Source of the DNA: a virus
Lineage: Duplodnaviria; Caudoviricetes
Length of the DNA stretch: 56,324 nucleotides
IMG/VR virus record: IMGVR_UViG_3300027969_000124
Coordinates: 1-56,324 of that record
Strand: one strand, 5' to 3'
The notes under the pieces: generated by a model
Told to the model about the DNA's origin: nothing
Seen by the model: the letters and a program-made list of their open reading frames with translations, nothing else
The model's database searches: none
In this document: one piece after another, positions 1-56,324 of the stretch
How positions within the stretch are numbered: the first letter of the stretch is position 1
Layout of the letters: each line of letters opens with the position of its first letter
Made by a program: the position numbers and the translations under genes

Positions 1-1001
1 GTATCCAAGGCTTAGATGTTCTATATCGTGCGATGTCTGGTCAGATGGGTACGGTAGATGCCAAGAAGATTCAGAAGGCATTCTTCGTCAGGGGCGCATC
101 CATCATGGCAATGTCTATGGTCTATTGGTTCTTGACCCACGACGATGATGAGTACAAGAAGCAAGAGCAAGAGACTAGGGACAACTATTGGTTGATCCCA
201 AGCATGGGCATTAAGATCCCTATCCCGTTCGAGGTTGGTGTGATCTTTAAGGTTATCCCTGAGCGTATTGCTGAGTACTTCTTTGGCAACGATACGGGCA
301 AGGACTTCGCAGACTCCATGAAGCGCAACTTCCAAAGCACCTTCATGTTTAACCTAATCCCACAGACAGTATTGCCTTTTTACGAGGCTAAGACTAATTA
401 CTCATTCTTCACTGGAAGAAACATCATTGGGGCTGGATTAGAGGGTGTAGCGCCAGAGTATCAGGTCGGGCCAAATACATCTCAGTTAGCGGCATGGCTT
501 GGTAAACAGACAGGGTATTCCCCTATGCTGATAGACCACGTCATTGGCGGGTACACAGGAACGTTTGGCTCCTACGCAGTGGATGTTGTAGATTCAATAG
601 CATTTGCCAACTCAGATGTTCAGAGACCATCTAAACGCTTCGAGCAGTTGCCAGTGTTTAAACGCTTCCTGCTGGATCCGCAGGCCAAGGGTAACGTGAC
701 TGCGTACTACGACCTCAAGAACTCCGTGGACGAGGCGGTGAGAACCTCCAACTTCCTAGAGAAGACTTCCAACTTCGAGGATATGGGCAAGTACAACGAG
801 GAAACTCTTAGGGTACTGGCATCAAAAGATTTCATCAGCGACATGGAGAAGGACATGAAGGAGTACCGTGAGTTTGCAACTTACGTAAGAACCTCCACCA
901 TGAATCCTGATGACAAGCGGGATGTATTGAGGTCTATCACCGACGCTGAGAATGCCATGACGGCTAACGTCAAGTACCTCAGAAAGTTAATGGATCAGTA
1001 G
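1..1001 (+). CDS. C-terminal fragment of large polyvalent / internal virion protein (LPD38-like domain), 5' truncated
   Basis: The frame is open from the window start (IQGLDVLYRAM...). Motifs YWLIP..IKIPIPFEVGVIFKVIPER, NYSFFTGRNI and SPMLIDHVIGGYTGTFG resemble LPD38-type C-termini. Confidence 0.7.
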   Translation, partial: IQGLDVLYRAMSGQMGTVDAKKIQKAFFVRGASIMAMSMVYWFLTHDDDEYKKQEQETRDNYWLIPSMGIKIPIPFEVGVIFKVIPERIAEYFFGNDTGKDFADSMKRNFQSTFMFNLIPQTVLPFYEAKTNYSFFTGRNIIGAGLEGVAPEYQVGPNTSQLAAWLGKQTGYSPMLIDHVIGGYTGTFGSYAVDVVDSIAFANSDVQRPSKRFEQLPVFKRFLLDPQAKGNVTAYYDLKNSVDEAVRTSNFLEKTSNFEDMGKYNEETLRVLASKDFISDMEKDMKEYREFATYVRTSTMNPDDKRDVLRSITDAENAMTANVKYLRKLMDQ

Positions 1002-1274
1002 ATGATCCCCCTCAAAGAGCCAGCCTATGGTTCTTCGGTGGGCTTCATCCCATGCGTTTAAACGCTCTTGTTTAGACATCTTGTTGCCTTGGTCTATCTC
1101 GGTGTGGCAGGTGAAGCAGAGGGCGGCAATCCTATAGTCATGCGCTTTAAGCCCTCGGCCTTTGCCATCCTTTAATTGATTGGAATGGGCGGCAACAATC
1201 GTCCCATTCTGTATCCCGCATATCTGACAGGGTGACTCCCGTACTATCTCTAGGAGTTTCTTATTCCTGTACAT
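987..1274 (-). CDS. Zn-binding HNH-like protein (DUF1364/YbcO-like)
   Basis: CQICG...AAHSN...GKGRGLKAHD..IAALCFTCH motif. Likely start is MYRNKK at 1274. Confidence 0.65.
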   Translation of the reverse strand: MYRNKKLLEIVRESPCQICGIQNGTIVAAHSNQLKDGKGRGLKAHDYRIAALCFTCHTEIDQGNKMSKQERLNAWDEAHRRTIGWLFEGDHLLIH

Positions 1275-1500
1275 GGTGACGGATGATGTAAGCCACCTCG
1301 TTGCCGTGGAAAGATATACCGTCTTCGTGTTTAAACTTCTTTTCCACGCAGGTAAGAGCGGCGTTCCATGCTGCCTGCCAAACTTCGTAAGACCAGCCAC
1401 CGTCGTCCTCAAAGGCTTTATCCCCCACAAAGTCACAGAATAACTGTTTACACACAGGTTCTATGAGCGGCAGCGTAACCAAGTCGTTTGGATCTATCAT
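1261..1500 (-). CDS. hypothetical phage protein
   Basis: ORF in a tightly coupled minus-strand operon (ATGA overlap with 1497). Confidence 0.6.
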   Translation of the reverse strand: MIDPNDLVTLPLIEPVCKQLFCDFVGDKAFEDDGGWSYEVWQAAWNAALTCVEKKFKHEDGISFHGNEVAYIIRHHVQE

Positions 1501-1844
1501 TTTCGTAACTCCAAGTTATGTTCAGCAAGAATCTTGATTAGGGTTTTTACTGAATCCTTGCCAATGTTTGGCACCTTAGTTTGCCAGTAAGGCTCCTTTG
1601 AATGGAGCAACTTAGCCATCGTATCCATCTTTTGGGAGAGCATCGCACGTGACAGTCTTGTAGGTAGGCTAAGGTAGTCATTAGGATGCCTAAAGAGCCA
1701 CTCTGTTTTGCTTGGCTTTATTCTGCTTTCCAGCATCTCATCGGCTATCTCATAGGCGGTGTCGGTTAGATTTAATCTTTCATGCTTTGTAATTATTAGT
1801 GCGGTCAAGGCTGACATTGCTAGTTCGTCTCTAAATTCTTTCAT
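1497..1844 (-). CDS. protein with RNA polymerase alpha-CTD-like HhH domain
   Basis: C-terminal LSLPTRLSRAM...MDTMAKLL...KVPNIGKDSVKTLIKILAEHNLEL parallels the alpha-CTD pattern L.VR..N.L...I..L...L...PNLGKKSL.EI...L...GL.L. Confidence 0.6.
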   Translation of the reverse strand: MKEFRDELAMSALTALIITKHERLNLTDTAYEIADEMLESRIKPSKTEWLFRHPNDYLSLPTRLSRAMLSQKMDTMAKLLHSKEPYWQTKVPNIGKDSVKTLIKILAEHNLELRK

Positions 1845-2059
1845 TTGGGTTTCCTCATCATCTCCATTGGCTTAACTGATACCACTTCGGTGGATATGCC
1901 AAACAGCGTGCCATGTGCGGGGTTTACCTTGCGCTGTCTCTCTACAAAGGAAGCCATCTTTAAGCTACTTTGCTTTTCTTTATTCTGTACATGCCAACTG
2001 ATCTTGCCCGTTACGGGGCATTCAAAGTTGCGCCAGTCAAATGCGTTTACAACCTTCAT
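1841..2059 (-). CDS. hypothetical phage protein
   Basis: ORF from MKVVNAFDW, with ATGA coupling on both sides. Confidence 0.55.
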   Translation of the reverse strand: MKVVNAFDWRNFECPVTGKISWHVQNKEKQSSLKMASFVERQRKVNPAHGTLFGISTEVVSVKPMEMMRKPK

Positions 2060-2289
2060 TCGATCTCCTTTAGTTTGTCTATTGCTTTCCAAAAATCCTT
2101 CGTGTCTGCTTCGCCGCCATCATCTATGCGTTTACACACATCAGTCGCATGCTCAACGATATCCGTGAGTTGGATATAAGCCCTAGAACCATATTCAAAG
2201 CCCATCTCGTATGCGTTAATCATGGCGGTGACAGTGTTCTCGTCGCACCCAACACTGCGTAGGAGGGTGATCATCTCTTCTTTTTTCAT
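2056..2289 (-). CDS. hypothetical phage protein
   Basis: Coupled ORF MKKEEMITLLRSVGCDE. Confidence 0.6.
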   Translation of the reverse strand: MKKEEMITLLRSVGCDENTVTAMINAYEMGFEYGSRAYIQLTDIVEHATDVCKRIDDGGEADTKDFWKAIDKLKEIE

Positions 2290-2387
2290 TGGTCGCTACT
2301 TATCATCAGAATTGCTACACCGACAATCACAACGATTGCCCCTCCTATACACATAAGAAAAACTGCCCATGCAATTGTTTCAAGCAT
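2286..2387 (-). CDS. small membrane protein (33 aa, not in ORF track)
   Basis: MLETIAWAVFLMCIGGAIVVIVGVAILMISSDQ has a single TM segment and fills the gap with overlaps. Confidence 0.5.
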   Translation of the reverse strand: MLETIAWAVFLMCIGGAIVVIVGVAILMISSDQ

Positions 2388-2595
2388 CTTTGCCTCCTAT
2401 TTCTTTAAGTTTCTCCTCAAGTCTACGGATGCGTTGACGGTTGTACTCGACAACGCTAGTCGCATACTCAAGGGATTTCTCTGCGTGCATCTTGCATAGA
2501 TATGCATCACGCATCTCAATGTCAATAAGTTCTTTTAATGTTCTTGGACGTAGCATATCTCTAAGAAAAGCTACCAATGTTTCTCGTTTAGTCAT
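2380..2595 (-). CDS. hypothetical coiled-coil protein
   Basis: Coupled ORF. Confidence 0.6.
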   Translation of the reverse strand: MTKRETLVAFLRDMLRPRTLKELIDIEMRDAYLCKMHAEKSLEYATSVVEYNRQRIRRLEEKLKEIGGKDA

Positions 2596-2735
2596 GTGTT
2601 GAGTTCCTTTAATTTCTTTTCCACTATTCTGACAACATATTTGTAGTTATCAAGGTCTAGTGCTTTGATGTCCTCATCCGTCAACCCAACCCAAGGCTTC
2701 TTGTACTCTTGGATGTCATCGTCTTCTTCAGTCAT
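2592..2735 (-). CDS. small protein with PWVGLTD motif (47 aa, not in ORF track)
   Basis: MTEEDDDIQEYKKPWVGLTDEDIKAL...KLKELNT, with ATGA overlaps at both ends. Confidence 0.55.
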   Translation of the reverse strand: MTEEDDDIQEYKKPWVGLTDEDIKALDLDNYKYVVRIVEKKLKELNT

Positions 2736-2953
2736 GCTTGTCCCCTTGCTCTGATTAAATCAGCAAGATGTTTCAAAAGTGATTCATCTTCCAGCGTTAT
2801 GTCATCACGACCTGCGTACTCAAAAATAATATTCCAGCACGCCTCACGCTCGGCTTCTATTGCGGGCTTGATCATATCTATTGCTGTTTCATGCAACTTT
2901 TGTTGTATCTCTAACATCGCTATTAACTTGGCAATCTGTTCTTCGTGTGTCAT
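2732..2953 (-). CDS. hypothetical phage protein (AEREAC...IRARG family)
   Basis: EAEREACW...ADLIRARG motif typical of small phage ORFs. Confidence 0.6.
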   Translation of the reverse strand: MTHEEQIAKLIAMLEIQQKLHETAIDMIKPAIEAEREACWNIIFEYAGRDDITLEDESLLKHLADLIRARGQA

Positions 2954-3111
2954 ATGTTCTTCTCCTTTAATGCTTGTTCAATGAACTCACGCAGTTCATC
3001 TATTTCTTCATGTAACCGCTGTTGAATCATTGAGTTAGTAATCATTCCGCTTTGATGGTCGGGGTGTTCTTCACAGCGTTCGCTAAATCCTTTAATGTCT
3101 TCGTATTTCAT
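2950..3111 (-). CDS. hypothetical protein (53 aa, not in ORF track)
   Basis: MKYEDIKGFSERCEEHPDHQSGMIT...EQALKEKNI, with ATGA overlaps. Confidence 0.5.
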   Translation of the reverse strand: MKYEDIKGFSERCEEHPDHQSGMITNSMIQQRLHEEIDELREFIEQALKEKNI

Positions 3112-3464
3112 GTGTTGCGCTCCTTTAATGCTTGTTCTATCTTGCGCCCCATCTCCATTGGCGTGTCATCCAAACTTATGGCATCCATCATTTCTCTATC
3201 CGTCAGCCCTACCCAAGGTTTCTCCAACTTAGACAGTCGGTCACCCAGCTCGCGTATACATACCCTAGCGATTGCTAGTTCGTCCATCAGCCTACGCACA
3301 TGGTCTTGGTGTGATGCAATCATGCGGTTGTTTGCTGGCACTTCATAAACGGCAGGACGGCTTATCTTTTCCTCGCGTGTGGTCTTACGCATAGCCCTGA
3401 TGTACTCTTGCTTGATGCGAGACTCCATCTCTATGCGGTTGAACTCTTCATCTTCCGGTGTCAT
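3108..3464 (-). CDS. hypothetical protein with PWVGLTD motif
   Basis: MTPEDEEFNRIE...KPWVGLTDRE...IEQALKERN. Confidence 0.6.
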   Translation of the reverse strand: MTPEDEEFNRIEMESRIKQEYIRAMRKTTREEKISRPAVYEVPANNRMIASHQDHVRRLMDELAIARVCIRELGDRLSKLEKPWVGLTDREMMDAISLDDTPMEMGRKIEQALKERNT

Positions 3465-3684
3465 GCAGACTCCTTAGTAAATTTGTGTTTTTTTTCCTAA
3501 TCCAAAAACCTGTTTCGTTTAAACACATTTTTTTTGCCTCCATCTCTTTGGTCGTCATGCAGCGACGCTCCTTGGTTCCCATTTCTCCCGTGCGATGTTT
3601 ATCAAATGCACTGGTGCTGTTGAAATATTTATGGCATGTTGGGCATTGATTTCTATCCCCAGAACGTATAGTCAATCTACCCAT
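3448..3684 (-). CDS. FDxHR-type zinc-binding phage protein
   Basis: CPTCHKYFNSTSAFDKHRTG...RC. Confidence 0.65.
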   Translation of the reverse strand: MGRLTIRSGDRNQCPTCHKYFNSTSAFDKHRTGEMGTKERRCMTTKEMEAKKMCLNETGFWIRKKNTNLLRSLHDTGR

Positions 3685-3982
3685 TATTCACCTCTAGTAT
3701 CTTGGCGTTTAGAAGATCCATCTCCATCAACTCGGCAAATGAACTGCCCGATGGGAACCTCATCTGTGATGCCTTGTTCTTCTTGATGATGTTAATGCTC
3801 TCCTCTACCCCTGCATTGAACCCTGCGTTGTATGGATCTCCCTCGTCAGACATCCTAGCGTTGAGCGCTTCACGGATAACCTGAGACATGGTGATCTTCT
3901 TTTTCTTAGCGAACTTCTGTAGCCTTGTTATGCTGTCCGGTTCAAGGTACGTCATAAATGGCTTCACTTTAGAAGGGATCAT
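3677..3982 (-). CDS. ribbon-helix-helix (CopG-like) DNA-binding protein
   Basis: N-terminal PFMTYL..LQKFAKKKKITMSQVIREAL pattern. Confidence 0.55.
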   Translation of the reverse strand: MIPSKVKPFMTYLEPDSITRLQKFAKKKKITMSQVIREALNARMSDEGDPYNAGFNAGVEESINIIKKNKASQMRFPSGSSFAELMEMDLLNAKILEVNNG

Positions 3983-4361
3983 TGTTTAAACTCCATTGTT
4001 CATATTCTTTTACTAGGTCGTCAAAGGCCATCTGTGCCATGCTGTTGCCGTGCAACTCCGTTCTGGAGGCAATGCCACAGCGTTTACACAGTGATGCCGC
4101 AGCATCGTCTTCAGAGTTTGCTTCTACAAAATCTTGGAACATGGGCAGTCGGCAAAGCATTCCCGCCTTGGATACCCTGTTGACGTATGGCGTGGGAGAT
4201 TCATCATCTTGGATGCGAACCAACGCACAGCCATATCTAGACCCAACGAAATCCCGCAGTAACTCCTCTGGGATCTCGTCAGGGTGGATAGAGACAGTCA
4301 GGACGTAACCCGTCCTGTCCTGTTTCAAAGCAACTTTACGGGCTTCAAACTGTAGCGCCAT
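3969..4361 (-). CDS. hypothetical phage protein
   Basis: Likely start MALQFEARK. C-terminal CGIASRTEL motif is seen in phage proteins. Confidence 0.6.
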   Translation of the reverse strand: MALQFEARKVALKQDRTGYVLTVSIHPDEIPEELLRDFVGSRYGCALVRIQDDESPTPYVNRVSKAGMLCRLPMFQDFVEANSEDDAAASLCKRCGIASRTELHGNSMAQMAFDDLVKEYEQWSLNNDPF

Positions 4362-4743
4362 GATTAGTGCGACGTAAGTTAAGTTGCCACTCAAGGAAGT
4401 CGATCACGGCTCTGTAACCGACAGCCTGATGTTCAAGGCTTTTGATTTTTGCTCTCAGTTGTTCGTTCTCTTTAACAAGAATTTCGTTAGTAATTCCACT
4501 GGTATATCTATCAAGAACATCAAATGCCTTCTTCTTGACCTTCAGAACCTTTGGCTCAACCTTCTTCTCAATGGTTTTCTTTCTGTACGTGCGTGGTGGT
4601 TTGGTTTCCTTCTTTATGGCGCTCCTAACCTGATACACGTTAGCCAACGTGGCATCGCACGCTGCTGCAACTTCTTTGACGGTTGCATTGGGATTAACAT
4701 TTAAACATGCACGAATGCGCTGGGCTTTGGTAGTTGTCTTCAT
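4345..4743 (-). CDS. putative HTH DNA-binding basic protein
   Basis: N-terminal KAQRIR...ATVKEVAAAC...VYQVR HTH-like segment, GGAG RBS upstream. Confidence 0.5.
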   Translation of the reverse strand: MKTTTKAQRIRACLNVNPNATVKEVAAACDATLANVYQVRSAIKKETKPPRTYRKKTIEKKVEPKVLKVKKKAFDVLDRYTSGITNEILVKENEQLRAKIKSLEHQAVGYRAVIDFLEWQLNLRRTNHGATV

Positions 4744-4752
4744 GCTGTCTCC

Positions 4753-5046
4753 TTAAAATGGAATATCTTCGTCAGGCAAGTCGTTACTAGGTGCGCTCTG
4801 TGTCGCATCCTTAGACTTGGGAACGAAACGGTCAACGGTGATAGAGAGATAGGTCTTACCGCTCTTGGCTTGTCGTTTCCAACCGCCTAGTTTAAAGATG
4901 TGCAAGCCATCCTCAACACGCACGTTGGTGGATAGATCCTTTAGGTTGATAGCAATCTCACCAAAATAGTCGGGTGACTTCTCGTGCATCTTGCTTGTGG
5001 TTGCGTGGAGGTTGCCTGAGTCGGCACGGGGTTTAAACTGTTCCAT
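4753..5046 (-). CDS. single-stranded DNA-binding protein (DUF736-like)
   Basis: SPDYFGEI...GWKR..SGKTYLSI core with an SSB-type acidic tail ending DEDIPF. Confidence 0.75.
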   Translation of the reverse strand: MEQFKPRADSGNLHATTSKMHEKSPDYFGEIAINLKDLSTNVRVEDGLHIFKLGGWKRQAKSGKTYLSITVDRFVPKSKDATQSAPSNDLPDEDIPF

Positions 5047-5048
5047 GA

Positions 5049-5708
5049 TTAGTCTTTCTTAAAGTTAGCTTTGGCCTCTGTGAAACGTGCAAGCACGGTC
5101 GTATAGAGGGTTTTATCGAATGCCTTCAATGTCTCAAGTTGAGGATGGTTGGCTTTCCAATATGATTTCAGTGCGTCTTCATTCTCACAAATGCCAACGA
5201 ACTGGATCATTGAGTCAGCAAACAATTGCATGTTCGCTGTATCTACTTCAACCTCTGCGATTGCTGTAGGTGTTTCTATCTTGACGATCTTCTTCTCAGG
5301 CTCTTCCGTCCTTACCTCGTCAGGGGGTGTGTCTTCACCCGCATAGATGTACAAGCCTAAACCATGCAGACTCAAAGCCTTTGTCATACAACGCATGATG
5401 GCTGTATTAACTGCAAATGCATCAGGATTTAGTATTGCTTTGTTGCGATAGTCCATCACAGGTAATTGGCAAGTCATTGGTTTGCCAAACAATGTGACTG
5501 TTACAAACACCATTGCTGTGCCATTGATGTCTATATAACAGGATTTTTTCCCGCCCTCATATTCTTCAAACATTTCTATCTTGAATGTGGCTTCAGGATC
5601 AGCCTTTAAAGCCTCTGCCCAAGCCCAAGCCCAAGACAGGTAGGTAAGACCATTCTTCTTTTCCGTGTGGTCATTGACGTTAATCTTCAGTAAATCAAGC
5701 GGGGACAT
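5049..5708 (-). CDS. Sak / DUF1071 Rad52-like single-strand annealing protein
   Basis: INVNDHTEKKNGLTYLSWAWAW, LPVMDYRN, RCMTKAL..HGLGLYIYAGED. Confidence 0.85.
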   Translation of the reverse strand: MSPLDLLKINVNDHTEKKNGLTYLSWAWAWAEALKADPEATFKIEMFEEYEGGKKSCYIDINGTAMVFVTVTLFGKPMTCQLPVMDYRNKAILNPDAFAVNTAIMRCMTKALSLHGLGLYIYAGEDTPPDEVRTEEPEKKIVKIETPTAIAEVEVDTANMQLFADSMIQFVGICENEDALKSYWKANHPQLETLKAFDKTLYTTVLARFTEAKANFKKD

Positions 5709-6573
5709 TGATCTCTCCTTGATATTGTTCGCACCACTGGGCAACTCCGCAGAAGTTTCCTGTGCAACGCTTGGGTTCTCCAAGTCTCGTTTCGACATAG
5801 CCTTTCTCCTTCACTGATAGTTCATTGGCTTCTTCTATTGATTTAAACACTCGGATCGCAGTCTTGCGTCCTTCGCGCTTTACAGCGTAGGTGGTCTCTG
5901 ATTGCCACCTGTCTTGATCGGAGCAAGGTGGTAAGTCCTCTCCGAAATCGGCAGACACCTTAGCGTTACGGTGCAACTCCAAGCGCTCCCGTACGTAAGC
6001 CTCAGTCTTAACTGAGTCCCACATCGGGATATCTACCATGTGGATGGGGCTAGTGGGATAGCCCTCTTTTGTTTCGTGCCGATTGAAGTCACGCACCAAG
6101 GCGCAGATCTGAAGACCCACCACCTTCTTGCGCTTGACCACCTCAACCAACCATTTATAGACATTCAGCTGTTCTTGCCATTCCTCTTTCTCTTGCATCA
6201 CAGCCCATGCTGAGGTGAACTTGTAGTCAATGATGACCACACCCCCCTCGGTATCGTGCTGTAGGTCTATAGCGCCACTGATAGTGACCCCGTCCACCTC
6301 GTGGAACAGACGCTCCTCCATCGTCCACCCCTCTGTATCGCCCCTCTCCATGACCACGTGCAGTGCAGAGCCAAGCATGCTCCACAACATATCTGATACG
6401 TCTTGCTCTATGTTTTCGTTGTACTGTTCACGTAACCTTTTAATTTTCGGGGGTGACATTAATTCTGTTACGCTATAGGAAGACTTGCCCTTGCTGTAGT
6501 ATTCTCTAGTGGCAAGCGTTACCAGTGGGTCTGGAACGTTATGCTTGTTTGTGATGATCAATTTTCTCTCCAA
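5695..6573 (-). CDS. PD-(D/E)xK exonuclease (RecB/Cas4-like)
   Basis: GSALH, ISGAIDL...IIDYK, QLNVY motifs and a C-terminal Cys cluster; adjacent to the annealase. Confidence 0.75.
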   Translation of the reverse strand: MERKLIITNKHNVPDPLVTLATREYYSKGKSSYSVTELMSPPKIKRLREQYNENIEQDVSDMLWSMLGSALHVVMERGDTEGWTMEERLFHEVDGVTISGAIDLQHDTEGGVVIIDYKFTSAWAVMQEKEEWQEQLNVYKWLVEVVKRKKVVGLQICALVRDFNRHETKEGYPTSPIHMVDIPMWDSVKTEAYVRERLELHRNAKVSADFGEDLPPCSDQDRWQSETTYAVKREGRKTAIRVFKSIEEANELSVKEKGYVETRLGEPKRCTGNFCGVAQWCEQYQGEINVPA

Positions 6574-6580
6574 GGTTTTT

Positions 6581-7009
6581 ATGATGAAACATTATGATAG
6601 TGCTATTGTGGATGAATTGCAAGTGCTTTCATTATTTATTTTAGGTGAGCCTGCAAGTAAAGCAAATTCCCGTAGGGTTGTTAAGTTTGGGAACATGTCC
6701 AGACTGATCAAGTCTCAGAAGGCGCTTAACTACTCTGATACGTTCCGTCTGCAATGCCCACCACTGGCTAAATTAATGACTGGTGATCTAAGGGTAAGTA
6801 TGCGTATCTATTACGCAACAAGACGACCCGACTTGGATGAGAGTTTGATCCTAGACCTGATGCAAGGGTTGGTATATGAGAATGATCGTCAGGTAAAAGA
6901 GCGCCATACATACTGGGGGCTAGACGCAGAGAACCCTAGATCAGAGATCATCATCGAGCAGATGCCTGAAGTGGTAGCCAAAAAAAAGCCCCGAACTAAG
7001 CGGGGCTGA
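6581..7009 (+). CDS. rusA: RusA-like Holliday junction resolvase
   Basis: GEPASKAN, RRPDLD..ILDLMQGLVYENDRQV. Start uncertain. Confidence 0.8.
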   Translation: MMKHYDSAIVDELQVLSLFILGEPASKANSRRVVKFGNMSRLIKSQKALNYSDTFRLQCPPLAKLMTGDLRVSMRIYYATRRPDLDESLILDLMQGLVYENDRQVKERHTYWGLDAENPRSEIIIEQMPEVVAKKKPRTKRG

Positions 7010-7392
7010 AGGAGAGAGACAACTGCGCTCCTGCAAGCCCAGTGTCTATAGTTTAAACCATTTTCCCCTGATACCCCAGATACCCCTTAGCCAACAGCAG
7101 GCTCATGGCGTGAGCTTCCCACCCCTTCCCACCCCCTGTTTAAACACATAAATGCTGATCCCGGCGGCCAGCAGCGGCCTAAAACAAGCGTTTAAACATA
7201 GAAAAGCTGATCCCGGAGCTAGGTATCGTAGCAATCGTAGCAAAAGCGGCAATAAGTACTTCCTACCTGTGCCATGTCCTGCATGTCCTAAACATAGCGT
7301 TTAAACGCATATACCGCAAACCCCCGTCTTTGGGTTCCGAAAACATAACCATAAGTCCTCGGTAGTGTTGCTAAATAAAAATTTCTAGGGTG

Positions 7393-7423
7393 TTGACAAA
7401 CTAATAAATAGTGTGTGTATAAT
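7393..7423 (+). promoter_or_regulatory. sigma70-type promoter
   Basis: Perfect TTGACA (7393) and TATAAT (7418) but a long 19-nt spacer. Confidence 0.55.
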
Positions 7424-7427
7424 CCAA

Positions 7428-7526
7428 ACCGTTGTCGTAGTGGTCAACAGTTGGAAAGCCATTTACTCATGCCTCGCCCCGTAAAAAAGGGGAACCACTA
7501 CGGGGCAGTAGTAAGTGGCTTTTTTA
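7428..7526 (+). ncRNA. C4-like antisense/attenuator RNA ending in a U-tract
   Basis: Outer stem 7455-7467/7510-7522, inner stems, and exposed ACCACTACG (7494-7502) complementary to upstream CGTAGTGGT (7436-7444); followed by a T run. Confidence 0.5.
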
Positions 7527-7539
7527 TTGCCTACGCACA

Positions 7540-7795
7540 ACCGTACTCCAAACGTTATTAAGAGTTCAGCCTGACTGCGTGGAATAAAAGGGCTACACGG
7601 TACGTCTAAGACTAGGGGGCAGTTCCCGAACAATCCGTGCGACTGGTCGAATCATCAAGTCGAGGGGCTTAACGAAAGTTAGCATGATGATGCCGTAGGC
7701 GGTGAAACACCTTCTCCTTCCGTCTCCACGTCCGTGGGGTAGGGGGGTCTTTGGGTGAAATTTAGTAAAAAGCCCCGCAAAGGGGCATTAACAAA
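7540..7795 (+). ncRNA. candidate multi-hairpin structured RNA / leader
   Basis: Series of stems, including TAAC-GAAA-GTTA, GGTG-AAA-CACC, GCCCC-GCAA-AGGGGC and ATCATCA/TGATGAT; no ORF covers most of it. Confidence 0.45.
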
Positions 7796-7805
7796 GGAGA
7801 GAGAG

Positions 7806-8126
7806 ATGGATGATAGAGAACTGAGAAAGATGTACAGGCGAGATGCTATGGACACATCTATTGATGCGGCTATAAGCGTTTACCCTGAGTTAAAGAAGTT
7901 ACAAAGCGAGGTCATGGCTTATGCTGAGACAAGACCATTAGGCTTTACTGATGAGCAGATGAATATATATTTCAATACCCATCGGTCAACCTATCGTGCG
8001 AGGCGGTCAGAGTTAATGCACATGGGTCTTATCGTGGACAGCGGGGTTCGTCAAAAGATGCTTAACGGGCGCAATGCTACGGTTTGGATTCTTATTAAGT
8101 TTGTGAAGATCAAACATGCTGAGTAA
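7806..8126 (+). CDS. winged-helix DNA-binding phage protein
   Basis: DTSIDAA...FTDEQ...RARRSEL...GLIVDSG.R...GRNATVW; AAGGAG RBS upstream. Confidence 0.55.
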   Translation: MDDRELRKMYRRDAMDTSIDAAISVYPELKKLQSEVMAYAETRPLGFTDEQMNIYFNTHRSTYRARRSELMHMGLIVDSGVRQKMLNGRNATVWILIKFVKIKHAE

Positions 8127-8637
8127 TACAGAAGACAAACTGGCTTGGTGTAAACACGGGGCAGACAAGGAAGATGGGTTTTCCCAGAATAGATTGTTTG
8201 ACCTTGGCTTGGCGGGGCATGTAAACCTAGCCAAAAAGACTGACCCATACACGCACGATTTATTTGTGCAGTTCCCATCGGATCTCAAGTCAGTCACTAC
8301 GCCTTTATTTAAATCAAAGGAGTTGTATGGGCTTGATCCCCAATACACTGTTACCTTCAACCAAAAAGATGCGACTAGGTACAAGGAGAAGTACCCCAAC
8401 ATCATCGTCATGTTTGATGTGAACTGGGAAACTCTCAAAAAAGATATCAATGGCATCGTTTATCAGGTTGACCCCATGCACGTAACTGTGGCAGGATTTC
8501 TGTCTGACATAAGTAGAGCAGTTAAACGCTCAGGCATGCATAAGATTGAGTACAAGAACCGAGTTGACGATGTTGCTGGTAATGCGAAAGAAAGCTGGGT
8601 TTTTGATCTGCGTTTTTTACACACATTGAAAGGCTGA
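8116..8637 (+). CDS. hypothetical protein, possible PD-(D/E)xK nuclease fold
   Basis: HDLF...SDLKS motif; coupled ORF. Confidence 0.45.
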   Translation: MLSNTEDKLAWCKHGADKEDGFSQNRLFDLGLAGHVNLAKKTDPYTHDLFVQFPSDLKSVTTPLFKSKELYGLDPQYTVTFNQKDATRYKEKYPNIIVMFDVNWETLKKDINGIVYQVDPMHVTVAGFLSDISRAVKRSGMHKIEYKNRVDDVAGNAKESWVFDLRFLHTLKG

Positions 8638-8876
8638 TGATGAGAGACTATAAACAAGAATACAAGACACAAGTAAAGAGAGATGAGTTACCCAACCGCA
8701 TGGAGCGTCAGAAAGCGAGGAGGAAGCTGGACGCTGACGGTGTAAACAGAAAAGGCAAAGACGTGGCGCACGTCAAAGCATTGAGCAAGGGAGGCTCTAA
8801 TGCTACTGGCATCAAATTGCAAGCCCCATCGAAGAACCGCAGTTTCAAGCGTAATTCCGATGGGAGCATGAAATGA
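8637..8876 (+). CDS. small HNH endonuclease-like protein
   Basis: RDYKQEY...GKDVAHVKALSKGGSN...SKNRS. Confidence 0.7.
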   Translation: MMRDYKQEYKTQVKRDELPNRMERQKARRKLDADGVNRKGKDVAHVKALSKGGSNATGIKLQAPSKNRSFKRNSDGSMK

Positions 8877-9127
8877 CCCGACACGAAATAGCAGAAGAAT
8901 TCGGTGATGAACTTCTTTTCATTGACCCCGAGAACCTAGACAAGTGCATCATTGGGGTAGCGACCCGCTGTGGCATGCCACCCGTCACGGTTTATGACAG
9001 GGATCAGTTAATCCTAGCCTTCATGGAAGATGGCATGACGGACGAGGAAGCATCCGAATACATCGCGTTTAACATCGAAAGCGCGTATGTTGGCGAAGCA
9101 ACACCGATGGTGATGGTGAGGGTTTAA
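8873..9127 (+). CDS. conserved hypothetical phage protein
   Basis: IIGV...VYD...MTDEEASEYIAFNIESAYVGEATP. Confidence 0.65.
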   Translation: MTRHEIAEEFGDELLFIDPENLDKCIIGVATRCGMPPVTVYDRDQLILAFMEDGMTDEEASEYIAFNIESAYVGEATPMVMVRV

Positions 9128-9129
9128 AC

Positions 9130-10815
9130 ATGAATCTGGATCACGTCGCCTTCAACGACCACGCACGTATAGCCTGTCCCGAATGCTCGGACGATAGGAA
9201 GAAATCCAACTCTAAAGACATGACGCTGACCCGCAAGCCTGACGGTGCGGTCATCTATCACTGTCACCACTGCCTCACAAGCGGTCTTCTACAACCTAAA
9301 AACGAAACACACAGGGAGAGTAAATTGTCCGCAGTACCAAACATTGCCATAGTGAACAACAAACTGCAAGACCATCACTATGCATGGCTGTCTAAACGGG
9401 GTATTTCCCAACAGACAGCAGATAAGATGAAACTTTTCGCTGCCGATAAGTTTTTTAGCAAACTGGGCAAGACCTCCGAAGCAATCGGATTCCCTTATTA
9501 CCGAAGCGGTGCGTTGGTGGCAGTCAAGTACAGATCATTCCCTGAGAAAGATTTCACCCAAGACTCAGGCGGGGCGCACGACTTCTTTGGCATTGATCTA
9601 GTAGAGAAGGGTAAACCCCTAGTCATTGTTGAGGGTGAGATAGATGCGCTGACGGCTATGGAATGCGGGATAGAGAATGTAGTGTCAGTGCCAAGCGGTG
9701 CGCCTATCAAGGTGGCAGATGGCAAAGTGCTACCCAGCGAGGATAAGAAGTTTTCCTACGTGTGGAACGCACGAGACATTATTGAGTCAGCCCCGTATAT
9801 CGTCCTAGCCACAGACCAAGACACAGCGGGTCAGGCATTGGCAGAAGAACTAGCCAGAAGGATCGGCAAAGATAAATGTCGCATCGCCAAGTTCAGCAAG
9901 AAAGATTTAAACGAAGTCTTACTCGATGACCCAGCACGGCATAGCGCAGTCAAAGACATCATCGAAGGCGCAACCCCGTACCCCATCGCAGGTCTCTCGG
10001 ATGCGGGCATTTACTTTGACCGTTTAAACGACCTATACCAGAAAGGAACGGGGAAAGGATTTTCAACGGGGTACGCCTCGGTTGATAGCGTTTACACGGT
10101 TGCTCCTAGCCAACTCACTGTTGTTACTGGGTATCCCTCATCAGGAAAATCCAACTTCATCGATCAGGTCATGGTCAATCTCGCACGTGGAGCAGACTGG
10201 AAGTTCGCAGTGTGTTCGTTTGAGAATCAGCCTGAGATCCACATCTCCCGCCTGATGGAGATTTACACCAAGAAAAGATTCTTTGATGGCAAGGATCGCA
10301 TGACGGAGGAAGAAAAAGAACATGCGTTTAAATGGGTACAGGATCATTTCTTGTTCATCGATACCAACGGAGAAGAACCGTCAACACTGGAGTCCATCTT
10401 GGATCGGGCGAGGGTAGCGGTTAAACGCATGGGGGTGCGGGGTATGGTCATCGATCCATACAACTACATAGAGTTAGACAAGACCAACTCGACAGAGACT
10501 GAGGCGATAAGTTCCATGCTGACCAAGGTGCAGAAGTTCGTCAAAGCCCATGACGTGCATTGTTGGTTCATCGCTCACCCATCCAAGATCAACCGCTCAG
10601 GGGTGGAGCAACCTCGACCCGACGGTATGTCAATCAGTGGATCGATGGCATGGTGGGCTAAGACCGACTGTGGTATCACCGTCCACAGGGCAGAGCAATG
10701 CGTTGAAATCGCAGTGTGGAAGTGTAGATATCGGTGGGTGGGTACGCAAGGTGAAACGACCCTTCTCTATAACAAGACAGCGGGTACGTACTCAGAGAAT
10801 CTAGATCAGTTCTAG
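9130..10815 (+). CDS. T7 gp4/Twinkle-type primase-helicase
   Basis: Zn finger CPEC..CHHC, TOPRIM EGEIDA and ATDQD, SF4 Walker A TGYPSSGKS, VIDPY, IAHP, SISGS. Confidence 0.92.
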   Translation: MNLDHVAFNDHARIACPECSDDRKKSNSKDMTLTRKPDGAVIYHCHHCLTSGLLQPKNETHRESKLSAVPNIAIVNNKLQDHHYAWLSKRGISQQTADKMKLFAADKFFSKLGKTSEAIGFPYYRSGALVAVKYRSFPEKDFTQDSGGAHDFFGIDLVEKGKPLVIVEGEIDALTAMECGIENVVSVPSGAPIKVADGKVLPSEDKKFSYVWNARDIIESAPYIVLATDQDTAGQALAEELARRIGKDKCRIAKFSKKDLNEVLLDDPARHSAVKDIIEGATPYPIAGLSDAGIYFDRLNDLYQKGTGKGFSTGYASVDSVYTVAPSQLTVVTGYPSSGKSNFIDQVMVNLARGADWKFAVCSFENQPEIHISRLMEIYTKKRFFDGKDRMTEEEKEHAFKWVQDHFLFIDTNGEEPSTLESILDRARVAVKRMGVRGMVIDPYNYIELDKTNSTETEAISSMLTKVQKFVKAHDVHCWFIAHPSKINRSGVEQPRPDGMSISGSMAWWAKTDCGITVHRAEQCVEIAVWKCRYRWVGTQGETTLLYNKTAGTYSENLDQF

Positions 10816-10905
10816 AGGGGTGGGGGGTTGGGTGATTCGTAGCATGCCCCCCTTCATGCCTTCAAAAGTCCCCTTGGCGAATACGTACAAAAACCAAGGG
10901 GGTCA
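10816..10905. terminator. hairpins between convergent operons
   Basis: CCCCTTGG/CCAAGGGG stem and a G/C-rich stem just after the primase stop. Confidence 0.35.
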
Positions 10906-11041
10906 GGTATCAGTCACATCACCCACGCTAGATACCCGACTACATAAATAATCTTACCTGCACATAAGAATTTTTCTGCGGCAGCAGGAAGATATGCGTT
11001 TAAACGTACCAGCAGCCAGCCGCAGCGGGATAAATGTAGGT

Positions 11042-11242
11042 TTAAACATTTAATCTTGCCCTGAAAACTGCACGAGGAAGAGAAGCAAAACGACCACACA
11101 GGCGAGGGACTCGACCCTTGGTCATCTTATAAACATTCCATATGCCATCGTAAGCAATGTATTTTTCACCCACGCTAATAAACCGCTCGTCATTCTGTAG
11201 GTTGACAAGGTTGTCGTGTTTGTAAGCGGTTTGTAGGAACAT
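11042..11242 (-). CDS. hypothetical early protein
   Basis: 3' part of the track ORF, starting at MFLQTAYK. Confidence 0.5.
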   Translation of the reverse strand: MFLQTAYKHDNLVNLQNDERFISVGEKYIAYDGIWNVYKMTKGRVPRLCGRFASLPRAVFRARLNV

Positions 11243-11264
11243 GGGGTTGCGGTTGGTTATGGTT

Positions 11265-11441
11265 TTAATCTTCTGTAACATCGATAACATCATTCTCAAC
11301 ATCACAATCAAGAGACCCATATTCAAAGTCCAACGAACTAGCCAAGACCACGGCTTTTTGGTAAGCCTCTTCCTTGGTGTTAGCCTCGACCTCGAATGAA
11401 TGATGGGACGTGTAAACCATATGCACTTCAAATGCTCTCAT
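11265..11441 (-). CDS. small acidic early protein (VEA..EEA family; not in ORF track)
   Basis: MRAFEVHMVYTSHHSFEVEANTKEEAYQKA...; resembles 18097-18276; AAGGAG RBS. Confidence 0.6.
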   Translation of the reverse strand: MRAFEVHMVYTSHHSFEVEANTKEEAYQKAVVLASSLDFEYGSLDCDVENDVIDVTED

Positions 11442-11614
11442 TTGATCTCCTTAAAACCCGCCACACACAGGATTACTTCCTCGCACTCAGGATCAAATCC
11501 ATACTGCTCCGCAACAAGATCCCACTCGGGGATGGTCTCAGGATCAATGGCGAACCACGCACCTTTTGGCAAGACGGTGTAACCCGCCTTCTTCATTTTT
11601 GATTCTGTAATCAT
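11438..11614 (-). CDS. hypothetical early protein
   Basis: Coupled ORF MITESKMKKAGY. Confidence 0.55.
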   Translation of the reverse strand: MITESKMKKAGYTVLPKGAWFAIDPETIPEWDLVAEQYGFDPECEEVILCVAGFKEIK

Positions 11615-11955
11615 GCCGACTCCCATTCCGCCAGCACCGCCAGCAAACTGTTTAAACGGTCAGTGAAGTCTTCGTCGTCTATCATGTCAGGTGCGTTCTC
11701 CTGTGCCAACCTGATAGCACTCTTCAACGCAGAAACCAAATCGTTGGTATACATCTCAAAATGAGAACGTGTGTTATGAATAAATTCAGAAACTTGTTCG
11801 AGCGTGTGATTCTCCACAACTTCCCAAACGCTGATATCAGGGTGAGACCACTGCTCTTCGGGATCGGTTAATATCGCCATGACTTCCTCGTAAGACTTAT
11901 CGTCATCAAAGTGTGTAAGCCATTCAGCCAAAGCAAATCGTTCAGATAGTTTCAT
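11611..11955 (-). CDS. acidic early protein
   Basis: D/E-rich 114 aa ORF, coupled, with RBS. Confidence 0.6.
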   Translation of the reverse strand: MKLSERFALAEWLTHFDDDKSYEEVMAILTDPEEQWSHPDISVWEVVENHTLEQVSEFIHNTRSHFEMYTNDLVSALKSAIRLAQENAPDMIDDEDFTDRLNSLLAVLAEWESA

Positions 11956-12203
11956 ATTGTTTCTCCTTTAGTTATAAAAAGTCTTTTGTATTGCAAGGCT
12001 AAATGCGCTATGGATTCAGCATCGCCCTCTTCAACTGCATCAAACATATTGATGATTGCCTCTTGCATGCGTGCTATGGTCATCAATTTTTGAGCCTCAC
12101 GTTCTGAGTCAAACAAGTTGTCTCCATGCTCATCACTGATAGGGTCACCAGTGTATTTATCAACCACCATGAACCCATCTTTGGTTTTAGTTACTTTGTA
12201 CAT
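11952..12203 (-). CDS. hypothetical early protein
   Basis: Coupled ORF with AAGGAG RBS. Confidence 0.6.
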   Translation of the reverse strand: MYKVTKTKDGFMVVDKYTGDPISDEHGDNLFDSEREAQKLMTIARMQEAIINMFDAVEEGDAESIAHLALQYKRLFITKGETI

Positions 12204-12205
12204 CT

Positions 12206-12622
12206 TTACTCCTTTTGTGCGTTTAAACGATTAACTGCGTCTTCTAAATACTGGATAGCGTCACCTTGACGTTTCCATGTTTCACCGTCATTTTCATCAC
12301 CCTCAACATAAGCGTAGTAGTGGTTTGCTCCCACCTCAACCATCCCCTCGCTCTTTATCGTTGGAAAATAGAAGTGGTAGTGTTGACACCACAGTAAATC
12401 CATTTCAGATTCGGGATGCTCCAATGCCCACTCAACTTTCGTCAGCACCGCCATACCCTTCGGTAAACGGTCAACAATGCTTTGTGCAAACTCCTTGTCG
12501 GGTTCAACATCGGGCGGTGTGTTTCTAAATTGCTCAAACAAAACTTGCGCCTTGTCTTCGCCATGCTCTTCGATCAAGTCATCTAAATCTACATAGGGTG
12601 TATTCAGTATCGATATGTTCAT
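12206..12622 (-). CDS. acidic early protein
   Basis: D/E-rich 138 aa ORF. Confidence 0.6.
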   Translation of the reverse strand: MNISILNTPYVDLDDLIEEHGEDKAQVLFEQFRNTPPDVEPDKEFAQSIVDRLPKGMAVLTKVEWALEHPESEMDLLWCQHYHFYFPTIKSEGMVEVGANHYYAYVEGDENDGETWKRQGDAIQYLEDAVNRLNAQKE

Positions 12623-12825
12623 TTGCCACCTCCATAAAAATATTTAAGTTCTGCTTTCAAATTGTCAATCTCTATTTGTTTGCTGTCTCCTTCGGTTGCA
12701 ACTTGCCACAAGTCATCGGCAAAGTTTATTAAATTCGTACTCAGTAAGAGGTCATGTTTTTCTGCAAGCGCATCCAACATTTCTTCCACCTCACTCCACG
12801 GTTTGTTGTTTAAATCACTGATCAT
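12619..12825 (-). CDS. hypothetical early protein
   Basis: Coupled ORF with RBS. Confidence 0.6.
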   Translation of the reverse strand: MISDLNNKPWSEVEEMLDALAEKHDLLLSTNLINFADDLWQVATEGDSKQIEIDNLKAELKYFYGGGK

Positions 12826-12994
12826 TTTTTACTCCTTCTTGAACATAAACATCATCGACCCAACATGCCGTTGCACCGTAGTTACCACGCATTTCCTCAC
12901 AATCTTTTGTGATGACGTTGGTGATAACGTCGGACATCGCACTGTCGGGATCGGTGATCCCTTCGAACTCAAACACAACTACAACTCGTAACAT
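12815..12994 (-). CDS. hypothetical early protein
   Basis: Likely start MLRVVVVFEFEG, with AAGGAG RBS. Confidence 0.55.
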   Translation of the reverse strand: MLRVVVVFEFEGITDPDSAMSDVITNVITKDCEEMRGNYGATACWVDDVYVQEGVKNDQ

Positions 12995-13016
12995 ATCTTC
13001 TCCTTTGTTTAAACGT

Positions 13017-13247
13017 TTAATCTTGTGCGGGTTCAAACTTTGATGCAGTCCACCCACTACCATCCAATGCTTTCAAGGTTGCTATGGGGATAAACCTCTC
13101 AAGCACAACCTCGCCATTTTTGTCAAAGACATACAAGGCTAAGTCTTCCTTACCCAAATAAGCCTCAACATACCCGCTAGTCTTTCCGACATTGATAACA
13201 GCACTCTTGACCTTGTTGTCAAGCAATTCAACTGAAAGTTTCATCAT
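13017..13247 (-). CDS. hypothetical early protein
   Basis: ORF with AGGAG RBS. Confidence 0.6.
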   Translation of the reverse strand: MMKLSVELLDNKVKSAVINVGKTSGYVEAYLGKEDLALYVFDKNGEVVLERFIPIATLKALDGSGWTASKFEPAQD

Positions 13248-13268
13248 TTGTTTTCTCCTGTTTAAACG

Positions 13269-13499
13269 TTAATGCATTTCTTTTGATTCGGGATGGAAGA
13301 ACTTTTCAAAGTTCCACGCATACCCCACTTGGTCTAGGAAGTCCTGACGCTCCAAACGATTTAACGCATGTAGCACCGCCAACTTGATCAGGACAGCATC
13401 GATAGCGGGATCGGTTATTCCCGCATCACTTATCGTTGACGCTAACTCTGTGAAGAGTCGCATCATTCTTTTTTCTTCTTCCTCGTCATCCATACGCAT
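13269..13499 (-). CDS. hypothetical early protein
   Basis: ORF in operon orientation. Confidence 0.55.
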   Translation of the reverse strand: MRMDDEEEEKRMMRLFTELASTISDAGITDPAIDAVLIKLAVLHALNRLERQDFLDQVGYAWNFEKFFHPESKEMH

Positions 13500-13561
13500 G
13501 CCAAACGAAAAGATCCAACACGATCACGGCAATTGCGACCGTGTATACGAACGTAATTACT

Positions 13562-13837
13562 TTATTCACGTTGCATCCTTTCCATCAAAAACTTAACGCT
13601 CTTGCGTGCGTGACTGTCATAGCCACGCTTGGCGATATCCTCGATGACCAACAGCATGTCAGGCGCAAACGTGATTAGCCGTGCGTTAGCCCTCTGAGTA
13701 CCTACTGGCATCGCTTTGCTAGAGCAGTCAGCAACAATCATCGACCCCCCTGTGGGGTCTTGCGTCCACACGGTATTGCCCTTTGACCCAACGACGGAGG
13801 GGACGAACCAATGACCCCCTGCTATATGTTTAAACAT
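13562..13837 (-). CDS. phage protein with ANARL..AP motif
   Basis: RANARLITFAPDML; start MFKHIAGG with GGAGG RBS. Confidence 0.6.
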   Translation of the reverse strand: MFKHIAGGHWFVPSVVGSKGNTVWTQDPTGGSMIVADCSSKAMPVGTQRANARLITFAPDMLLVIEDIAKRGYDSHARKSVKFLMERMQRE

Positions 13838-14018
13838 GGTTAACCTCCAAGTAACGGAGACCCGCTTGTGCGTGCGTGAGTTGATTGGAGCAGTCTTCCT
13901 CATCGATAAAGGTGTAGGTCTCCTCGTACATCTGCTCCCAGTCACCGTCGATGCATTCCCATATCTCCCATTGCCCAGTGCCATTGGGGAATTTGTAGAG
14001 TCTGATTTCGTATTTCAT
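13830..14018 (-). CDS. small acidic early protein
   Basis: Coupled ORF. Confidence 0.55.
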   Translation of the reverse strand: MKYEIRLYKFPNGTGQWEIWECIDGDWEQMYEETYTFIDEEDCSNQLTHAQAGLRYLEVNHV

Positions 14019-14251
14019 TTTCTCTTCTCCTCAACTTTTACAATTAAAACTTTGCCATCGATATCGCCATACTTATCAGCAATCCCTTTGCGCCAAGTGA
14101 TGACCGCTTCATAAACATCCGATGCATGTAGCACCGCACGGCTATACCCAAAATTTTCTTTCCAATAAAGTATTTCGTAATTTGTACTGGTAGGTTTCAC
14201 GTTGTTCCCCTTATGCGACCAATTTAATTTTGTTGAATGCGATAGCACCAA
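14015..14251 (-). CDS. hypothetical early protein (true start probably near 14200)
   Basis: ATGA overlap with the next gene. Confidence 0.5.
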   Translation of the reverse strand: MVLSHSTKLNWSHKGNNVKPTSTNYEILYWKENFGYSRAVLHASDVYEAVITWRKGIADKYGDIDGKVLIVKVEEKRK

Positions 14252-15920
14252 GGTCTTCTACCTTGCGAACGATCACCGAATTTTTGTAGATGTCTGTCAC
14301 GTCAGACATGATGCCGACACCTATCGTTGTGATGCCCAGTGACTCACCCGCTTTGACCTGATCACGCACGGCAGAGGGGTTGCCACGTCCATCGGTGATC
14401 ACAAAGCAGATCTTGCGTTGTGCATCTGTACCGTGCAACATCTCATGGGCATAACGCACTGCAAAAAAGTCATTAGTTCCACCGCCTGAGATAACGTTGG
14501 GCATGACAGCCAATGCCTTCTTGGCGGGTAAGGCGAACGGTTTCAGCACTGCTGTCTCGCATCCAAATGTCAGCACTGCCGTCTGCACTTGTGCAGAGTT
14601 AAGCGCATCGACCAGTGATGCACAGGCATTGAGACCCGCTTGGATGGGGGATAACTTGCGCTTGAAGTTGAACATCGAACCCGATACATCCAACACGATC
14701 ACGACAGCGGAGTCGATACCATCGACATCTAATCTACGTTTAAACAGGCGATCATTGCCCGATGGAATTGTGTGCAAGGTACGCACGTTGACCGACCCCG
14801 ACTTGCGTCCGACTTGGTGATCGCTTGTGCCTGTGTTATCGAACAAGCGACGAACCTCGAACCGTAACTTGGCAGAGACGTTCACGTCAGCGTTCAGTTC
14901 ATAGTGACGTTGATTGCGGTAGTGCGACTCAGTGAGACCGCTCGACTTGGAGTACGTACCGTCAGCACCCGCACCATCGGGTGCTTGGTTAGTTGGCTCG
15001 ACCTCACGTGCGTAGGGGAGATTACCCTCGTTGTCAGTTGGGTTTTGAGCGTCACCCACTGGAGCGTCCGAACCATCGGATGCACCCTCACCCTCACCCT
15101 CGTTCTGATCGGGGCTTGTAGACCCCTTCTCGCCCTTCCCTGACCCCTCGCCCTGACCCTCGCAAGGTTGACCTTCTGTAGGTTGACCCTCGCCCTTGCC
15201 CTTGCCCTGACCTTTGCCCTGACCGTCACCTTGTGGCTTAGGGTTGGGGTTGGGTTTAATGCTCTTCAATTGATCGGCAACCCACAGGGCGATAGCCAAG
15301 GTGTCTTCACTGGTTTTAGCGGTAGCAAGGCGGTCACGTGCCACGTCAAATATTGGCTTGAGACCGTTAGCCAATGGCACTTTGCGAGTCGCATGTTTAC
15401 GTGCATAGACAGCCAACACAAAGGGGTACTGCTCAGGGCTAGACCAATCGACAGGTTGTGTGAAAGATTCAGCGACCATACCATCGACCAGTGAGGAGAG
15501 GAGACCCTCAGCATTGCCGACTAACTTCTCGTCGATACAACGGTGTTCGATCATTGCGTCTTCCAGTGCGTTGTGCAGTGAGCGGACATAGTGAACCTCA
15601 GTGCGTCCGACTTGGAAGTCGGTGTACTTACGGTGCAACAACTCATGCAAGATGAACCCAACATAACGCTCGAATACTGGGCGGGTGATCACTGCATTGT
15701 CGGCAACGTTATGCAAGACGATGTCACCGTGATTGTTGATCTTGGCAGTGGGTGTCCATGCGTCCCATGCCACGGTCACTGGGGCAAGGGCTAACTCCTT
15801 GCAGATTTTGTGGGTAGCCTGTTCGATGGCTTTGCGAAACTCGACCCCGTTTAAACGGCTACGTGAAAACACTACGCATTTGTCACCACCAACGATGACG
15901 TGTTTTGTTTGTTGTTGCAT
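14211..15920 (-). CDS. VWA-domain protein with N-terminal HExxH domain (CobT-like architecture)
   Basis: ILHELLH, NALED, G/E/Q low-complexity linker, MIDAS DVSGS, ITDG. Confidence 0.85.
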   Translation of the reverse strand: MQQQTKHVIVGGDKCVVFSRSRLNGVEFRKAIEQATHKICKELALAPVTVAWDAWTPTAKINNHGDIVLHNVADNAVITRPVFERYVGFILHELLHRKYTDFQVGRTEVHYVRSLHNALEDAMIEHRCIDEKLVGNAEGLLSSLVDGMVAESFTQPVDWSSPEQYPFVLAVYARKHATRKVPLANGLKPIFDVARDRLATAKTSEDTLAIALWVADQLKSIKPNPNPKPQGDGQGKGQGKGKGEGQPTEGQPCEGQGEGSGKGEKGSTSPDQNEGEGEGASDGSDAPVGDAQNPTDNEGNLPYAREVEPTNQAPDGAGADGTYSKSSGLTESHYRNQRHYELNADVNVSAKLRFEVRRLFDNTGTSDHQVGRKSGSVNVRTLHTIPSGNDRLFKRRLDVDGIDSAVVIVLDVSGSMFNFKRKLSPIQAGLNACASLVDALNSAQVQTAVLTFGCETAVLKPFALPAKKALAVMPNVISGGGTNDFFAVRYAHEMLHGTDAQRKICFVITDGRGNPSAVRDQVKAGESLGITTIGVGIMSDVTDIYKNSVIVRKVEDLGAIAFNKIKLVA

Positions 15921-15932
15921 GTTGTCTACTCC

Positions 15933-17423
15933 TTAGATGTTGTTAGAAATAAATGTCTCGTCGATGCATGCCACACGGATCGCTTCCAGTGCGGTAGCCG
16001 ACTCTGAGGGTTGGCGGTTGGCGATAGTCGCATCCCACGCATCCTTCACAGGCAAGACCTTCAATGCTTTGATGAATGCCACGACAGAGCGGATGCTAGG
16101 TGCGTCCACGATATCGGCACTCTGTACCTTCTGACGTGCCACACGCACCGACTTGAGTACGTGCTTGGCTAGATCCTTGGTGCATCCAGTGTGACGCACG
16201 ACAGCGTCGATCTCAGCGTCGATGGGTAGGTAATCCATGCGGATCACCTGTGCAAAGCGGTCAATGAATGCAGAGTTCATCGCCTTTGTACCCGCATAGC
16301 GTCCGCTCTCATCGCCCGAACCAAGGGTGTTATCAGCACCGAACACTAGCACCCCAGTGGCACGCTTATGCACCTGACCGCCATAAGACACCGCACTATT
16401 GGGTTCGAGGAAACCGTTCAAGATCGCCAAGATGGCGGGGTCTAGGTTGCTTGGCTCGTCCAAGAGGATGACAGTGGATGGATGGGCATAACCCATTAAG
16501 AAATCTTTCTTCTCAAAGTAAGTACCTTTGACAGGGTCATAGCCTGTCGCACCGATGAAGTCTTCCACTTGCGTTTGCTTGGTAAAGTTTATGCGTTTAA
16601 ACGCACGACCTGTGTAGCCCGCAAAGTTGCGAGCGGACTCGCTCTTGCCTGTACCCTTGTCACCGCCCATCCATACTGGGGACTCTGTCACGTCAGCCAA
16701 GAGGAAGTGACGCAAGACCTTCTCAGTCCACACAAAGTAGGGATCGATGGCGGGGGCAGAGGGGTCATTCCAAATGCGAACCATTACAGGGTTGCCCTTG
16801 GGGTCTAGCACCTCGACACCGAACACGTCCAGTGCGGTCTTGGTATCGGTCACGTAGACACTCGCAATGTCAGCGACAGTGGTTTGTACACCCGCTGTCT
16901 CGACTGCCGTCTTGAACGGTGCGAATGCGTCAGCGACTACCTTGTTGACGGCACGTGTGATGGAGTCTTCATCGATGTTGACTGCCCCGATGGCGGTCTC
17001 TGCCTTGTCGAGTCGGTTTGCAACACCGCTTGCGAACTTGGCGGTTGAAACGATGGAGTCGCTGAGACCCTCTATTTTTTTGAGCAGATCAACTTGAACA
17101 GCGTTAGCCCTTTGCAGTGCGTCGAGGGCGGTTGTCTCTGCACGTGATGCGACAGCGGACGTTGCGTCCAGTTGTGCGCCTAGAGCGGGGTCAGTGCCTT
17201 GCGGAGCGGATTGGTAGGGGGTTGACTTGCGGATCGCTTCGATACCAATGTCGGGTGAATGACTGTAGTTGTCGATCACGTAAAGGGTGAGGGTATCGAT
17301 CTCTTCGATCGGGTTGAGGTTCGTGCCATGACCTAGCACGTGCAATGCACCCTTGCGGACAGCAGAGGGGATGCGTGAAATTTCGGTGCGAATTACGGTG
17401 CGTGTGGATGCGGACATTGTCAT
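15933..17423 (-). CDS. MoxR/CobS-like AAA+ ATPase
   Basis: Walker A GDKGTGKS, Walker B ILLDE, ADNTLG, NSAFIDRF; start MTMSAST with AGGAG RBS. Confidence 0.85.
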   Translation of the reverse strand: MTMSASTRTVIRTEISRIPSAVRKGALHVLGHGTNLNPIEEIDTLTLYVIDNYSHSPDIGIEAIRKSTPYQSAPQGTDPALGAQLDATSAVASRAETTALDALQRANAVQVDLLKKIEGLSDSIVSTAKFASGVANRLDKAETAIGAVNIDEDSITRAVNKVVADAFAPFKTAVETAGVQTTVADIASVYVTDTKTALDVFGVEVLDPKGNPVMVRIWNDPSAPAIDPYFVWTEKVLRHFLLADVTESPVWMGGDKGTGKSESARNFAGYTGRAFKRINFTKQTQVEDFIGATGYDPVKGTYFEKKDFLMGYAHPSTVILLDEPSNLDPAILAILNGFLEPNSAVSYGGQVHKRATGVLVFGADNTLGSGDESGRYAGTKAMNSAFIDRFAQVIRMDYLPIDAEIDAVVRHTGCTKDLAKHVLKSVRVARQKVQSADIVDAPSIRSVVAFIKALKVLPVKDAWDATIANRQPSESATALEAIRVACIDETFISNNI

Positions 17424-17434
17424 TACTCCTATGT

Positions 17435-18031
17435 TTAAACGGTGAAGAGATCGCCATCGACTGGGCATGTAGGCAGTCCATAGGATGCCCATTTTGAGGT
17501 CAGTCGCACGGTGTAGCCACATGATGGGCAGTAGGCTTTCAGCATGCGAGTGCCTTGTTTTTTCTTACGCTGTCCCACTGTCAGTGAGCCATGTGGGTAT
17601 GCACCCAGTGATTCGATAATTGCACCGTAGGTCTGAGCAAACCCACTAGCACCACGTGTAGCACCCCACGGTTCTCTACGTGTGGGGTCTATTGGTTCGA
17701 GCATCATTGCCGATGCGATTTTTTGGAAGTTGATACCGTGGTTAAAACCCCCCTTGGCGGTATGGCACAACTCATGCACCACTACCTCGAATACCTCGCT
17801 TGGACTAGCCAACTTGGGGTGTATGAAGATCTCATGGTGACCGTCCGCAGATGCGGTATCGATCCAACACTCGCCAATGGCATTGGAGCGGAGTGCGTTA
17901 GAGGGAAGACCGCACGTCAGGCGAACCCTCTCAGGTAATTTAGAACCCGCAACCTCAAAGGCGGGACGTAACTCTTGGAATGCTTGGGTGAGCCATTGCT
18001 CACGTGTGGCATGGATGGTAGGCAGTGTCAT
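17435..18031 (-). CDS. SprT-like zinc metalloprotease with C-terminal Zn ribbon
   Basis: TREQWL, IGECW, EIFIHP, HELCH...H..F, CPSCGYTVR...PTCP. Confidence 0.75.
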   Translation of the reverse strand: MTLPTIHATREQWLTQAFQELRPAFEVAGSKLPERVRLTCGLPSNALRSNAIGECWIDTASADGHHEIFIHPKLASPSEVFEVVVHELCHTAKGGFNHGINFQKIASAMMLEPIDPTRREPWGATRGASGFAQTYGAIIESLGAYPHGSLTVGQRKKKQGTRMLKAYCPSCGYTVRLTSKWASYGLPTCPVDGDLFTV

Positions 18032-18040
18032 AGGAATGAT

Positions 18041-18099
18041 CTCCGATTAAGTAGCAAAATTACTACTCCAATGCCCCCGCAAGGGGCATCAGGGTATTA
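18041..18099 (-). repeat. intergenic structured repeat, copy A
   Basis: 14-bp imperfect stem plus a second hairpin before the RBS; homologous to 18284-18343. Confidence 0.65.
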
Positions 18100-18276
18100 A
18101 CTTAAGTCTTCTGGCTCTGCGTATGCAACGTTTTCCACTTCAAAATACCCGCTCTCAAAGTCCGCACAATGTGCCACTTCATCTAGCGCAATTTGTTCCG
18201 CATCATCAGCGTTACCCGCTTCAATTTCATAAGTGTGCCGTCCTACGTATGTCATAGTTACTTTGAATGTTGCCAT
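18097..18276 (-). CDS. small acidic early protein
   Basis: MATFKVTMTYVGRHTYEIEAGNADDAEQIA; GGAG RBS. Confidence 0.6.
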   Translation of the reverse strand: MATFKVTMTYVGRHTYEIEAGNADDAEQIALDEVAHCADFESGYFEVENVAYAEPEDLS

Positions 18277-18283
18277 GTTGATA

Positions 18284-18343
18284 CTCCAATTACGTGGCGA
18301 AATTACCACTGCAAAGCCCCCACAAAGGGGCTTCACGGTATTA
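18284..18343 (-). repeat. intergenic structured repeat, copy B
   Basis: Same architecture as copy A, with compensatory base changes. Confidence 0.65.
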
Positions 18344-18346
18344 ACT

Positions 18347-18589
18347 TCAAACGTCATATTCGTGGTGAACGATAGCGACCACTTGGCTATCGGTTTTTTG
18401 CATGACCGTCACACGCTTGCAGAAGTAACCTCCCGCTTCTTGGTAGGTCTCATGGTAGACCTGTGGCAAGAGCCACTCATGTGCCTGATCTTCTGTCAGG
18501 TTGTCATCACTACATGACAGCAAGAGGTATTGGTCTGAACCATCTATACCGTGCTGAATGCGACCTATGTTGGTGACTTTGATTTCCAT
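18347..18589 (-). CDS. first gene of the leftward early operon, hypothetical
   Basis: ORF downstream of the promoter at 18633-18662. Confidence 0.6.
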   Translation of the reverse strand: MEIKVTNIGRIQHGIDGSDQYLLLSCSDDNLTEDQAHEWLLPQVYHETYQEAGGYFCKRVTVMQKTDSQVVAIVHHEYDV

Positions 18590-18632
18590 GTTGTCAATCC
18601 TTTTTTACTGTTTGGCGAAAGTGCCAAGTTGG

Positions 18633-18662
18633 ATTGTAATACTGTTTGTAAAGACCTTGCAA
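18633..18662 (-). promoter_or_regulatory. sigma70-type early promoter
   Basis: TTGCAA-18 nt-TACAAT on the minus strand. Confidence 0.55.
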
Positions 18663-18902
18663 TAGTTACCTGAGTAAAGTGTAGGGTTATTAGTAAGACG
18701 GTCAGTAAGGGTGTTTTTAACCGCTCTTATTAGTAGTAGACAACAGTAATGCTAAAGCAATCAAAACACAGAATGAATACTATAGTTACACCGACCGATT
18801 TAAAGGCTCAGGAAGGGGTCTAAAGTGATTTAGGCGGGGTAGGTATAGGCAAGGAAAATTAGGGGGCTTCCTGACAATCTGTAAACGTTTAGTATTAATA
18901 AG

Positions 18903-19010
18903 TTATCCACGCAATCCACAGAATGCCTGTGGACAACTTTACTTATCCACAATTCTTTGACTGCCTGTGGATAACTGTTATAGTGCTGTTTATGCGAACA
19001 GTGTGGACAA
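18903..19010. promoter_or_regulatory. DnaA-box cluster
   Basis: Perfect TTATCCACA at 18943 and TGTGGATAA at 18966; one-mismatch boxes at 18903, 18928 and 19002; weaker box at 18912. Confidence 0.75.
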
Positions 19011-19064
19011 AACAACAGTCTGTATGTTTAGTCAGGTTGCAAGTTAACAACAGGGGGATCGACT

Positions 19065-19685
19065 ATGGAAAAGACAACGAGGGATGAGTACCTAAAGGCA
19101 TTGGAGGAGACCGACGATGCTGATCAAATTGATAACGATGAAAACCCCGAACTGAGCGTAGCGGAACGGCTGGCACTCCAAGCAGACGCACCAAGACGTA
19201 GAGTAGATGGAGGAGTGGTAACAAGTGATAGATATAGACCATTGACAGCATCACAGACAGCATTTGTCTATGGAGTTGTACAGGGGAAGACACTAAAGCA
19301 AGCATACAAGGATGCGTACCCAAACGACAACAGCACAGACCAAGGGATCAGTGCAAATGCTAATAGGCTGTTTAAACATCCCAAGGTGCAAGACATGTTG
19401 CAAGACGCATGGGGCGAGATCGCAGAAAACCTTGTGGAGGATATGACAGCGACGAAAAGATATGTAATGAAACAACTACTCGAACAGAGTAAGACAGCCA
19501 AGCAAGAGGGATCGAAAATAAAGTGCCTAGAGTTACTGGGCAAAGCATCGGGTCTCTTCACCCAAGCAGAGGTCAAAGACGATAAGACCGTCAGTGCTGA
19601 TCAACTCAAAGGCGAACTAGCCAAGTACCTACGCACGCTGAAGAGGACAACTGGCATCAGTGACGTGGAGAGCAGATCTGTTTAA
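19065..19685 (+). CDS. terS: terminase small subunit
   Basis: LTASQTAFV..VVQG.T.KQAY..AY...ANANRL..HPKV HTH pattern, LELLGK; upstream of terL. Confidence 0.75.
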   Translation: MEKTTRDEYLKALEETDDADQIDNDENPELSVAERLALQADAPRRRVDGGVVTSDRYRPLTASQTAFVYGVVQGKTLKQAYKDAYPNDNSTDQGISANANRLFKHPKVQDMLQDAWGEIAENLVEDMTATKRYVMKQLLEQSKTAKQEGSKIKCLELLGKASGLFTQAEVKDDKTVSADQLKGELAKYLRTLKRTTGISDVESRSV

Positions 19686-19900
19686 ACGCTAGGGGTGCTT
19701 GTGTGTTTAAACGGCATCAGAGTTCACCCACCGTCCCGCCACACCCCGCTGTGCATGAGCGACCACCCGCCTGCGCTTACGCTCTAATTCACACATCCCC
19801 TCACTTGTCCCTCGCCATTAGAACGTTCTCACCAGAAACACCCCCCCCTATGCTTTTCAATTTGGCTACCCCGGGGGTATATATATTTTCTAAAAAGGTC

Positions 19901-19929
19901 TTGCGAACGTTCGTATATGCGTTTAAACT
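19901..19929 (+). promoter_or_regulatory. sigma70-type promoter for a leaderless HTH gene, overlapping palindromes
   Basis: TTGCGA-17 nt-TAAACT with ATG 7 nt downstream; overlaps CGAACGTTCG and GTTTAAAC. Confidence 0.5.
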
Positions 19930-19935
19930 ACCTCT

Positions 19936-20166
19936 ATGACAAAGCGCAGTGAGTTAGTTCTGGACTTTATAAAGGCATACATGAGGATTCATGGTGTGCC
20001 TCCTTCCTATGAGGTAATAGCCAAGGGTCTAGGCTTAAAGGCTAAATCTAATATCCACAGGATTGTCCACAGGCTACAGGACGACGGGCTTATCCAGATG
20101 AAGCCTTATAAGTTCCACTCCATTAGGCTTGTTGATAAGTCAGCCAGAGAGATGGCTTCCCTCTAA
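19936..20166 (+). CDS. LexA-type DNA-binding domain protein (no peptidase domain)
   Basis: MT.R..VLDFI..Y...HGVPPSYEVIAKGLGL...SNIHR....L...G.I......SI. Confidence 0.8.
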   Translation: MTKRSELVLDFIKAYMRIHGVPPSYEVIAKGLGLKAKSNIHRIVHRLQDDGLIQMKPYKFHSIRLVDKSAREMASL

Positions 20167-21659
20167 TGCTCACATCCGTAGAGATTGAAGAGTATTTACA
20201 GATAGCCGACTCGGTCTCCGAGAAAGACCGCAAGAAGATCATCCGCCTTTTAGAGGCGGATAGAGACAATAGATGTAGAGACTCCTTCATAGCCTTTGTG
20301 GAACACATGTGGCCTGTCTTTATATCGGGTAAGCACCACAAGATAATGTCTGATGCTTTCGAGAGGGTGGCTAGGGGAGAGTTAAAGAGGCTAATCATCA
20401 ACATGCCTCCCCGCCACACTAAGTCTGAGTTTGCGTCTTATTTGCTTCCGGCGTGGTTTCTGGGTAAGTTCCCGCATAAGAAGATCATCCAGACCGCACA
20501 CACTGCCGAATTGGCCGTGGGGTTTGGCCGTAAGGTTAGGAATCTAGTCTCCTCTGACGCATACGCACGTGTATTCACGACAGTTCTATCGTCTGACTCA
20601 AAGGCCGCAGGACGCTGGAATACTGACGTAGGCGGAGATTACTTCGCTATCGGTGTCGGAGGGGCGGTAACGGGTAAGGGTGCTGATCTATTGATCATCG
20701 ATGACCCGCATTCTGAGCAGGAAGCCAAGCAAGGCAACCCTGCTGTCTATGACAACGTCTATGAGTGGTATACATCTGGCCCTCGTCAGCGTTTACAGCC
20801 GGGCGGAGCCATCATTATTGTGATGACACGCTGGTCTAAGAGGGACTTAACGGGGCAAATCCTTAAGAATTCCTCTAAAGACGGCGTAGATGAGTGGGAG
20901 GTTATCGATTTCCCTGCCATTCTCCCGTCAGGAACGCCTTTGTGGCCTGCTTTTTGGAAAAAGGAAGAGTTAGAAGCCCTAAAAGCCGAGCTTCCAGTCT
21001 CTAAATGGGAAGCACAGTACCAACAGAACCCAACTTCAGAAGAAGGCGCGATCATTAAGCGTGATCAGTGGAGGATTTGGGAGCAAGAAGATGCTCCGTC
21101 CTGTGAATACATCATCCAGTCTTGGGATACAGCCTTTGAAAAACACAACCGCGCCGACTATTCAGCATGCACGACATGGGGAGTGTTCTATCATGCGGAC
21201 AGTAATGGGGAATCCAAGCCAAACATTATTGTTTTAGACTCGTTTAAACAACGCATGGAGTTTCCAGAGCTAAAGCAAAAGGCGATGGAGATGTGGAAGC
21301 AGTGGAACCCAGATACGCTTATTGTGGAGAAGAAAGCCGCTGGCGCTCCACTTATCTACGAGCTAAGGAAAATAGGAATTCCTCTATCGGAGTATACGCC
21401 GAGCAAAGGAAACGATAAGATAGCGCGTGTAAACGCAATTTCTGACCTGTTTGCGTCTGGCATCGTATGGTGTCCTGAGACCCGCTGGGCTGACGAGTTA
21501 ATTGAAGAATTAGCATCATTCCCCAACGGAGATCACGACGACCTTGTTGACTCGGCCTCTCAGGCATTACTGCGTTTCAGGCAAGGTGGATTCATAAGCA
21601 TCGACTCAGACGAACAAGATGAACCCGTCTACCGTAACCGCAGAGCGGTCTATTACTAA
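20166..21659 (+). CDS. terL: terminase large subunit
   Basis: MPPRHTKS, LIIDDP, MTRW, YQQ.P, nuclease motifs WDTA and HDDLVD. Confidence 0.95.
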   Translation: MLTSVEIEEYLQIADSVSEKDRKKIIRLLEADRDNRCRDSFIAFVEHMWPVFISGKHHKIMSDAFERVARGELKRLIINMPPRHTKSEFASYLLPAWFLGKFPHKKIIQTAHTAELAVGFGRKVRNLVSSDAYARVFTTVLSSDSKAAGRWNTDVGGDYFAIGVGGAVTGKGADLLIIDDPHSEQEAKQGNPAVYDNVYEWYTSGPRQRLQPGGAIIIVMTRWSKRDLTGQILKNSSKDGVDEWEVIDFPAILPSGTPLWPAFWKKEELEALKAELPVSKWEAQYQQNPTSEEGAIIKRDQWRIWEQEDAPSCEYIIQSWDTAFEKHNRADYSACTTWGVFYHADSNGESKPNIIVLDSFKQRMEFPELKQKAMEMWKQWNPDTLIVEKKAAGAPLIYELRKIGIPLSEYTPSKGNDKIARVNAISDLFASGIVWCPETRWADELIEELASFPNGDHDDLVDSASQALLRFRQGGFISIDSDEQDEPVYRNRRAVYY

Positions 21660-21667
21660 GGATAAAC

Positions 21668-24070
21668 ATGGCAACCAATTCAATGGATAAGGGTTTCTAT
21701 CAAGCCCCTGCGGGTATTGAGGAAGAGGGCAGCGTCTTAGAAATTGATATCGAGAATCCAGACTCAGTCACCCTGAGCGACGGATCAATAGAGATCGTCA
21801 TTGAGCCAGATGATGATTTGGATGATGAATTCAACGCCAACCTCGCCGAAGAAATGGACGAGGGACAACTCAACGACCTCTCAGGAGAATTGATTGAGTT
21901 AGTAGAAGCCGACATCATGTCCAGAAAAGAATGGGCAGATACATTCGTCAAGGGACTCGAAGTACTCGGCATGAAGTATGAAGAACGCACGGAACCTTGG
22001 AATGGTGCGTGTGGGGTGTTCTCGACGATCCTGACAGAGGCAGCGATTAGATTCCAAGCCGAATCTATTATGGAGACATTCCCAGCCGCTGGGCCAGTTA
22101 AAACTGAGATCATCGGCGCTATCGACAAGATGAAGGAAGATGCAGCCGAGCGTGTCAGAGATGACATGAATTACAAGCTCACAGAGGAAATGCCAGAGTA
22201 CCGCCCAGAGCATGAGCGTCTTCTCTATTCCCTTGGACTTGCAGGCTCTGCCTTTAAGAAGGTCTACTACGACCCAGCCTTAGAGCGACAAGTCGCCATC
22301 TTTGTAACCGCAGAAGACTTGATCGTGCCTTACGGTGCATCTAATCTGAACATGGCCGAGCGTGTTACCCATGTCATGCGTAAGACCAAGAATGAGATGC
22401 GGAAACTCCAAGTCTCTGGTTTTTATAGAGACATAGAACTTGGCGAACCCGTATTCATCCAGACGGACATTGAGAAACACAAAGCCGACCAGCAAGGCTA
22501 CAAAGTTAGCGATGATGACCGCTACCAAATCCTAGAAATCCACGCAGACCTAGACATTGAGGGCTACGAAGATTTAGGTGAGGACGGCGAACCCACAGGC
22601 ATCGCACTCCCCTATGTTGTCACCATTGAGCGTGGCACGGGCGAGGTTCTGGCTATCCGTAGAAACTACGACCCAGAAGACCATAAGAAACTAAAGCGCC
22701 AGCATTTTGTAGATTACATCTATATCCCCGGATTTGGCTTCTACGGCATGGGATTGATCCACATCATCGGTGGATATGCAAGAGCAGGCACGTCCATAAT
22801 CCGCCAGTTGGTGGACGCAGGAACACTGTCTAATCTGCCCGGTGGTCTCAAATCCCGTGGCATGAGGATCAAAGGGGACGATACCCCCATCCAACCGGGT
22901 GAGTTTAGGGATGTTGACGTGCCTTCCGGTGGTATCAAAGACAACGTAATGACGCTTCCCTACAAGGAGCCAAGTAACGTTCTATTGACCCTTTTAGACC
23001 GAATTACCAACGAAGGACGCAGATTAGGCTCTATTTCGGACATGAATATCTCCGATATGAGCGCTAACGCCCCCGTAGGGACAACGTTGGCTCTCCTAGA
23101 ACGCACGTTAAAGACAATGGGTGCGGTGCAGGCACGTGTTCATTATTCAATGAAGCAAGAGTTCAAACTCTTAAAGAACATCATTCGGGACTACACCCCG
23201 AAAGAATATGACTACGAGCCACAAGATGGCGACCGTAAAGCCAAGCAAGGCGACTACGACATCGTTGAGGTCATCCCAGTCAGCGATCCTAATAGCTCCA
23301 CAATGGCGCAACGGATCATGCAGTATCAGGCAGTGATTCAGTTGGCAGCGCAAGCCCCACAGATATACGATCTGCCCCAGTTGCACCGCCAGATGATTGA
23401 GGTTTTGGGAATTAAGAACGCAGACAAGTTAGTGCCGACAACGGATGATCAAACACCCCGTGATCCAGTCAGCGAGAACATGGCATTCCTCAACGGTAAA
23501 CCTACCAGAGCGTTCATCTACCAAGACCACGAAGCCCACATCGCCTCGCATACCTCGTTTATGCAGGATCCAACAATCGCTGCCCAGATTGGTCAAAACC
23601 CTCTAGCGCAAAAGATTCAATCCTCTGTGATGGCACACATTGCAGAGCATTTAGCGTTCCAATACCGTCGTCAGGTAGAAGAACAACTGGGAGTGCCGTT
23701 GCCAGCGCCGGATTCGGAACTACCAGAAGATTTGGAAGTCGAGTTGTCTCGCCTCGTCGCAGAGGGTTCGGCACAGGTACTCCAAGCCAACAAGGCCAAA
23801 GCCTCCCAAAAGCAGGCAGAGCAAGCCGCCCAAGATCCCCTTGTGCAGATCCAGCAAGCAGAACTCCAGATCAAAGGACAAGAAGCCGCGACCAAAGCGA
23901 AAAAGGTCGATGCAGACATCCAAAAAGATATGGCTAACTTGCAGCTTCAGACACAGAAAGCACAAGACCAGAAAGAGATTGAACTAGCACGTATCCAAAC
24001 GCAGGATAAGCAAAACAATCAAAAGATTCAGGTTGACCTGTTTAAAAAGGGTGTAAATGGAAGAACTTAA
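21668..24070 (+). CDS. portal protein
   Basis: 800 aa directly after terL; GSAFKKVYYD, GFYGMG, APVGTTLAL, Q-rich coiled tail. Confidence 0.85.
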   Translation: MATNSMDKGFYQAPAGIEEEGSVLEIDIENPDSVTLSDGSIEIVIEPDDDLDDEFNANLAEEMDEGQLNDLSGELIELVEADIMSRKEWADTFVKGLEVLGMKYEERTEPWNGACGVFSTILTEAAIRFQAESIMETFPAAGPVKTEIIGAIDKMKEDAAERVRDDMNYKLTEEMPEYRPEHERLLYSLGLAGSAFKKVYYDPALERQVAIFVTAEDLIVPYGASNLNMAERVTHVMRKTKNEMRKLQVSGFYRDIELGEPVFIQTDIEKHKADQQGYKVSDDDRYQILEIHADLDIEGYEDLGEDGEPTGIALPYVVTIERGTGEVLAIRRNYDPEDHKKLKRQHFVDYIYIPGFGFYGMGLIHIIGGYARAGTSIIRQLVDAGTLSNLPGGLKSRGMRIKGDDTPIQPGEFRDVDVPSGGIKDNVMTLPYKEPSNVLLTLLDRITNEGRRLGSISDMNISDMSANAPVGTTLALLERTLKTMGAVQARVHYSMKQEFKLLKNIIRDYTPKEYDYEPQDGDRKAKQGDYDIVEVIPVSDPNSSTMAQRIMQYQAVIQLAAQAPQIYDLPQLHRQMIEVLGIKNADKLVPTTDDQTPRDPVSENMAFLNGKPTRAFIYQDHEAHIASHTSFMQDPTIAAQIGQNPLAQKIQSSVMAHIAEHLAFQYRRQVEEQLGVPLPAPDSELPEDLEVELSRLVAEGSAQVLQANKAKASQKQAEQAAQDPLVQIQQAELQIKGQEAATKAKKVDADIQKDMANLQLQTQKAQDQKEIELARIQTQDKQNNQKIQVDLFKKGVNGRT

Positions 24071-24257
24071 ACTTTTAAATCATCTAATTTCAGAGTTAAA
24101 GGAGCGGGAACGATCCCTGCTCCAGAGTCTTGGTGACGGTGCAGCAACGGACTACGCCGCCTACCGGGAGGTTTGCGGCAACATTAGAGGTCTGTTGTTC
24201 GCACAAAGCCTAATCGCAGACCTTGCGCGTAAATTGGAGAAATTAAATAATGAGTGA
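24057..24257 (+). CDS. conserved small head-module protein
   Basis: DYAAYREVCGNIRGL; lies between portal and GroES. Confidence 0.6.
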   Translation: MEELKLLNHLISELKERERSLLQSLGDGAATDYAAYREVCGNIRGLLFAQSLIADLARKLEKLNNE

Positions 24258-24675
24258 ACTTAACATGCCAGAGCTTCAAATAGCTCAGACGCTGAACCCG
24301 CAAGGGCCAGTATCAGTTCTCCCAGCAACGGCTGAGGAGAAGGCACGACAAATACCAGACCCCGCCACGTACTACTTGTTGTGTGTCCTCCCAGACATTG
24401 ACGATGAGTATGAAAGCGGGCTGGTAAAAGCAAGCCAAACCATGCACTACGAGGAAGTACTGTCGCCAGTCCTTTTTGTCGTAAAAATGGGGCCAGATGC
24501 TTACAAAGACGAGAAGCGTTTTCCGTCTGGGCCTTCATGCAAAGTAGGAGATTTCATCCTTGTTCGCCCCAACACTGGGACGCGAATCAAGATTCATGGC
24601 AAAGAATTTAGGCTAATAAACGATGACAGCGTTGAAGGTGTCGTTCAGGATCCTAGAGGAATTACACGAGCATAA
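24250..24675 (+). CDS. groES: GroES/Cpn10-like co-chaperonin
   Basis: VVKMGP...CKVGDFIL...GTRIKIHGKEFRLINDDSVEGVV. Confidence 0.8.
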   Translation: MSELNMPELQIAQTLNPQGPVSVLPATAEEKARQIPDPATYYLLCVLPDIDDEYESGLVKASQTMHYEEVLSPVLFVVKMGPDAYKDEKRFPSGPSCKVGDFILVRPNTGTRIKIHGKEFRLINDDSVEGVVQDPRGITRA

Positions 24676-24686
24676 AGGAGTAAACC

Positions 24687-25625
24687 ATGCCTGAATTTGA
24701 AAAAACCGAGTTTGAGTTCCCAGATGAAAAATCTGAGGTCAAAGTAGAAGTCTCGGAAAACTTTGACGACATTGAAATAGAGGTCGTTGACGACACTCCG
24801 GAGGAAGACCGTGGCCGCAAGCCTATGGAAACCCCGCCAGAGGATCCAACAGACGAAGAGTTAGCCTCTTATAAGCCAAAGGAACGTAACAAGATACGTG
24901 AGTTCCACAGGGCATACCATGATGAACGCAGGGCAAAAGAAGCTGCGTCCAAAGAAAAAGAGGAAGCACTTCTCTTTGCTAAAGCGGTGATGGAAGAAAA
25001 CAACAAGCTCAAGGGCAGCGTTGACGAAAGCCACTCCGCTCTTCTTGAGCAGGCTAAGAAAAATCTTGCCACAGAACTGCTGGATGCCAAGAAGAAGTAC
25101 AAGGAAGCATTTGAATCTGGTGACTCCGACGCAATGGTCGAAGCGCAGGATTTGATGACCTCAACCAAACTAAAGTCTGAACGTTTAAATAATTTTAAGC
25201 CAAAGCCTTTACAAGAGGAAGAAAATCAGCTACAAACCAGTTTAAACGCGAAAACTGACTTTGTGGATCACAAAGCCGAGAATTGGAAACGTGCTAATTC
25301 TTGGTGGGGTCAGGATCGCGAGATGACCGGATTCGCTCTTGCACTGCATGAGAAATTGGTTGTCGAGGATGGCGTTAGCCCTCAAAGCGACGAATACTAC
25401 CAACGCATAGACGGTAGGTTGCGCCAAGTGTTTCCAGAGAAGTTTGCATCTGAGAAGCCCGCTGAAACGAGTCAGCGCCCTAAAGCAAATGTAGTTGCTT
25501 CTGCGACACGTAGCGTTTCAGCGAAGAAAATTACGTTGTCACCAAGAGAAGTAAACATCGCCAAGCGGCTTGGAGTTCCAGTGGAACTTTATGCTCGTAA
25601 GGTTGCGGAATTAAGGAGAAACTAA
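24687..25625 (+). CDS. putative scaffolding protein
   Basis: Acidic N-terminus, coiled coil, C-terminal IAKRLGVP...YA; upstream of capsid genes. Confidence 0.65.
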   Translation: MPEFEKTEFEFPDEKSEVKVEVSENFDDIEIEVVDDTPEEDRGRKPMETPPEDPTDEELASYKPKERNKIREFHRAYHDERRAKEAASKEKEEALLFAKAVMEENNKLKGSVDESHSALLEQAKKNLATELLDAKKKYKEAFESGDSDAMVEAQDLMTSTKLKSERLNNFKPKPLQEEENQLQTSLNAKTDFVDHKAENWKRANSWWGQDREMTGFALALHEKLVVEDGVSPQSDEYYQRIDGRLRQVFPEKFASEKPAETSQRPKANVVASATRSVSAKKITLSPREVNIAKRLGVPVELYARKVAELRRN

Positions 25626-26077
25626 TGACAAATCAGAAACGTGAATCGAGAGAACTTGAGAGTCGGGCAGAAATGGAAAGACCCAAACGTTGGATGCCTC
25701 CATCATTATTGCCAGATCCAGAGCCACAGGACGGCTATGCCTTCCGTTGGATTCGTCTCAGTACTCTAAATAACCCTGATCCAGTCAATATTTCTACGAA
25801 ACTACGCGAGGGTTGGGAACCTGTAAAGGCAATAGATCAGCCTAAATTACGTTTGATAAGTAACCCTAACGGTCGCTTTCCAGACGGAATTGAAGTGGGT
25901 GGTTTACTACTTTGCAAAACCCCGGTCGAGTTCACACAGCAACGTGACGAGTATTACCAAGAACAGGCTAATGCTCAGATGTCGTCAGTGGACAACACCT
26001 ATATGCGCGAGAGCGATCCTCGGATGCCTATGTTTAAAGAACGTAGCACCAAGGTAACTTTCGGAAAAGGTCTTTAA
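25625..26077 (+). CDS. conserved head-module protein
   Basis: WMPPSLL, FRWIR, REGWEPV, GGLLLCK. Confidence 0.6.
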   Translation: MTNQKRESRELESRAEMERPKRWMPPSLLPDPEPQDGYAFRWIRLSTLNNPDPVNISTKLREGWEPVKAIDQPKLRLISNPNGRFPDGIEVGGLLLCKTPVEFTQQRDEYYQEQANAQMSSVDNTYMRESDPRMPMFKERSTKVTFGKGL

Positions 26078-26097
26078 TTTTTTTGGAGCTTTAAAAC

Positions 26098-26694
26098 ATG
26101 GCTTACCCCACTGTCTCGGCACCATATGGTCTAAAACCCGTCAATTCTATTGATGGAAAGCCATACGCAGGTGCATTTCGGCAGATTCCCGTTGCTGCTT
26201 CTTTTGGCACTGCTATCTTCTTTGGAGATACAGTTCAAATCGACAGCACTGGATATCTGATTAAATCAACTACTACTAACTCTGGCACTATTGTCGGTGT
26301 CTGTGTGGGCGGTCAATATGTAAACTCTAGCGGCCAAACCGTTCAGAGCCAATATATTCCCGCATCTGTCAGCACAACCACCAATTATGCTTATGCGTAT
26401 GTTGTAGATGACCAGCAAGCACTTTTCAAAGTAGCCGTTGTTACCTCCGGTACAACTATGGGTACTGCGGCTCGCGCTGATGTTGGTTCTAACGTGGCAT
26501 TGGTTCTCAACGCTGGTAGCACTACCACTGGTGATTCTGCCTTTGCTGTAACTTTAACGGGTGCTGGTACTACTGCCACTATCCCAATTCGTGTGATTGA
26601 TGTCGTGCCTGAGACCGCTACTGCGGCTGACACTTACACCGAGTTGTTGGTGAAAATCAACACACATCAGTACAACAGCACCACTGGTGTTTAA
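26098..26694 (+). CDS. capsid decoration/cement protein
   Basis: APYGLKPV, IFFGD.V; T/A/G-rich; immediately before the MCP. Confidence 0.6.
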   Translation: MAYPTVSAPYGLKPVNSIDGKPYAGAFRQIPVAASFGTAIFFGDTVQIDSTGYLIKSTTTNSGTIVGVCVGGQYVNSSGQTVQSQYIPASVSTTTNYAYAYVVDDQQALFKVAVVTSGTTMGTAARADVGSNVALVLNAGSTTTGDSAFAVTLTGAGTTATIPIRVIDVVPETATAADTYTELLVKINTHQYNSTTGV

Positions 26695-26704
26695 GGAGTA
26701 AGAA

Positions 26705-27616
26705 ATGGCAATTTCACGCGCACAACTACTCAAAGAACTGCTCCCCGGTTTAAACGCTCTGTTTGGCCTTGAGTATGCTCGTTACGGTGAAGAACATAAA
26801 GAAATTTATGAAACTGAAACCTCTGAGCGTTCTTTTGAAGAAGAAACAAAACTGTCTGGTTTCTCAGCAGCACCTGTCAAAAACGAAGGCTCTGCGCTTT
26901 CTTATGACAATGCTCAAGAGGCATGGACAGCACGCTACAACCACGAAACCATCGCTATGGGCTTCTCCATCACTGAAGAAGCAGTGGAAGACAACTTGTA
27001 TGACTCGTTGTCAAGCCGCTATACCAAGGCTTTGGCCCGTGGAATGGCTTACACCAAGCAGGTCAAGGCCGCTTATGTGTTGAACAATGCGTTCACCACT
27101 GGCGTTACCTACGGTGACGGCGTTGTGCTTTGCTCAACAGCCCATCCATTGATTTCTGGTGGCACCAACAGCAATCGTCCTACTACTGGCGCTGACTTGA
27201 ATGAAACATCGTTGGAAAACGCTGTTATTCAAATCGCTGGTTGGACAGACGAGCGCGGACTCTTGATCGCTGCAAAGCCCAAGAAATTGATTGTTCCTCC
27301 ATCATTGATGTTCGTTGCTACTCGCCTCTTAGAGACTGAGTTGCGCGTCGGTACTACCGATAACGACATCAACGCATTGAAGAACAACGGTTCAATACCA
27401 CAGGGTTACACAGTTAACCACTATTTGACCGACACCAACGCTTGGTTCTTGATGACTGATGTACCTAACGGTCTGAAGCACTTTGTCCGTACCCCATTGC
27501 AAAATGGCATGGATGGAGACTTCGACACTGGTAACGTCCGTTACAAGGCTCGTGAGCGTTATAGCTTCGGCGTGTCAGACCCACTAGGTATCTTCGGATC
27601 ACCCGGTTCGTCTTAA
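26705..27616 (+). CDS. major capsid protein
   Basis: MAISRAQLLKELLPGLNALFG, K.EG, PKKLIVPP, YLTD..AWFL, DFDTGN.RYKARERYSFG. Confidence 0.9.
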   Translation: MAISRAQLLKELLPGLNALFGLEYARYGEEHKEIYETETSERSFEEETKLSGFSAAPVKNEGSALSYDNAQEAWTARYNHETIAMGFSITEEAVEDNLYDSLSSRYTKALARGMAYTKQVKAAYVLNNAFTTGVTYGDGVVLCSTAHPLISGGTNSNRPTTGADLNETSLENAVIQIAGWTDERGLLIAAKPKKLIVPPSLMFVATRLLETELRVGTTDNDINALKNNGSIPQGYTVNHYLTDTNAWFLMTDVPNGLKHFVRTPLQNGMDGDFDTGNVRYKARERYSFGVSDPLGIFGSPGSS

Positions 27617-27625
27617 TAAAGAAGT

Positions 27626-27655
27626 AAAAAAAGGGGGCCACAAGCTCCCTTTTTT
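27626..27655 (+). terminator. intrinsic terminator after MCP
   Basis: AAAAAAGGGGGC-loop-GCTCCCTTTTTT. Confidence 0.75.
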
Positions 27656-27656
27656 C

Positions 27657-27685
27657 TTGCCTATGTTTAAACATCATGGTATAAA
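27657..27685 (+). promoter_or_regulatory. sigma70-type promoter with GTTTAAAC in its spacer
   Basis: TTGCCT-17 nt-TATAAA with an extended TGn element. Confidence 0.55.
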
Positions 27686-27690
27686 TAGGC

Positions 27691-27768
27691 ATTCCGGAAA
27701 ACCCGGTGTATCAAACAGATCCGGCTGACTTCATGCAGATTGATACGCTATAACGCATGTATAGGAGA
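27691..27768 (+). ncRNA. pseudoknotted 5' leader
   Basis: GTGTATCAA/TTGATACGC stem crossed by CCGGA/TCCGG and CATGC/GCATG pairings; ends at the RBS. Confidence 0.45.
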
Positions 27769-27773
27769 TCCTC

Positions 27774-28271
27774 ATGGGATTCGCAACACACCTTGGCCCT
27801 TGGTTATTGGGTACAGTCAAAAACACCACTGGCACTACCGCTGGAACTATTCGTAACATGGGTGCAACTACTGTTGCCCAGACTTATACAGCTCCTACTT
27901 CCGTAATTTTGGCAAGCCCCGCAGCACAACAGATGTTTACTCTGCCCGCTGGCGCTAAGATTCTTCGCTTTGGTCTTGAGGTTAATGTTGCCCTAACTGG
28001 CGCAACTAACTGCGGCGTTACTATTGGTAGCGCTGGCACGGCTAACCTGTACATGACTTCGGTCAACACCGGAACTTCGGCGGTTCAAACTTCTCCAGCC
28101 ACAATTGCAGCGGCCACTTCCGGTTTTTATGACAGCATCGGCACAACTGATGCAATCATTTACGGTACTTTTACCGCAGCCACTGCTGACGCTACCGCTG
28201 GTACGATCACTGTTACTGTTGAGTACATCGTTCGTGATTCAGACGGCTCTGCTAACCCAAGCCAAGCTTAA
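27774..28271 (+). CDS. virion structural protein (capsid-associated)
   Basis: T/A/G-rich, TLPAGAKI motif; follows the MCP. Confidence 0.6.
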   Translation: MGFATHLGPWLLGTVKNTTGTTAGTIRNMGATTVAQTYTAPTSVILASPAAQQMFTLPAGAKILRFGLEVNVALTGATNCGVTIGSAGTANLYMTSVNTGTSAVQTSPATIAAATSGFYDSIGTTDAIIYGTFTAATADATAGTITVTVEYIVRDSDGSANPSQA

Positions 28272-28279
28272 TTAATCTC

Positions 28280-28300
28280 AGGGGCTTCGGCTCCTATGTT
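28280..28300 (+). terminator. C(UUCG)G hairpin, possible terminator
   Basis: AGGGGC-TTCG-GCTCCT followed by ATGTTT. Confidence 0.45.
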
Positions 28301-28318
28301 TAAACAAGGAGATTAATT

Positions 28319-28825
28319 GTGAATCAGACTAATGTAAAACAAGCACACCTAAACGGTAGTGGTTTTTTGGTTCTTGGACGCAATCGTGTAAGAGGCATTT
28401 CTTTTACTGGTTCAGCTACGGCTGGATTTGTTGCGTTATTTGATACTACTACCGCACCCGTAACTACTGCTACTTATGGTCGTTCTGGAACTACCGTAAC
28501 CGTCACTCAATCCGCGCATGGACTTGCAAATGGTGATGTTATTGGTATTGACTTTGCCGCAGGAACAGGCGGTACAGCTACCAATGGCAACTATGTGGTA
28601 ACAGTCACTAATTCAAGCACGTTTACGGTTACAGACATTAACTCTGGAACTATTACTGCTTCTCCAGCAATGGTGTATTCAAGCCGCTGGTTGATGACAT
28701 ATGATGTGGCGGCTAGTGATACTTTTAACAATGCTCCGCTTATTCCAGAAGACGGCGTATTAGCTGTAAACGGCATCTATGCATATATGTCTAACGTAGT
28801 AGCTTGCAATGTTTTCTATGGCTGA
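28319..28825 (+). CDS. virion structural protein with beta-rich insert
   Basis: TVTQSAHGLANGDVI...NGNYVVT repeat type; IPEDGVL. Confidence 0.55.
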   Translation: MNQTNVKQAHLNGSGFLVLGRNRVRGISFTGSATAGFVALFDTTTAPVTTATYGRSGTTVTVTQSAHGLANGDVIGIDFAAGTGGTATNGNYVVTVTNSSTFTVTDINSGTITASPAMVYSSRWLMTYDVAASDTFNNAPLIPEDGVLAVNGIYAYMSNVVACNVFYG

Positions 28826-29561
28826 TAAAAGTTTTAACTTAATTGGTCGCAAGCTAATGATTGCGATCCCTTGTTACGATGGCAAAGTAAACATCAGAAC
28901 TGCTTTTGCCATTGCTGAACTCGTGCCTAAGTTAGACAAGATGGGTGTACGACTAAGCCTCGTACACATATCTGGCTGTTCAATCATTACTAAAGCACGG
29001 AACAAATTAGTCCGTAACTTTATGGAATCAGATTGCACAGACTTCTTATTTGTAGATGCTGATGTAGTGATTAACACAGATGCTGTTACTCGTCTACTAG
29101 CTTTGGCAACAGACAAAGATGTTGTAGCTGGATCGTATCCACGCAGAGCAAAAGATGCTAAGTTCTTCCTTGACTTCCATCTAGATGAGAATGGTCAGTT
29201 AGAGTTTGATGAGAATGGTTTGATGAGAGTGGAAAGCGTTTCCACAGGATTCATGCTTATCCGCCGTCATGTCTTTGAATACATGATTGAGAAGCATCCA
29301 GAATGGGAATACAAAGGCGATGGTGACGGCGAAATAGAACACGCCATATTCGACTTTATGATTCTTGATGGTCAATACATTGGCGAAGATTATGCTTTCT
29401 GTTTGAGAGCAAGGACTGAAGGATTTAAGATTTACTTAGACCCAATGATCAGTCTGCCGCACATTGGCACAGAAGAATTCACTAGAGACTTTGAGAAAGA
29501 TGTTTTGCGTCCTTTGTTAAAGGAGCATGCAAAGCCTCAACTGAAAGTTGCAAATGGCTAG
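28818..29561 (+). CDS. GT-A fold glycosyltransferase-like protein
   Basis: IAIPCY, ARN.L, FLFVDAD (DxD), TGFMLIRR, GEDYAFC, H.G. Confidence 0.75.
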   Translation: MADKSFNLIGRKLMIAIPCYDGKVNIRTAFAIAELVPKLDKMGVRLSLVHISGCSIITKARNKLVRNFMESDCTDFLFVDADVVINTDAVTRLLALATDKDVVAGSYPRRAKDAKFFLDFHLDENGQLEFDENGLMRVESVSTGFMLIRRHVFEYMIEKHPEWEYKGDGDGEIEHAIFDFMILDGQYIGEDYAFCLRARTEGFKIYLDPMISLPHIGTEEFTRDFEKDVLRPLLKEHAKPQLKVANG

Positions 29562-29865
29562 TCCCGCATGGCAGAGAGCAGAAGGAAAGAATCCGAATGG
29601 CGGTTTAAACGCCAAGGGCCGAGCCTCTGCGAAGAAAGAAGGCATGAACTTGAAACCGCCTCAACCAGAAGGCGGCTCAAGGCGCGACTCTTTCTGTGCA
29701 AGGATGAGTGGGATGAAAAAGAAACTGACATCCGCAAAAACAGCGAACGACCCGAACTCTAGGATCAATAAGAGCCTAAAGGCATGGAACTGCGCTGAAG
29801 GCGGTTTTATAAAGGCTGCTGATGGAATTGCCCAAAGAGGTAAGACCAAAGGGAGAATTTGTTAA
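29554..29865 (+). CDS. small basic phage protein (DUF6321-like)
   Basis: PAWQRAEGKNPNGGLN.KGR, RR.SFCARM; ends ADGIAQRGKTKGR. Confidence 0.65.
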   Translation: MASPAWQRAEGKNPNGGLNAKGRASAKKEGMNLKPPQPEGGSRRDSFCARMSGMKKKLTSAKTANDPNSRINKSLKAWNCAEGGFIKAADGIAQRGKTKGRIC

Positions 29866-30125
29866 TGGATGCAAACCTTATTTGGTCGGCAGTTTTATCC
29901 ATTTTGATGGGAGCGTTTGGCTTCTTCATGCGGGAGAAACTCAGTCAAGTAAAGGATATGGGCGAGGACATTAAGCGTGTCGAGCGCCTTTTAAACATAA
30001 CCCGTGAGGAGGTAGCCCGTGATTACGTTACTCAAACAGAAATTCAGCGCATTACTGACCACATTGACCAGCGCTTCAATCGCCTTGAAGCAAAGATTGA
30101 TCAACTTATTCAGGCGGGAAGATAA
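29865..30125 (+). CDS. membrane-anchored coiled-coil protein
   Basis: N-terminal TM segment, TREE.ARDYV, RLE.KID. Confidence 0.6.
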   Translation: MDANLIWSAVLSILMGAFGFFMREKLSQVKDMGEDIKRVERLLNITREEVARDYVTQTEIQRITDHIDQRFNRLEAKIDQLIQAGR

Positions 30126-30592
30126 TGCCAAGCACTAGCAAGAAGCAACACAATTTCATGGAAGCGGTGGCTCACAACCCAGCGTTCGCCAAGAAAGCAG
30201 GCGTTTCCCAATCCGTTGGGAAAGACTTCAGTAACGCCGATAAAGGCAAAACGTTTAAACAAGGTGGAGATATGGCAAGCAAAATGAACCCCGGATTTAT
30301 GGCAATGATGGCTAAAAAGAAGCCTAGCAAGATGGGCATGTTTGAAAAATCTGGCAAAGATGTTGAGAAAAAGGGCATGAAAGAAGGCTCTAAGGCTGAG
30401 ATGGCTATGGACAAATCCCAAATGATGAAAAAGGGTGGCCCAGCCGTGAAGAAAATGGCGACTGGCGGTTTGGCCGCTGGTCACAAGTCTGCTAATGGTA
30501 TTGCTACCAAAGGCAAAACTAAAGGCAAACAGATCTCTATGCCCGGAAACAAAGGCATGAAATCTGGTGGCATGGCTAAGAAATACTGTTAA
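30125..30592 (+). CDS. small K/M/G-rich basic protein
   Basis: MPS.SKKQHNFM.AVAHNP.FAKK; multiple xxxGG motifs. Confidence 0.6.
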   Translation: MPSTSKKQHNFMEAVAHNPAFAKKAGVSQSVGKDFSNADKGKTFKQGGDMASKMNPGFMAMMAKKKPSKMGMFEKSGKDVEKKGMKEGSKAEMAMDKSQMMKKGGPAVKKMATGGLAAGHKSANGIATKGKTKGKQISMPGNKGMKSGGMAKKYC

Positions 30593-30601
30593 GGAGTTAC
30601 C

Positions 30602-31147
30602 ATGAAAAAGATGAAACGTTATGAAGCTGGTGGAGACATTGATCCATTAGAGGCTGCAAACAAGTCTGAGGAATCTCAGTCTATTGCTGATGAAGCCAAG
30701 GGTGAAGCAATGCTCAAATCGATGCGCGATAAGGCATCTGCACCAAAGCCAAAAGCAAAACCAGCAATGCCAGCGCTTGAGATGAGCGTTCCTCCCTCAA
30801 AGCCCAAATCGACCCAGTATGGAGCAAGTGTTCCATCCCTTGGCGCTTCTGGCACTTATGGTGGCGGTTTAGGACGTAGATCTAATCCTGAGTATCCAGA
30901 GGATGCTTCTAAGGCTATGGCCGACATGAAGAAAACCTCTTCTCCTGATGTGACCAAGATGTCTTTGGCTGAACGTATGAAGGAAAGCCGTGAAAAATCT
31001 AGATCAGGTAGCGGTAAAACCGATACCCGCTCTGTGAATGAGCGTTTCCGTTCTGCCCTTGGTTTTGCTAAAGGCGGTTCTGTTAATGCATCTAAACGTG
31101 CTGATGGTATTGCCCAGCGCGGCAAGACCAAAGGCCGCATCATCTAA
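30602..31147 (+). CDS. basic low-complexity protein
   Basis: FAKGG...ADGIAQRGKTKGR C-terminus. Confidence 0.6.
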   Translation: MKKMKRYEAGGDIDPLEAANKSEESQSIADEAKGEAMLKSMRDKASAPKPKAKPAMPALEMSVPPSKPKSTQYGASVPSLGASGTYGGGLGRRSNPEYPEDASKAMADMKKTSSPDVTKMSLAERMKESREKSRSGSGKTDTRSVNERFRSALGFAKGGSVNASKRADGIAQRGKTKGRII

Positions 31148-31156
31148 GGAATAGAT

Positions 31157-31432
31157 ATGATGGCAAGCCGAGGAATGGGGGCTGTTAGCCCCTCCAAAAT
31201 GCCCGGCCCGAAGCGTAAGGCTAGACGGGACAATACCGACTTCACGGAGTATGCTGAAGGCGGTAAGGTCAATGCTGCCGGAAATTACACAAAACCTAGT
31301 CTGCGTAAGCGGATTGTGTCTCAAGTAAAAGCAGCAGCGACCCAAGGCACTGGCGCAGGTCAGTGGTCAGCCCGTAAAGCCCAACTTGTAGCCAAGAAGT
31401 ACAAGGCGGCAGGTGGAGGCTATCGAGATTGA
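31157..31432 (+). CDS. small basic protein
   Basis: NYTKPSLRKRI...GQWSARKAQL...YK..GGGY. Confidence 0.6.
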   Translation: MMASRGMGAVSPSKMPGPKRKARRDNTDFTEYAEGGKVNAAGNYTKPSLRKRIVSQVKAAATQGTGAGQWSARKAQLVAKKYKAAGGGYRD

Positions 31433-31662
31433 AAGCTCCTCAGCAATCCCTTAAAAACTGGGGCGATCAGAAATGGCGTACCAAGTCGGGAAAGCCGTCG
31501 TCAAAAACTGGTGAGCGTTACTTGCCAGAAGCAGCAATTAAGTCTTTAAGTTCTAAAGAGTATGCGGCAACTACCAAGGCAAAGCGTGCAGGTAAAGCCA
31601 AGGGCAAACAGTTTGTGGCTCAACCCAAGGGTATAGCAAAGAAAACAGCAGGATTTAGATAA
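31429..31662 (+). CDS. small basic protein (DUF5872-like)
   Basis: QQSLKNWGDQKWRTKSGKPS..TGERYLP. Confidence 0.6.
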   Translation: MKAPQQSLKNWGDQKWRTKSGKPSSKTGERYLPEAAIKSLSSKEYAATTKAKRAGKAKGKQFVAQPKGIAKKTAGFR

Positions 31663-32597
31663 TGGCATATACCTCCGGCAGTACCGCATTTAACCTTGAC
31701 TTCACCGAATTAGCGGAAGAAGCGTGGGAACGCGCTGGACGGGAAATGCGTTCAGGATATGACCTAAGAACCGCACGCAGATCAATGAACCTGTTAACCA
31801 TTGAGTGGCAAAACAGGGGGATCAACATGTGGACGATTGAGCAAGGCTCCATCGATCTGGTTGCAGGTTTAAACACGTATCCAACCCCGACAGATACCAT
31901 TGACCTAATGGATCACGTAATCCGTACTGGGGCTAACAGCGCCAGCACACAGTCAGATTTAACGATCACTCGCATTAGTTCTTCGACCTATGCCACGATC
32001 CCCAATAAATTACAGCAGGCTCGTCCTATCCAGATCTTTGTTCAAAGGAACTCTGGCGAGACAAACCCTGCTAATTCAACGCTAAGTACAACCATCACCG
32101 CCACAAGCACAGAGATAACTCTCAGCACAACGGTTGGATTGGCTGCGGCTGGGTATATAAAATTAGATAATGAGACAATCTACTATCAATACATCACAGG
32201 GAATACCTTATATGTATGTTCAAGGGCGCAGAACGACACGACGGCAGCAGCCCATACAGCGGGCATCTCGGTGTATGTTCCTCAACTTCCTGCTGTGACC
32301 GTCTGGCCTACCCCAGATAACTCAACCCCATATCAATTGATCTATTGGCGGCTACGGCGCGTGCAAGATGCTGGGGCTGGTATACAGACTGGCGATATGA
32401 ATTTTCGCTTCCTACCCGCCGCTGCGGCAGGATTAGCCTATCAAATTGCAGCCAAGGTTCCTGAACTGATGCCACGGGTGCAAATGCTTAAAGATATGTA
32501 TGACGAGCAATTCAATCTTGCCGCTGGTGAAGACCGAGAGAAGGCAGCGATTAGGTTTGTTCCTCGTCAATCATTCATTGGAGGAGGTAGCGCTTAA
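31662..32597 (+). CDS. head-tail adaptor / tail protein
   Basis: EEAWERAG, ARRS.NLL..EW.NRG.N.W, VWPTPD, RFLPA..AGLAY. Confidence 0.6.
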   Translation: MAYTSGSTAFNLDFTELAEEAWERAGREMRSGYDLRTARRSMNLLTIEWQNRGINMWTIEQGSIDLVAGLNTYPTPTDTIDLMDHVIRTGANSASTQSDLTITRISSSTYATIPNKLQQARPIQIFVQRNSGETNPANSTLSTTITATSTEITLSTTVGLAAAGYIKLDNETIYYQYITGNTLYVCSRAQNDTTAAAHTAGISVYVPQLPAVTVWPTPDNSTPYQLIYWRLRRVQDAGAGIQTGDMNFRFLPAAAAGLAYQIAAKVPELMPRVQMLKDMYDEQFNLAAGEDREKAAIRFVPRQSFIGGGSA

Positions 32598-32950
32598 TGG
32601 CTGGGTTATTTGATCCAGAGGGTAAAGATTTTGATTATGAAACAGCCCTCGCTTACAAAATGCAGCCAAAGAAAAAGGGCGAACATTGGGGTTCTGTTGC
32701 CCCAACATCAGACGATGAGCGCATAGCCAATGATTTACCAGAAGATAGCTATGTTTTGTTAAAGGGTAGGGGTCACCAAACTTTTAACAAAGCAGAAGCG
32801 GCAGAAAATGAGCGTGGATCAAAGATTGTAAAACGTGGCGAAAGATATTATTCTGTGCCAAAAGGGTTTAAAAAAGGCGGGATGGTTTCAGCCTCTAGCC
32901 GTGCGGATGGTGTAGCCCAAAGGGGTAAAACCAAGGGAAGGATTTTGTAA
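32597..32950 (+). CDS. hypothetical protein with C-terminal KGG...ADG..QRGKTKG tag
   Basis: TAATG-coupled on both sides. Confidence 0.55.
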   Translation: MAGLFDPEGKDFDYETALAYKMQPKKKGEHWGSVAPTSDDERIANDLPEDSYVLLKGRGHQTFNKAEAAENERGSKIVKRGERYYSVPKGFKKGGMVSASSRADGVAQRGKTKGRIL

Positions 32951-33363
32951 TGGGCAATAGATTTGCTTCTGGCAAATACAGTATTGCCATGTGCGACCGT
33001 TGTGGTCAGCGCTACAAACTCAAGGAGTTAAAGAAGGAAATCATCAAGACAAAGCGGTACGACCTTAAAGTTTGTCCTGAGTGCTGGGATCCAGATCAGC
33101 CTCAGTTGCAACTAGGTATGTATCCAGTTGATGATCCGCAGGCTGTGATGGAGCCACGTAATGACGGCACATACGTCACTGCTGGTGTGAATGGATTGCA
33201 GGACAACCTATCTGGTTTTGGTGGTTATCCAACCGGAGGTTCTAGGGACATCCAGTGGGGCTGGTATCCAGTAGGTGGATCGAGTGAATTTGATGTGCCT
33301 TTAACACCAAATAACTTGGTGGGAACGACAAGTGTTGGTACAGTAACGGTTAGCGTAACTTAG
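32950..33363 (+). CDS. Zn-finger virion-module protein
   Basis: CDRCG...VCPECWDP.QPQL. Confidence 0.6.
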   Translation: MGNRFASGKYSIAMCDRCGQRYKLKELKKEIIKTKRYDLKVCPECWDPDQPQLQLGMYPVDDPQAVMEPRNDGTYVTAGVNGLQDNLSGFGGYPTGGSRDIQWGWYPVGGSSEFDVPLTPNNLVGTTSVGTVTVSVT

Positions 33364-33372
33364 GAGCGAAAA

Positions 33373-33564
33373 ATGGATAAAGCGGACTTAAAACAAGATA
33401 AGAAAATGATTGCTGGTGCTGTGCATAAGCATGAGAAAAAGCTGCACCCCGGTCAGCCTATGACTAAATTTGCCAAGGGCGGCAAGACCAATATGCAAAT
33501 GCGTAAATTGGGTCGTGGCATGGCTAAGGTTGCCAACCAGATGAAATCTTCAAGGGGAAAATAA
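33373..33564 (+). CDS. small basic protein
   Basis: D.KQDKKMI..AVHKHE...H; FAKGG. Confidence 0.55.
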   Translation: MDKADLKQDKKMIAGAVHKHEKKLHPGQPMTKFAKGGKTNMQMRKLGRGMAKVANQMKSSRGK

Positions 33565-33812
33565 TGGGATTTTCTAAAAAAGTAATGGGTAAGGAAGTTG
33601 GCGATGCCAGCGTCTATGCCAAACCGCACACTATGGATGGTAAGGCTGGTGTAAAGATGCGCGACAAAGCGCCTATGCCCCGCAAGAAGGATTGGACTCC
33701 AATGGATGGCGTAAGCATCGGCACTAACGATGAAGTTAAAACTACTGGCATCAAAATCCGTGGAACAGGCGCTGCCACCAAAGGCGTGATGGCTAGAGGC
33801 CCGATGGCATGA
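33564..33812 (+). CDS. small basic protein
   Basis: KTTGIKIRGTGAATKG..ARGPMA. Confidence 0.55.
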   Translation: MGFSKKVMGKEVGDASVYAKPHTMDGKAGVKMRDKAPMPRKKDWTPMDGVSIGTNDEVKTTGIKIRGTGAATKGVMARGPMA

Positions 33813-34462
33813 CATACAACGAATTAGTCACTGCTGTTCAAGATTACTGTGAGAACACGTTTCCCACGGTAGATATGAACACGATGATTAAGCAGGCGGA
33901 GCAACGCATCTATAACACGGTGCAGATTGCCAACCTTCGCAAGAACGTTACCGGAACTATTGTCTCCGGTAACAAGTATTTATCTGCGCCTGATGATTTC
34001 TTGTCTACGTACTCCTTGGCTGTATATCCAAGCGCAGGCGGTGACTACCTCTATTTGTTAAACAAAGATGTTAACTTTATGAGAGATGCGTATCCCAATC
34101 CTGCGGATACGGGAAAACCCAAGCACTATGCTATTTTTGGCCCACAGTCTTCAAATGTAAAAGAATTGTCTTTTATTCTTGGCCCAACGCCAGATGTAAC
34201 GTACTCCGCTGAGTTGCATTATTACTATTACCCTGAGTCAATTGTGACTGCCAGCCAGACTTGGCTAGGAGATAACTTTGATTCTGCTCTTCTTAATGGA
34301 ACGATGGTCGAGGCTATCCGTTATATGAAGGGTGAGAAAGATTTGGTTGATTTGTACAACCAGATGTATGTTCAGTCTATCTCTCTACTCAAGAACTTGG
34401 GAGATGGCAAACAACGCATGGATGCTTATCGTGATGGGCAGGTTAGGAATCCGGTGAGTTAA
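33809..34462 (+). CDS. tail tubular protein A / adaptor-like
   Basis: MTY.EL...QDY.E, AEQRIY, G.PKHYA, LGPTPD, LHYYY.P. Confidence 0.65.
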   Translation: MTYNELVTAVQDYCENTFPTVDMNTMIKQAEQRIYNTVQIANLRKNVTGTIVSGNKYLSAPDDFLSTYSLAVYPSAGGDYLYLLNKDVNFMRDAYPNPADTGKPKHYAIFGPQSSNVKELSFILGPTPDVTYSAELHYYYYPESIVTASQTWLGDNFDSALLNGTMVEAIRYMKGEKDLVDLYNQMYVQSISLLKNLGDGKQRMDAYRDGQVRNPVS

Positions 34463-34881
34463 TGTCTATTATCCAAACCCAGACCACCAGCTTCAAAAAG
34501 GAGCTATATCAAGGTATACACGATCTATCTACGGATACCATCAAGATAGCCTTGTATACGGCCAATGCTGATTTAAATGAAAACACAACTGTGTATTCAA
34601 GCAATAATGAAGTGGCCGCCACTGGAACTTATGTAGCTGGAGGGGCGCAACTTACCCCGATTACTGTGAGTTCTTCTGGTTATACGGCGTATGTGGGCTT
34701 CCCAAACATATCTTGGACGGGTGCAATCACAGCAAGATGCGCGTTAATTTATAACGCAACGCAGGGAAACAAGTCTATCGCTGTTTTGGATTTTGGTGCT
34801 GACAAAACTTCCACTACAACATTTACAATCACTATGCCAGCCAACACTTCGACAGCGGCGCTTATTAGGAGTTCAAATTGA
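34462..34881 (+). CDS. tail-associated structural protein
   Basis: TSFK.EL..G.HD, KIALYT, Y.AGG..L, ALIYN, VLDFG.DK; paralog of 35076. Confidence 0.6.
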   Translation: MSIIQTQTTSFKKELYQGIHDLSTDTIKIALYTANADLNENTTVYSSNNEVAATGTYVAGGAQLTPITVSSSGYTAYVGFPNISWTGAITARCALIYNATQGNKSIAVLDFGADKTSTTTFTITMPANTSTAALIRSSN

Positions 34882-35066
34882 TAGTTACAACAACTAGAGG
34901 CGATATGGATGACTCTTTGCTAGAGAAGCGAGAGGGTGATGTTGATAACAATAACGAAACAACCACATGGACAGAATACTGGTTAGAGGGTGAGCTTGTT
35001 CACCGTTCTGTTCATGTAACTTTGAAGAAAATGCCGCCTATAGGTGGTGAAACTGGTACTTTTTAA
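34878..35066 (+). CDS. hypothetical protein
   Basis: TT.GDMD.SLLEKREG...W.EYWL.GELVHRSVHV. Confidence 0.55.
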   Translation: MIVTTTRGDMDDSLLEKREGDVDNNNETTTWTEYWLEGELVHRSVHVTLKKMPPIGGETGTF

Positions 35067-35075
35067 GGAACTACT

Positions 35076-35561
35076 ATGGCAAATACCGCATCAATGTGTA
35101 CCTCCTTTATGGGAGAAGTACTGACGGCAACACATAACTTTGGTACTGCGCCTATTCGTGCGGTTACAACTGCTGACACGTTTAAAGCCGCTTTGTACTT
35201 TACTTCGGCAACGATTAATGCCGCTACCACTGCATATGGCACTACTGGAGAAGTAACAAACACTTCTGGTTCTGGCTATACGGCGGGCGGTGTAACAGTT
35301 ACCAATGGAACAGCTCCTATTGCAACCAACAGTTCATCGACTGCTGGTGTAGCTTACTGGACTCCAACGGCTAGTTTCTCTTGGTCTGCATTGACTGTTA
35401 CCACTGCTTTCAACGCAGTTTTGGTATACAACTCAAGCCAGTCAAACAAATCTGTAGCGGTGTATACGTTTGGCGATCAAACAATTACCGCTGGTACGTT
35501 TACTTTAACGATGCCATCAAACACTACAACAACTGGTTTGCTACGAATCGCAACCACCTAA
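35076..35561 (+). CDS. tail-associated structural protein
   Basis: CTSF..E, FKAALY, YTAGG, LVYN, TFG; paralog of 34462. Confidence 0.6.
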   Translation: MANTASMCTSFMGEVLTATHNFGTAPIRAVTTADTFKAALYFTSATINAATTAYGTTGEVTNTSGSGYTAGGVTVTNGTAPIATNSSSTAGVAYWTPTASFSWSALTVTTAFNAVLVYNSSQSNKSVAVYTFGDQTITAGTFTLTMPSNTTTTGLLRIATT

Positions 35562-35570
35562 AGGGTAAGT

Positions 35571-36236
35571 ATGTCTCTCGGCTGGGGCTACCAAACGTGG
35601 GGGGCAAACGGCTGGGGTGGCACTCTTGACTCGACAGGAGATGTAGCAACAGGAGCCGTAGGAACAACTACGCCTGTTATTTCGATTGCTTTAACTGGCA
35701 ATTCAACAACAGGTTCTGTTGGCTCTCTGACCGCAAGCGTTTTTGTTGGGTCAGGTGATACAGCAACGGGTTCTGTAGGAACTCTGGGGGTTACACAAAC
35801 AGTTGCATTGGCGGGTGTATCGGCTTCTGGAGAAGTTGGAACATTAACCAGAGGCGCTACATCTGCCCTGACAGGGGTATCTGCAAGCGGTTTGGTTGGG
35901 TCGGTCACTCCTACTAACGCAGAGGAATTGACGGGCGTTGAGGGCATGGCTAATTTGGGACAAGTAATTGTTCCGTTGTTACCGGACTCGGCGGTAGGTG
36001 AAATTGGAACACTTGGCTTAGATAGGACAGTTTCTTTAACTGGAGTATCTGCAAGCGGAGTGCTTGGAACAATTGGTCTTGGGACTAGAAGTTTTGCACT
36101 TGTTGGCAATTCTGCTTCTGGTCAAATTGGAACGGTATTTGCTGTTTATTGGAAGTTAATTGATGACAGTCAGGACGCAAACTGGCAAAATATCAGCAAC
36201 TCTCAAACAGCAGACTGGGCAGAAGTAATAACGTGA
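35571..36236 (+). CDS. structural protein with LTGVSA.G.VG repeats
   Basis: WG..TWG N-terminus and internal repeats. Confidence 0.6.
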   Translation: MSLGWGYQTWGANGWGGTLDSTGDVATGAVGTTTPVISIALTGNSTTGSVGSLTASVFVGSGDTATGSVGTLGVTQTVALAGVSASGEVGTLTRGATSALTGVSASGLVGSVTPTNAEELTGVEGMANLGQVIVPLLPDSAVGEIGTLGLDRTVSLTGVSASGVLGTIGLGTRSFALVGNSASGQIGTVFAVYWKLIDDSQDANWQNISNSQTADWAEVIT

Positions 36237-36246
36237 GGTTAAACAT

Positions 36247-37563
36247 ATGACAACAGCGGCAACATCCCTTTTAGGTCTTGCGCTCCCTGTTACTGGAGAG
36301 TTATCAGGAACATGGGGCGATACTGTAAATAACAGCATTACTTCTTTGGTTGATTCGGCAATCGCTGGCACAACAACCATTAGTTCTGATGCTGACGTAA
36401 CCCTAACTACCACAACTCTAGCGGCAAATACTGCCCGTGAAGCCATCCTCTTATGGACAGCAAGTGGAACAGTAACCCGAAACATTACCGCCCCAGCCCA
36501 GAGTAAGGCATACATTGTCATCAACGCAACTGGGAGTACTCAGTCAATCGTTCTGCGAGGCGCTGGCCCAACGACAGGCGTGACTATCGTAGCGGGTGAA
36601 AAAGCTCTTTGCGCTTGGAATGGTTCAGACTTTGTAAAGATTGCCACATCTGTTGCAGACGGTGTTACGACAATCACATTTGGCTCCACTGGGCTGACTC
36701 CTTCCACAGCGACAAGCGGCGCGGTTACTGTTGCTGGCACATTGGCTGTTGCTAATGGCGGTACAGGTCTTACGGCAGGAACATCTGGTGGTGTTCTAGC
36801 TTACACCGCCTCTGGAACTTTGGCATCGTCCACGGCACTAGCCGCAAGCGCCCTAGTCATCGGTGGCGGGGCTGGCGTGGCTCCAAGCACCACAACCACA
36901 GGCACGGGCGTTGTGACTGCTCTAGGGGTGAATACAGGCTCCGCAGGTGCATTTGTGGTCAATGGAGGGGCATTGGGTACACCTTCTAGCGGTACTGCAA
37001 CCAATGTCACAGGTCTACCTTTGACCACGGGTGTAACAGGAACACTACCTATCGCTAACGGTGGTACAGGCGCATCTACTTTGGCGGGAGCAAATATTGC
37101 TCTAATCAATACAGCACAGACATTTACGGCAACCCAGACGTTCAATGGAACAACTGCGACTTCGGCTGTAAAGACTCTGAACATTGCCGAACCAGCTAAC
37201 GTAGTGGCATCAGCCCCATCTGCAACGACTAACTTCTATGTCAACAGTGGAGCAGTTCAGTACTACACAACCAACGCCGCCAACAACTGGACATTGAATA
37301 TTGCTTTCTCGTCAGGCACTTCGCTCAATACGGCGATGGCTACGAACGATTCAATCTCAATCACCATGTTGGCAACAAATAGTACAACGGCTTACTACAA
37401 CTCTGCTGTGACGATTGACGGCACATCTGTCACCCCTAAGTGGCAAGGCGGAACAGCACCTACGAGTGGTAACGCAAGTTCTATTGATAGTTACACATAT
37501 GTAATTTTGAAGACAGCATCTGCAACATATACCGTTCTTGCTTCTCAGACCAAGTTCGCATAA
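36247..37563 (+). CDS. tail fibre protein
   Basis: TGE.SGTWG.T.N anchor, GTL.VANGGTG repeats, C-terminal KWQGGTAPT. Confidence 0.75.
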   Translation: MTTAATSLLGLALPVTGELSGTWGDTVNNSITSLVDSAIAGTTTISSDADVTLTTTTLAANTAREAILLWTASGTVTRNITAPAQSKAYIVINATGSTQSIVLRGAGPTTGVTIVAGEKALCAWNGSDFVKIATSVADGVTTITFGSTGLTPSTATSGAVTVAGTLAVANGGTGLTAGTSGGVLAYTASGTLASSTALAASALVIGGGAGVAPSTTTTGTGVVTALGVNTGSAGAFVVNGGALGTPSSGTATNVTGLPLTTGVTGTLPIANGGTGASTLAGANIALINTAQTFTATQTFNGTTATSAVKTLNIAEPANVVASAPSATTNFYVNSGAVQYYTTNAANNWTLNIAFSSGTSLNTAMATNDSISITMLATNSTTAYYNSAVTIDGTSVTPKWQGGTAPTSGNASSIDSYTYVILKTASATYTVLASQTKFA

Positions 37564-37572
37564 GGATAACTA

Positions 37573-40500
37573 ATGCCTCGTTTATCCAAGATTGGAGCCG
37601 CCGCACTAGCCGCCTTTGGGTGGACTGGTCTTGCATCAGTATCTGCTAGTTACCTTGTGGTCGCTGGTGGTGGTGGGGGGGGAGGTATTCTTACCAATGG
37701 TTCTGGAGGCGGTGGTGGAGCAGGTGGATTACTCAGTGGAACAACATCTTTAAAACCAACTCTGTCTTATACAGTTACTGTTGGCGCTGGTGGTACTGCA
37801 TCGGTATCAGGCTCAAATTCAATATTTAACGCTATTACATCTACTGGTGGTGGCGGTGGTGCTGAATCTGGTGGCAACAATGCTTACACAGGTGGTTCTG
37901 GTGGCGGAGGAGCAGGCACTAACACATCACCAAATAATGCTGGAGCGGCTGGTACATCGGGTCAAGGTAACACTGGTGGCACTGGTGGTCTTCTTTTTGG
38001 AACAACTCGTGGAGGCGGAGGCGGAGGCGGAGCATCTGCCGTTGGTGCAAATCAAAATAGTGGAACAGGCGCGGCAGGTGCTGGTGGAGCAGGAACAGAA
38101 TGGCCTACTAGTTCTGGCGTTTTCTACGCAGGAGGCGGTGGTGGAGGCGGCACTACAGGCGGCGCAGGTGGTACAGGCGGTGGAGCAAATGGTGCAAGTT
38201 CTGGAACTAGCCCCGCCCCTTCTGGTACTGCCAACAAAGGTGGTGGAGGAGGTGGTGGTGACCAAACATCTGCCAATCGCTACGGAGGTTCTGGCGGTTC
38301 TGGCGTAGTCATCATTTCATATCCTGCCCCACAACAGTTTGGTGGTGGAGTAGTCACTACAAGTGGCTCTAATGTTATTCACACATTCAATACATCAGGA
38401 ACACTATCTCCTTTGTCTTCTGTAACAGCAAGTTATTTAGTTGTTGCTGGTGGCGGTTCTGGTGGTGATGGTTATGGCGGAGGTGGTGGAGCAGGCGGTT
38501 TGCTCTCAGGTACTGGGTTAACTATTGATACTAATTCAGTTTATGTTGTAACTGTCGGTGCTGGAGGAACGGCTTCTACTGGTGGTAATAACCGAGGAAA
38601 CCAAGGAACTAACTCTACATTTAGTGCAGTTGCAACTGCCGCAGTAGGCGGTGGTGGTGGTGCTGGATTTGTTCTTGGACAAACTGCACAATCAGGTGGT
38701 TCTGGTGGTGGTGGAATGTATAGTGCTCTTGGGGGTTATGGAAACCCAACAGGCGGCTCTGCTACATCAGGTCAAGGCTATGCGGGTGGCACACCATCTG
38801 GAACGGGCGGTTATTTTGGTGGCGGTGGTGGTGGTGCTGGTGCGGTAGGTGCAACGGGTAGTGGAACTTCTAGTGGAACTTCTACTGGTGGTGCTGGTGG
38901 TGTAGGCATAGCAAATCCAATCACAGGCTCAACTGCGGGACAACTTGTTTCTTCTACCTATTATTTGGCTGGTGGTGGTGGTGGTGGAGCCTATAACGCA
39001 GGTGCTTCTGCGGGTGCTGGTGGCAATGGCGGTGGTGGCGCTGGTAGCAAAACAACGGGAGTTCTTGGAACTGCTGGCACGGCTAATACTGGCGGTGGTG
39101 GCGGTGGCTCTTGTGATGGAGTCGCATCTTCAGCAATAGGTGGCTCTGGCGTTGTAATCATCTCTTACGCAGGTTCTACACAGCAAATGGCTGGTGGTAC
39201 TGTGACTATCACTGGTGGTAATGTCATTCACACATTCACATCAAGCGGATACCTGACACCAATCAAATATGTAAACAACTCTTTGCGTTTCCGTTCTAGT
39301 GCTAGTGCTTATTTGAATAGGACTCCTGCAACAGCATCCAATCGTCAAACATGGACATGGAGTGCTTGGATTAAGCGTGGAACATTAAGTTCTGGCTACC
39401 CCGTTTTATTTCAAGGCGGTACAACTTCATCTGACACAGGTTCAACGGCTATTGCTTTTGGCGCTGATGATAAATTATATGTTCAAGGGTATTCTACAAA
39501 TTGGATTGTTACCAATGCTGTTTATCGTGACCCATCGGCTTGGTATCACATTGTTTTGGCAATGGATAGTACTCAAGCAACAGGAAGTAATAGATTTAAA
39601 TTGTATGTAAATGGTTCTGAAGTATCTTATGGAACTTACAACAATTTAACTCAAAATACTAATTACGGAATAAATCAAGCCGCAAGTCATGTTCTCGCAC
39701 AATCAATAGCATCTTTTGGTGGAAATTATTTTGACGGCTACATGACCGAAGTCAACTTTGTTGATGGTCAACAGTTAACACCAAACAGTTTTGGAACAAT
39801 CAATTCTTATGGTGTATGGCAACCCATCACCTATGGTGGTTCGTATGGTACTAACGGCTTCTACTTGCCTTTTAACCGTGGCAATGATAGTTATGCTGGT
39901 TCTTTCACTAATAGTGCAAGCCAGTATTTAACAGCAACTTTGCCAGCAACATTGACAGGCGCTTTTACTATTGAAGCCTATTGCTATAGAAGCACGACAA
40001 CAACAAATTCTATTTTTACCTTGGGTGATTCAAACACAAGTACTGGTATTGAATACTATATAGGCACTAGCGGAACTGTAAACAATGTTTACTCTAATGG
40101 CGCTCAAATCACTACTTCTAGCAATGTTCCAGTGGTAGGCGGATGGAGCCATGTTGCAGTTACTAGAGACTCTAGTAATGTTGTTCGTTTGTTTATAAAC
40201 GGGCAACAAACAGGCGGTACATGGACAACTACTGCCGCATTCTCTAGCACATTAAGAATTGGTACTGAGTATTACGCTAGTGCGGCAAGCGCATATTGGA
40301 ATGGTAATATTTCCAATTTCCGAATAGTCAACGGCACTGCTTTATATACAACAAGCAGTTTTGCACCTCCAACTTCTGCATTAACTGCGGTGTCTGGTAC
40401 ATCAATACTGACTTTGCAAAGTTCAACTATTATTGATAACAGCGGAAATTCTTTGTCAATCACCAACACAAACGGTGTCAACATGAACCAGAACTATCCA

Positions 40501-41880
40501 TTTAGTTTTGGCATATTTAACGACCAAGGCCCATCGGGTAACAACTGGACAGGTAACAACATTACGTTGAGTACAAATCCAGTTACAACATCTACATTTA
40601 CAGCGGTTACATCGACAACTTGGGTTGCACCTGCTGGTGTTACATCTGTTAACTACCTTGTAGTGGCAGGTGGCGGTGGTGGTGATGGCGGCGGTGGTGG
40701 CGGCGGTGGTTTCCGTTATGGAAGTCTAGGCGTAACGCCCGGCACTTCCTACACAGTTACTGTTGGTGGCGGAGGCCCTTTAGGAGGCAACGGCAGTAAT
40801 TCAGTCTTTTCAACCATTACATCTGCTGGTGGTGGAGGTGGTGGCCCTTATTACGCAAACGCAAGCAACGGTGGATCTGGTGGCGGTAGTGCCGCAGGTT
40901 ACACCCGTGGGCTTGGTAACACGCCTTCTGTAAGCCCATCGCAAGGCAATAACGGTGGAACTGGTGGTAGCACATCTGGCGGTGGCGGCGGAGGCGCTGG
41001 TGCGACTGGTTCAGATGGTTCTGGTGGCTCTGGAGGCGCAGGAGGTAATGGCGCAGTCTGGTCTGTAAATGGCGTTACTTACGCTGGTGGCGGCGGTGGC
41101 GGTGGAACAAGTTCTGGTGGTGCTGGAGGTTCTGGTGGCGGAGGCGCTGGTTCTTCATACACATCAACTGCTGGAACTCCTAATACAGGTGGCGGTGGTG
41201 GCGGTAGTTATTACGTTGGCCCACCCGGAGGTGGCTCTGGTATTGTTATCTTGTCTTACACACAGGCATCAACATCTACCTACGACAGCATGACCGATGT
41301 ACCAACACTAACAAGTGCGACAGCGGCTAACTTCTGTACATTGAACCCATTGAACGGCTCAGGCTCCATTACAAATGGTAATTTGACTCATGCAGGAAGT
41401 GGCGCAAACTGGTACTCTGCATCGTCAACCATTGCGTTTGATGCGTCTGCAAACTACTATGCCGAAGTAACCATTATTTCTAATAACTCTGTTAGCAACG
41501 GCATTCAGTTAGGAGTTATTGGTTCAGCACAAGCGTTGTCTGGAAACACTTCAACATTAGGAACCTATGCAACTGGTTATTCATGGCAAAGTTATGCAAG
41601 TGGTTCGGCAAATAAATTCAACAATGGGACTGGTAGTAATTACAACAGTCTTGCAACCTATACAACAGGTGATGTCATTGGTGTCCAATTAAGTGCAGGA
41701 ACTCTAAATTTCTATAAAAATGGAGTGAGCCAAGGTTCTGCATATACTGGATTGAGTGGTAGTTTTTGTTTTGGTGGAAGCCCTTACAACGGAGATACTG
41801 TTGCTTGGAACTTTGGTCAACAGCCATTTGTCTATACGCCTCCTACAGGCGCATTAAGACTCAACACCTATAACCTATAA
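37573..41880 (+). CDS. glycine-rich tail fibre / adhesin with LamG and SPRY-like domains
   Basis: Three YLVVAGGG...GGSG.VI.SY modules; SLRF...TWT.SAWIKR...RDPSAWYHIV; FTIEAY..WSHVAVTR; GDVIGV.L...FYKNG..QG. Confidence 0.75.
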   Translation: MPRLSKIGAAALAAFGWTGLASVSASYLVVAGGGGGGGILTNGSGGGGGAGGLLSGTTSLKPTLSYTVTVGAGGTASVSGSNSIFNAITSTGGGGGAESGGNNAYTGGSGGGGAGTNTSPNNAGAAGTSGQGNTGGTGGLLFGTTRGGGGGGGASAVGANQNSGTGAAGAGGAGTEWPTSSGVFYAGGGGGGGTTGGAGGTGGGANGASSGTSPAPSGTANKGGGGGGGDQTSANRYGGSGGSGVVIISYPAPQQFGGGVVTTSGSNVIHTFNTSGTLSPLSSVTASYLVVAGGGSGGDGYGGGGGAGGLLSGTGLTIDTNSVYVVTVGAGGTASTGGNNRGNQGTNSTFSAVATAAVGGGGGAGFVLGQTAQSGGSGGGGMYSALGGYGNPTGGSATSGQGYAGGTPSGTGGYFGGGGGGAGAVGATGSGTSSGTSTGGAGGVGIANPITGSTAGQLVSSTYYLAGGGGGGAYNAGASAGAGGNGGGGAGSKTTGVLGTAGTANTGGGGGGSCDGVASSAIGGSGVVIISYAGSTQQMAGGTVTITGGNVIHTFTSSGYLTPIKYVNNSLRFRSSASAYLNRTPATASNRQTWTWSAWIKRGTLSSGYPVLFQGGTTSSDTGSTAIAFGADDKLYVQGYSTNWIVTNAVYRDPSAWYHIVLAMDSTQATGSNRFKLYVNGSEVSYGTYNNLTQNTNYGINQAASHVLAQSIASFGGNYFDGYMTEVNFVDGQQLTPNSFGTINSYGVWQPITYGGSYGTNGFYLPFNRGNDSYAGSFTNSASQYLTATLPATLTGAFTIEAYCYRSTTTTNSIFTLGDSNTSTGIEYYIGTSGTVNNVYSNGAQITTSSNVPVVGGWSHVAVTRDSSNVVRLFINGQQTGGTWTTTAAFSSTLRIGTEYYASAASAYWNGNISNFRIVNGTALYTTSSFAPPTSALTAVSGTSILTLQSSTIIDNSGNSLSITNTNGVNMNQNYPFSFGIFNDQGPSGNNWTGNNITLSTNPVTTSTFTAVTSTTWVAPAGVTSVNYLVVAGGGGGDGGGGGGGGFRYGSLGVTPGTSYTVTVGGGGPLGGNGSNSVFSTITSAGGGGGGPYYANASNGGSGGGSAAGYTRGLGNTPSVSPSQGNNGGTGGSTSGGGGGGAGATGSDGSGGSGGAGGNGAVWSVNGVTYAGGGGGGGTSSGGAGGSGGGGAGSSYTSTAGTPNTGGGGGGSYYVGPPGGGSGIVILSYTQASTSTYDSMTDVPTLTSATAANFCTLNPLNGSGSITNGNLTHAGSGANWYSASSTIAFDASANYYAEVTIISNNSVSNGIQLGVIGSAQALSGNTSTLGTYATGYSWQSYASGSANKFNNGTGSNYNSLATYTTGDVIGVQLSAGTLNFYKNGVSQGSAYTGLSGSFCFGGSPYNGDTVAWNFGQQPFVYTPPTGALRLNTYNL

Positions 41881-41889
41881 GGAATAGAA

Positions 41890-42867
41890 ATGCCAACAAC
41901 ATATGCAATTCCTGATGGTCGTACTGTGATGGCGGCTACGACTTATACGGGTACAGGGTCTAGCCTAACAGTTAGTAACGCAGTAAATGGAGTCAGTTTT
42001 CAACCTGATTTTGTTTGGATTAAAAGGCGAGATGGCGGACAATCGCATCAACTTTACGATGTAATTCGTGGCGTTAACAAAGCGGTATATTCAAACCTAA
42101 CAAGTGCTGAAGCAACAGAAGCAAATGGATTATCTGCGTTTACATCTAGCGGATTTACTGTTATTTCTGACATTGGCGTAAACACATCTGGTGGCACTTA
42201 TGTTGGATGGAATTGGAAAGAAGGAGCAACTCAAGGTTTTGACATTGTTTCTCAAACACTTGGCACAACAGGTATTAACACTATTACTCATAATCTTGGT
42301 GTTGTTCCAACAATGGTGCTTGCTAAGAAAACTAGCGCAGGTGCTGAACAATGGTTGGTGTATCACGCATCAGGCACAACGCAATCTCAATATCTTGGGT
42401 TAAACACGACAGCGGGCGCATCAACAAGCGCAAATATATGGGGTTCATCTGCGTTTACAACAACTCAGATTTACTTTAGCGGAACATCTGGTAACACTTA
42501 TGTGTTTTACATATTTGCCCCAGTAGCAGGGTATTCAGCCTTTGGTTCGTACACGGGTAACGGGGTTGCTGATGGGCCTTTTGTTTACCTTGGATTTAGA
42601 CCTCGGTTTGTAATGATAAAAGCAAGCAATACAACTGGAGGCTGGTCAATGACAGATACTTCTAGAGACCCGTATAACTTAACAACTAACAAAATTGAAG
42701 CAAATACGGCTTTATCAGAACCATCAAATGCAGGTTTATATCAATTTGATATTTTGTCAAATGGTTTCAAAATTAGGCAAGGCACAGGTTACGGAATAAA
42801 TAATTCTGCTGATTACATCTATATGGCATTTGCCGAAAACCCATTCAAATACGCTAACGCTCGATAA
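41890..42867 (+). CDS. tail-fibre-associated protein
   Basis: YTG.G, FQPDFVWIK.R, GYS.FGSYTGNG, GFRP.F, D.LSNGFK.R, YIYMAFAE.P. Confidence 0.65.
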   Translation: MPTTYAIPDGRTVMAATTYTGTGSSLTVSNAVNGVSFQPDFVWIKRRDGGQSHQLYDVIRGVNKAVYSNLTSAEATEANGLSAFTSSGFTVISDIGVNTSGGTYVGWNWKEGATQGFDIVSQTLGTTGINTITHNLGVVPTMVLAKKTSAGAEQWLVYHASGTTQSQYLGLNTTAGASTSANIWGSSAFTTTQIYFSGTSGNTYVFYIFAPVAGYSAFGSYTGNGVADGPFVYLGFRPRFVMIKASNTTGGWSMTDTSRDPYNLTTNKIEANTALSEPSNAGLYQFDILSNGFKIRQGTGYGINNSADYIYMAFAENPFKYANAR

Positions 42868-42876
42868 GGAGAAAAC

Positions 42877-43224
42877 ATGAGTCACTATGCAAAAGTAGAA
42901 AACGGAATCGTCACTCAGGTGATTGTTGCCGAGGAAGACTTCATTCAAACAGGCGCTTTAGGCGACCCTGCTGGATGGATTCAAACTTCGTATAACACTC
43001 ACGGAGGACAACACCCAGAGGATAGACCACTGCGTAAGAACTATGCAGGTATTGGTTACACCTATGACACAGGACGGGATGCTTTTATTCCTCCACAGCC
43101 CTACCCATCATGGACTATGAGCGATGACACTTGTCTGTGGAATGCTCCTGTGGCTATGCCTACAGAGGGTGGCCCATTCACTTGGAATGAAGCAAATCAA
43201 TCTTGGGACGCTGTTCAAGCGTAA
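42877..43224 (+). CDS. tail fibre assembly-like protein
   Basis: W.QTSYN, LRKNYAGIGYTYD..RDAFIPP.PYPSW, W.APV.MP. Confidence 0.6.
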   Translation: MSHYAKVENGIVTQVIVAEEDFIQTGALGDPAGWIQTSYNTHGGQHPEDRPLRKNYAGIGYTYDTGRDAFIPPQPYPSWTMSDDTCLWNAPVAMPTEGGPFTWNEANQSWDAVQA

Positions 43225-43251
43225 TAAGCCATTGACCCATTCTCCCTACTT

Positions 43252-43938
43252 ATGGCGGCGCAAGCCGCTGTTGGCTTTATTAAGCAGGGATGTTCTATGC
43301 TCCATGAGGGGCGTATGGAGCTTGAGGGCGCAAAGAAGACAGTCGAGGGAGTCATCTCAGATGTCAAGGCTATTAGAGGTATCTTTAACTGGTTCGTTGG
43401 TCTGTTTGTTAGTAAGCCAGCCGCAGAAGCAAAGCCTGTGGCGCAAAAGAAAGCCAAAGCAAAACAACAACAATCCTACGAAGACCTTGAACTTAAACTC
43501 ATCAGCGAGATTGGGGCAAACCTCGGAGTCCTCTTTGACACACAGCAACAGATTACAAACCATTACCTTGAACTAGAGGAGACAAGCAAAACCAACTATG
43601 ACCCAGCGCAAAACACCAGTCAAAAAGCCATAGAGCGGGCATTGATTGAGTTGCAATTGGAGAAGTTGATGGAGCAGACTAGGGAGGCAATGGTCTACGC
43701 CCCGCCTGAGTTAAAGGACTTGTATAGCAGATTCCTCAAGATGCACCAAAAGATTGAGCGGGAACAAGAATGGGCTAGGGCAGAGACAATTCGCAAGACT
43801 AGGTTGGCAAGGTGGAAACAGGAGCAAGAAGAAATTGAGTTGATTGGGCTGATAAGTAGTGGGGTCGCAGTTGTGTTTATATCTATGTTTTTTGGATGGT
43901 TCATGTGGCAACTACGAAGCTGGTCTACTGGATATTGA
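43252..43938 (+). CDS. coiled-coil protein with C-terminal TM segment
   Basis: ORF track; hydrophobic C-terminus; start may lie at 43231. Confidence 0.6.
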   Translation: MAAQAAVGFIKQGCSMLHEGRMELEGAKKTVEGVISDVKAIRGIFNWFVGLFVSKPAAEAKPVAQKKAKAKQQQSYEDLELKLISEIGANLGVLFDTQQQITNHYLELEETSKTNYDPAQNTSQKAIERALIELQLEKLMEQTREAMVYAPPELKDLYSRFLKMHQKIEREQEWARAETIRKTRLARWKQEQEEIELIGLISSGVAVVFISMFFGWFMWQLRSWSTGY

Positions 43939-44072
43939 TAGGAGTGGCAATATGCGTAATTGTTGGAGTGACCTCAATGGCATATGTAGAAACCTTGTAT
44001 ATGCGAGCGCAACTCAAGCAAGAGATAAAAGAGTTGCGTAAGTTGAAACGTGAATTAAAGGAGCAGAAATGA
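43896..44072 (+). CDS. small TM protein (not in ORF track)
   Basis: ...KLVYWILIGVAICVIVGVTSMAYVETL...ELKEQK, with ATGA overlap into 44069. Confidence 0.5.
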   Translation: MVHVATTKLVYWILIGVAICVIVGVTSMAYVETLYMRAQLKQEIKELRKLKRELKEQK

Positions 44073-44341
44073 ATTGGGCAGATGTATTAAAAGCGGTCAT
44101 ACCCATTATTGTGGCTTCCCTTGCTTGGCTCTTGGGTCAGGTCAACGATTTCTCCACGCGCTTGACGCGAATTGAAGGCGCTATGCCTGCATTGATTACC
44201 AAAGAGGGCATCCCAACGGACAGCCCAATTTCTACGGAGAAACGAGCCATTATGAAGGAGCATTTGATGAACCACATCAACGAGTTGCAAGTCAAAGTCA
44301 GGTTGCTTGAAGAACGTGAAAAAATGGGAGTTAAAAAATGA
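44069..44341 (+). CDS. membrane protein, lysis region
   Basis: N-terminal TM segment plus coiled coil. Confidence 0.55.
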   Translation: MNWADVLKAVIPIIVASLAWLLGQVNDFSTRLTRIEGAMPALITKEGIPTDSPISTEKRAIMKEHLMNHINELQVKVRLLEEREKMGVKK

Positions 44342-44844
44342 TGACACTATTCTCAACCCTACTGTCTTTCCTGATGGGCGGGTTACCAAAACTGATGGAC
44401 TTCTTCCAAGACCGTGCAGACAAGTCGCATGAACTAGCCTTGGCGCAGATGCAGACTGAGCGCGAGTTGACCCTGAAGAAGGCTGGCTTAGAGGTTCAAG
44501 AAAAGATTGAGCATATCCAGACCGAGCAGATTCAGATTAACGCTGAGGTGACCAACGCACAGACAGCCATGCAAGAGCGTCAAGCCCTGTATGCCCACGA
44601 CATTGCTATCGGTCAGGGTTCTAGTCAGTGGGTGATTAACGCCCGTGCTATGGTGCGCCCCGCCATAACTTATGGCTTGTTTGTCTTGTTTGCTTTTGTG
44701 GAAATCTTCGGCTTCTGGTTTGCCTATCACAAGGAAGTGCCATTTGATGTGGCTTTAGACCTACTGTGGGACAACGAGACTCAGATCATTTGGGCAAGCG
44801 TAGTGTCGTTCTGGTTTGGTACACAAGCATTTGGCAAGAAATGA
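44338..44844 (+). CDS. putative holin (3TM type)
   Basis: W...RA.VRPAITY, TM segments, SFWFG. Confidence 0.6.
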   Translation: MMTLFSTLLSFLMGGLPKLMDFFQDRADKSHELALAQMQTERELTLKKAGLEVQEKIEHIQTEQIQINAEVTNAQTAMQERQALYAHDIAIGQGSSQWVINARAMVRPAITYGLFVLFAFVEIFGFWFAYHKEVPFDVALDLLWDNETQIIWASVVSFWFGTQAFGKK

Positions 44845-45002
44845 TATTAAATCAAGGCAAAGTGGCTGGCGGTTTGGTAGACGAACTGCTTGAAGTCATA
44901 CACAAGTACGATGAAACTTTGTACATGGCAACAGTTATTGGTGCTTTGGAATTGGTTAAGCAACAACTAATCCAAGAGAGCATTGAGGAAGAAGACGAAT
45001 GA
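44841..45002 (+). CDS. hypothetical protein
   Basis: MILNQG...IGALELVK, coupled. Confidence 0.5.
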   Translation: MILNQGKVAGGLVDELLEVIHKYDETLYMATVIGALELVKQQLIQESIEEEDE

Positions 45003-45475
45003 ACCTGTCAGATAAAGCCCTCAAGATGATTAAGCACCATGAAGGGGTGCGTCAGAAGCCTTACCGTTGCCCAGCCAAGTTGTGGACGGTGGGGGTGGGG
45101 CATGTCTTGTACCCAGAGCAGGGCAAGATGAAGATTGAGGAGCGTGATGGGTTTGGCCTCAAGGACGCAGACAACCGCACATTCAGCATGGAAGAAGTTG
45201 ATGGAATTCTTAAAGCAGATTTGGCTAGGTTTGAGCGAGGTGTGGTTCAGTTCTGTCCTGTTCCCCTCACTCAAGGTCAGTACGATGCTCTCATATCTTT
45301 TAGTTTCAATGTTGGTCTGGGAACACTACAGCGTTCAACCCTCCGTCAGAAGGTTCTGCGCGGAGATATGGAAGGGGCGGCAGAAGAACTCTTGAAGTAT
45401 TGCAAGGCGGGTGGCAAAATACTCAAAGGGTTGGAAAACCGCCGTAAAGACGAGCGTTCCCTGTTCTTAGGATAA
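44999..45475 (+). CDS. endolysin (GH24 phage lysozyme)
   Basis: HEG...PY.CPA..WT.G.GH, QYDAL.SF.FN.G, GL..RR..E. Confidence 0.9.
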   Translation: MNLSDKALKMIKHHEGVRQKPYRCPAKLWTVGVGHVLYPEQGKMKIEERDGFGLKDADNRTFSMEEVDGILKADLARFERGVVQFCPVPLTQGQYDALISFSFNVGLGTLQRSTLRQKVLRGDMEGAAEELLKYCKAGGKILKGLENRRKDERSLFLG

Positions 45476-45478
45476 GAA

Positions 45479-47584
45479 ATGCCACTAAAAAAATTAGCTC
45501 TAAGGCCGGGGGTCAACAAAGAGAACACTCGCTATACCAATGAAAACGGCTGGTATGACTGCGACAAAATCCGATTCCGTCAAGGTACACCTGAGAAGAT
45601 CGGTGGGTGGCAACGCATCTCAGCCAATACGTTTGTTGGTATTTGCCGTTCTTTGTGGACTTGGGTAACTCTTGGCTCTCAAAGGCTAATTGGAGTAGGC
45701 ACTAACTTAAAGTTCTATATTAGTTCTGGTGGCGCTTATTACGATATAACACCTACGCAATTTGTTCATACGCTGACAAATCCATTTGCTACGCAAAGCG
45801 GCTCCACTACCGTTACCGTGACTGACGCTACTGGTGGATACATCAACAACAACTTTGTAACATTTAGTGGCGCTACAGCTGTAGGCGGTATCACCATCTC
45901 TGGCGAGTATCAGCTTACTTACGCAAGCGCTACCACTTATACGATTACAGCTGCGTCGGCAGCTTCATCAAATGCAACAGGCGGCGGTACTGTTTATGCT
46001 GTATACCAAATCAATGTAGGCCCAGCTTACGCAGTCCCGTTAGTTGGATGGGGTGCTGGTACATGGGGAAGCGGAACATGGGGCGTTGGTACAACATCAA
46101 ATGATGCCATGCGCTTATGGAGTCAGAGTAATTTTGGCGAAGACTTAATCTACGGGCCAAGGGGTGGGCCGATTTACTACTGGGATGCTGGAATTGGTTA
46201 TCAAGACTCCACAATCACCATGACCATAGCCACTCCTTGTGTTGTATCGTCTACTATTATTTTGCCTAATTTGTCGGCAATTATTTTTCAAACAACAGGC
46301 GCATTGCCTACGGGCTTATTGGTTGGAACAATTTACTACACAAGGTATGTCTCATCTACAACATTTAATTTATCACTAACCCCTACAGGCGCTTTGATAA
46401 ATACTACAGGCAGTCAGTCTGGAGTTCATTCCATATCCCCAAGAGGCATGGATATTACGACTTTTGCGGCGGCTTCTAACTGCCCAATCATCCAAAACTA
46501 CATCCTTGTTTCAGATATAAGCAGGTATGTATTTGCATTTGGCTGTAATGCCCTTGGCTCAACCACTCAAGACCCAATGCAGATTCGCTGGTCAGATCAA
46601 GAATCTGTGGTTGAGTGGACTCCTGCCGCCACTAATACGGCTGGTGATCTGCGTTTGTCTCACGGTTCTAAAATCGTTACAGCCATGCAGGCTCGCCAAG
46701 AAATATTGGTCTGGACTGACTCATCTCTTTATTCTCTCCAGTACGTTGGCGCTCCTGTGGTCTGGGGTTCTCAGTTGGTGGGAGACAACATATCTATCGC
46801 TGGAGAAAATGCTGTTGGTTACGCTAACGGTGTAGCTTATTGGATGGGTGTGGATAAGTTCTATAAATATGATGGACGCACACAAACACAATCTTGCGAT
46901 CTGCGACAGTTTGTATTTGAGAATATTAACAAATCCCAGTTTGACCAAGTTATGTGCGGAACAAACGAGGGCTTCAATGAGGTGTGGTGGTTCTATGTCA
47001 GCAATGACAGCGTGGACTCCAAGATTGATAGTTATGTGGTTTACAACTACCTTGAGCCAGACGGCAAAGGCGGAACTGGCGTTTGGTACTACGGCTCTAT
47101 GGGTAGAACGGCGTGGCTTGATTCTGGTTTAAGAGACTATCCAATTGCTGCCACTTATAACTACAACATTGTTGACCATGAGATTGGCGTGGATGACAAA
47201 GCCACCGCTACTACAGTTCCTATTGAGGCTTACATCACATCTGCGGAATTTGACATTGATGACGGCGATAGGTTTGGTTTTATATGGCGTGTAGTACCAG
47301 ACATTACATTCCGTGGATCTACGGCGGCAAGCCCGCAAGTTACGATGTATCTCAAACCTATGCAGAACTCAGGCTCTGGATATAACGACCCAGCATCTGT
47401 GGGAGGTGAGTCTTCAGCCACTATCACCCGCACGGCAGTTCTTCCTATTGAAGCATTTACAGGGCAGATCTATACAAGGGTTAGAGGCCGTCAGATGGCT
47501 ATGGAAGTAAGGTCTACGGCAGAGGGTGTAACTTGGCAACTAGGATCCCCCCGCCTAGACATTAGACAGGACGGCAGACGATGA
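45479..47584 (+). CDS. tail tubular protein B / nozzle-like stabilisation protein
   Basis: RFRQG.PEKIGGW, IRWSDQE, YWMG...FY.YDG, EVWWFY, R.RGRQ, ends DGRR. Confidence 0.7.
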   Translation: MPLKKLALRPGVNKENTRYTNENGWYDCDKIRFRQGTPEKIGGWQRISANTFVGICRSLWTWVTLGSQRLIGVGTNLKFYISSGGAYYDITPTQFVHTLTNPFATQSGSTTVTVTDATGGYINNNFVTFSGATAVGGITISGEYQLTYASATTYTITAASAASSNATGGGTVYAVYQINVGPAYAVPLVGWGAGTWGSGTWGVGTTSNDAMRLWSQSNFGEDLIYGPRGGPIYYWDAGIGYQDSTITMTIATPCVVSSTIILPNLSAIIFQTTGALPTGLLVGTIYYTRYVSSTTFNLSLTPTGALINTTGSQSGVHSISPRGMDITTFAAASNCPIIQNYILVSDISRYVFAFGCNALGSTTQDPMQIRWSDQESVVEWTPAATNTAGDLRLSHGSKIVTAMQARQEILVWTDSSLYSLQYVGAPVVWGSQLVGDNISIAGENAVGYANGVAYWMGVDKFYKYDGRTQTQSCDLRQFVFENINKSQFDQVMCGTNEGFNEVWWFYVSNDSVDSKIDSYVVYNYLEPDGKGGTGVWYYGSMGRTAWLDSGLRDYPIAATYNYNIVDHEIGVDDKATATTVPIEAYITSAEFDIDDGDRFGFIWRVVPDITFRGSTAASPQVTMYLKPMQNSGSGYNDPASVGGESSATITRTAVLPIEAFTGQIYTRVRGRQMAMEVRSTAEGVTWQLGSPRLDIRQDGRR

Positions 47585-47931
47585 CATTCATTATTACCTC
47601 TGAGTCTGATCTCAATAGGATTGCCGCTCCAGCGCTTCCATCACCCACACAAAGTTATTCTGACGTATATCAAAACCAGTTTAATAATGTTTTGCGTTTG
47701 TATTTCAATCGTATACAGGGCATATTAGACCAACTAAATACAGATAGCGGCATAATCCCAGCCCTTACTGTTTACACGGTTGCAACGTTGCCAAGCGCAG
47801 TTACATCTAGCGTTGGCGCTAGAGCGTTTGTGTCAGATGCAACAGTAACAACTTTTGCCTCCACGGTTGCTGGAGGAGGAGCCAATAAAGTACCTGTATA
47901 TTCCGATGGAACAAACTGGAAAATTGGATGA
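47581..47931 (+). CDS. virion protein
   Basis: PALP...Y...N.LRLYFN; YTVATLP...G.RAFVSDA...VPVYSDG.NW. Confidence 0.55.
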   Translation: MTFIITSESDLNRIAAPALPSPTQSYSDVYQNQFNNVLRLYFNRIQGILDQLNTDSGIIPALTVYTVATLPSAVTSSVGARAFVSDATVTTFASTVAGGGANKVPVYSDGTNWKIG

Positions 47932-48209
47932 ACTTTATTGAACTTCTTAACAAGGTAGCCAGAGTCGCCCGTCCGGCTCACCATGAGTTTGTCCCTATTG
48001 AGCGGATGGACGAGAGGTTTGAGGAAACTTGTTTTGACTCTCTAGACATGCTGATGATTGGCATGTTCATGGGCATGATCTACGACATAGATGACGAGAT
48101 ATCCAAAGAGTTCCAGCCTGAGACCGTGCAGGAACTTTATGACTTTATACAGTTAAACAAAAAGCATGATCCTGTATCTATAGAGTGGGCGCTGGAGCAG
48201 ATTAAATGA
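47928..48209 (+). CDS. acpP: acyl carrier protein
   Basis: Acidic 93 aa; FDSLD phosphopantetheine site (Ser38, 48039-48041); ETVQELYDFI helix IV pattern. Confidence 0.75.
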   Translation: MNFIELLNKVARVARPAHHEFVPIERMDERFEETCFDSLDMLMIGMFMGMIYDIDDEISKEFQPETVQELYDFIQLNKKHDPVSIEWALEQIK

Positions 48210-49309
48210 TCCACCTAACGCACTACCGCACGGCATATTCAACTACGGTGGAGTTGATGGAGGGTGTCTTCCCCCAGAAAGTTCACTGGTTTCCAGAGAC
48301 ATATGCGCGTGTAAACAGTGGGATGTTCTACGTTCCCCACCGTGTTGCTGACAAAGTACTTGACCCAGTCCTAGCCAAAGAACTAAGGGAAAACCCTGTG
48401 GGTAAGACTGCATTTATTCTTGCTGGTGGAAACTCTCACTTTGCAGGAATTAACCCCCGATCCAAGGATCCTACAAGGCTGTCTTATGAATATAAGTTCC
48501 TACCATTTACTCTTACTCAAGTGTATGCAGGAAGAACAGCCCAAGCCTTGGGTGCTACGGATCATGTTGTTACCGATGCCACAGCCTGCGCCTCCAGTCT
48601 TAAAGCGCTGATGGATGTACAGACCCTAATTAACTTTTATGGGTTTAAACGTGTAATTGTCCTGACGGTAGAGGATGCTGTTACCAACTCAGTCCTTGAG
48701 TTCTTTGGAGAAGCCAAGGCATCTCTTACCAAGAAAGAGGAAGATTTAGGTGTTAAGCCATCTGCCTTTGATGAGACAAACTACGGGTTCTTTGTGGGTC
48801 AAGGCGCGGCTCTGGCGGTGTTTGAGTCCAGCGACGTATCAGAGAACCCTATAGCCATTCTCAAGGGAGCCTATACAGCCAGCGAAGATCACTCGAACGC
48901 TATCGGCCAGCGAGAGGATGGGCAAGGGTTCATTCGTGCGATTGAGGGGGTTCTAGACATAGCCCGTACCCCCGCCGAGCATATAAGCATTGTCAAAACG
49001 CACGGTACTGGAACAAAGTCCAACAACGTGGCTGAAAAAGCGGCTTTGGCGTACACGTTAGACCAATATGTCGCCACCTCGTACAAGCAAAAGATAGGTC
49101 ATACGATGGGTGCCAGCGGTCTATTGGAAACTCTATTATTAATAGATAATATCCTCTCTGATGAGATAGTTCCCTGTATCGCTAACAGGACTGCCTATGA
49201 CGAAGTATTTCTGTCGGAAGATGTCAAAGTGCCACAGGGCGATATATTGACTCTTGCGGCGGGTATGGGCAATGTGTACTCGGCGGCTGTGCTGTCGTTG
49301 GAGATATAA
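48206..49309 (+). CDS. beta-ketoacyl-ACP synthase (FabB/FabF-like ketosynthase)
   Basis: TACASS (Cys), KTHGTGT (His), KIGHTMGASG (His), GFFVGQGAA. Confidence 0.85.
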   Translation: MIHLTHYRTAYSTTVELMEGVFPQKVHWFPETYARVNSGMFYVPHRVADKVLDPVLAKELRENPVGKTAFILAGGNSHFAGINPRSKDPTRLSYEYKFLPFTLTQVYAGRTAQALGATDHVVTDATACASSLKALMDVQTLINFYGFKRVIVLTVEDAVTNSVLEFFGEAKASLTKKEEDLGVKPSAFDETNYGFFVGQGAALAVFESSDVSENPIAILKGAYTASEDHSNAIGQREDGQGFIRAIEGVLDIARTPAEHISIVKTHGTGTKSNNVAEKAALAYTLDQYVATSYKQKIGHTMGASGLLETLLLIDNILSDEIVPCIANRTAYDEVFLSEDVKVPQGDILTLAAGMGNVYSAAVLSLEI

Positions 49310-49747
49310 ATGTCAAAGATGATAGACAGTAACAAGCAAAAACTGGATTTTGCGCAAATTGTTGTAATTGCGCTGGAAAACACACGCTCAAATTATCCAA
49401 TTAAAGCGGCTCTTCCGGCCATTTTGACTGAGGTTACTCAGCCAAATACAGATGTAAAGCAGATGGGCAACACCGTATTTATTTTGCATGATGGAAATGA
49501 TGGACAAGCAGTTTTTAAGGCTTTAAACGCAGACATTCCAAGAAACTTTTTGCAAAGTGCTAGAAAATATGTGGTGTACGCAAAGAATGAATTGGGTATG
49601 GATGTATTGATTACTGAATTTTCCGATCCAGCAATTAGCACATTATTTCATGCAATTTCTAAAAATCCGCCTATGGAGGGTATGGGGTTCAAAGAGTACA
49701 AAACCGCCAAAGGTGCGTACCGCATTGTTTTGAATTTAGGACATTGA
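49310..49747 (+). CDS. hypothetical protein (candidate acyltransferase by position)
   Basis: 145 aa alpha/beta-looking ORF abutting the KS stop and preceding the ejection genes; fold not verifiable by eye. Confidence 0.45.
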   Translation: MSKMIDSNKQKLDFAQIVVIALENTRSNYPIKAALPAILTEVTQPNTDVKQMGNTVFILHDGNDGQAVFKALNADIPRNFLQSARKYVVYAKNELGMDVLITEFSDPAISTLFHAISKNPPMEGMGFKEYKTAKGAYRIVLNLGH

Positions 49748-49748
49748 T

Positions 49749-51065
49749 ATGAGCGCAGTATCAGATTCATTAGCCGATTTCGATGACTCAGTGCGCGAAG
49801 AAGTTTCTTCTGTTGGAGAAACTATTCAAGACACGGGTCAGGCGGTTATTGATACCGCTGTTACACCTGTAGTAAAGGCCGTTCAAAACACCTACGATGC
49901 ATTTGAAAAAGACCCTGTAGGAACGACTTTAAAACTAGCGGCTGCTGCGTCTGGAGACCCGACGCTCATCATGGCGACAAATACAGCCGTCAATGTGGCT
50001 CAAGGTCAAGACATTAATGATGCGTTAGAAAATGCGGCAAAACAAACCGCCGTGACTTATGCCTCTATTGAAGCGGGTAAATACGCGGCAAGTGAATTTG
50101 GAACTCCAACCGCAGAGCCTATTGTTGACATAGAGGCTGGCCCAACACCGACTATTGAAACAGCAGCCCCAGCGCCATCCGCGCCTGTAACCAACACAAT
50201 TATTAAATCAGGAACTCAAGGCGCTACTAGCGCGGCTTTGCAGGGCAAAGATCCAATTGAAGGCGCTACGTCAGGCATAGTATCTTCTGGCGTTAGCTCA
50301 GGCATTAACGCAGGAACAAGCGCAGCCTCAAAAGAAGTATCTGATGCGGATTTTGAAAAATGGTCTCAAGAACAAGCAGAAAAATCTTACGAGAACGCAC
50401 CTAGCCCAACAGAGTTGGAGGTGATGGCGGCTGACAATACAGTTGCTTTGCCGCCTGCAACAACCACGACAGAGACTGGGCCGGGTTATTACAACGAGGC
50501 TACGGGTCAATTTGTGCCAAGCGAAACTGGCACGGCTCCTTTAGACAATACCTCCGGAACTAATCTGGATAGTATGAAGGACTACACCTATGACACTGCG
50601 ACCAATACTTGGACTTCCCCTGATGGCGAGGTAATCAGTTTAAACGACTTATCTAACACACAGACTCCGTTAGACACTGAGTCAGTTCTACCGCCTCCTT
50701 CTGTTGCAGATCCAGAGGCATACAACCCATTGAATGTTAAGCCTGCGCTGGACTATGCGGCAAAGGCTGCGTTACAAAAGGCTGCGGCAGATAAAGCAGC
50801 AGCGGCAAGAGCGGCGGCAGCTAAGGCGGCTCAAGCAAATGCGGGGCAGACAACGCAGTCAAATAACCTTCTGGGATTGCTTGCGTTGCTAGATACCAAA
50901 GCGCCACAAGCCCCTGTTCAAAATCAATCAAACGACATAAAATACTTCTATGACATTATGGGCAATGAGATATTGCCGCCCGCCCCCGAAAAGACCGCAA
51001 AACCTGTGTTTGATTTTGCCGAAGGCGGGACGATAGAAGACCTAATCCGAATGCTGAGGAGTTAA
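49749..51065 (+). CDS. internal virion / ejection protein
   Basis: A/T/P-rich low-complexity protein ending FAEGG; position after the tail genes. Confidence 0.55.
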   Translation: MSAVSDSLADFDDSVREEVSSVGETIQDTGQAVIDTAVTPVVKAVQNTYDAFEKDPVGTTLKLAAAASGDPTLIMATNTAVNVAQGQDINDALENAAKQTAVTYASIEAGKYAASEFGTPTAEPIVDIEAGPTPTIETAAPAPSAPVTNTIIKSGTQGATSAALQGKDPIEGATSGIVSSGVSSGINAGTSAASKEVSDADFEKWSQEQAEKSYENAPSPTELEVMAADNTVALPPATTTTETGPGYYNEATGQFVPSETGTAPLDNTSGTNLDSMKDYTYDTATNTWTSPDGEVISLNDLSNTQTPLDTESVLPPPSVADPEAYNPLNVKPALDYAAKAALQKAAADKAAAARAAAAKAAQANAGQTTQSNNLLGLLALLDTKAPQAPVQNQSNDIKYFYDIMGNEILPPAPEKTAKPVFDFAEGGTIEDLIRMLRS

Positions 51066-51066
51066 T

Positions 51067-52839
51067 ATGGCTTTAATTGTTTCTGGGTACGATTCAAACG
51101 GAGACCCCGTATATACGGATGATGGAAATGGGCCAGAATTTTCAACCTCTGGCGGAAATGACAGTCAATATGTAAACCAAGATTTGACTGAGGGTAACAG
51201 TGGGTATGTAGATACGACAGAAGAAATCCCAGAATGGATGAATTTAGAAAATTCTGGAAATGTAGCCAATATGGATGGTTGGAAGGCTTCCGGCGGAGTG
51301 TGGACGGATCCTGCTGGCAAAACTTACGATATGTCGTACTTAAATGCCCAGCCCGGACTAATGAGTTCCATCTCTAGTTTTTTCAAGAAACCTGACGGTA
51401 GTTACGACTTTGGAAAGATGGCTGCTCTTGGAACTGGTCTGGCAGCAATGACGGGTTTAAACAAAGCAGGAAAAACACCCGTAGGTTTTCAAGGTAGTAT
51501 CCCTAAATACACCGCATTACAGCAACAAATTCCTAGACAGGCCGATCCTAGCCGTGTCCCCGGATCTGCTGGGCAACGCTATTTCACCGATGTGCAGTAT
51601 GCCGCTCCAGCGGATGTTGCCGCTAAACAAGGCATTATGAGTCAACAAGCACAAACCCTAGCCCAACCTATGGCAACTGGAGGTTTAACCGCTCTTGCCT
51701 CTGGTAAATACTTACGTGGTCATACCGATGGCATGGCTGATGAAATCCCAGCCCAGATTGGTAAAGACCAACCAGCCAAACTTAGCCACGGGGAATTCGT
51801 TATCCCTGCCGATGTTGTCTCTCACCTTGGAAACGGTAACTCGGATGCAGGCGCTAATGTTTTATACGCCATGATGGCTAAGGTACGCAAAGCACGTACA
51901 GGCACAGATAAGCAGGGTAAGAAGATTAACCCTGAGAAGTTCACCCCCGGAGGCGGTATCAAAGGTTTTGCTGTTGGTGGCTCTACAGGAGTTACGGGTG
52001 TTGGAAGTGCGGCATCTTCAGGCGTTGCTGGCACTGAATCTAACCTCTCTAACTGGGCAGGCCCATACGTAACGGATATGCTTGGCAAAGGTCAGGCTTT
52101 GTCTGAGACCCCATACCAAGCCTATACAGGCCCACTGACCGCTGGCGCATCTGAACTTCAAACTCAGTCGTTTGGCAATGCCGCCAATTTAAACGTGCCA
52201 ACTGGAATGGGTGGGTACACCCCCGGAACGTTTGATACAACCCAAGCAAACAAGTACATGAATCCGTATCTGTCTGCCGCCCTAGACCCTGTTATGGAAG
52301 AACAGCGCAGGCAAGCAGAAATAGGCAGAGTCAATGAAGCCGCACGCTATACCAAGGCAGGCGCTTACGGCGGCGGTCGTCAAGCAATTGCAGACACTGA
52401 GAACACACGTAACCTTGGAACTCTCCAGAACAAGACATTGACCGAAGGCTATAAGACAGCCTATGACAAGGCAATGGATCAATTTAATAGAGAACAAGGA
52501 CTTGGACTACAAGCCCAAGACCTCACCAACAAGTACGGACTTGCCGCTATTGAAGAGCAAGCCAAATTGGGCGGAACTCAAAGAGACATCACATCCCAAG
52601 GCATTGCCGCAGACAAAGCGCAGTTTGAGGAAGAGCGTGCTGATCCATTTAAGAAGGTTCAGTTCCAGCAATCATTACTACAAGGCTTGCCCACAGCGGC
52701 ACAGTCTTACACACCAGCACAGACTAGCGCTCTACAAGACCTTATGTCAACTGGCGCAATGTCTACGGCTCTGTATAAGCAACTCCAAGACCTTGGTGTT
52801 ATTGCTAAAGACCCCACTACAACCCCTCCGAAAGCGTAA
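51067..52839 (+). CDS. internal virion / DNA ejection protein
   Basis: G..DG..D.IPA..LS.GEFV.PADVVS.LGNG..AGA domain; YMNPY, GAYGG.RQ, Q-rich helices. Confidence 0.6.
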   Translation: MALIVSGYDSNGDPVYTDDGNGPEFSTSGGNDSQYVNQDLTEGNSGYVDTTEEIPEWMNLENSGNVANMDGWKASGGVWTDPAGKTYDMSYLNAQPGLMSSISSFFKKPDGSYDFGKMAALGTGLAAMTGLNKAGKTPVGFQGSIPKYTALQQQIPRQADPSRVPGSAGQRYFTDVQYAAPADVAAKQGIMSQQAQTLAQPMATGGLTALASGKYLRGHTDGMADEIPAQIGKDQPAKLSHGEFVIPADVVSHLGNGNSDAGANVLYAMMAKVRKARTGTDKQGKKINPEKFTPGGGIKGFAVGGSTGVTGVGSAASSGVAGTESNLSNWAGPYVTDMLGKGQALSETPYQAYTGPLTAGASELQTQSFGNAANLNVPTGMGGYTPGTFDTTQANKYMNPYLSAALDPVMEEQRRQAEIGRVNEAARYTKAGAYGGGRQAIADTENTRNLGTLQNKTLTEGYKTAYDKAMDQFNREQGLGLQAQDLTNKYGLAAIEEQAKLGGTQRDITSQGIAADKAQFEEERADPFKKVQFQQSLLQGLPTAAQSYTPAQTSALQDLMSTGAMSTALYKQLQDLGVIAKDPTTTPPKA

Positions 52840-52841
52840 GT

Positions 52842-54497
52842 ATGAATTTAATTCAAACTCAATATCATTTACGTGATCTTCCCAATGAGCAGGTAAAGGC
52901 TTTTGCTAACGGAAGAGATCCATCCGCAGTGCCGGAATGGTTAGCCGCCGCTGAAATGCAGCGTCGTGAGCGGGTAGAGATGGCTAGTAGCAAAGCTCCC
53001 GACAAGTCGGTCAAAGAACGCCTTGAAGAGACTATGGGTCTAAAGGCTTTACAAGCCCAGCGTCAACAAATGGCTGGTCAAAAGATGGGTGAGCAGGCTA
53101 TGGCTATGCCCACCATACCTGAGAACGTACCTCAGCCAGAAGAACAACCTGAAGTGCAAGCTGCGGCATCAGGTGGTTTGATGCGTGGTATCGCTCAATT
53201 GCCTGTGGAGATGTTCCACCAAGCAGCCTATGCAGGCGGTGGAATTGTTGCTTTTGAATCTGGTGGAAAAACTGCCTATAAACCACCTAAAGAAGAAATG
53301 CCTTATTACGGTCTTATTGCTGATCAAGAAAATCAGTCAGATGCAGAACGTATGCGTTTACTTAGGGCGGAGCAAGCAGCTCGCGAAAAAGCTGGTAAAC
53401 CTTGGTATGAAGACGCTGGAACTACTTTGGTTAACTTGCCGACGGATCAAACACCAGCTCCTAAAACTGCTCCACCAAAACCCGGATCATATGAGGCTGC
53501 ACTTGCCATGATTCGTAATTCTTCTAATAGCTCACCAGCATATGAAGAGTTAATGAGGAGGATTAAAGAGCCAGAAGAAGCAATTGAAACTCCAGAACAA
53601 CTAATTGCCAAACGCAAAGCCCTTTTGGAAAAACAAGGGGTTCGTCCTGCTGGTGAGGGCCAAGAAAAACGCATACAAGAGCGTGACGTAGCGTATGAAC
53701 AAGAGAAAAAAGATCGTGCTTTAAACAATCTCATTGCTTCTATGTCCGCCTTTGGCCGTCCAAACATTCAAGGCAGAGGTCTTGGGTCAGAATACGCCAA
53801 TACAGCCGTTCAAGGATTTGAGGCTGGCAGGGCGGAAGATGCTAAATTTAGGGATGCCCAAGACAAACTGCGCGATGCTATTGAAACGCAACGCAGGGCA
53901 GAGTTAATTGGAGATGTTGATACGGCTCAAAAAGCCAACCAAGAAGCGACAAAGTTAAGAGCAGAAATGCGTAGGGCTACGCTTACCGCTGCGGGGCAGG
54001 CTGCACAGACAGATATAACAGCTCGTGGTCAAGGTTTGCAATATCTCACAGACCAAGAAAGGATTGCGGCAACAAGGGAAGCAAACAGAATCCAAGCCGC
54101 GCAGTTGGCAAAAGACCCAGATGCTATTCGTGGCGCTAGGGCTTTGATGAAAGATGCCAAAGATGCAGGTAAAGAACTAACCCTAGAGCAAGCCCTTATT
54201 ATTTACGGGCAGTCAAGTGCTGGATATTTAAGTCGTGAAGCAAGTATCGAGCAACAAAAAGAAAAATTGATTCAAGACAAGTATGAGAAAGCCCGTCCAT
54301 ATCCAGAATCAATGATTGCTATGACAAGGCAAAAAGATTCCGCCAAGGCTGATGAATATGAAGCGGCTAATAAGGCTGTTAAAGACAAGATTCGCAAAGA
54401 AGTTATGGGTGATAATGCACCATCTGATCAGGGCGGCAGTTCAAGCGGAGGAACTTCCAGCGCTGGTTGGGGCGAAGCTAAAAAAGTCACAAAATAA
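52842..54497 (+). CDS. internal virion / ejection protein
   Basis: Helical and charged; AxGG motifs. Confidence 0.55.
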   Translation: MNLIQTQYHLRDLPNEQVKAFANGRDPSAVPEWLAAAEMQRRERVEMASSKAPDKSVKERLEETMGLKALQAQRQQMAGQKMGEQAMAMPTIPENVPQPEEQPEVQAAASGGLMRGIAQLPVEMFHQAAYAGGGIVAFESGGKTAYKPPKEEMPYYGLIADQENQSDAERMRLLRAEQAAREKAGKPWYEDAGTTLVNLPTDQTPAPKTAPPKPGSYEAALAMIRNSSNSSPAYEELMRRIKEPEEAIETPEQLIAKRKALLEKQGVRPAGEGQEKRIQERDVAYEQEKKDRALNNLIASMSAFGRPNIQGRGLGSEYANTAVQGFEAGRAEDAKFRDAQDKLRDAIETQRRAELIGDVDTAQKANQEATKLRAEMRRATLTAAGQAAQTDITARGQGLQYLTDQERIAATREANRIQAAQLAKDPDAIRGARALMKDAKDAGKELTLEQALIIYGQSSAGYLSREASIEQQKEKLIQDKYEKARPYPESMIAMTRQKDSAKADEYEAANKAVKDKIRKEVMGDNAPSDQGGSSSGGTSSAGWGEAKKVTK

Positions 54498-54511
54498 CTT
54501 GGTAGTAGTAC

Positions 54512-56324
54512 ATGCCAACCTATGAAATCAGTGCGCCTGACGGTAATAAATACCAAATTGAAGGGCCGGAGGGGGCTACCCAAGATCAAATCATTAGAGA
54601 GGTTGTAAGGCAGAATCCTTTTGCTGGGAAGACTACGGAAGAGTTAAAGAAAGTTCCGTCCGCCCCGTCAACTTTTAGAGATATAAATGAAACTGCCGCC
54701 ATGTCTTTGGCTGGTGGTCTTAAAAGCCTGACTGATTTATTTGGCGCAGACAACGCCGTCTCTAGAAACCTTGCCGAGAAACAAGAAACTGCTCTCAAGC
54801 AGATGACTCCTGCGCGACTAAAAGAGTTGCAAATTGAAGAGGAGTTGGCTAACCGAGCGGAAGGCAAAACTGGCGAGGAAATTTCTACAGCGGCAAGATC
54901 GTTTTTTAGATCGCCATTACAGGGATTGACTAGCGGTGCCTTTAGTTCTGTTCCAATCATTGCCGCAACCGCGCTTGCGCCTGAAGTTACCCTGCCTGCG
55001 GGGATAGCACGCCTACTAGGAACGGGTGTTGCTGGGAAAGTTGGACAGAAGGTTGCTGGCGCATCTCCGGGAATGGCGGTTGGTACAGCAATGGGAGTTG
55101 GCTCCCAAAAGGGTCAAGACTACGAAGCCGTCAAAGATGCCATGTTGAAGCGTGGCGCTACGGAAGAAGAGGCTGAAGCCGCCGCACAGAAAGCCGCTGA
55201 ATACTCTAGAGAGAATGCCGCTAGACAAGCCGCATCAGGGGTTGCTGGTGGCGCAGAAGCCGTTCTGGGCGTTGAGAGTGTATTGGGTCGCATGGGAAGA
55301 GCTGGAAAAGCGCCAGCCACCGCTCCAACAAGGATAGGAACGGCAGTAAAGTCTACTGTGGGCGAGGCTGTCCCAGAAGCAATACAAAGCGTTACAGGCG
55401 GAGTAGGCACCAACATTGCCCTGCAACAGGCTGGTTTTGAGCGTGACTTGATGGCGGGTGTTGCTGGTCAAGCCACTACAGAGGCTTTAACTGGAGCCTT
55501 ACTTGGCACGGCAGTGTCTCCTCTTCAATATAGAAGTCTGCAAAATGATTTCTTGCGTCAACAAAACGAAGAAGCCAACAAGAAACAAGAAGAGTTCCAA
55601 AAGCAACGGGAAGAGTTTGTACAAAAATACCAGCAGCAGCAGGAAGAAACCAAGAAAAATCTAGGTTTAAACATGCTTGCGCTGCCCGCTCCGGCGACTA
55701 CAGCAGAAGAGAAATACAGAAACCCCGCAGCCACCATCACCAGACAGGAGTTGGGAGAGCAAGAAGTAAACGGGAAAAAAATAAAGTCTGAAGTGCTTCA
55801 GTACTTGGATGACTACCGCAAGGCTAATAACTTGCCTGCCCTCAAGGCGTATTCCATCGAAGACATCAAAGATGCGATGCCCGGTTTAAACCCAGAAGGC
55901 GAGAAAGGAATTCTTGATTCCATCCTTGCTGGTAAGTATGGGTATAAACCCGTAGATGAGACTACCGGAAATGAGATCAAGTACACATCCGATGACATCA
56001 TGGCATTGGCTGAGGAAGAGAAGAACATTGCCACAGGCACGCAGGGCTTTAAAGACTTCCTCACTAGCGTCACAGGAACTGACAACGTTGGCGAAATGTC
56101 TCAACCTCAACTGCATGCCGCATACTCTGCGCTACAGAAGTTTGAGCCATCCGAAGAAACAAGAATCCTCCCTGAAGGTACAGCCGCTACTCGTTTCAGC
56201 CAGAAGCAATATGACAATGCTCTCAAGGTTGTTAACGTTGAATTTGCCAGTGTTGACAATAAGCCTTTAGACCCCAAAGTCATAGCCAAAGAGATTAAAG
56301 AAGCGACAGGCTTAGAGAACGACA
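54512..56324 (+). CDS. N-terminal part of very large internal virion/polyvalent protein (3' truncated, not in ORF track)
   Basis: MPTYEISAPDGNKYQIEGPEGAT...; same frame still open at the window end (...EATGLEND); G/A-rich hydrophobic segments. Confidence 0.7.
   Translation, partial: MPTYEISAPDGNKYQIEGPEGATQDQIIREVVRQNPFAGKTTEELKKVPSAPSTFRDINETAAMSLAGGLKSLTDLFGADNAVSRNLAEKQETALKQMTPARLKELQIEEELANRAEGKTGEEISTAARSFFRSPLQGLTSGAFSSVPIIAATALAPEVTLPAGIARLLGTGVAGKVGQKVAGASPGMAVGTAMGVGSQKGQDYEAVKDAMLKRGATEEEAEAAAQKAAEYSRENAARQAASGVAGGAEAVLGVESVLGRMGRAGKAPATAPTRIGTAVKSTVGEAVPEAIQSVTGGVGTNIALQQAGFERDLMAGVAGQATTEALTGALLGTAVSPLQYRSLQNDFLRQQNEEANKKQEEFQKQREEFVQKYQQQQEETKKNLGLNMLALPAPATTAEEKYRNPAATITRQELGEQEVNGKKIKSEVLQYLDDYRKANNLPALKAYSIEDIKDAMPGLNPEGEKGILDSILAGKYGYKPVDETTGNEIKYTSDDIMALAEEEKNIATGTQGFKDFLTSVTGTDNVGEMSQPQLHAAYSALQKFEPSEETRILPEGTAATRFSQKQYDNALKVVNVEFASVDNKPLDPKVIAKEIKEATGLEND

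Follow-up and report, generated by a model that had tools for sequence, protein, structure and literature searches.

The window analyzed here, a stretch of 56,324 nucleotides, is the whole, circularly permuted 56.3-kb genome of a freshwater phage, and the 8-bp palindrome GTTTAAAC is iterated along it, in and between the genes given in the table. A scan of the window found that the 40 starts claimed in a preliminary description are all exact matches and that there are none besides, where approximately one would be expected; 100 shuffles that preserved dinucleotides gave a mean of 1.10 copies and a maximum of 6, and 0 of the 100 reached 40. GTTTAAAC is the commonest 8-mer of all in the window, the runner-up among 8-bp palindromes having 4 copies, and 22 of the 64 6-bp palindromes are missing, which we read as avoidance of restriction targets.

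Sites of the iterated motif (GTTTAAAC unless stated) and the SprT-like gene in the window
Position	Strand	Context	Aligned relatives with site
656..663	.	within LPD38 polyvalent-protein ORF, V-F-K-R
1056..1063	.	form GCGTTTAAACGC; within HNH-like ORF 987-1436(-)	2/2
1329..1336	.	within CDS, K-F-K-H
3517..3524	.	not entirely in CDS; upstream of ORF 3108-3464(-)
3984..3991	.	overlaps ribosome-binding site just ahead of start of RHH ORF 3677-3982(-)
5031..5038	.	codons 3-5 of ORF 4753-5046(-)
7051..7058	.	first of 4 sites in intergenic region 7010-7800
7138..7145	.	same region; head of 27-nt direct repeat GTTTAAACAYAKAAAWGCTGATCCCGG
7190..7197	.	same region; in copy 2 of 27-nt repeat GTTTAAACAYAKAAAWGCTGATCCCGG
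7299..7306	.	same region; form GCGTTTAAACGC
9122..9129	.	provides TAA stop of ORF 8873-9127; abuts primase-helicase ATG
10022..10029	.	within primase-helicase gene (R-L-N)	15/18
10998..11005	.	convergent intergenic region past primase-helicase	3-7 sites in region
11040..11047	.	same region, 42 nt from 10998 site
11650..11657	.	within small early ORF (R-L-N)
12221..12228	.	3' end of ORF 12206-12622(-); next start codon 25 nt on
13007..13014	.	immediately upstream of AAGGAG ribosome-binding site, ORF 12815-12994(-)
13260..13267	.	immediately upstream of AGGAG ribosome-binding site, ORF 13017-13247(-)
13828..13835	.	overlaps start codon (ATG TTT AAA C), ORF 13562-13837(-)
14738..14745	.	within VWA gene	9/9
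15849..15856	.	within VWA gene (R-L-N)
16595..16602	.	form GCGTTTAAACGC; within AAA/MoxR gene	4/8, plus 1 GTGTAAAC and 1 GTTTAAAT
17433..17440	.	provides TAA stop of SprT-like ORF; ahead of AAA gene ribosome-binding site
19370..19377	.	within small terminase gene	5/9
19680..19687	.	provides TAA stop of small terminase gene
19705..19712	.	intergenic, 25 nt past 19680 site	4/4
19921..19928	.	overlaps -10-like hexamer of TTGCGA-17 nt-TAAACT; upstream of LexA-like wHTH and large terminase genes	30/33
21242..21249	.	within large terminase gene	28/78, rest GTTTAAAG or ATTTAAAC
25240..25247	.	within ORF 24687-25625 (S-L-N)	3/14
26748..26755	.	within major capsid gene	0/28, most GTTTGAAC or GCTTGAAC
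27665..27672	.	spacer of promoter-like TTGCCT-17 nt-TATAAA past capsid gene	13/16
28298..28305	.	between hairpin and AAGGAG ribosome-binding site of ORF 28319-28825
29603..29610	.	within DUF6321 ORF 29548-29865	3/13
30253..30260	.	within ORF 30125-30592
31867..31874	.	within adaptor-like ORF 31662-32597; last site ahead of 16.8-kb gap
48643..48650	.	within ketoacyl-synthase-like ORF
50638..50645	.	within ORF 49749-51065
51455..51462	.	within ORF 51067-52839
55665..55672	.	within polyvalent-protein ORF 54512-56323
55884..55891	.	within polyvalent-protein ORF 54512-56323
17435..18031	-	SprT-like ORF, 198 aa; HExxH motif (VVHELCHT); C-terminal zinc-ribbon-like domain; proposed motif reader
17438..17617	-	C-terminal ~57-60 residues of SprT-like ORF, KQGTRMLK..CPSCGY.VRLT..G.P.CP

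Markov models trained on the window give expectations of 1.2 copies (orders 1 and 2), 2.3 (order 3), 5.7 (order 4), 14.3 (order 5) and 34.7 (order 6), against 40 observed. A loss of enrichment at the two highest orders had been put forward as grounds for refuting selection, but the 6- and 7-mers that feed these models are mostly fragments of the 40 copies, so that the test is circular; a synonymous-codon test and cross-genome conservation were used in its place.

The copies are unevenly distributed. The empty block claimed earlier is real, with zero copies of GTTTAAAC between 31,874 and 48,643; random placement of the sites, repeated 10,000 times, gives P = 0.0002 for a longest gap of this size (16,776 bp), and a split at 32 kb leaves 35 copies to the left and 5 to the right (P = 4e-5). 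The impression that sites gather at gene junctions was likewise borne out, 15 of the 40 not being entirely in CDS in a genome that is 6.8% non-coding (P = 2e-8), and 10 of the 40 start between -35 and +10 nt from a start codon, versus 7.3% expected. Sites are found in non-coding DNA and in both usable reading frames, those at 19921 and 27665 having promoter-like contexts and being conserved in most aligned relatives (30/33 and 13/16), and they cluster at the small terminase gene (19370-19921).

Selection and dialects of the motif

Within coding DNA, 18 of the 28 amino-acid contexts of the window that could encode the motif do so, versus 1.3 expected from codon usage, and the same test in relatives gives 31/44, 28/44, 25/40 and 24/36. 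Of 274 site-relative pairs, 133 retain the aligned GTTTAAAC site, as opposed to 10,806 of 58,791 (18%) for the remaining 8-mers of those alignments (Fisher P = 1e-29). It is selection on the DNA itself that maintains the motif copies. Copy numbers in complete relatives are 43, 40 and 37, with 35 in a relative that is 80% complete, and GTTTAAAC ranks first among 8-bp palindromes at 68 of the 80 IMG/VR loci that surround related terminase genes (ties at 3 of the 68). The 26748 site, which none of its 28 aligned relatives has, is a recent gain through a synonymous change of TTG to TTA.

The motif is a family, with the fuller consensus Y-GT[T/G]TAAAC-R and with lineage dialects ATTTAAAC, GTGTAAAC and TGTAAAC. 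Many sites had been described as extending to palindromes of 10-14 bp, a claim that holds in part: perfect 10-bp palindromes number 13/40, approximately the 25% chance rate, but a flank preference is real, with a pyrimidine at -1 in 27 and a purine at +8 in 34 of the 40 window sites and the same flanks in both phage groups. No distal or fixed-distance conserved element was found beside the motif in either phage group. Enriched near-cognates are limited to variants at position 1 and to the T>G variant at position 3, transition-type decay products showing no enrichment, and double variants are rare (in genome G004, 16 GTGT+AAAC, 10 GTTT+ACAC and 1 GTGTACAC), a pattern of specific recognition and not of decay.

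Dialects follow G+C content and phylogeny, and asymmetric ones, such as GTGTAAAC, are iterated as strongly as the palindrome. L070-type relatives hold 19 ATTTAAAC, 5 ATTTAAAT and 0 GTTTAAAC, and in L070 and L074 the position of the 19921 site is held by ATTTAAAC. The asymmetric dialects have no consistent bias relative to the direction of transcription, co-oriented and opposed copies numbering 12:7 in L070, 29:20 in G003 and 8:18 in G004, and strand counts in almost unidirectional actinophage genomes being 11:7, 7:14, 23:16 and 15:18; the motif thus acts as double-stranded DNA.

Association with a SprT-like protein

The protein that travels with the motif was absent from the earlier list of candidate readers: it is the product of the SprT-like ORF. 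It matches phrog_6361 (E 2.8e-40) and, below the curated cutoff, the Pfam SprT-like family (E 1.5e-4), and it is 38% identical to the ‘SprT-like protease’ of the actinophages IAmGroot and Crewmate. Its structure model (pLDDT 81.9, with moderate confidence of 49-77 in the C-terminal domain) has SPRTN 6mdw as best fold match (E 7e-3), no match in this fold search reaching E 0.001.

An unrelated group of 40-kb phages with terminal repeats carries 37-49 motif copies. When all proteins of the first group were compared with this one by phmmer, the shared proteins were limited to parts of terminase, primase, tail or adaptor and to the SprT-like protein, and among these only the SprT-like C-terminal domain was present in 11/11 genomes; this zinc-ribbon of ~57 residues is the sole non-structural module common to the window and the two uncultured motif-rich groups compared. 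Searches of window proteins by tblastn gave the SprT-like protein as the only match in IAmGroot and Crewmate and, in E. coli phage ep3, matches to it and to the window lysozyme only.

The motif family was present in 8/8 cultured phages tested that encode the domain, and 7/7 domain-free phages (HTVC027P, DSL-LC04, HTVC023P, MinM2, CRP-901, phiA008 and Cinna, which include a Microbacterium phage and the closest cultured relatives) had 0-2 copies, both sets being small and non-random, with positives from tblastn lists and negatives from terminase relatives; the domain search recovered 5/5 known positives. Copies number 39 in Streptomyces phage UNTPL, 33 in Microbacterium phage Honk, 21 in Arthrobacter phage Crewmate, 18 in Microbacterium phage IAmGroot, 17 in Dinoroseobacter phage R5C, 7 in Burkholderia phage Mica, and 4 each in Pseudomonas phage Persinger and ep3 (~0.9 expected in the latter), and in the five cultured-phage records on which the reversed pattern was run as a control it occurred 0-1 times per strand. 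The counts of Persinger and ep3 indicate that having the SprT-like protein does not require iteration.

Of the 8 cultured phages, 7 have a motif copy 15-73 nt upstream of their SprT-like gene, flanked in ep3 by a TATAAT hexamer on one side and the ribosome-binding site on the other, and in 5/5 genomes of the 40-kb group a copy stands 37-72 nt upstream. Repeated promoter cassettes of actinophages hold several copies, which fall in the spacer in IAmGroot and immediately follow the -10 hexamer in Crewmate. None of 6 genomes from the clade of the window has a motif copy within 400 nt upstream of the gene, so that the argument for autoregulation rests on the other lineages. Co-variation of protein and site was sought and none was found, the domain being almost unchanged across dialects, for example in L070.

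Since the motif family occurs in unrelated phages of many hosts that encode the SprT-like zinc-ribbon protein, that protein is its likeliest reader. With a confidence slightly above even, we propose by this association that GTTTAAAC is a dispersed docking site on double-stranded DNA for the phage's own SprT-like protein; no printed account of this was found.

Candidate readers and a proposed docking model

The suggestion of a selected, genome-wide protein-binding code is supported by the synonymous selection, positional conservation and dialects described above, but its named readers did not hold up and a host-genome (HIP1-like) origin is not supported. A different sequence-specific DNA-binding protein is a rather improbable reader: the RHH protein (3677-3982), the LexA-like wHTH (19981-20166), a sigma-like HTH, or several analogues across phages, in a stoperator-like global repressor system of which the SprT-like gene would be merely one conserved target. 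Sites do overlap promoter-like elements (19921, 27665 and the actinophage cassettes), and sigma-like proteins are encoded near the SprT-like gene in the 40-kb group and in AZ/EH-type actinophages; the window's own clade has no site upstream of that gene. RHH dimers such as MetJ and omega read boxes of ~8 bp, and the 3984 site overlaps the ribosome-binding site of the RHH gene; the beta-strand of this protein, however, does not co-vary with the motif, and no homologue is found in other motif-rich phage groups. The recognition helix of the LexA-like protein is also nearly invariant across dialects, and its gene adjoins a separate palindrome, CGAACGTTCG. The five relatives compared, four of them rich in the motif, all lack the wHTH at 7806, and large virion proteins, also named as readers, are not conserved across the relatives compared. 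No homologue of the RHH protein, of either wHTH or of the other small conserved ORFs of the window was detected in the 40-kb group, IAmGroot, Crewmate or ep3, and it is unlikely that unrelated regulators independently recruited the same 8-10-bp site in phages of Actinobacteria and Proteobacteria.

Selection by a host factor, be it a nucleoid protein, a Chi-type recombination hotspot or a self-marker for a host nuclease, is quite unlikely. The two unrelated uncultured groups exchange tail-fibre/receptor-binding modules, with 60% identity between w_36247 and G012 and 49% between w_42877 and G011; this suggests common hosts, which on this reading would be why both have the motif, and a density of ~1/kb resembles that of DNA uptake sequences, Chi and HIP1. 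The motif nevertheless occurs in phages of Streptomyces, Microbacterium, Arthrobacter, Dinoroseobacter, Burkholderia, Pseudomonas and E. coli, hosts with no obvious common special factor, and not in the seven domain-free phages; the strand polarity of Chi is impossible for a palindrome. In five MAGs into which relatives were binned, itself weak evidence of host, the motif count is 16-48 over 2.1-4.7 Mb and does not exceed that of the reversed control.

Very unlikely as well is a restriction-modification-like or nicking target (of a phage methyltransferase, the HNH protein 987-1436 or a PmeI-type host enzyme) kept for epigenetic marking, initiation of recombination or packaging. Type II sites are typically palindromes such as this 8-bp one, GTTTAAAC being that of PmeI, and an HNH endonuclease and a Sak/PD-(D/E)XK/RusA recombination module are among the products of the phage; the clustering at the small terminase gene and the L070-type relatives, which lack GTTTAAAC as if the exact word were avoided, would also fit. 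Restriction sites are normally avoided, however, as 6-bp palindromes are in the window, asymmetric dialects are equally iterated, no methyltransferase was detected in the window by Pfam or PHROGs, and the motif-rich G002 has no HNH gene. Finally, the motif might be a by-product of neutral or mutational processes such as biased repair or gene conversion, as was reportedly suggested at one time for HIP1, or a signal at the RNA level (an RNase site, a promoter element, or UUUAAAC, the classic -1 frameshift heptamer). This reading would fit the sites adjoining ribosome-binding sites or start codons, but is highly improbable, being largely refuted by the orientation and conservation data, and at odds with the selective enrichment of near-cognates, the lack of a fixed-distance element and the occurrence in both frames and in non-coding DNA.

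Under the preferred docking model, the C-terminal zinc-ribbon-like domain would recognize the sites. A promoter-adjacent copy, in most lineages at the promoter of the SprT-like gene itself, may serve (auto)regulation, and the ~40 others would be placed where non-coding DNA, stop codons or synonymous codons permit, keeping the protein loaded on the phage chromosome at ~1 site/kb. The empty stretch of 32-48.6 kb is unexplained by a simple ‘coat the genome’ model and counts against this explanation. In some other lineages the DNA-binding module alone appears to remain, so the conserved core would be binding itself and not proteolysis. The outcome may be transcriptional control or, alternatively, a DNA-tethered protease directed against host proteins on phage DNA, the loaded protein of the window phage having a seemingly intact HExxH metalloprotease domain of the Spartan/SprT type.

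Abundance, distribution and conservation of the motif

All 40 coordinates listed in the preliminary description for the 8-bp palindrome GTTTAAAC proved to be exact matches, and no further copies occur in the window. The motif is the most frequent 8-mer of any type in this sequence, the runner-up among 8-bp palindromes being present in 4 copies; shuffled windows contain 1.10 copies on average, and Markov models of orders 1-4 predict 1.2-5.7. Models of orders 5 and 6, which had been put forward as a test capable of removing the enrichment, predict 14.3 and 34.7 copies, yet the sub-words on which they rest come from the motif copies themselves, and this comparison was set aside as unfair for that reason. 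The avoidance of palindromes by phages, which had led to the suggestion that the motif is selected, is itself visible: 22 of the 64 6-bp palindromes are missing from the window, including CCATGG, CTGCAG, GCTAGC, GGTACC, TCATGA and TGGCCA, for which an order-4 model expects 6-14, a pattern that suggests pressure by many restriction systems. Ordinary avoidance thus operates in this genome, and the enrichment of the motif opposes that trend. The flanks are biased as well, with a pyrimidine before the motif in 27 of 40 cases and a purine after it in 34.

The copies are concentrated in the first 32 kb, which hold 35 sites (coefficient of variation of the spacing, 0.87), with 5 in the other 24 kb (P = 4e-5), and the site-free block noticed at the outset is confirmed as a single 16.8-kb gap across the tail, fibre and lysis genes (P = 0.0002). 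Twenty-five sites lie within coding sequences and 15 do not do so fully, in a genome that is 6.8% non-coding; ten of the 40 begin at -35 to +10 nt of a start codon, and three, at 9122, 17433 and 19680, supply the TAA stop of a gene.

Contexts reading x-Phe-Lys-(codon starting with C) or (Cys/Arg/Ser/Gly)-Leu-Asn can all encode the motif through synonymous codons, and the window uses it in 18 of 28 of them against 1.3 expected from its own codon usage, as do its relatives in 31/44, 28/44, 25/40 and 24/36. For control words of the same composition, the number of contexts used per frame and genome is mostly 0-3 and never exceeds 6, and words one letter off the motif account for the highest values. 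Within the 32-48.6-kb gap 0 of 4 encodable contexts are used, versus 18 of 22 elsewhere (Fisher P = 0.0047). When the 150 nt on either side of each site were compared by blastn with 75 loci and 5 genomes, 80 related sequences in all, the motif was intact in 133 of 274 aligned pairs versus 10,806 of 58,791 for other 8-mers (P = 1e-29), so that the conservation proposed as a check does exist. Near-fixed sites in aligned relatives include 19921 (30/33), 10022 (15/18), 14738 (9/9) and 27665 (13/16), and the site at 26748, missing in all 28 aligned relatives, is a recent gain via a synonymous TTG>TTA change. Old sites are under purifying selection, and new sites are still being gained.

The single contig of 56,324 bp, which constitutes the entire record, is a tailed-phage genome encoding small and large terminase, portal, major capsid protein, SU10-type adaptor proteins, lysozyme and a glycine-rich fibre of 1,435 residues, as well as a T7-gp4-like primase-helicase, a Sak/PD-(D/E)XK/RusA recombination module, a MoxR-AAA/VWA gene pair and numerous small ORFs without assigned function. 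The last ORF leaves the record end and resumes at the record start, and the assembly is therefore circularly permuted; this ORF (54512-56323 + 3-1001, ~936 residues) contains, towards its C-terminus, an LPD38 ‘large polyvalent protein’ domain, and of the five genomes compared all but G003 have sequences related to its N-terminal 600 residues. Pfam and PHROGs searches of the window revealed no integrase, CI-like repressor or methyltransferase, and Rfam and tRNA scans no RNA genes. Megablast found no close relative in INPHARED; the nearest cultured phages by terminase protein are DSL-LC04 and the Pelagibacter phages HTVC027P and HTVC023P (51-58% identity), and the sequence is contained in 24 sequencing runs, mostly labelled freshwater metagenomes, with no RNA data set among those listed. 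A beta-ketoacyl-synthase-like ORF (48206-49309, with N- and C-terminal Pfam ketoacyl-synt domains), an unusual gene in a phage, lies amid virion and internal protein genes; none of the five relatives compared has a homologue. A promoter near consensus (TTGACA...TATAAT, ~7393-7423) is followed by ~370 nt of hairpin-rich non-coding DNA up to the ORF at 7806, and the region 7393-7800 may specify a phage small RNA or leader.

The motif family in related, unrelated and cultured phages

Of 80 IMG/VR loci surrounding related terminase genes (64-99% identity), 68 have GTTTAAAC as their most frequent 8-bp palindrome, 3 of them with a tie, and four relatives (three complete, one 80%-complete; 44-53% G+C) contain 43, 40, 37 and 35 copies. 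Enriched near-cognates differ only at position 1 (A or C) or at position 3 (T>G, yielding GTGTAAAC, the dialect of high-G+C members); transition-type variants show no enrichment and double variants are rare. The relatives L070 and L074 lack GTTTAAAC and carry 19 and 7 copies of ATTTAAAC and 5 and 2 of ATTTAAAT, respectively, and G003 (57% G+C) has one GTTTAAAC and 49 GTAAAC versus ~12 expected, with the same flank rule. The asymmetric dialects are co-oriented or anti-oriented to transcription in ratios of 12:7, 29:20 and 8:18, and strand counts in nearly unidirectional actinophage genomes are 11:7, 7:14, 23:16 and 15:18; this lack of a consistent gene orientation argues for an element that acts on double-stranded DNA, rather than for an RNA signal or a promoter hexamer. 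Within 45 nt on either side of 195 and 186 oriented sites, nothing else is conserved at a fixed distance, and a promoter or RNA element was rejected on this ground as the source of the motif.

The same word also occurs in phages of different gene content. A search of IMG/VR for three sites within ~100 nt, where ~0.2 triples would be expected by chance on a rough estimate, returned at least 126 stretches, and 55 of the 80 loci retrieved have no protein in common with the window within 2 kb on either side. One uncultured group has ~40-kb genomes, two with direct terminal repeats, and possesses a different portal and capsid, its own sigma factor and an amidoligase/amidotransferase/dNMP-kinase cluster. 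Its complete genomes contain 49, 37 and 37 copies, and fragments hold 35 in 32 kb and 29 in 12 kb; the copies crowd into the small-gene region, and the flank preferences are those of the window's clade. Low-G+C fragments are likewise motif-rich, with 7-25 copies in 4.7-21 kb versus 0-1 for the control. In one genome of the 40-kb group (G013, locus L263) the amidoligase, class-II glutamine amidotransferase and dNMP kinase genes are adjacent (9045-10985 + 13369-13806), a set associated with hypermodified DNA bases. Tail-fibre-associated domains at 36247-37563 and 42877-43224 of the window are 49-60% identical to G012 34650-35216 and G011 28976-29350 from the same, otherwise unrelated group; this sharing is evidence of module exchange and probably reflects common hosts.

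A phmmer comparison of 488 proteins of the window's clade with 218 of the 40-kb group matched only terminase, primase, adaptor/tail-fibre domains and the SprT-like ORF at 17435-18031. The terminase and primase matches are distant, and the adaptor and tail-fibre domains have been exchanged. The shared portion of the SprT-like ORF is its final ~57 residues (KQxTRxxK..C..Y.vR.t..G.P.CP), and this module stands alone as a short ORF of ~57-63 residues in three genomes of the 40-kb group (G011, G014, G015) and in G017, a low-G+C fragment whose open frame has 63 residues; two further genomes of the group (G012, G013) keep the N-terminal domain and have lost HExxH.

A tblastn search of INPHARED with the 60-residue domain, validated by the recovery of 5/5 known positives, returned 119 records, most of them Arthrobacter, Microbacterium and Streptomyces phages annotated ‘SprT-like protease’, together with Escherichia, Pseudomonas, Burkholderia, Achromobacter, Dinoroseobacter and further phages. 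The motif family was present in 8/8 of the domain-carrying phages examined, which are not a random sample of those records (Table). By comparison, seven domain-free phages, also not a random sample and including the three nearest cultured relatives and a Microbacterium phage, contain 0-2 copies. Among all window proteins, the SprT-like ORF is the sole tblastn match in IAmGroot and in Crewmate, and ep3 matches it and the lysozyme, with no others.

Table. Motif copies in cultured phages that carry the SprT-like domain, and their position relative to the SprT-like gene
Phage	Motif form	Copies	Expected or control	Nearest copy relative to SprT-like gene start
Microbacterium IAmGroot (70% G+C)	GTGTAAAC	18	~0.24 expected	52 nt before
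Arthrobacter Crewmate	GTGTAAAC	21	~0.6 expected	37 nt before
Streptomyces UNTPL	GTGTAAAC	39	control 0	73 nt before
Microbacterium Honk	GTGTAAAC	33	control 0	18 nt before
Dinoroseobacter R5C	GTTTAAAC	17	control 0	nearest copy 381 nt away
Burkholderia Mica	GTTTAAAC	7	control 1	15 nt before
Pseudomonas Persinger	GTTTAAAC	4	control 0	18 nt before
E. coli ep3	GTTTAAAC	4	~0.9 expected	19 nt before

In IAmGroot, 18 of the 20 TAAAC pentamers genome-wide fall within the motif. In ep3 the copy is flanked by a TATAAT hexamer on one side and the ribosome-binding site on the other. In R5C the SprT-like gene is preceded by a co-directional gene, and the nearest copy is found 76 nt ahead of the latter. A copy is also located 37-72 nt upstream of the SprT-like gene in 5/5 genomes of the 40-kb group, and in 0/6 genomes of the clade to which the window belongs does any copy occur within 400 nt upstream. 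Several actinophage copies belong to repeated promoter cassettes, which in IAmGroot consist of TTGCGC, a 17-nt spacer containing GTGTAAAC and TACACT, and in Crewmate of TTGCGT, 18 nt and TAGACT followed directly by GTTTACAC. Copies outside the cassettes are spread over structural and replication genes on both strands, and the 39 copies of UNTPL are more even than random (mean gap ~1.37 kb, coefficient of variation ~0.53 vs ~1 for random, by hand arithmetic).

A predicted reader of the motif and competing explanations

The SprT-like ORF reads VVHELCHT at the HExxH zinc-binding motif, HEL[CS]H being present in 5/6 genomes of the window's clade and replaced by LRELAHS in G003. The protein matches phrog_6361, a family of unknown function (E 2.8e-40), and weakly Pfam PF10263 (E 1.5e-4; 22.0 bits, under the cutoff of 25.6); it draws generic zinc-ribbon matches and is 38% identical over ~200 aa to GenBank proteins annotated ‘SprT-like protease’. 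Its AlphaFold model (pLDDT 81.9) has as best Foldseek match 6mdw, the SPRTN protease domain (E 7e-3, probability 0.77, TM 0.29-0.31), with minigluzincin 4jiu also among the nearest folds, above E 0.001; no match reached E 1e-3. The C-terminal part yields weak matches to ribosomal zinc-ribbon proteins only, and no PDB sequence matched the profile below E 0.17. The protein is a putative Spartan-type metalloprotease, with a predicted DNA-dependent protease activity. Its gene comes first in a three-gene run (14211-18031), followed by those for a MoxR-type AAA ATPase and a VWA protein, which is found in 5/5 relatives compared and suggests a functional link.

In the simplest account of these observations, GT[T/G]TAAAC is the word that the phage SprT-like protein would bind as its cognate site, by means of its C-terminal zinc-ribbon module. 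Copies close to promoters would regulate transcription, including that of the SprT-like protein's own gene in most lineages, and the iterated copies would hold the protein along the phage genome. The resemblance of the N-terminal domain to DNA-dependent proteases makes the proteolysis of proteins bound to phage DNA one attractive possible output, and the lineages in which the protease domain is dead or missing show that binding by itself must be useful as well. The weak points of this account are the window's own clade, with no upstream site, the lack of demonstrable co-variation between protein and dialect, and test sets that are small and not random; the site-free tail/lysis block is a weak point for docking sites in particular.

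A more far-reaching proposal, which we consider unlikely, is that the motif serves as an address code by which a DNA-dependent protease is guided to specific sequences, with approximately one docking site per kb stationing a Spartan-like metalloprotease on the phage chromosome, where it would cleave host proteins. Its targets could include xenogeneic silencers, type I restriction motors or other defence complexes that bind or translocate on phage DNA, and a site at its own promoter would set the protease dose; lineages that keep only the 57-residue reader would then have been reduced to a plain DNA-binding regulator.

Other explanations fare less well than recognition of the motif by the zinc-ribbon module. 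Arrays of sites do occur near replication genes: relatives display 3-7 of them directly downstream of the primase-helicase gene, in one case together with a DnaA box. In the relative L131 (G006:C52, 1200-1800, a mis-binned fragment), 7 copies of GTTTAAAC fall within 417 bp at this position, in a stretch with an exact DnaA box and two other direct-repeat families that looks like an origin. The sites may play a part at an origin, but origin iterons cannot account for 40 dispersed copies. The window has its own cluster of five DnaA-box-like 9-mers within 110 bp (18903-19010; TTATCCACA twice in exact form and three times with a single mismatch), located where a leftward small-gene operon and the small terminase gene diverge, probably a replication origin or a DnaA-controlled promoter region; it contains no exact motif, one near-cognate, TGTAAACG, being located at 18880.

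As for alternative readers, the LexA-like wHTH, RHH and wHTH (7806) proteins named for binding tests in the preliminary description do not travel with the motif. The LexA-like wHTH gene (19981-20166) has a short way upstream, in a promoter-like element in the region 19896-19920, the 10-bp palindrome CGAACGTTCG, and GAACGTTC is present twice in several close relatives; these likely constitute a separate operator for that protein. The N-terminal part of the polyvalent protein (54512-56323), alone in being present in the four GTTTAAAC-rich relatives and absent from G003, was abandoned as a lead once G003 proved to carry a motif dialect. Within the zinc ribbon, a proline before KQ accompanies the GTGTAAAC-rich high-G+C members; the relative G004 breaks this rule, and co-variation of dialect and residue is confounded by G+C content and phylogeny.

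The proposed check for enrichment in candidate host genomes, run on five MAGs that contain binned relatives, gave 16-48 copies per 2.1-4.7 Mb, no more than the reversed control, with the proviso that the true host may differ; a host search via MAG contigs gave short contigs only, probably mis-binned. A Chi or DNA-uptake-sequence word was rejected, the motif being palindromic, devoid of orientation bias and not enriched in these MAGs, and a type II restriction-modification target (PmeI-type) finds no methyltransferase in the window and a site that is enriched rather than avoided. E. coli Chi itself, GCTGGTGG, has 14 copies on the plus strand, 10 of them in Ala-Gly-Gly coding repeats of the glycine-rich fibre gene (37573-41880), and is thus a coding artefact. 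Sigma-70 promoter scans gave fewer promoter-like sites than shuffles (14 vs 26.3; 13 vs 23.3) and no link to the motif, and are uninformative since they missed the obvious TTGACA...TATAAT at 7393-7423.

Significance and comparison with known systems

If this reading is correct, phages of very different bacteria share a conserved pairing of a short DNA word with a small protein, which spans soil actinobacteria, marine alphaproteobacteria, Burkholderia, Pseudomonas, E. coli and uncultured freshwater hosts. It would provide a function, or at least a DNA target, for the widespread and uncharacterised phage ‘SprT-like protease’, a rare HIP1-like ‘mystery palindrome’ with a testable reader, and an explanation for a class of iterated words in phage genomes, with consequences for annotation, synthetic recoding and codon optimisation, since synonymous recoding erases sites. 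Should the protease in addition be stationed on phage DNA to cleave host proteins, which we doubt, the outcome would be a new class of phage counter-defence, with an 8-bp code conserved from actinophages to proteobacterial phages. The E. coli phages ep3 and HeidiAbel_Bas97 and SEA-PHAGES Arthrobacter and Microbacterium phages are cultured carriers of the pair, and such tractable phages open the question to bench work at once.

The ‘SprT-like protease’ of Cluster AZ/EH/EB actinobacteriophages belongs to the same protein family as the window ORF, and a Cluster AZ preprint describes it as a conserved, putative DNA-binding protease near the integrase (bioRxiv 10.1101/2025.05.26.655371). The text mentions repeats without disclosing them, and contains 0 ‘TAAAC’ strings, no link to iterated GTGTAAAC or GTTTAAAC and no presence outside actinophages. 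A literature search on GTTTAAAC, GTGTAAAC, GTGTAAACG and the SprT-like protease with phage found, among the papers covered, neither the motif in phages nor its SprT link described.

The stoperators of Cluster A mycobacteriophages, recognised by the L5 gp71 repressor, are 13-14-bp asymmetric sites oriented with transcription; their reader, an HTH immunity repressor, is encoded by temperate phages of a single cluster. The two systems have in common one short site repeated 20-40 times over a ~50-kb phage genome, at promoters as well as inside and between genes, a phage-encoded reader (proposed, in the case of the motif) and dialects that differ by sub-lineage. Unlike stoperators, the motif is an 8-10-bp palindrome or an asymmetric variant without orientation bias, and it is found across host phyla, both in phages without detected integrase and in temperate ones, with a SprT-like zinc-ribbon protein; the window's Pfam and PHROGs matches include neither integrase nor CI-like repressor.

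SPRTN recognises DNA structure (ssDNA, junctions) rather than sequence, and no genomic address sites are known for it. The SPRTN/Spartan-Wss1 proteins carry an HExxH domain followed by a small zinc-binding, DNA-binding module, and SPRTN protease activity needs DNA binding (PMC5127644). The phage protein shares this order, with a small zinc-ribbon-like module after its HExxH domain; unlike SPRTN, it is 198 aa long, lacks ubiquitin or PCNA motifs and, in some phages, has lost the protease motif or is present only as the 57-aa C-terminal module. ArdC of plasmid R388 (PMC7213743) also joins DNA-binding and metalloprotease domains, and helps incoming DNA overcome host type I restriction. Both are thus mobile-element proteins that couple DNA binding to a metalloprotease domain (both predicted for the phage protein). 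The two differ in their N-terminal domains, and the ssDNA binding of ArdC involves no known sequence motif.

The nearest conceptual precedent is HIP1, GCGATCGC, a selected, iterated 8-bp palindrome of cyanobacterial chromosomes that is 15- to 300-fold over-represented, at approximately one copy per gene; its conservation within and between ORFs indicates maintenance by selection, and it has no known reader (PMC5861425). The phage motif is likewise an 8-bp palindrome over-represented more than 15-fold and conserved above neutral, with 40 copies vs 1.1-5.7 expected and conservation of 48.5% vs 18.4%. Unlike HIP1, it belongs to phage genomes, with no enrichment in the five MAGs, and its co-occurrence with the SprT-like protein yields a candidate reader.
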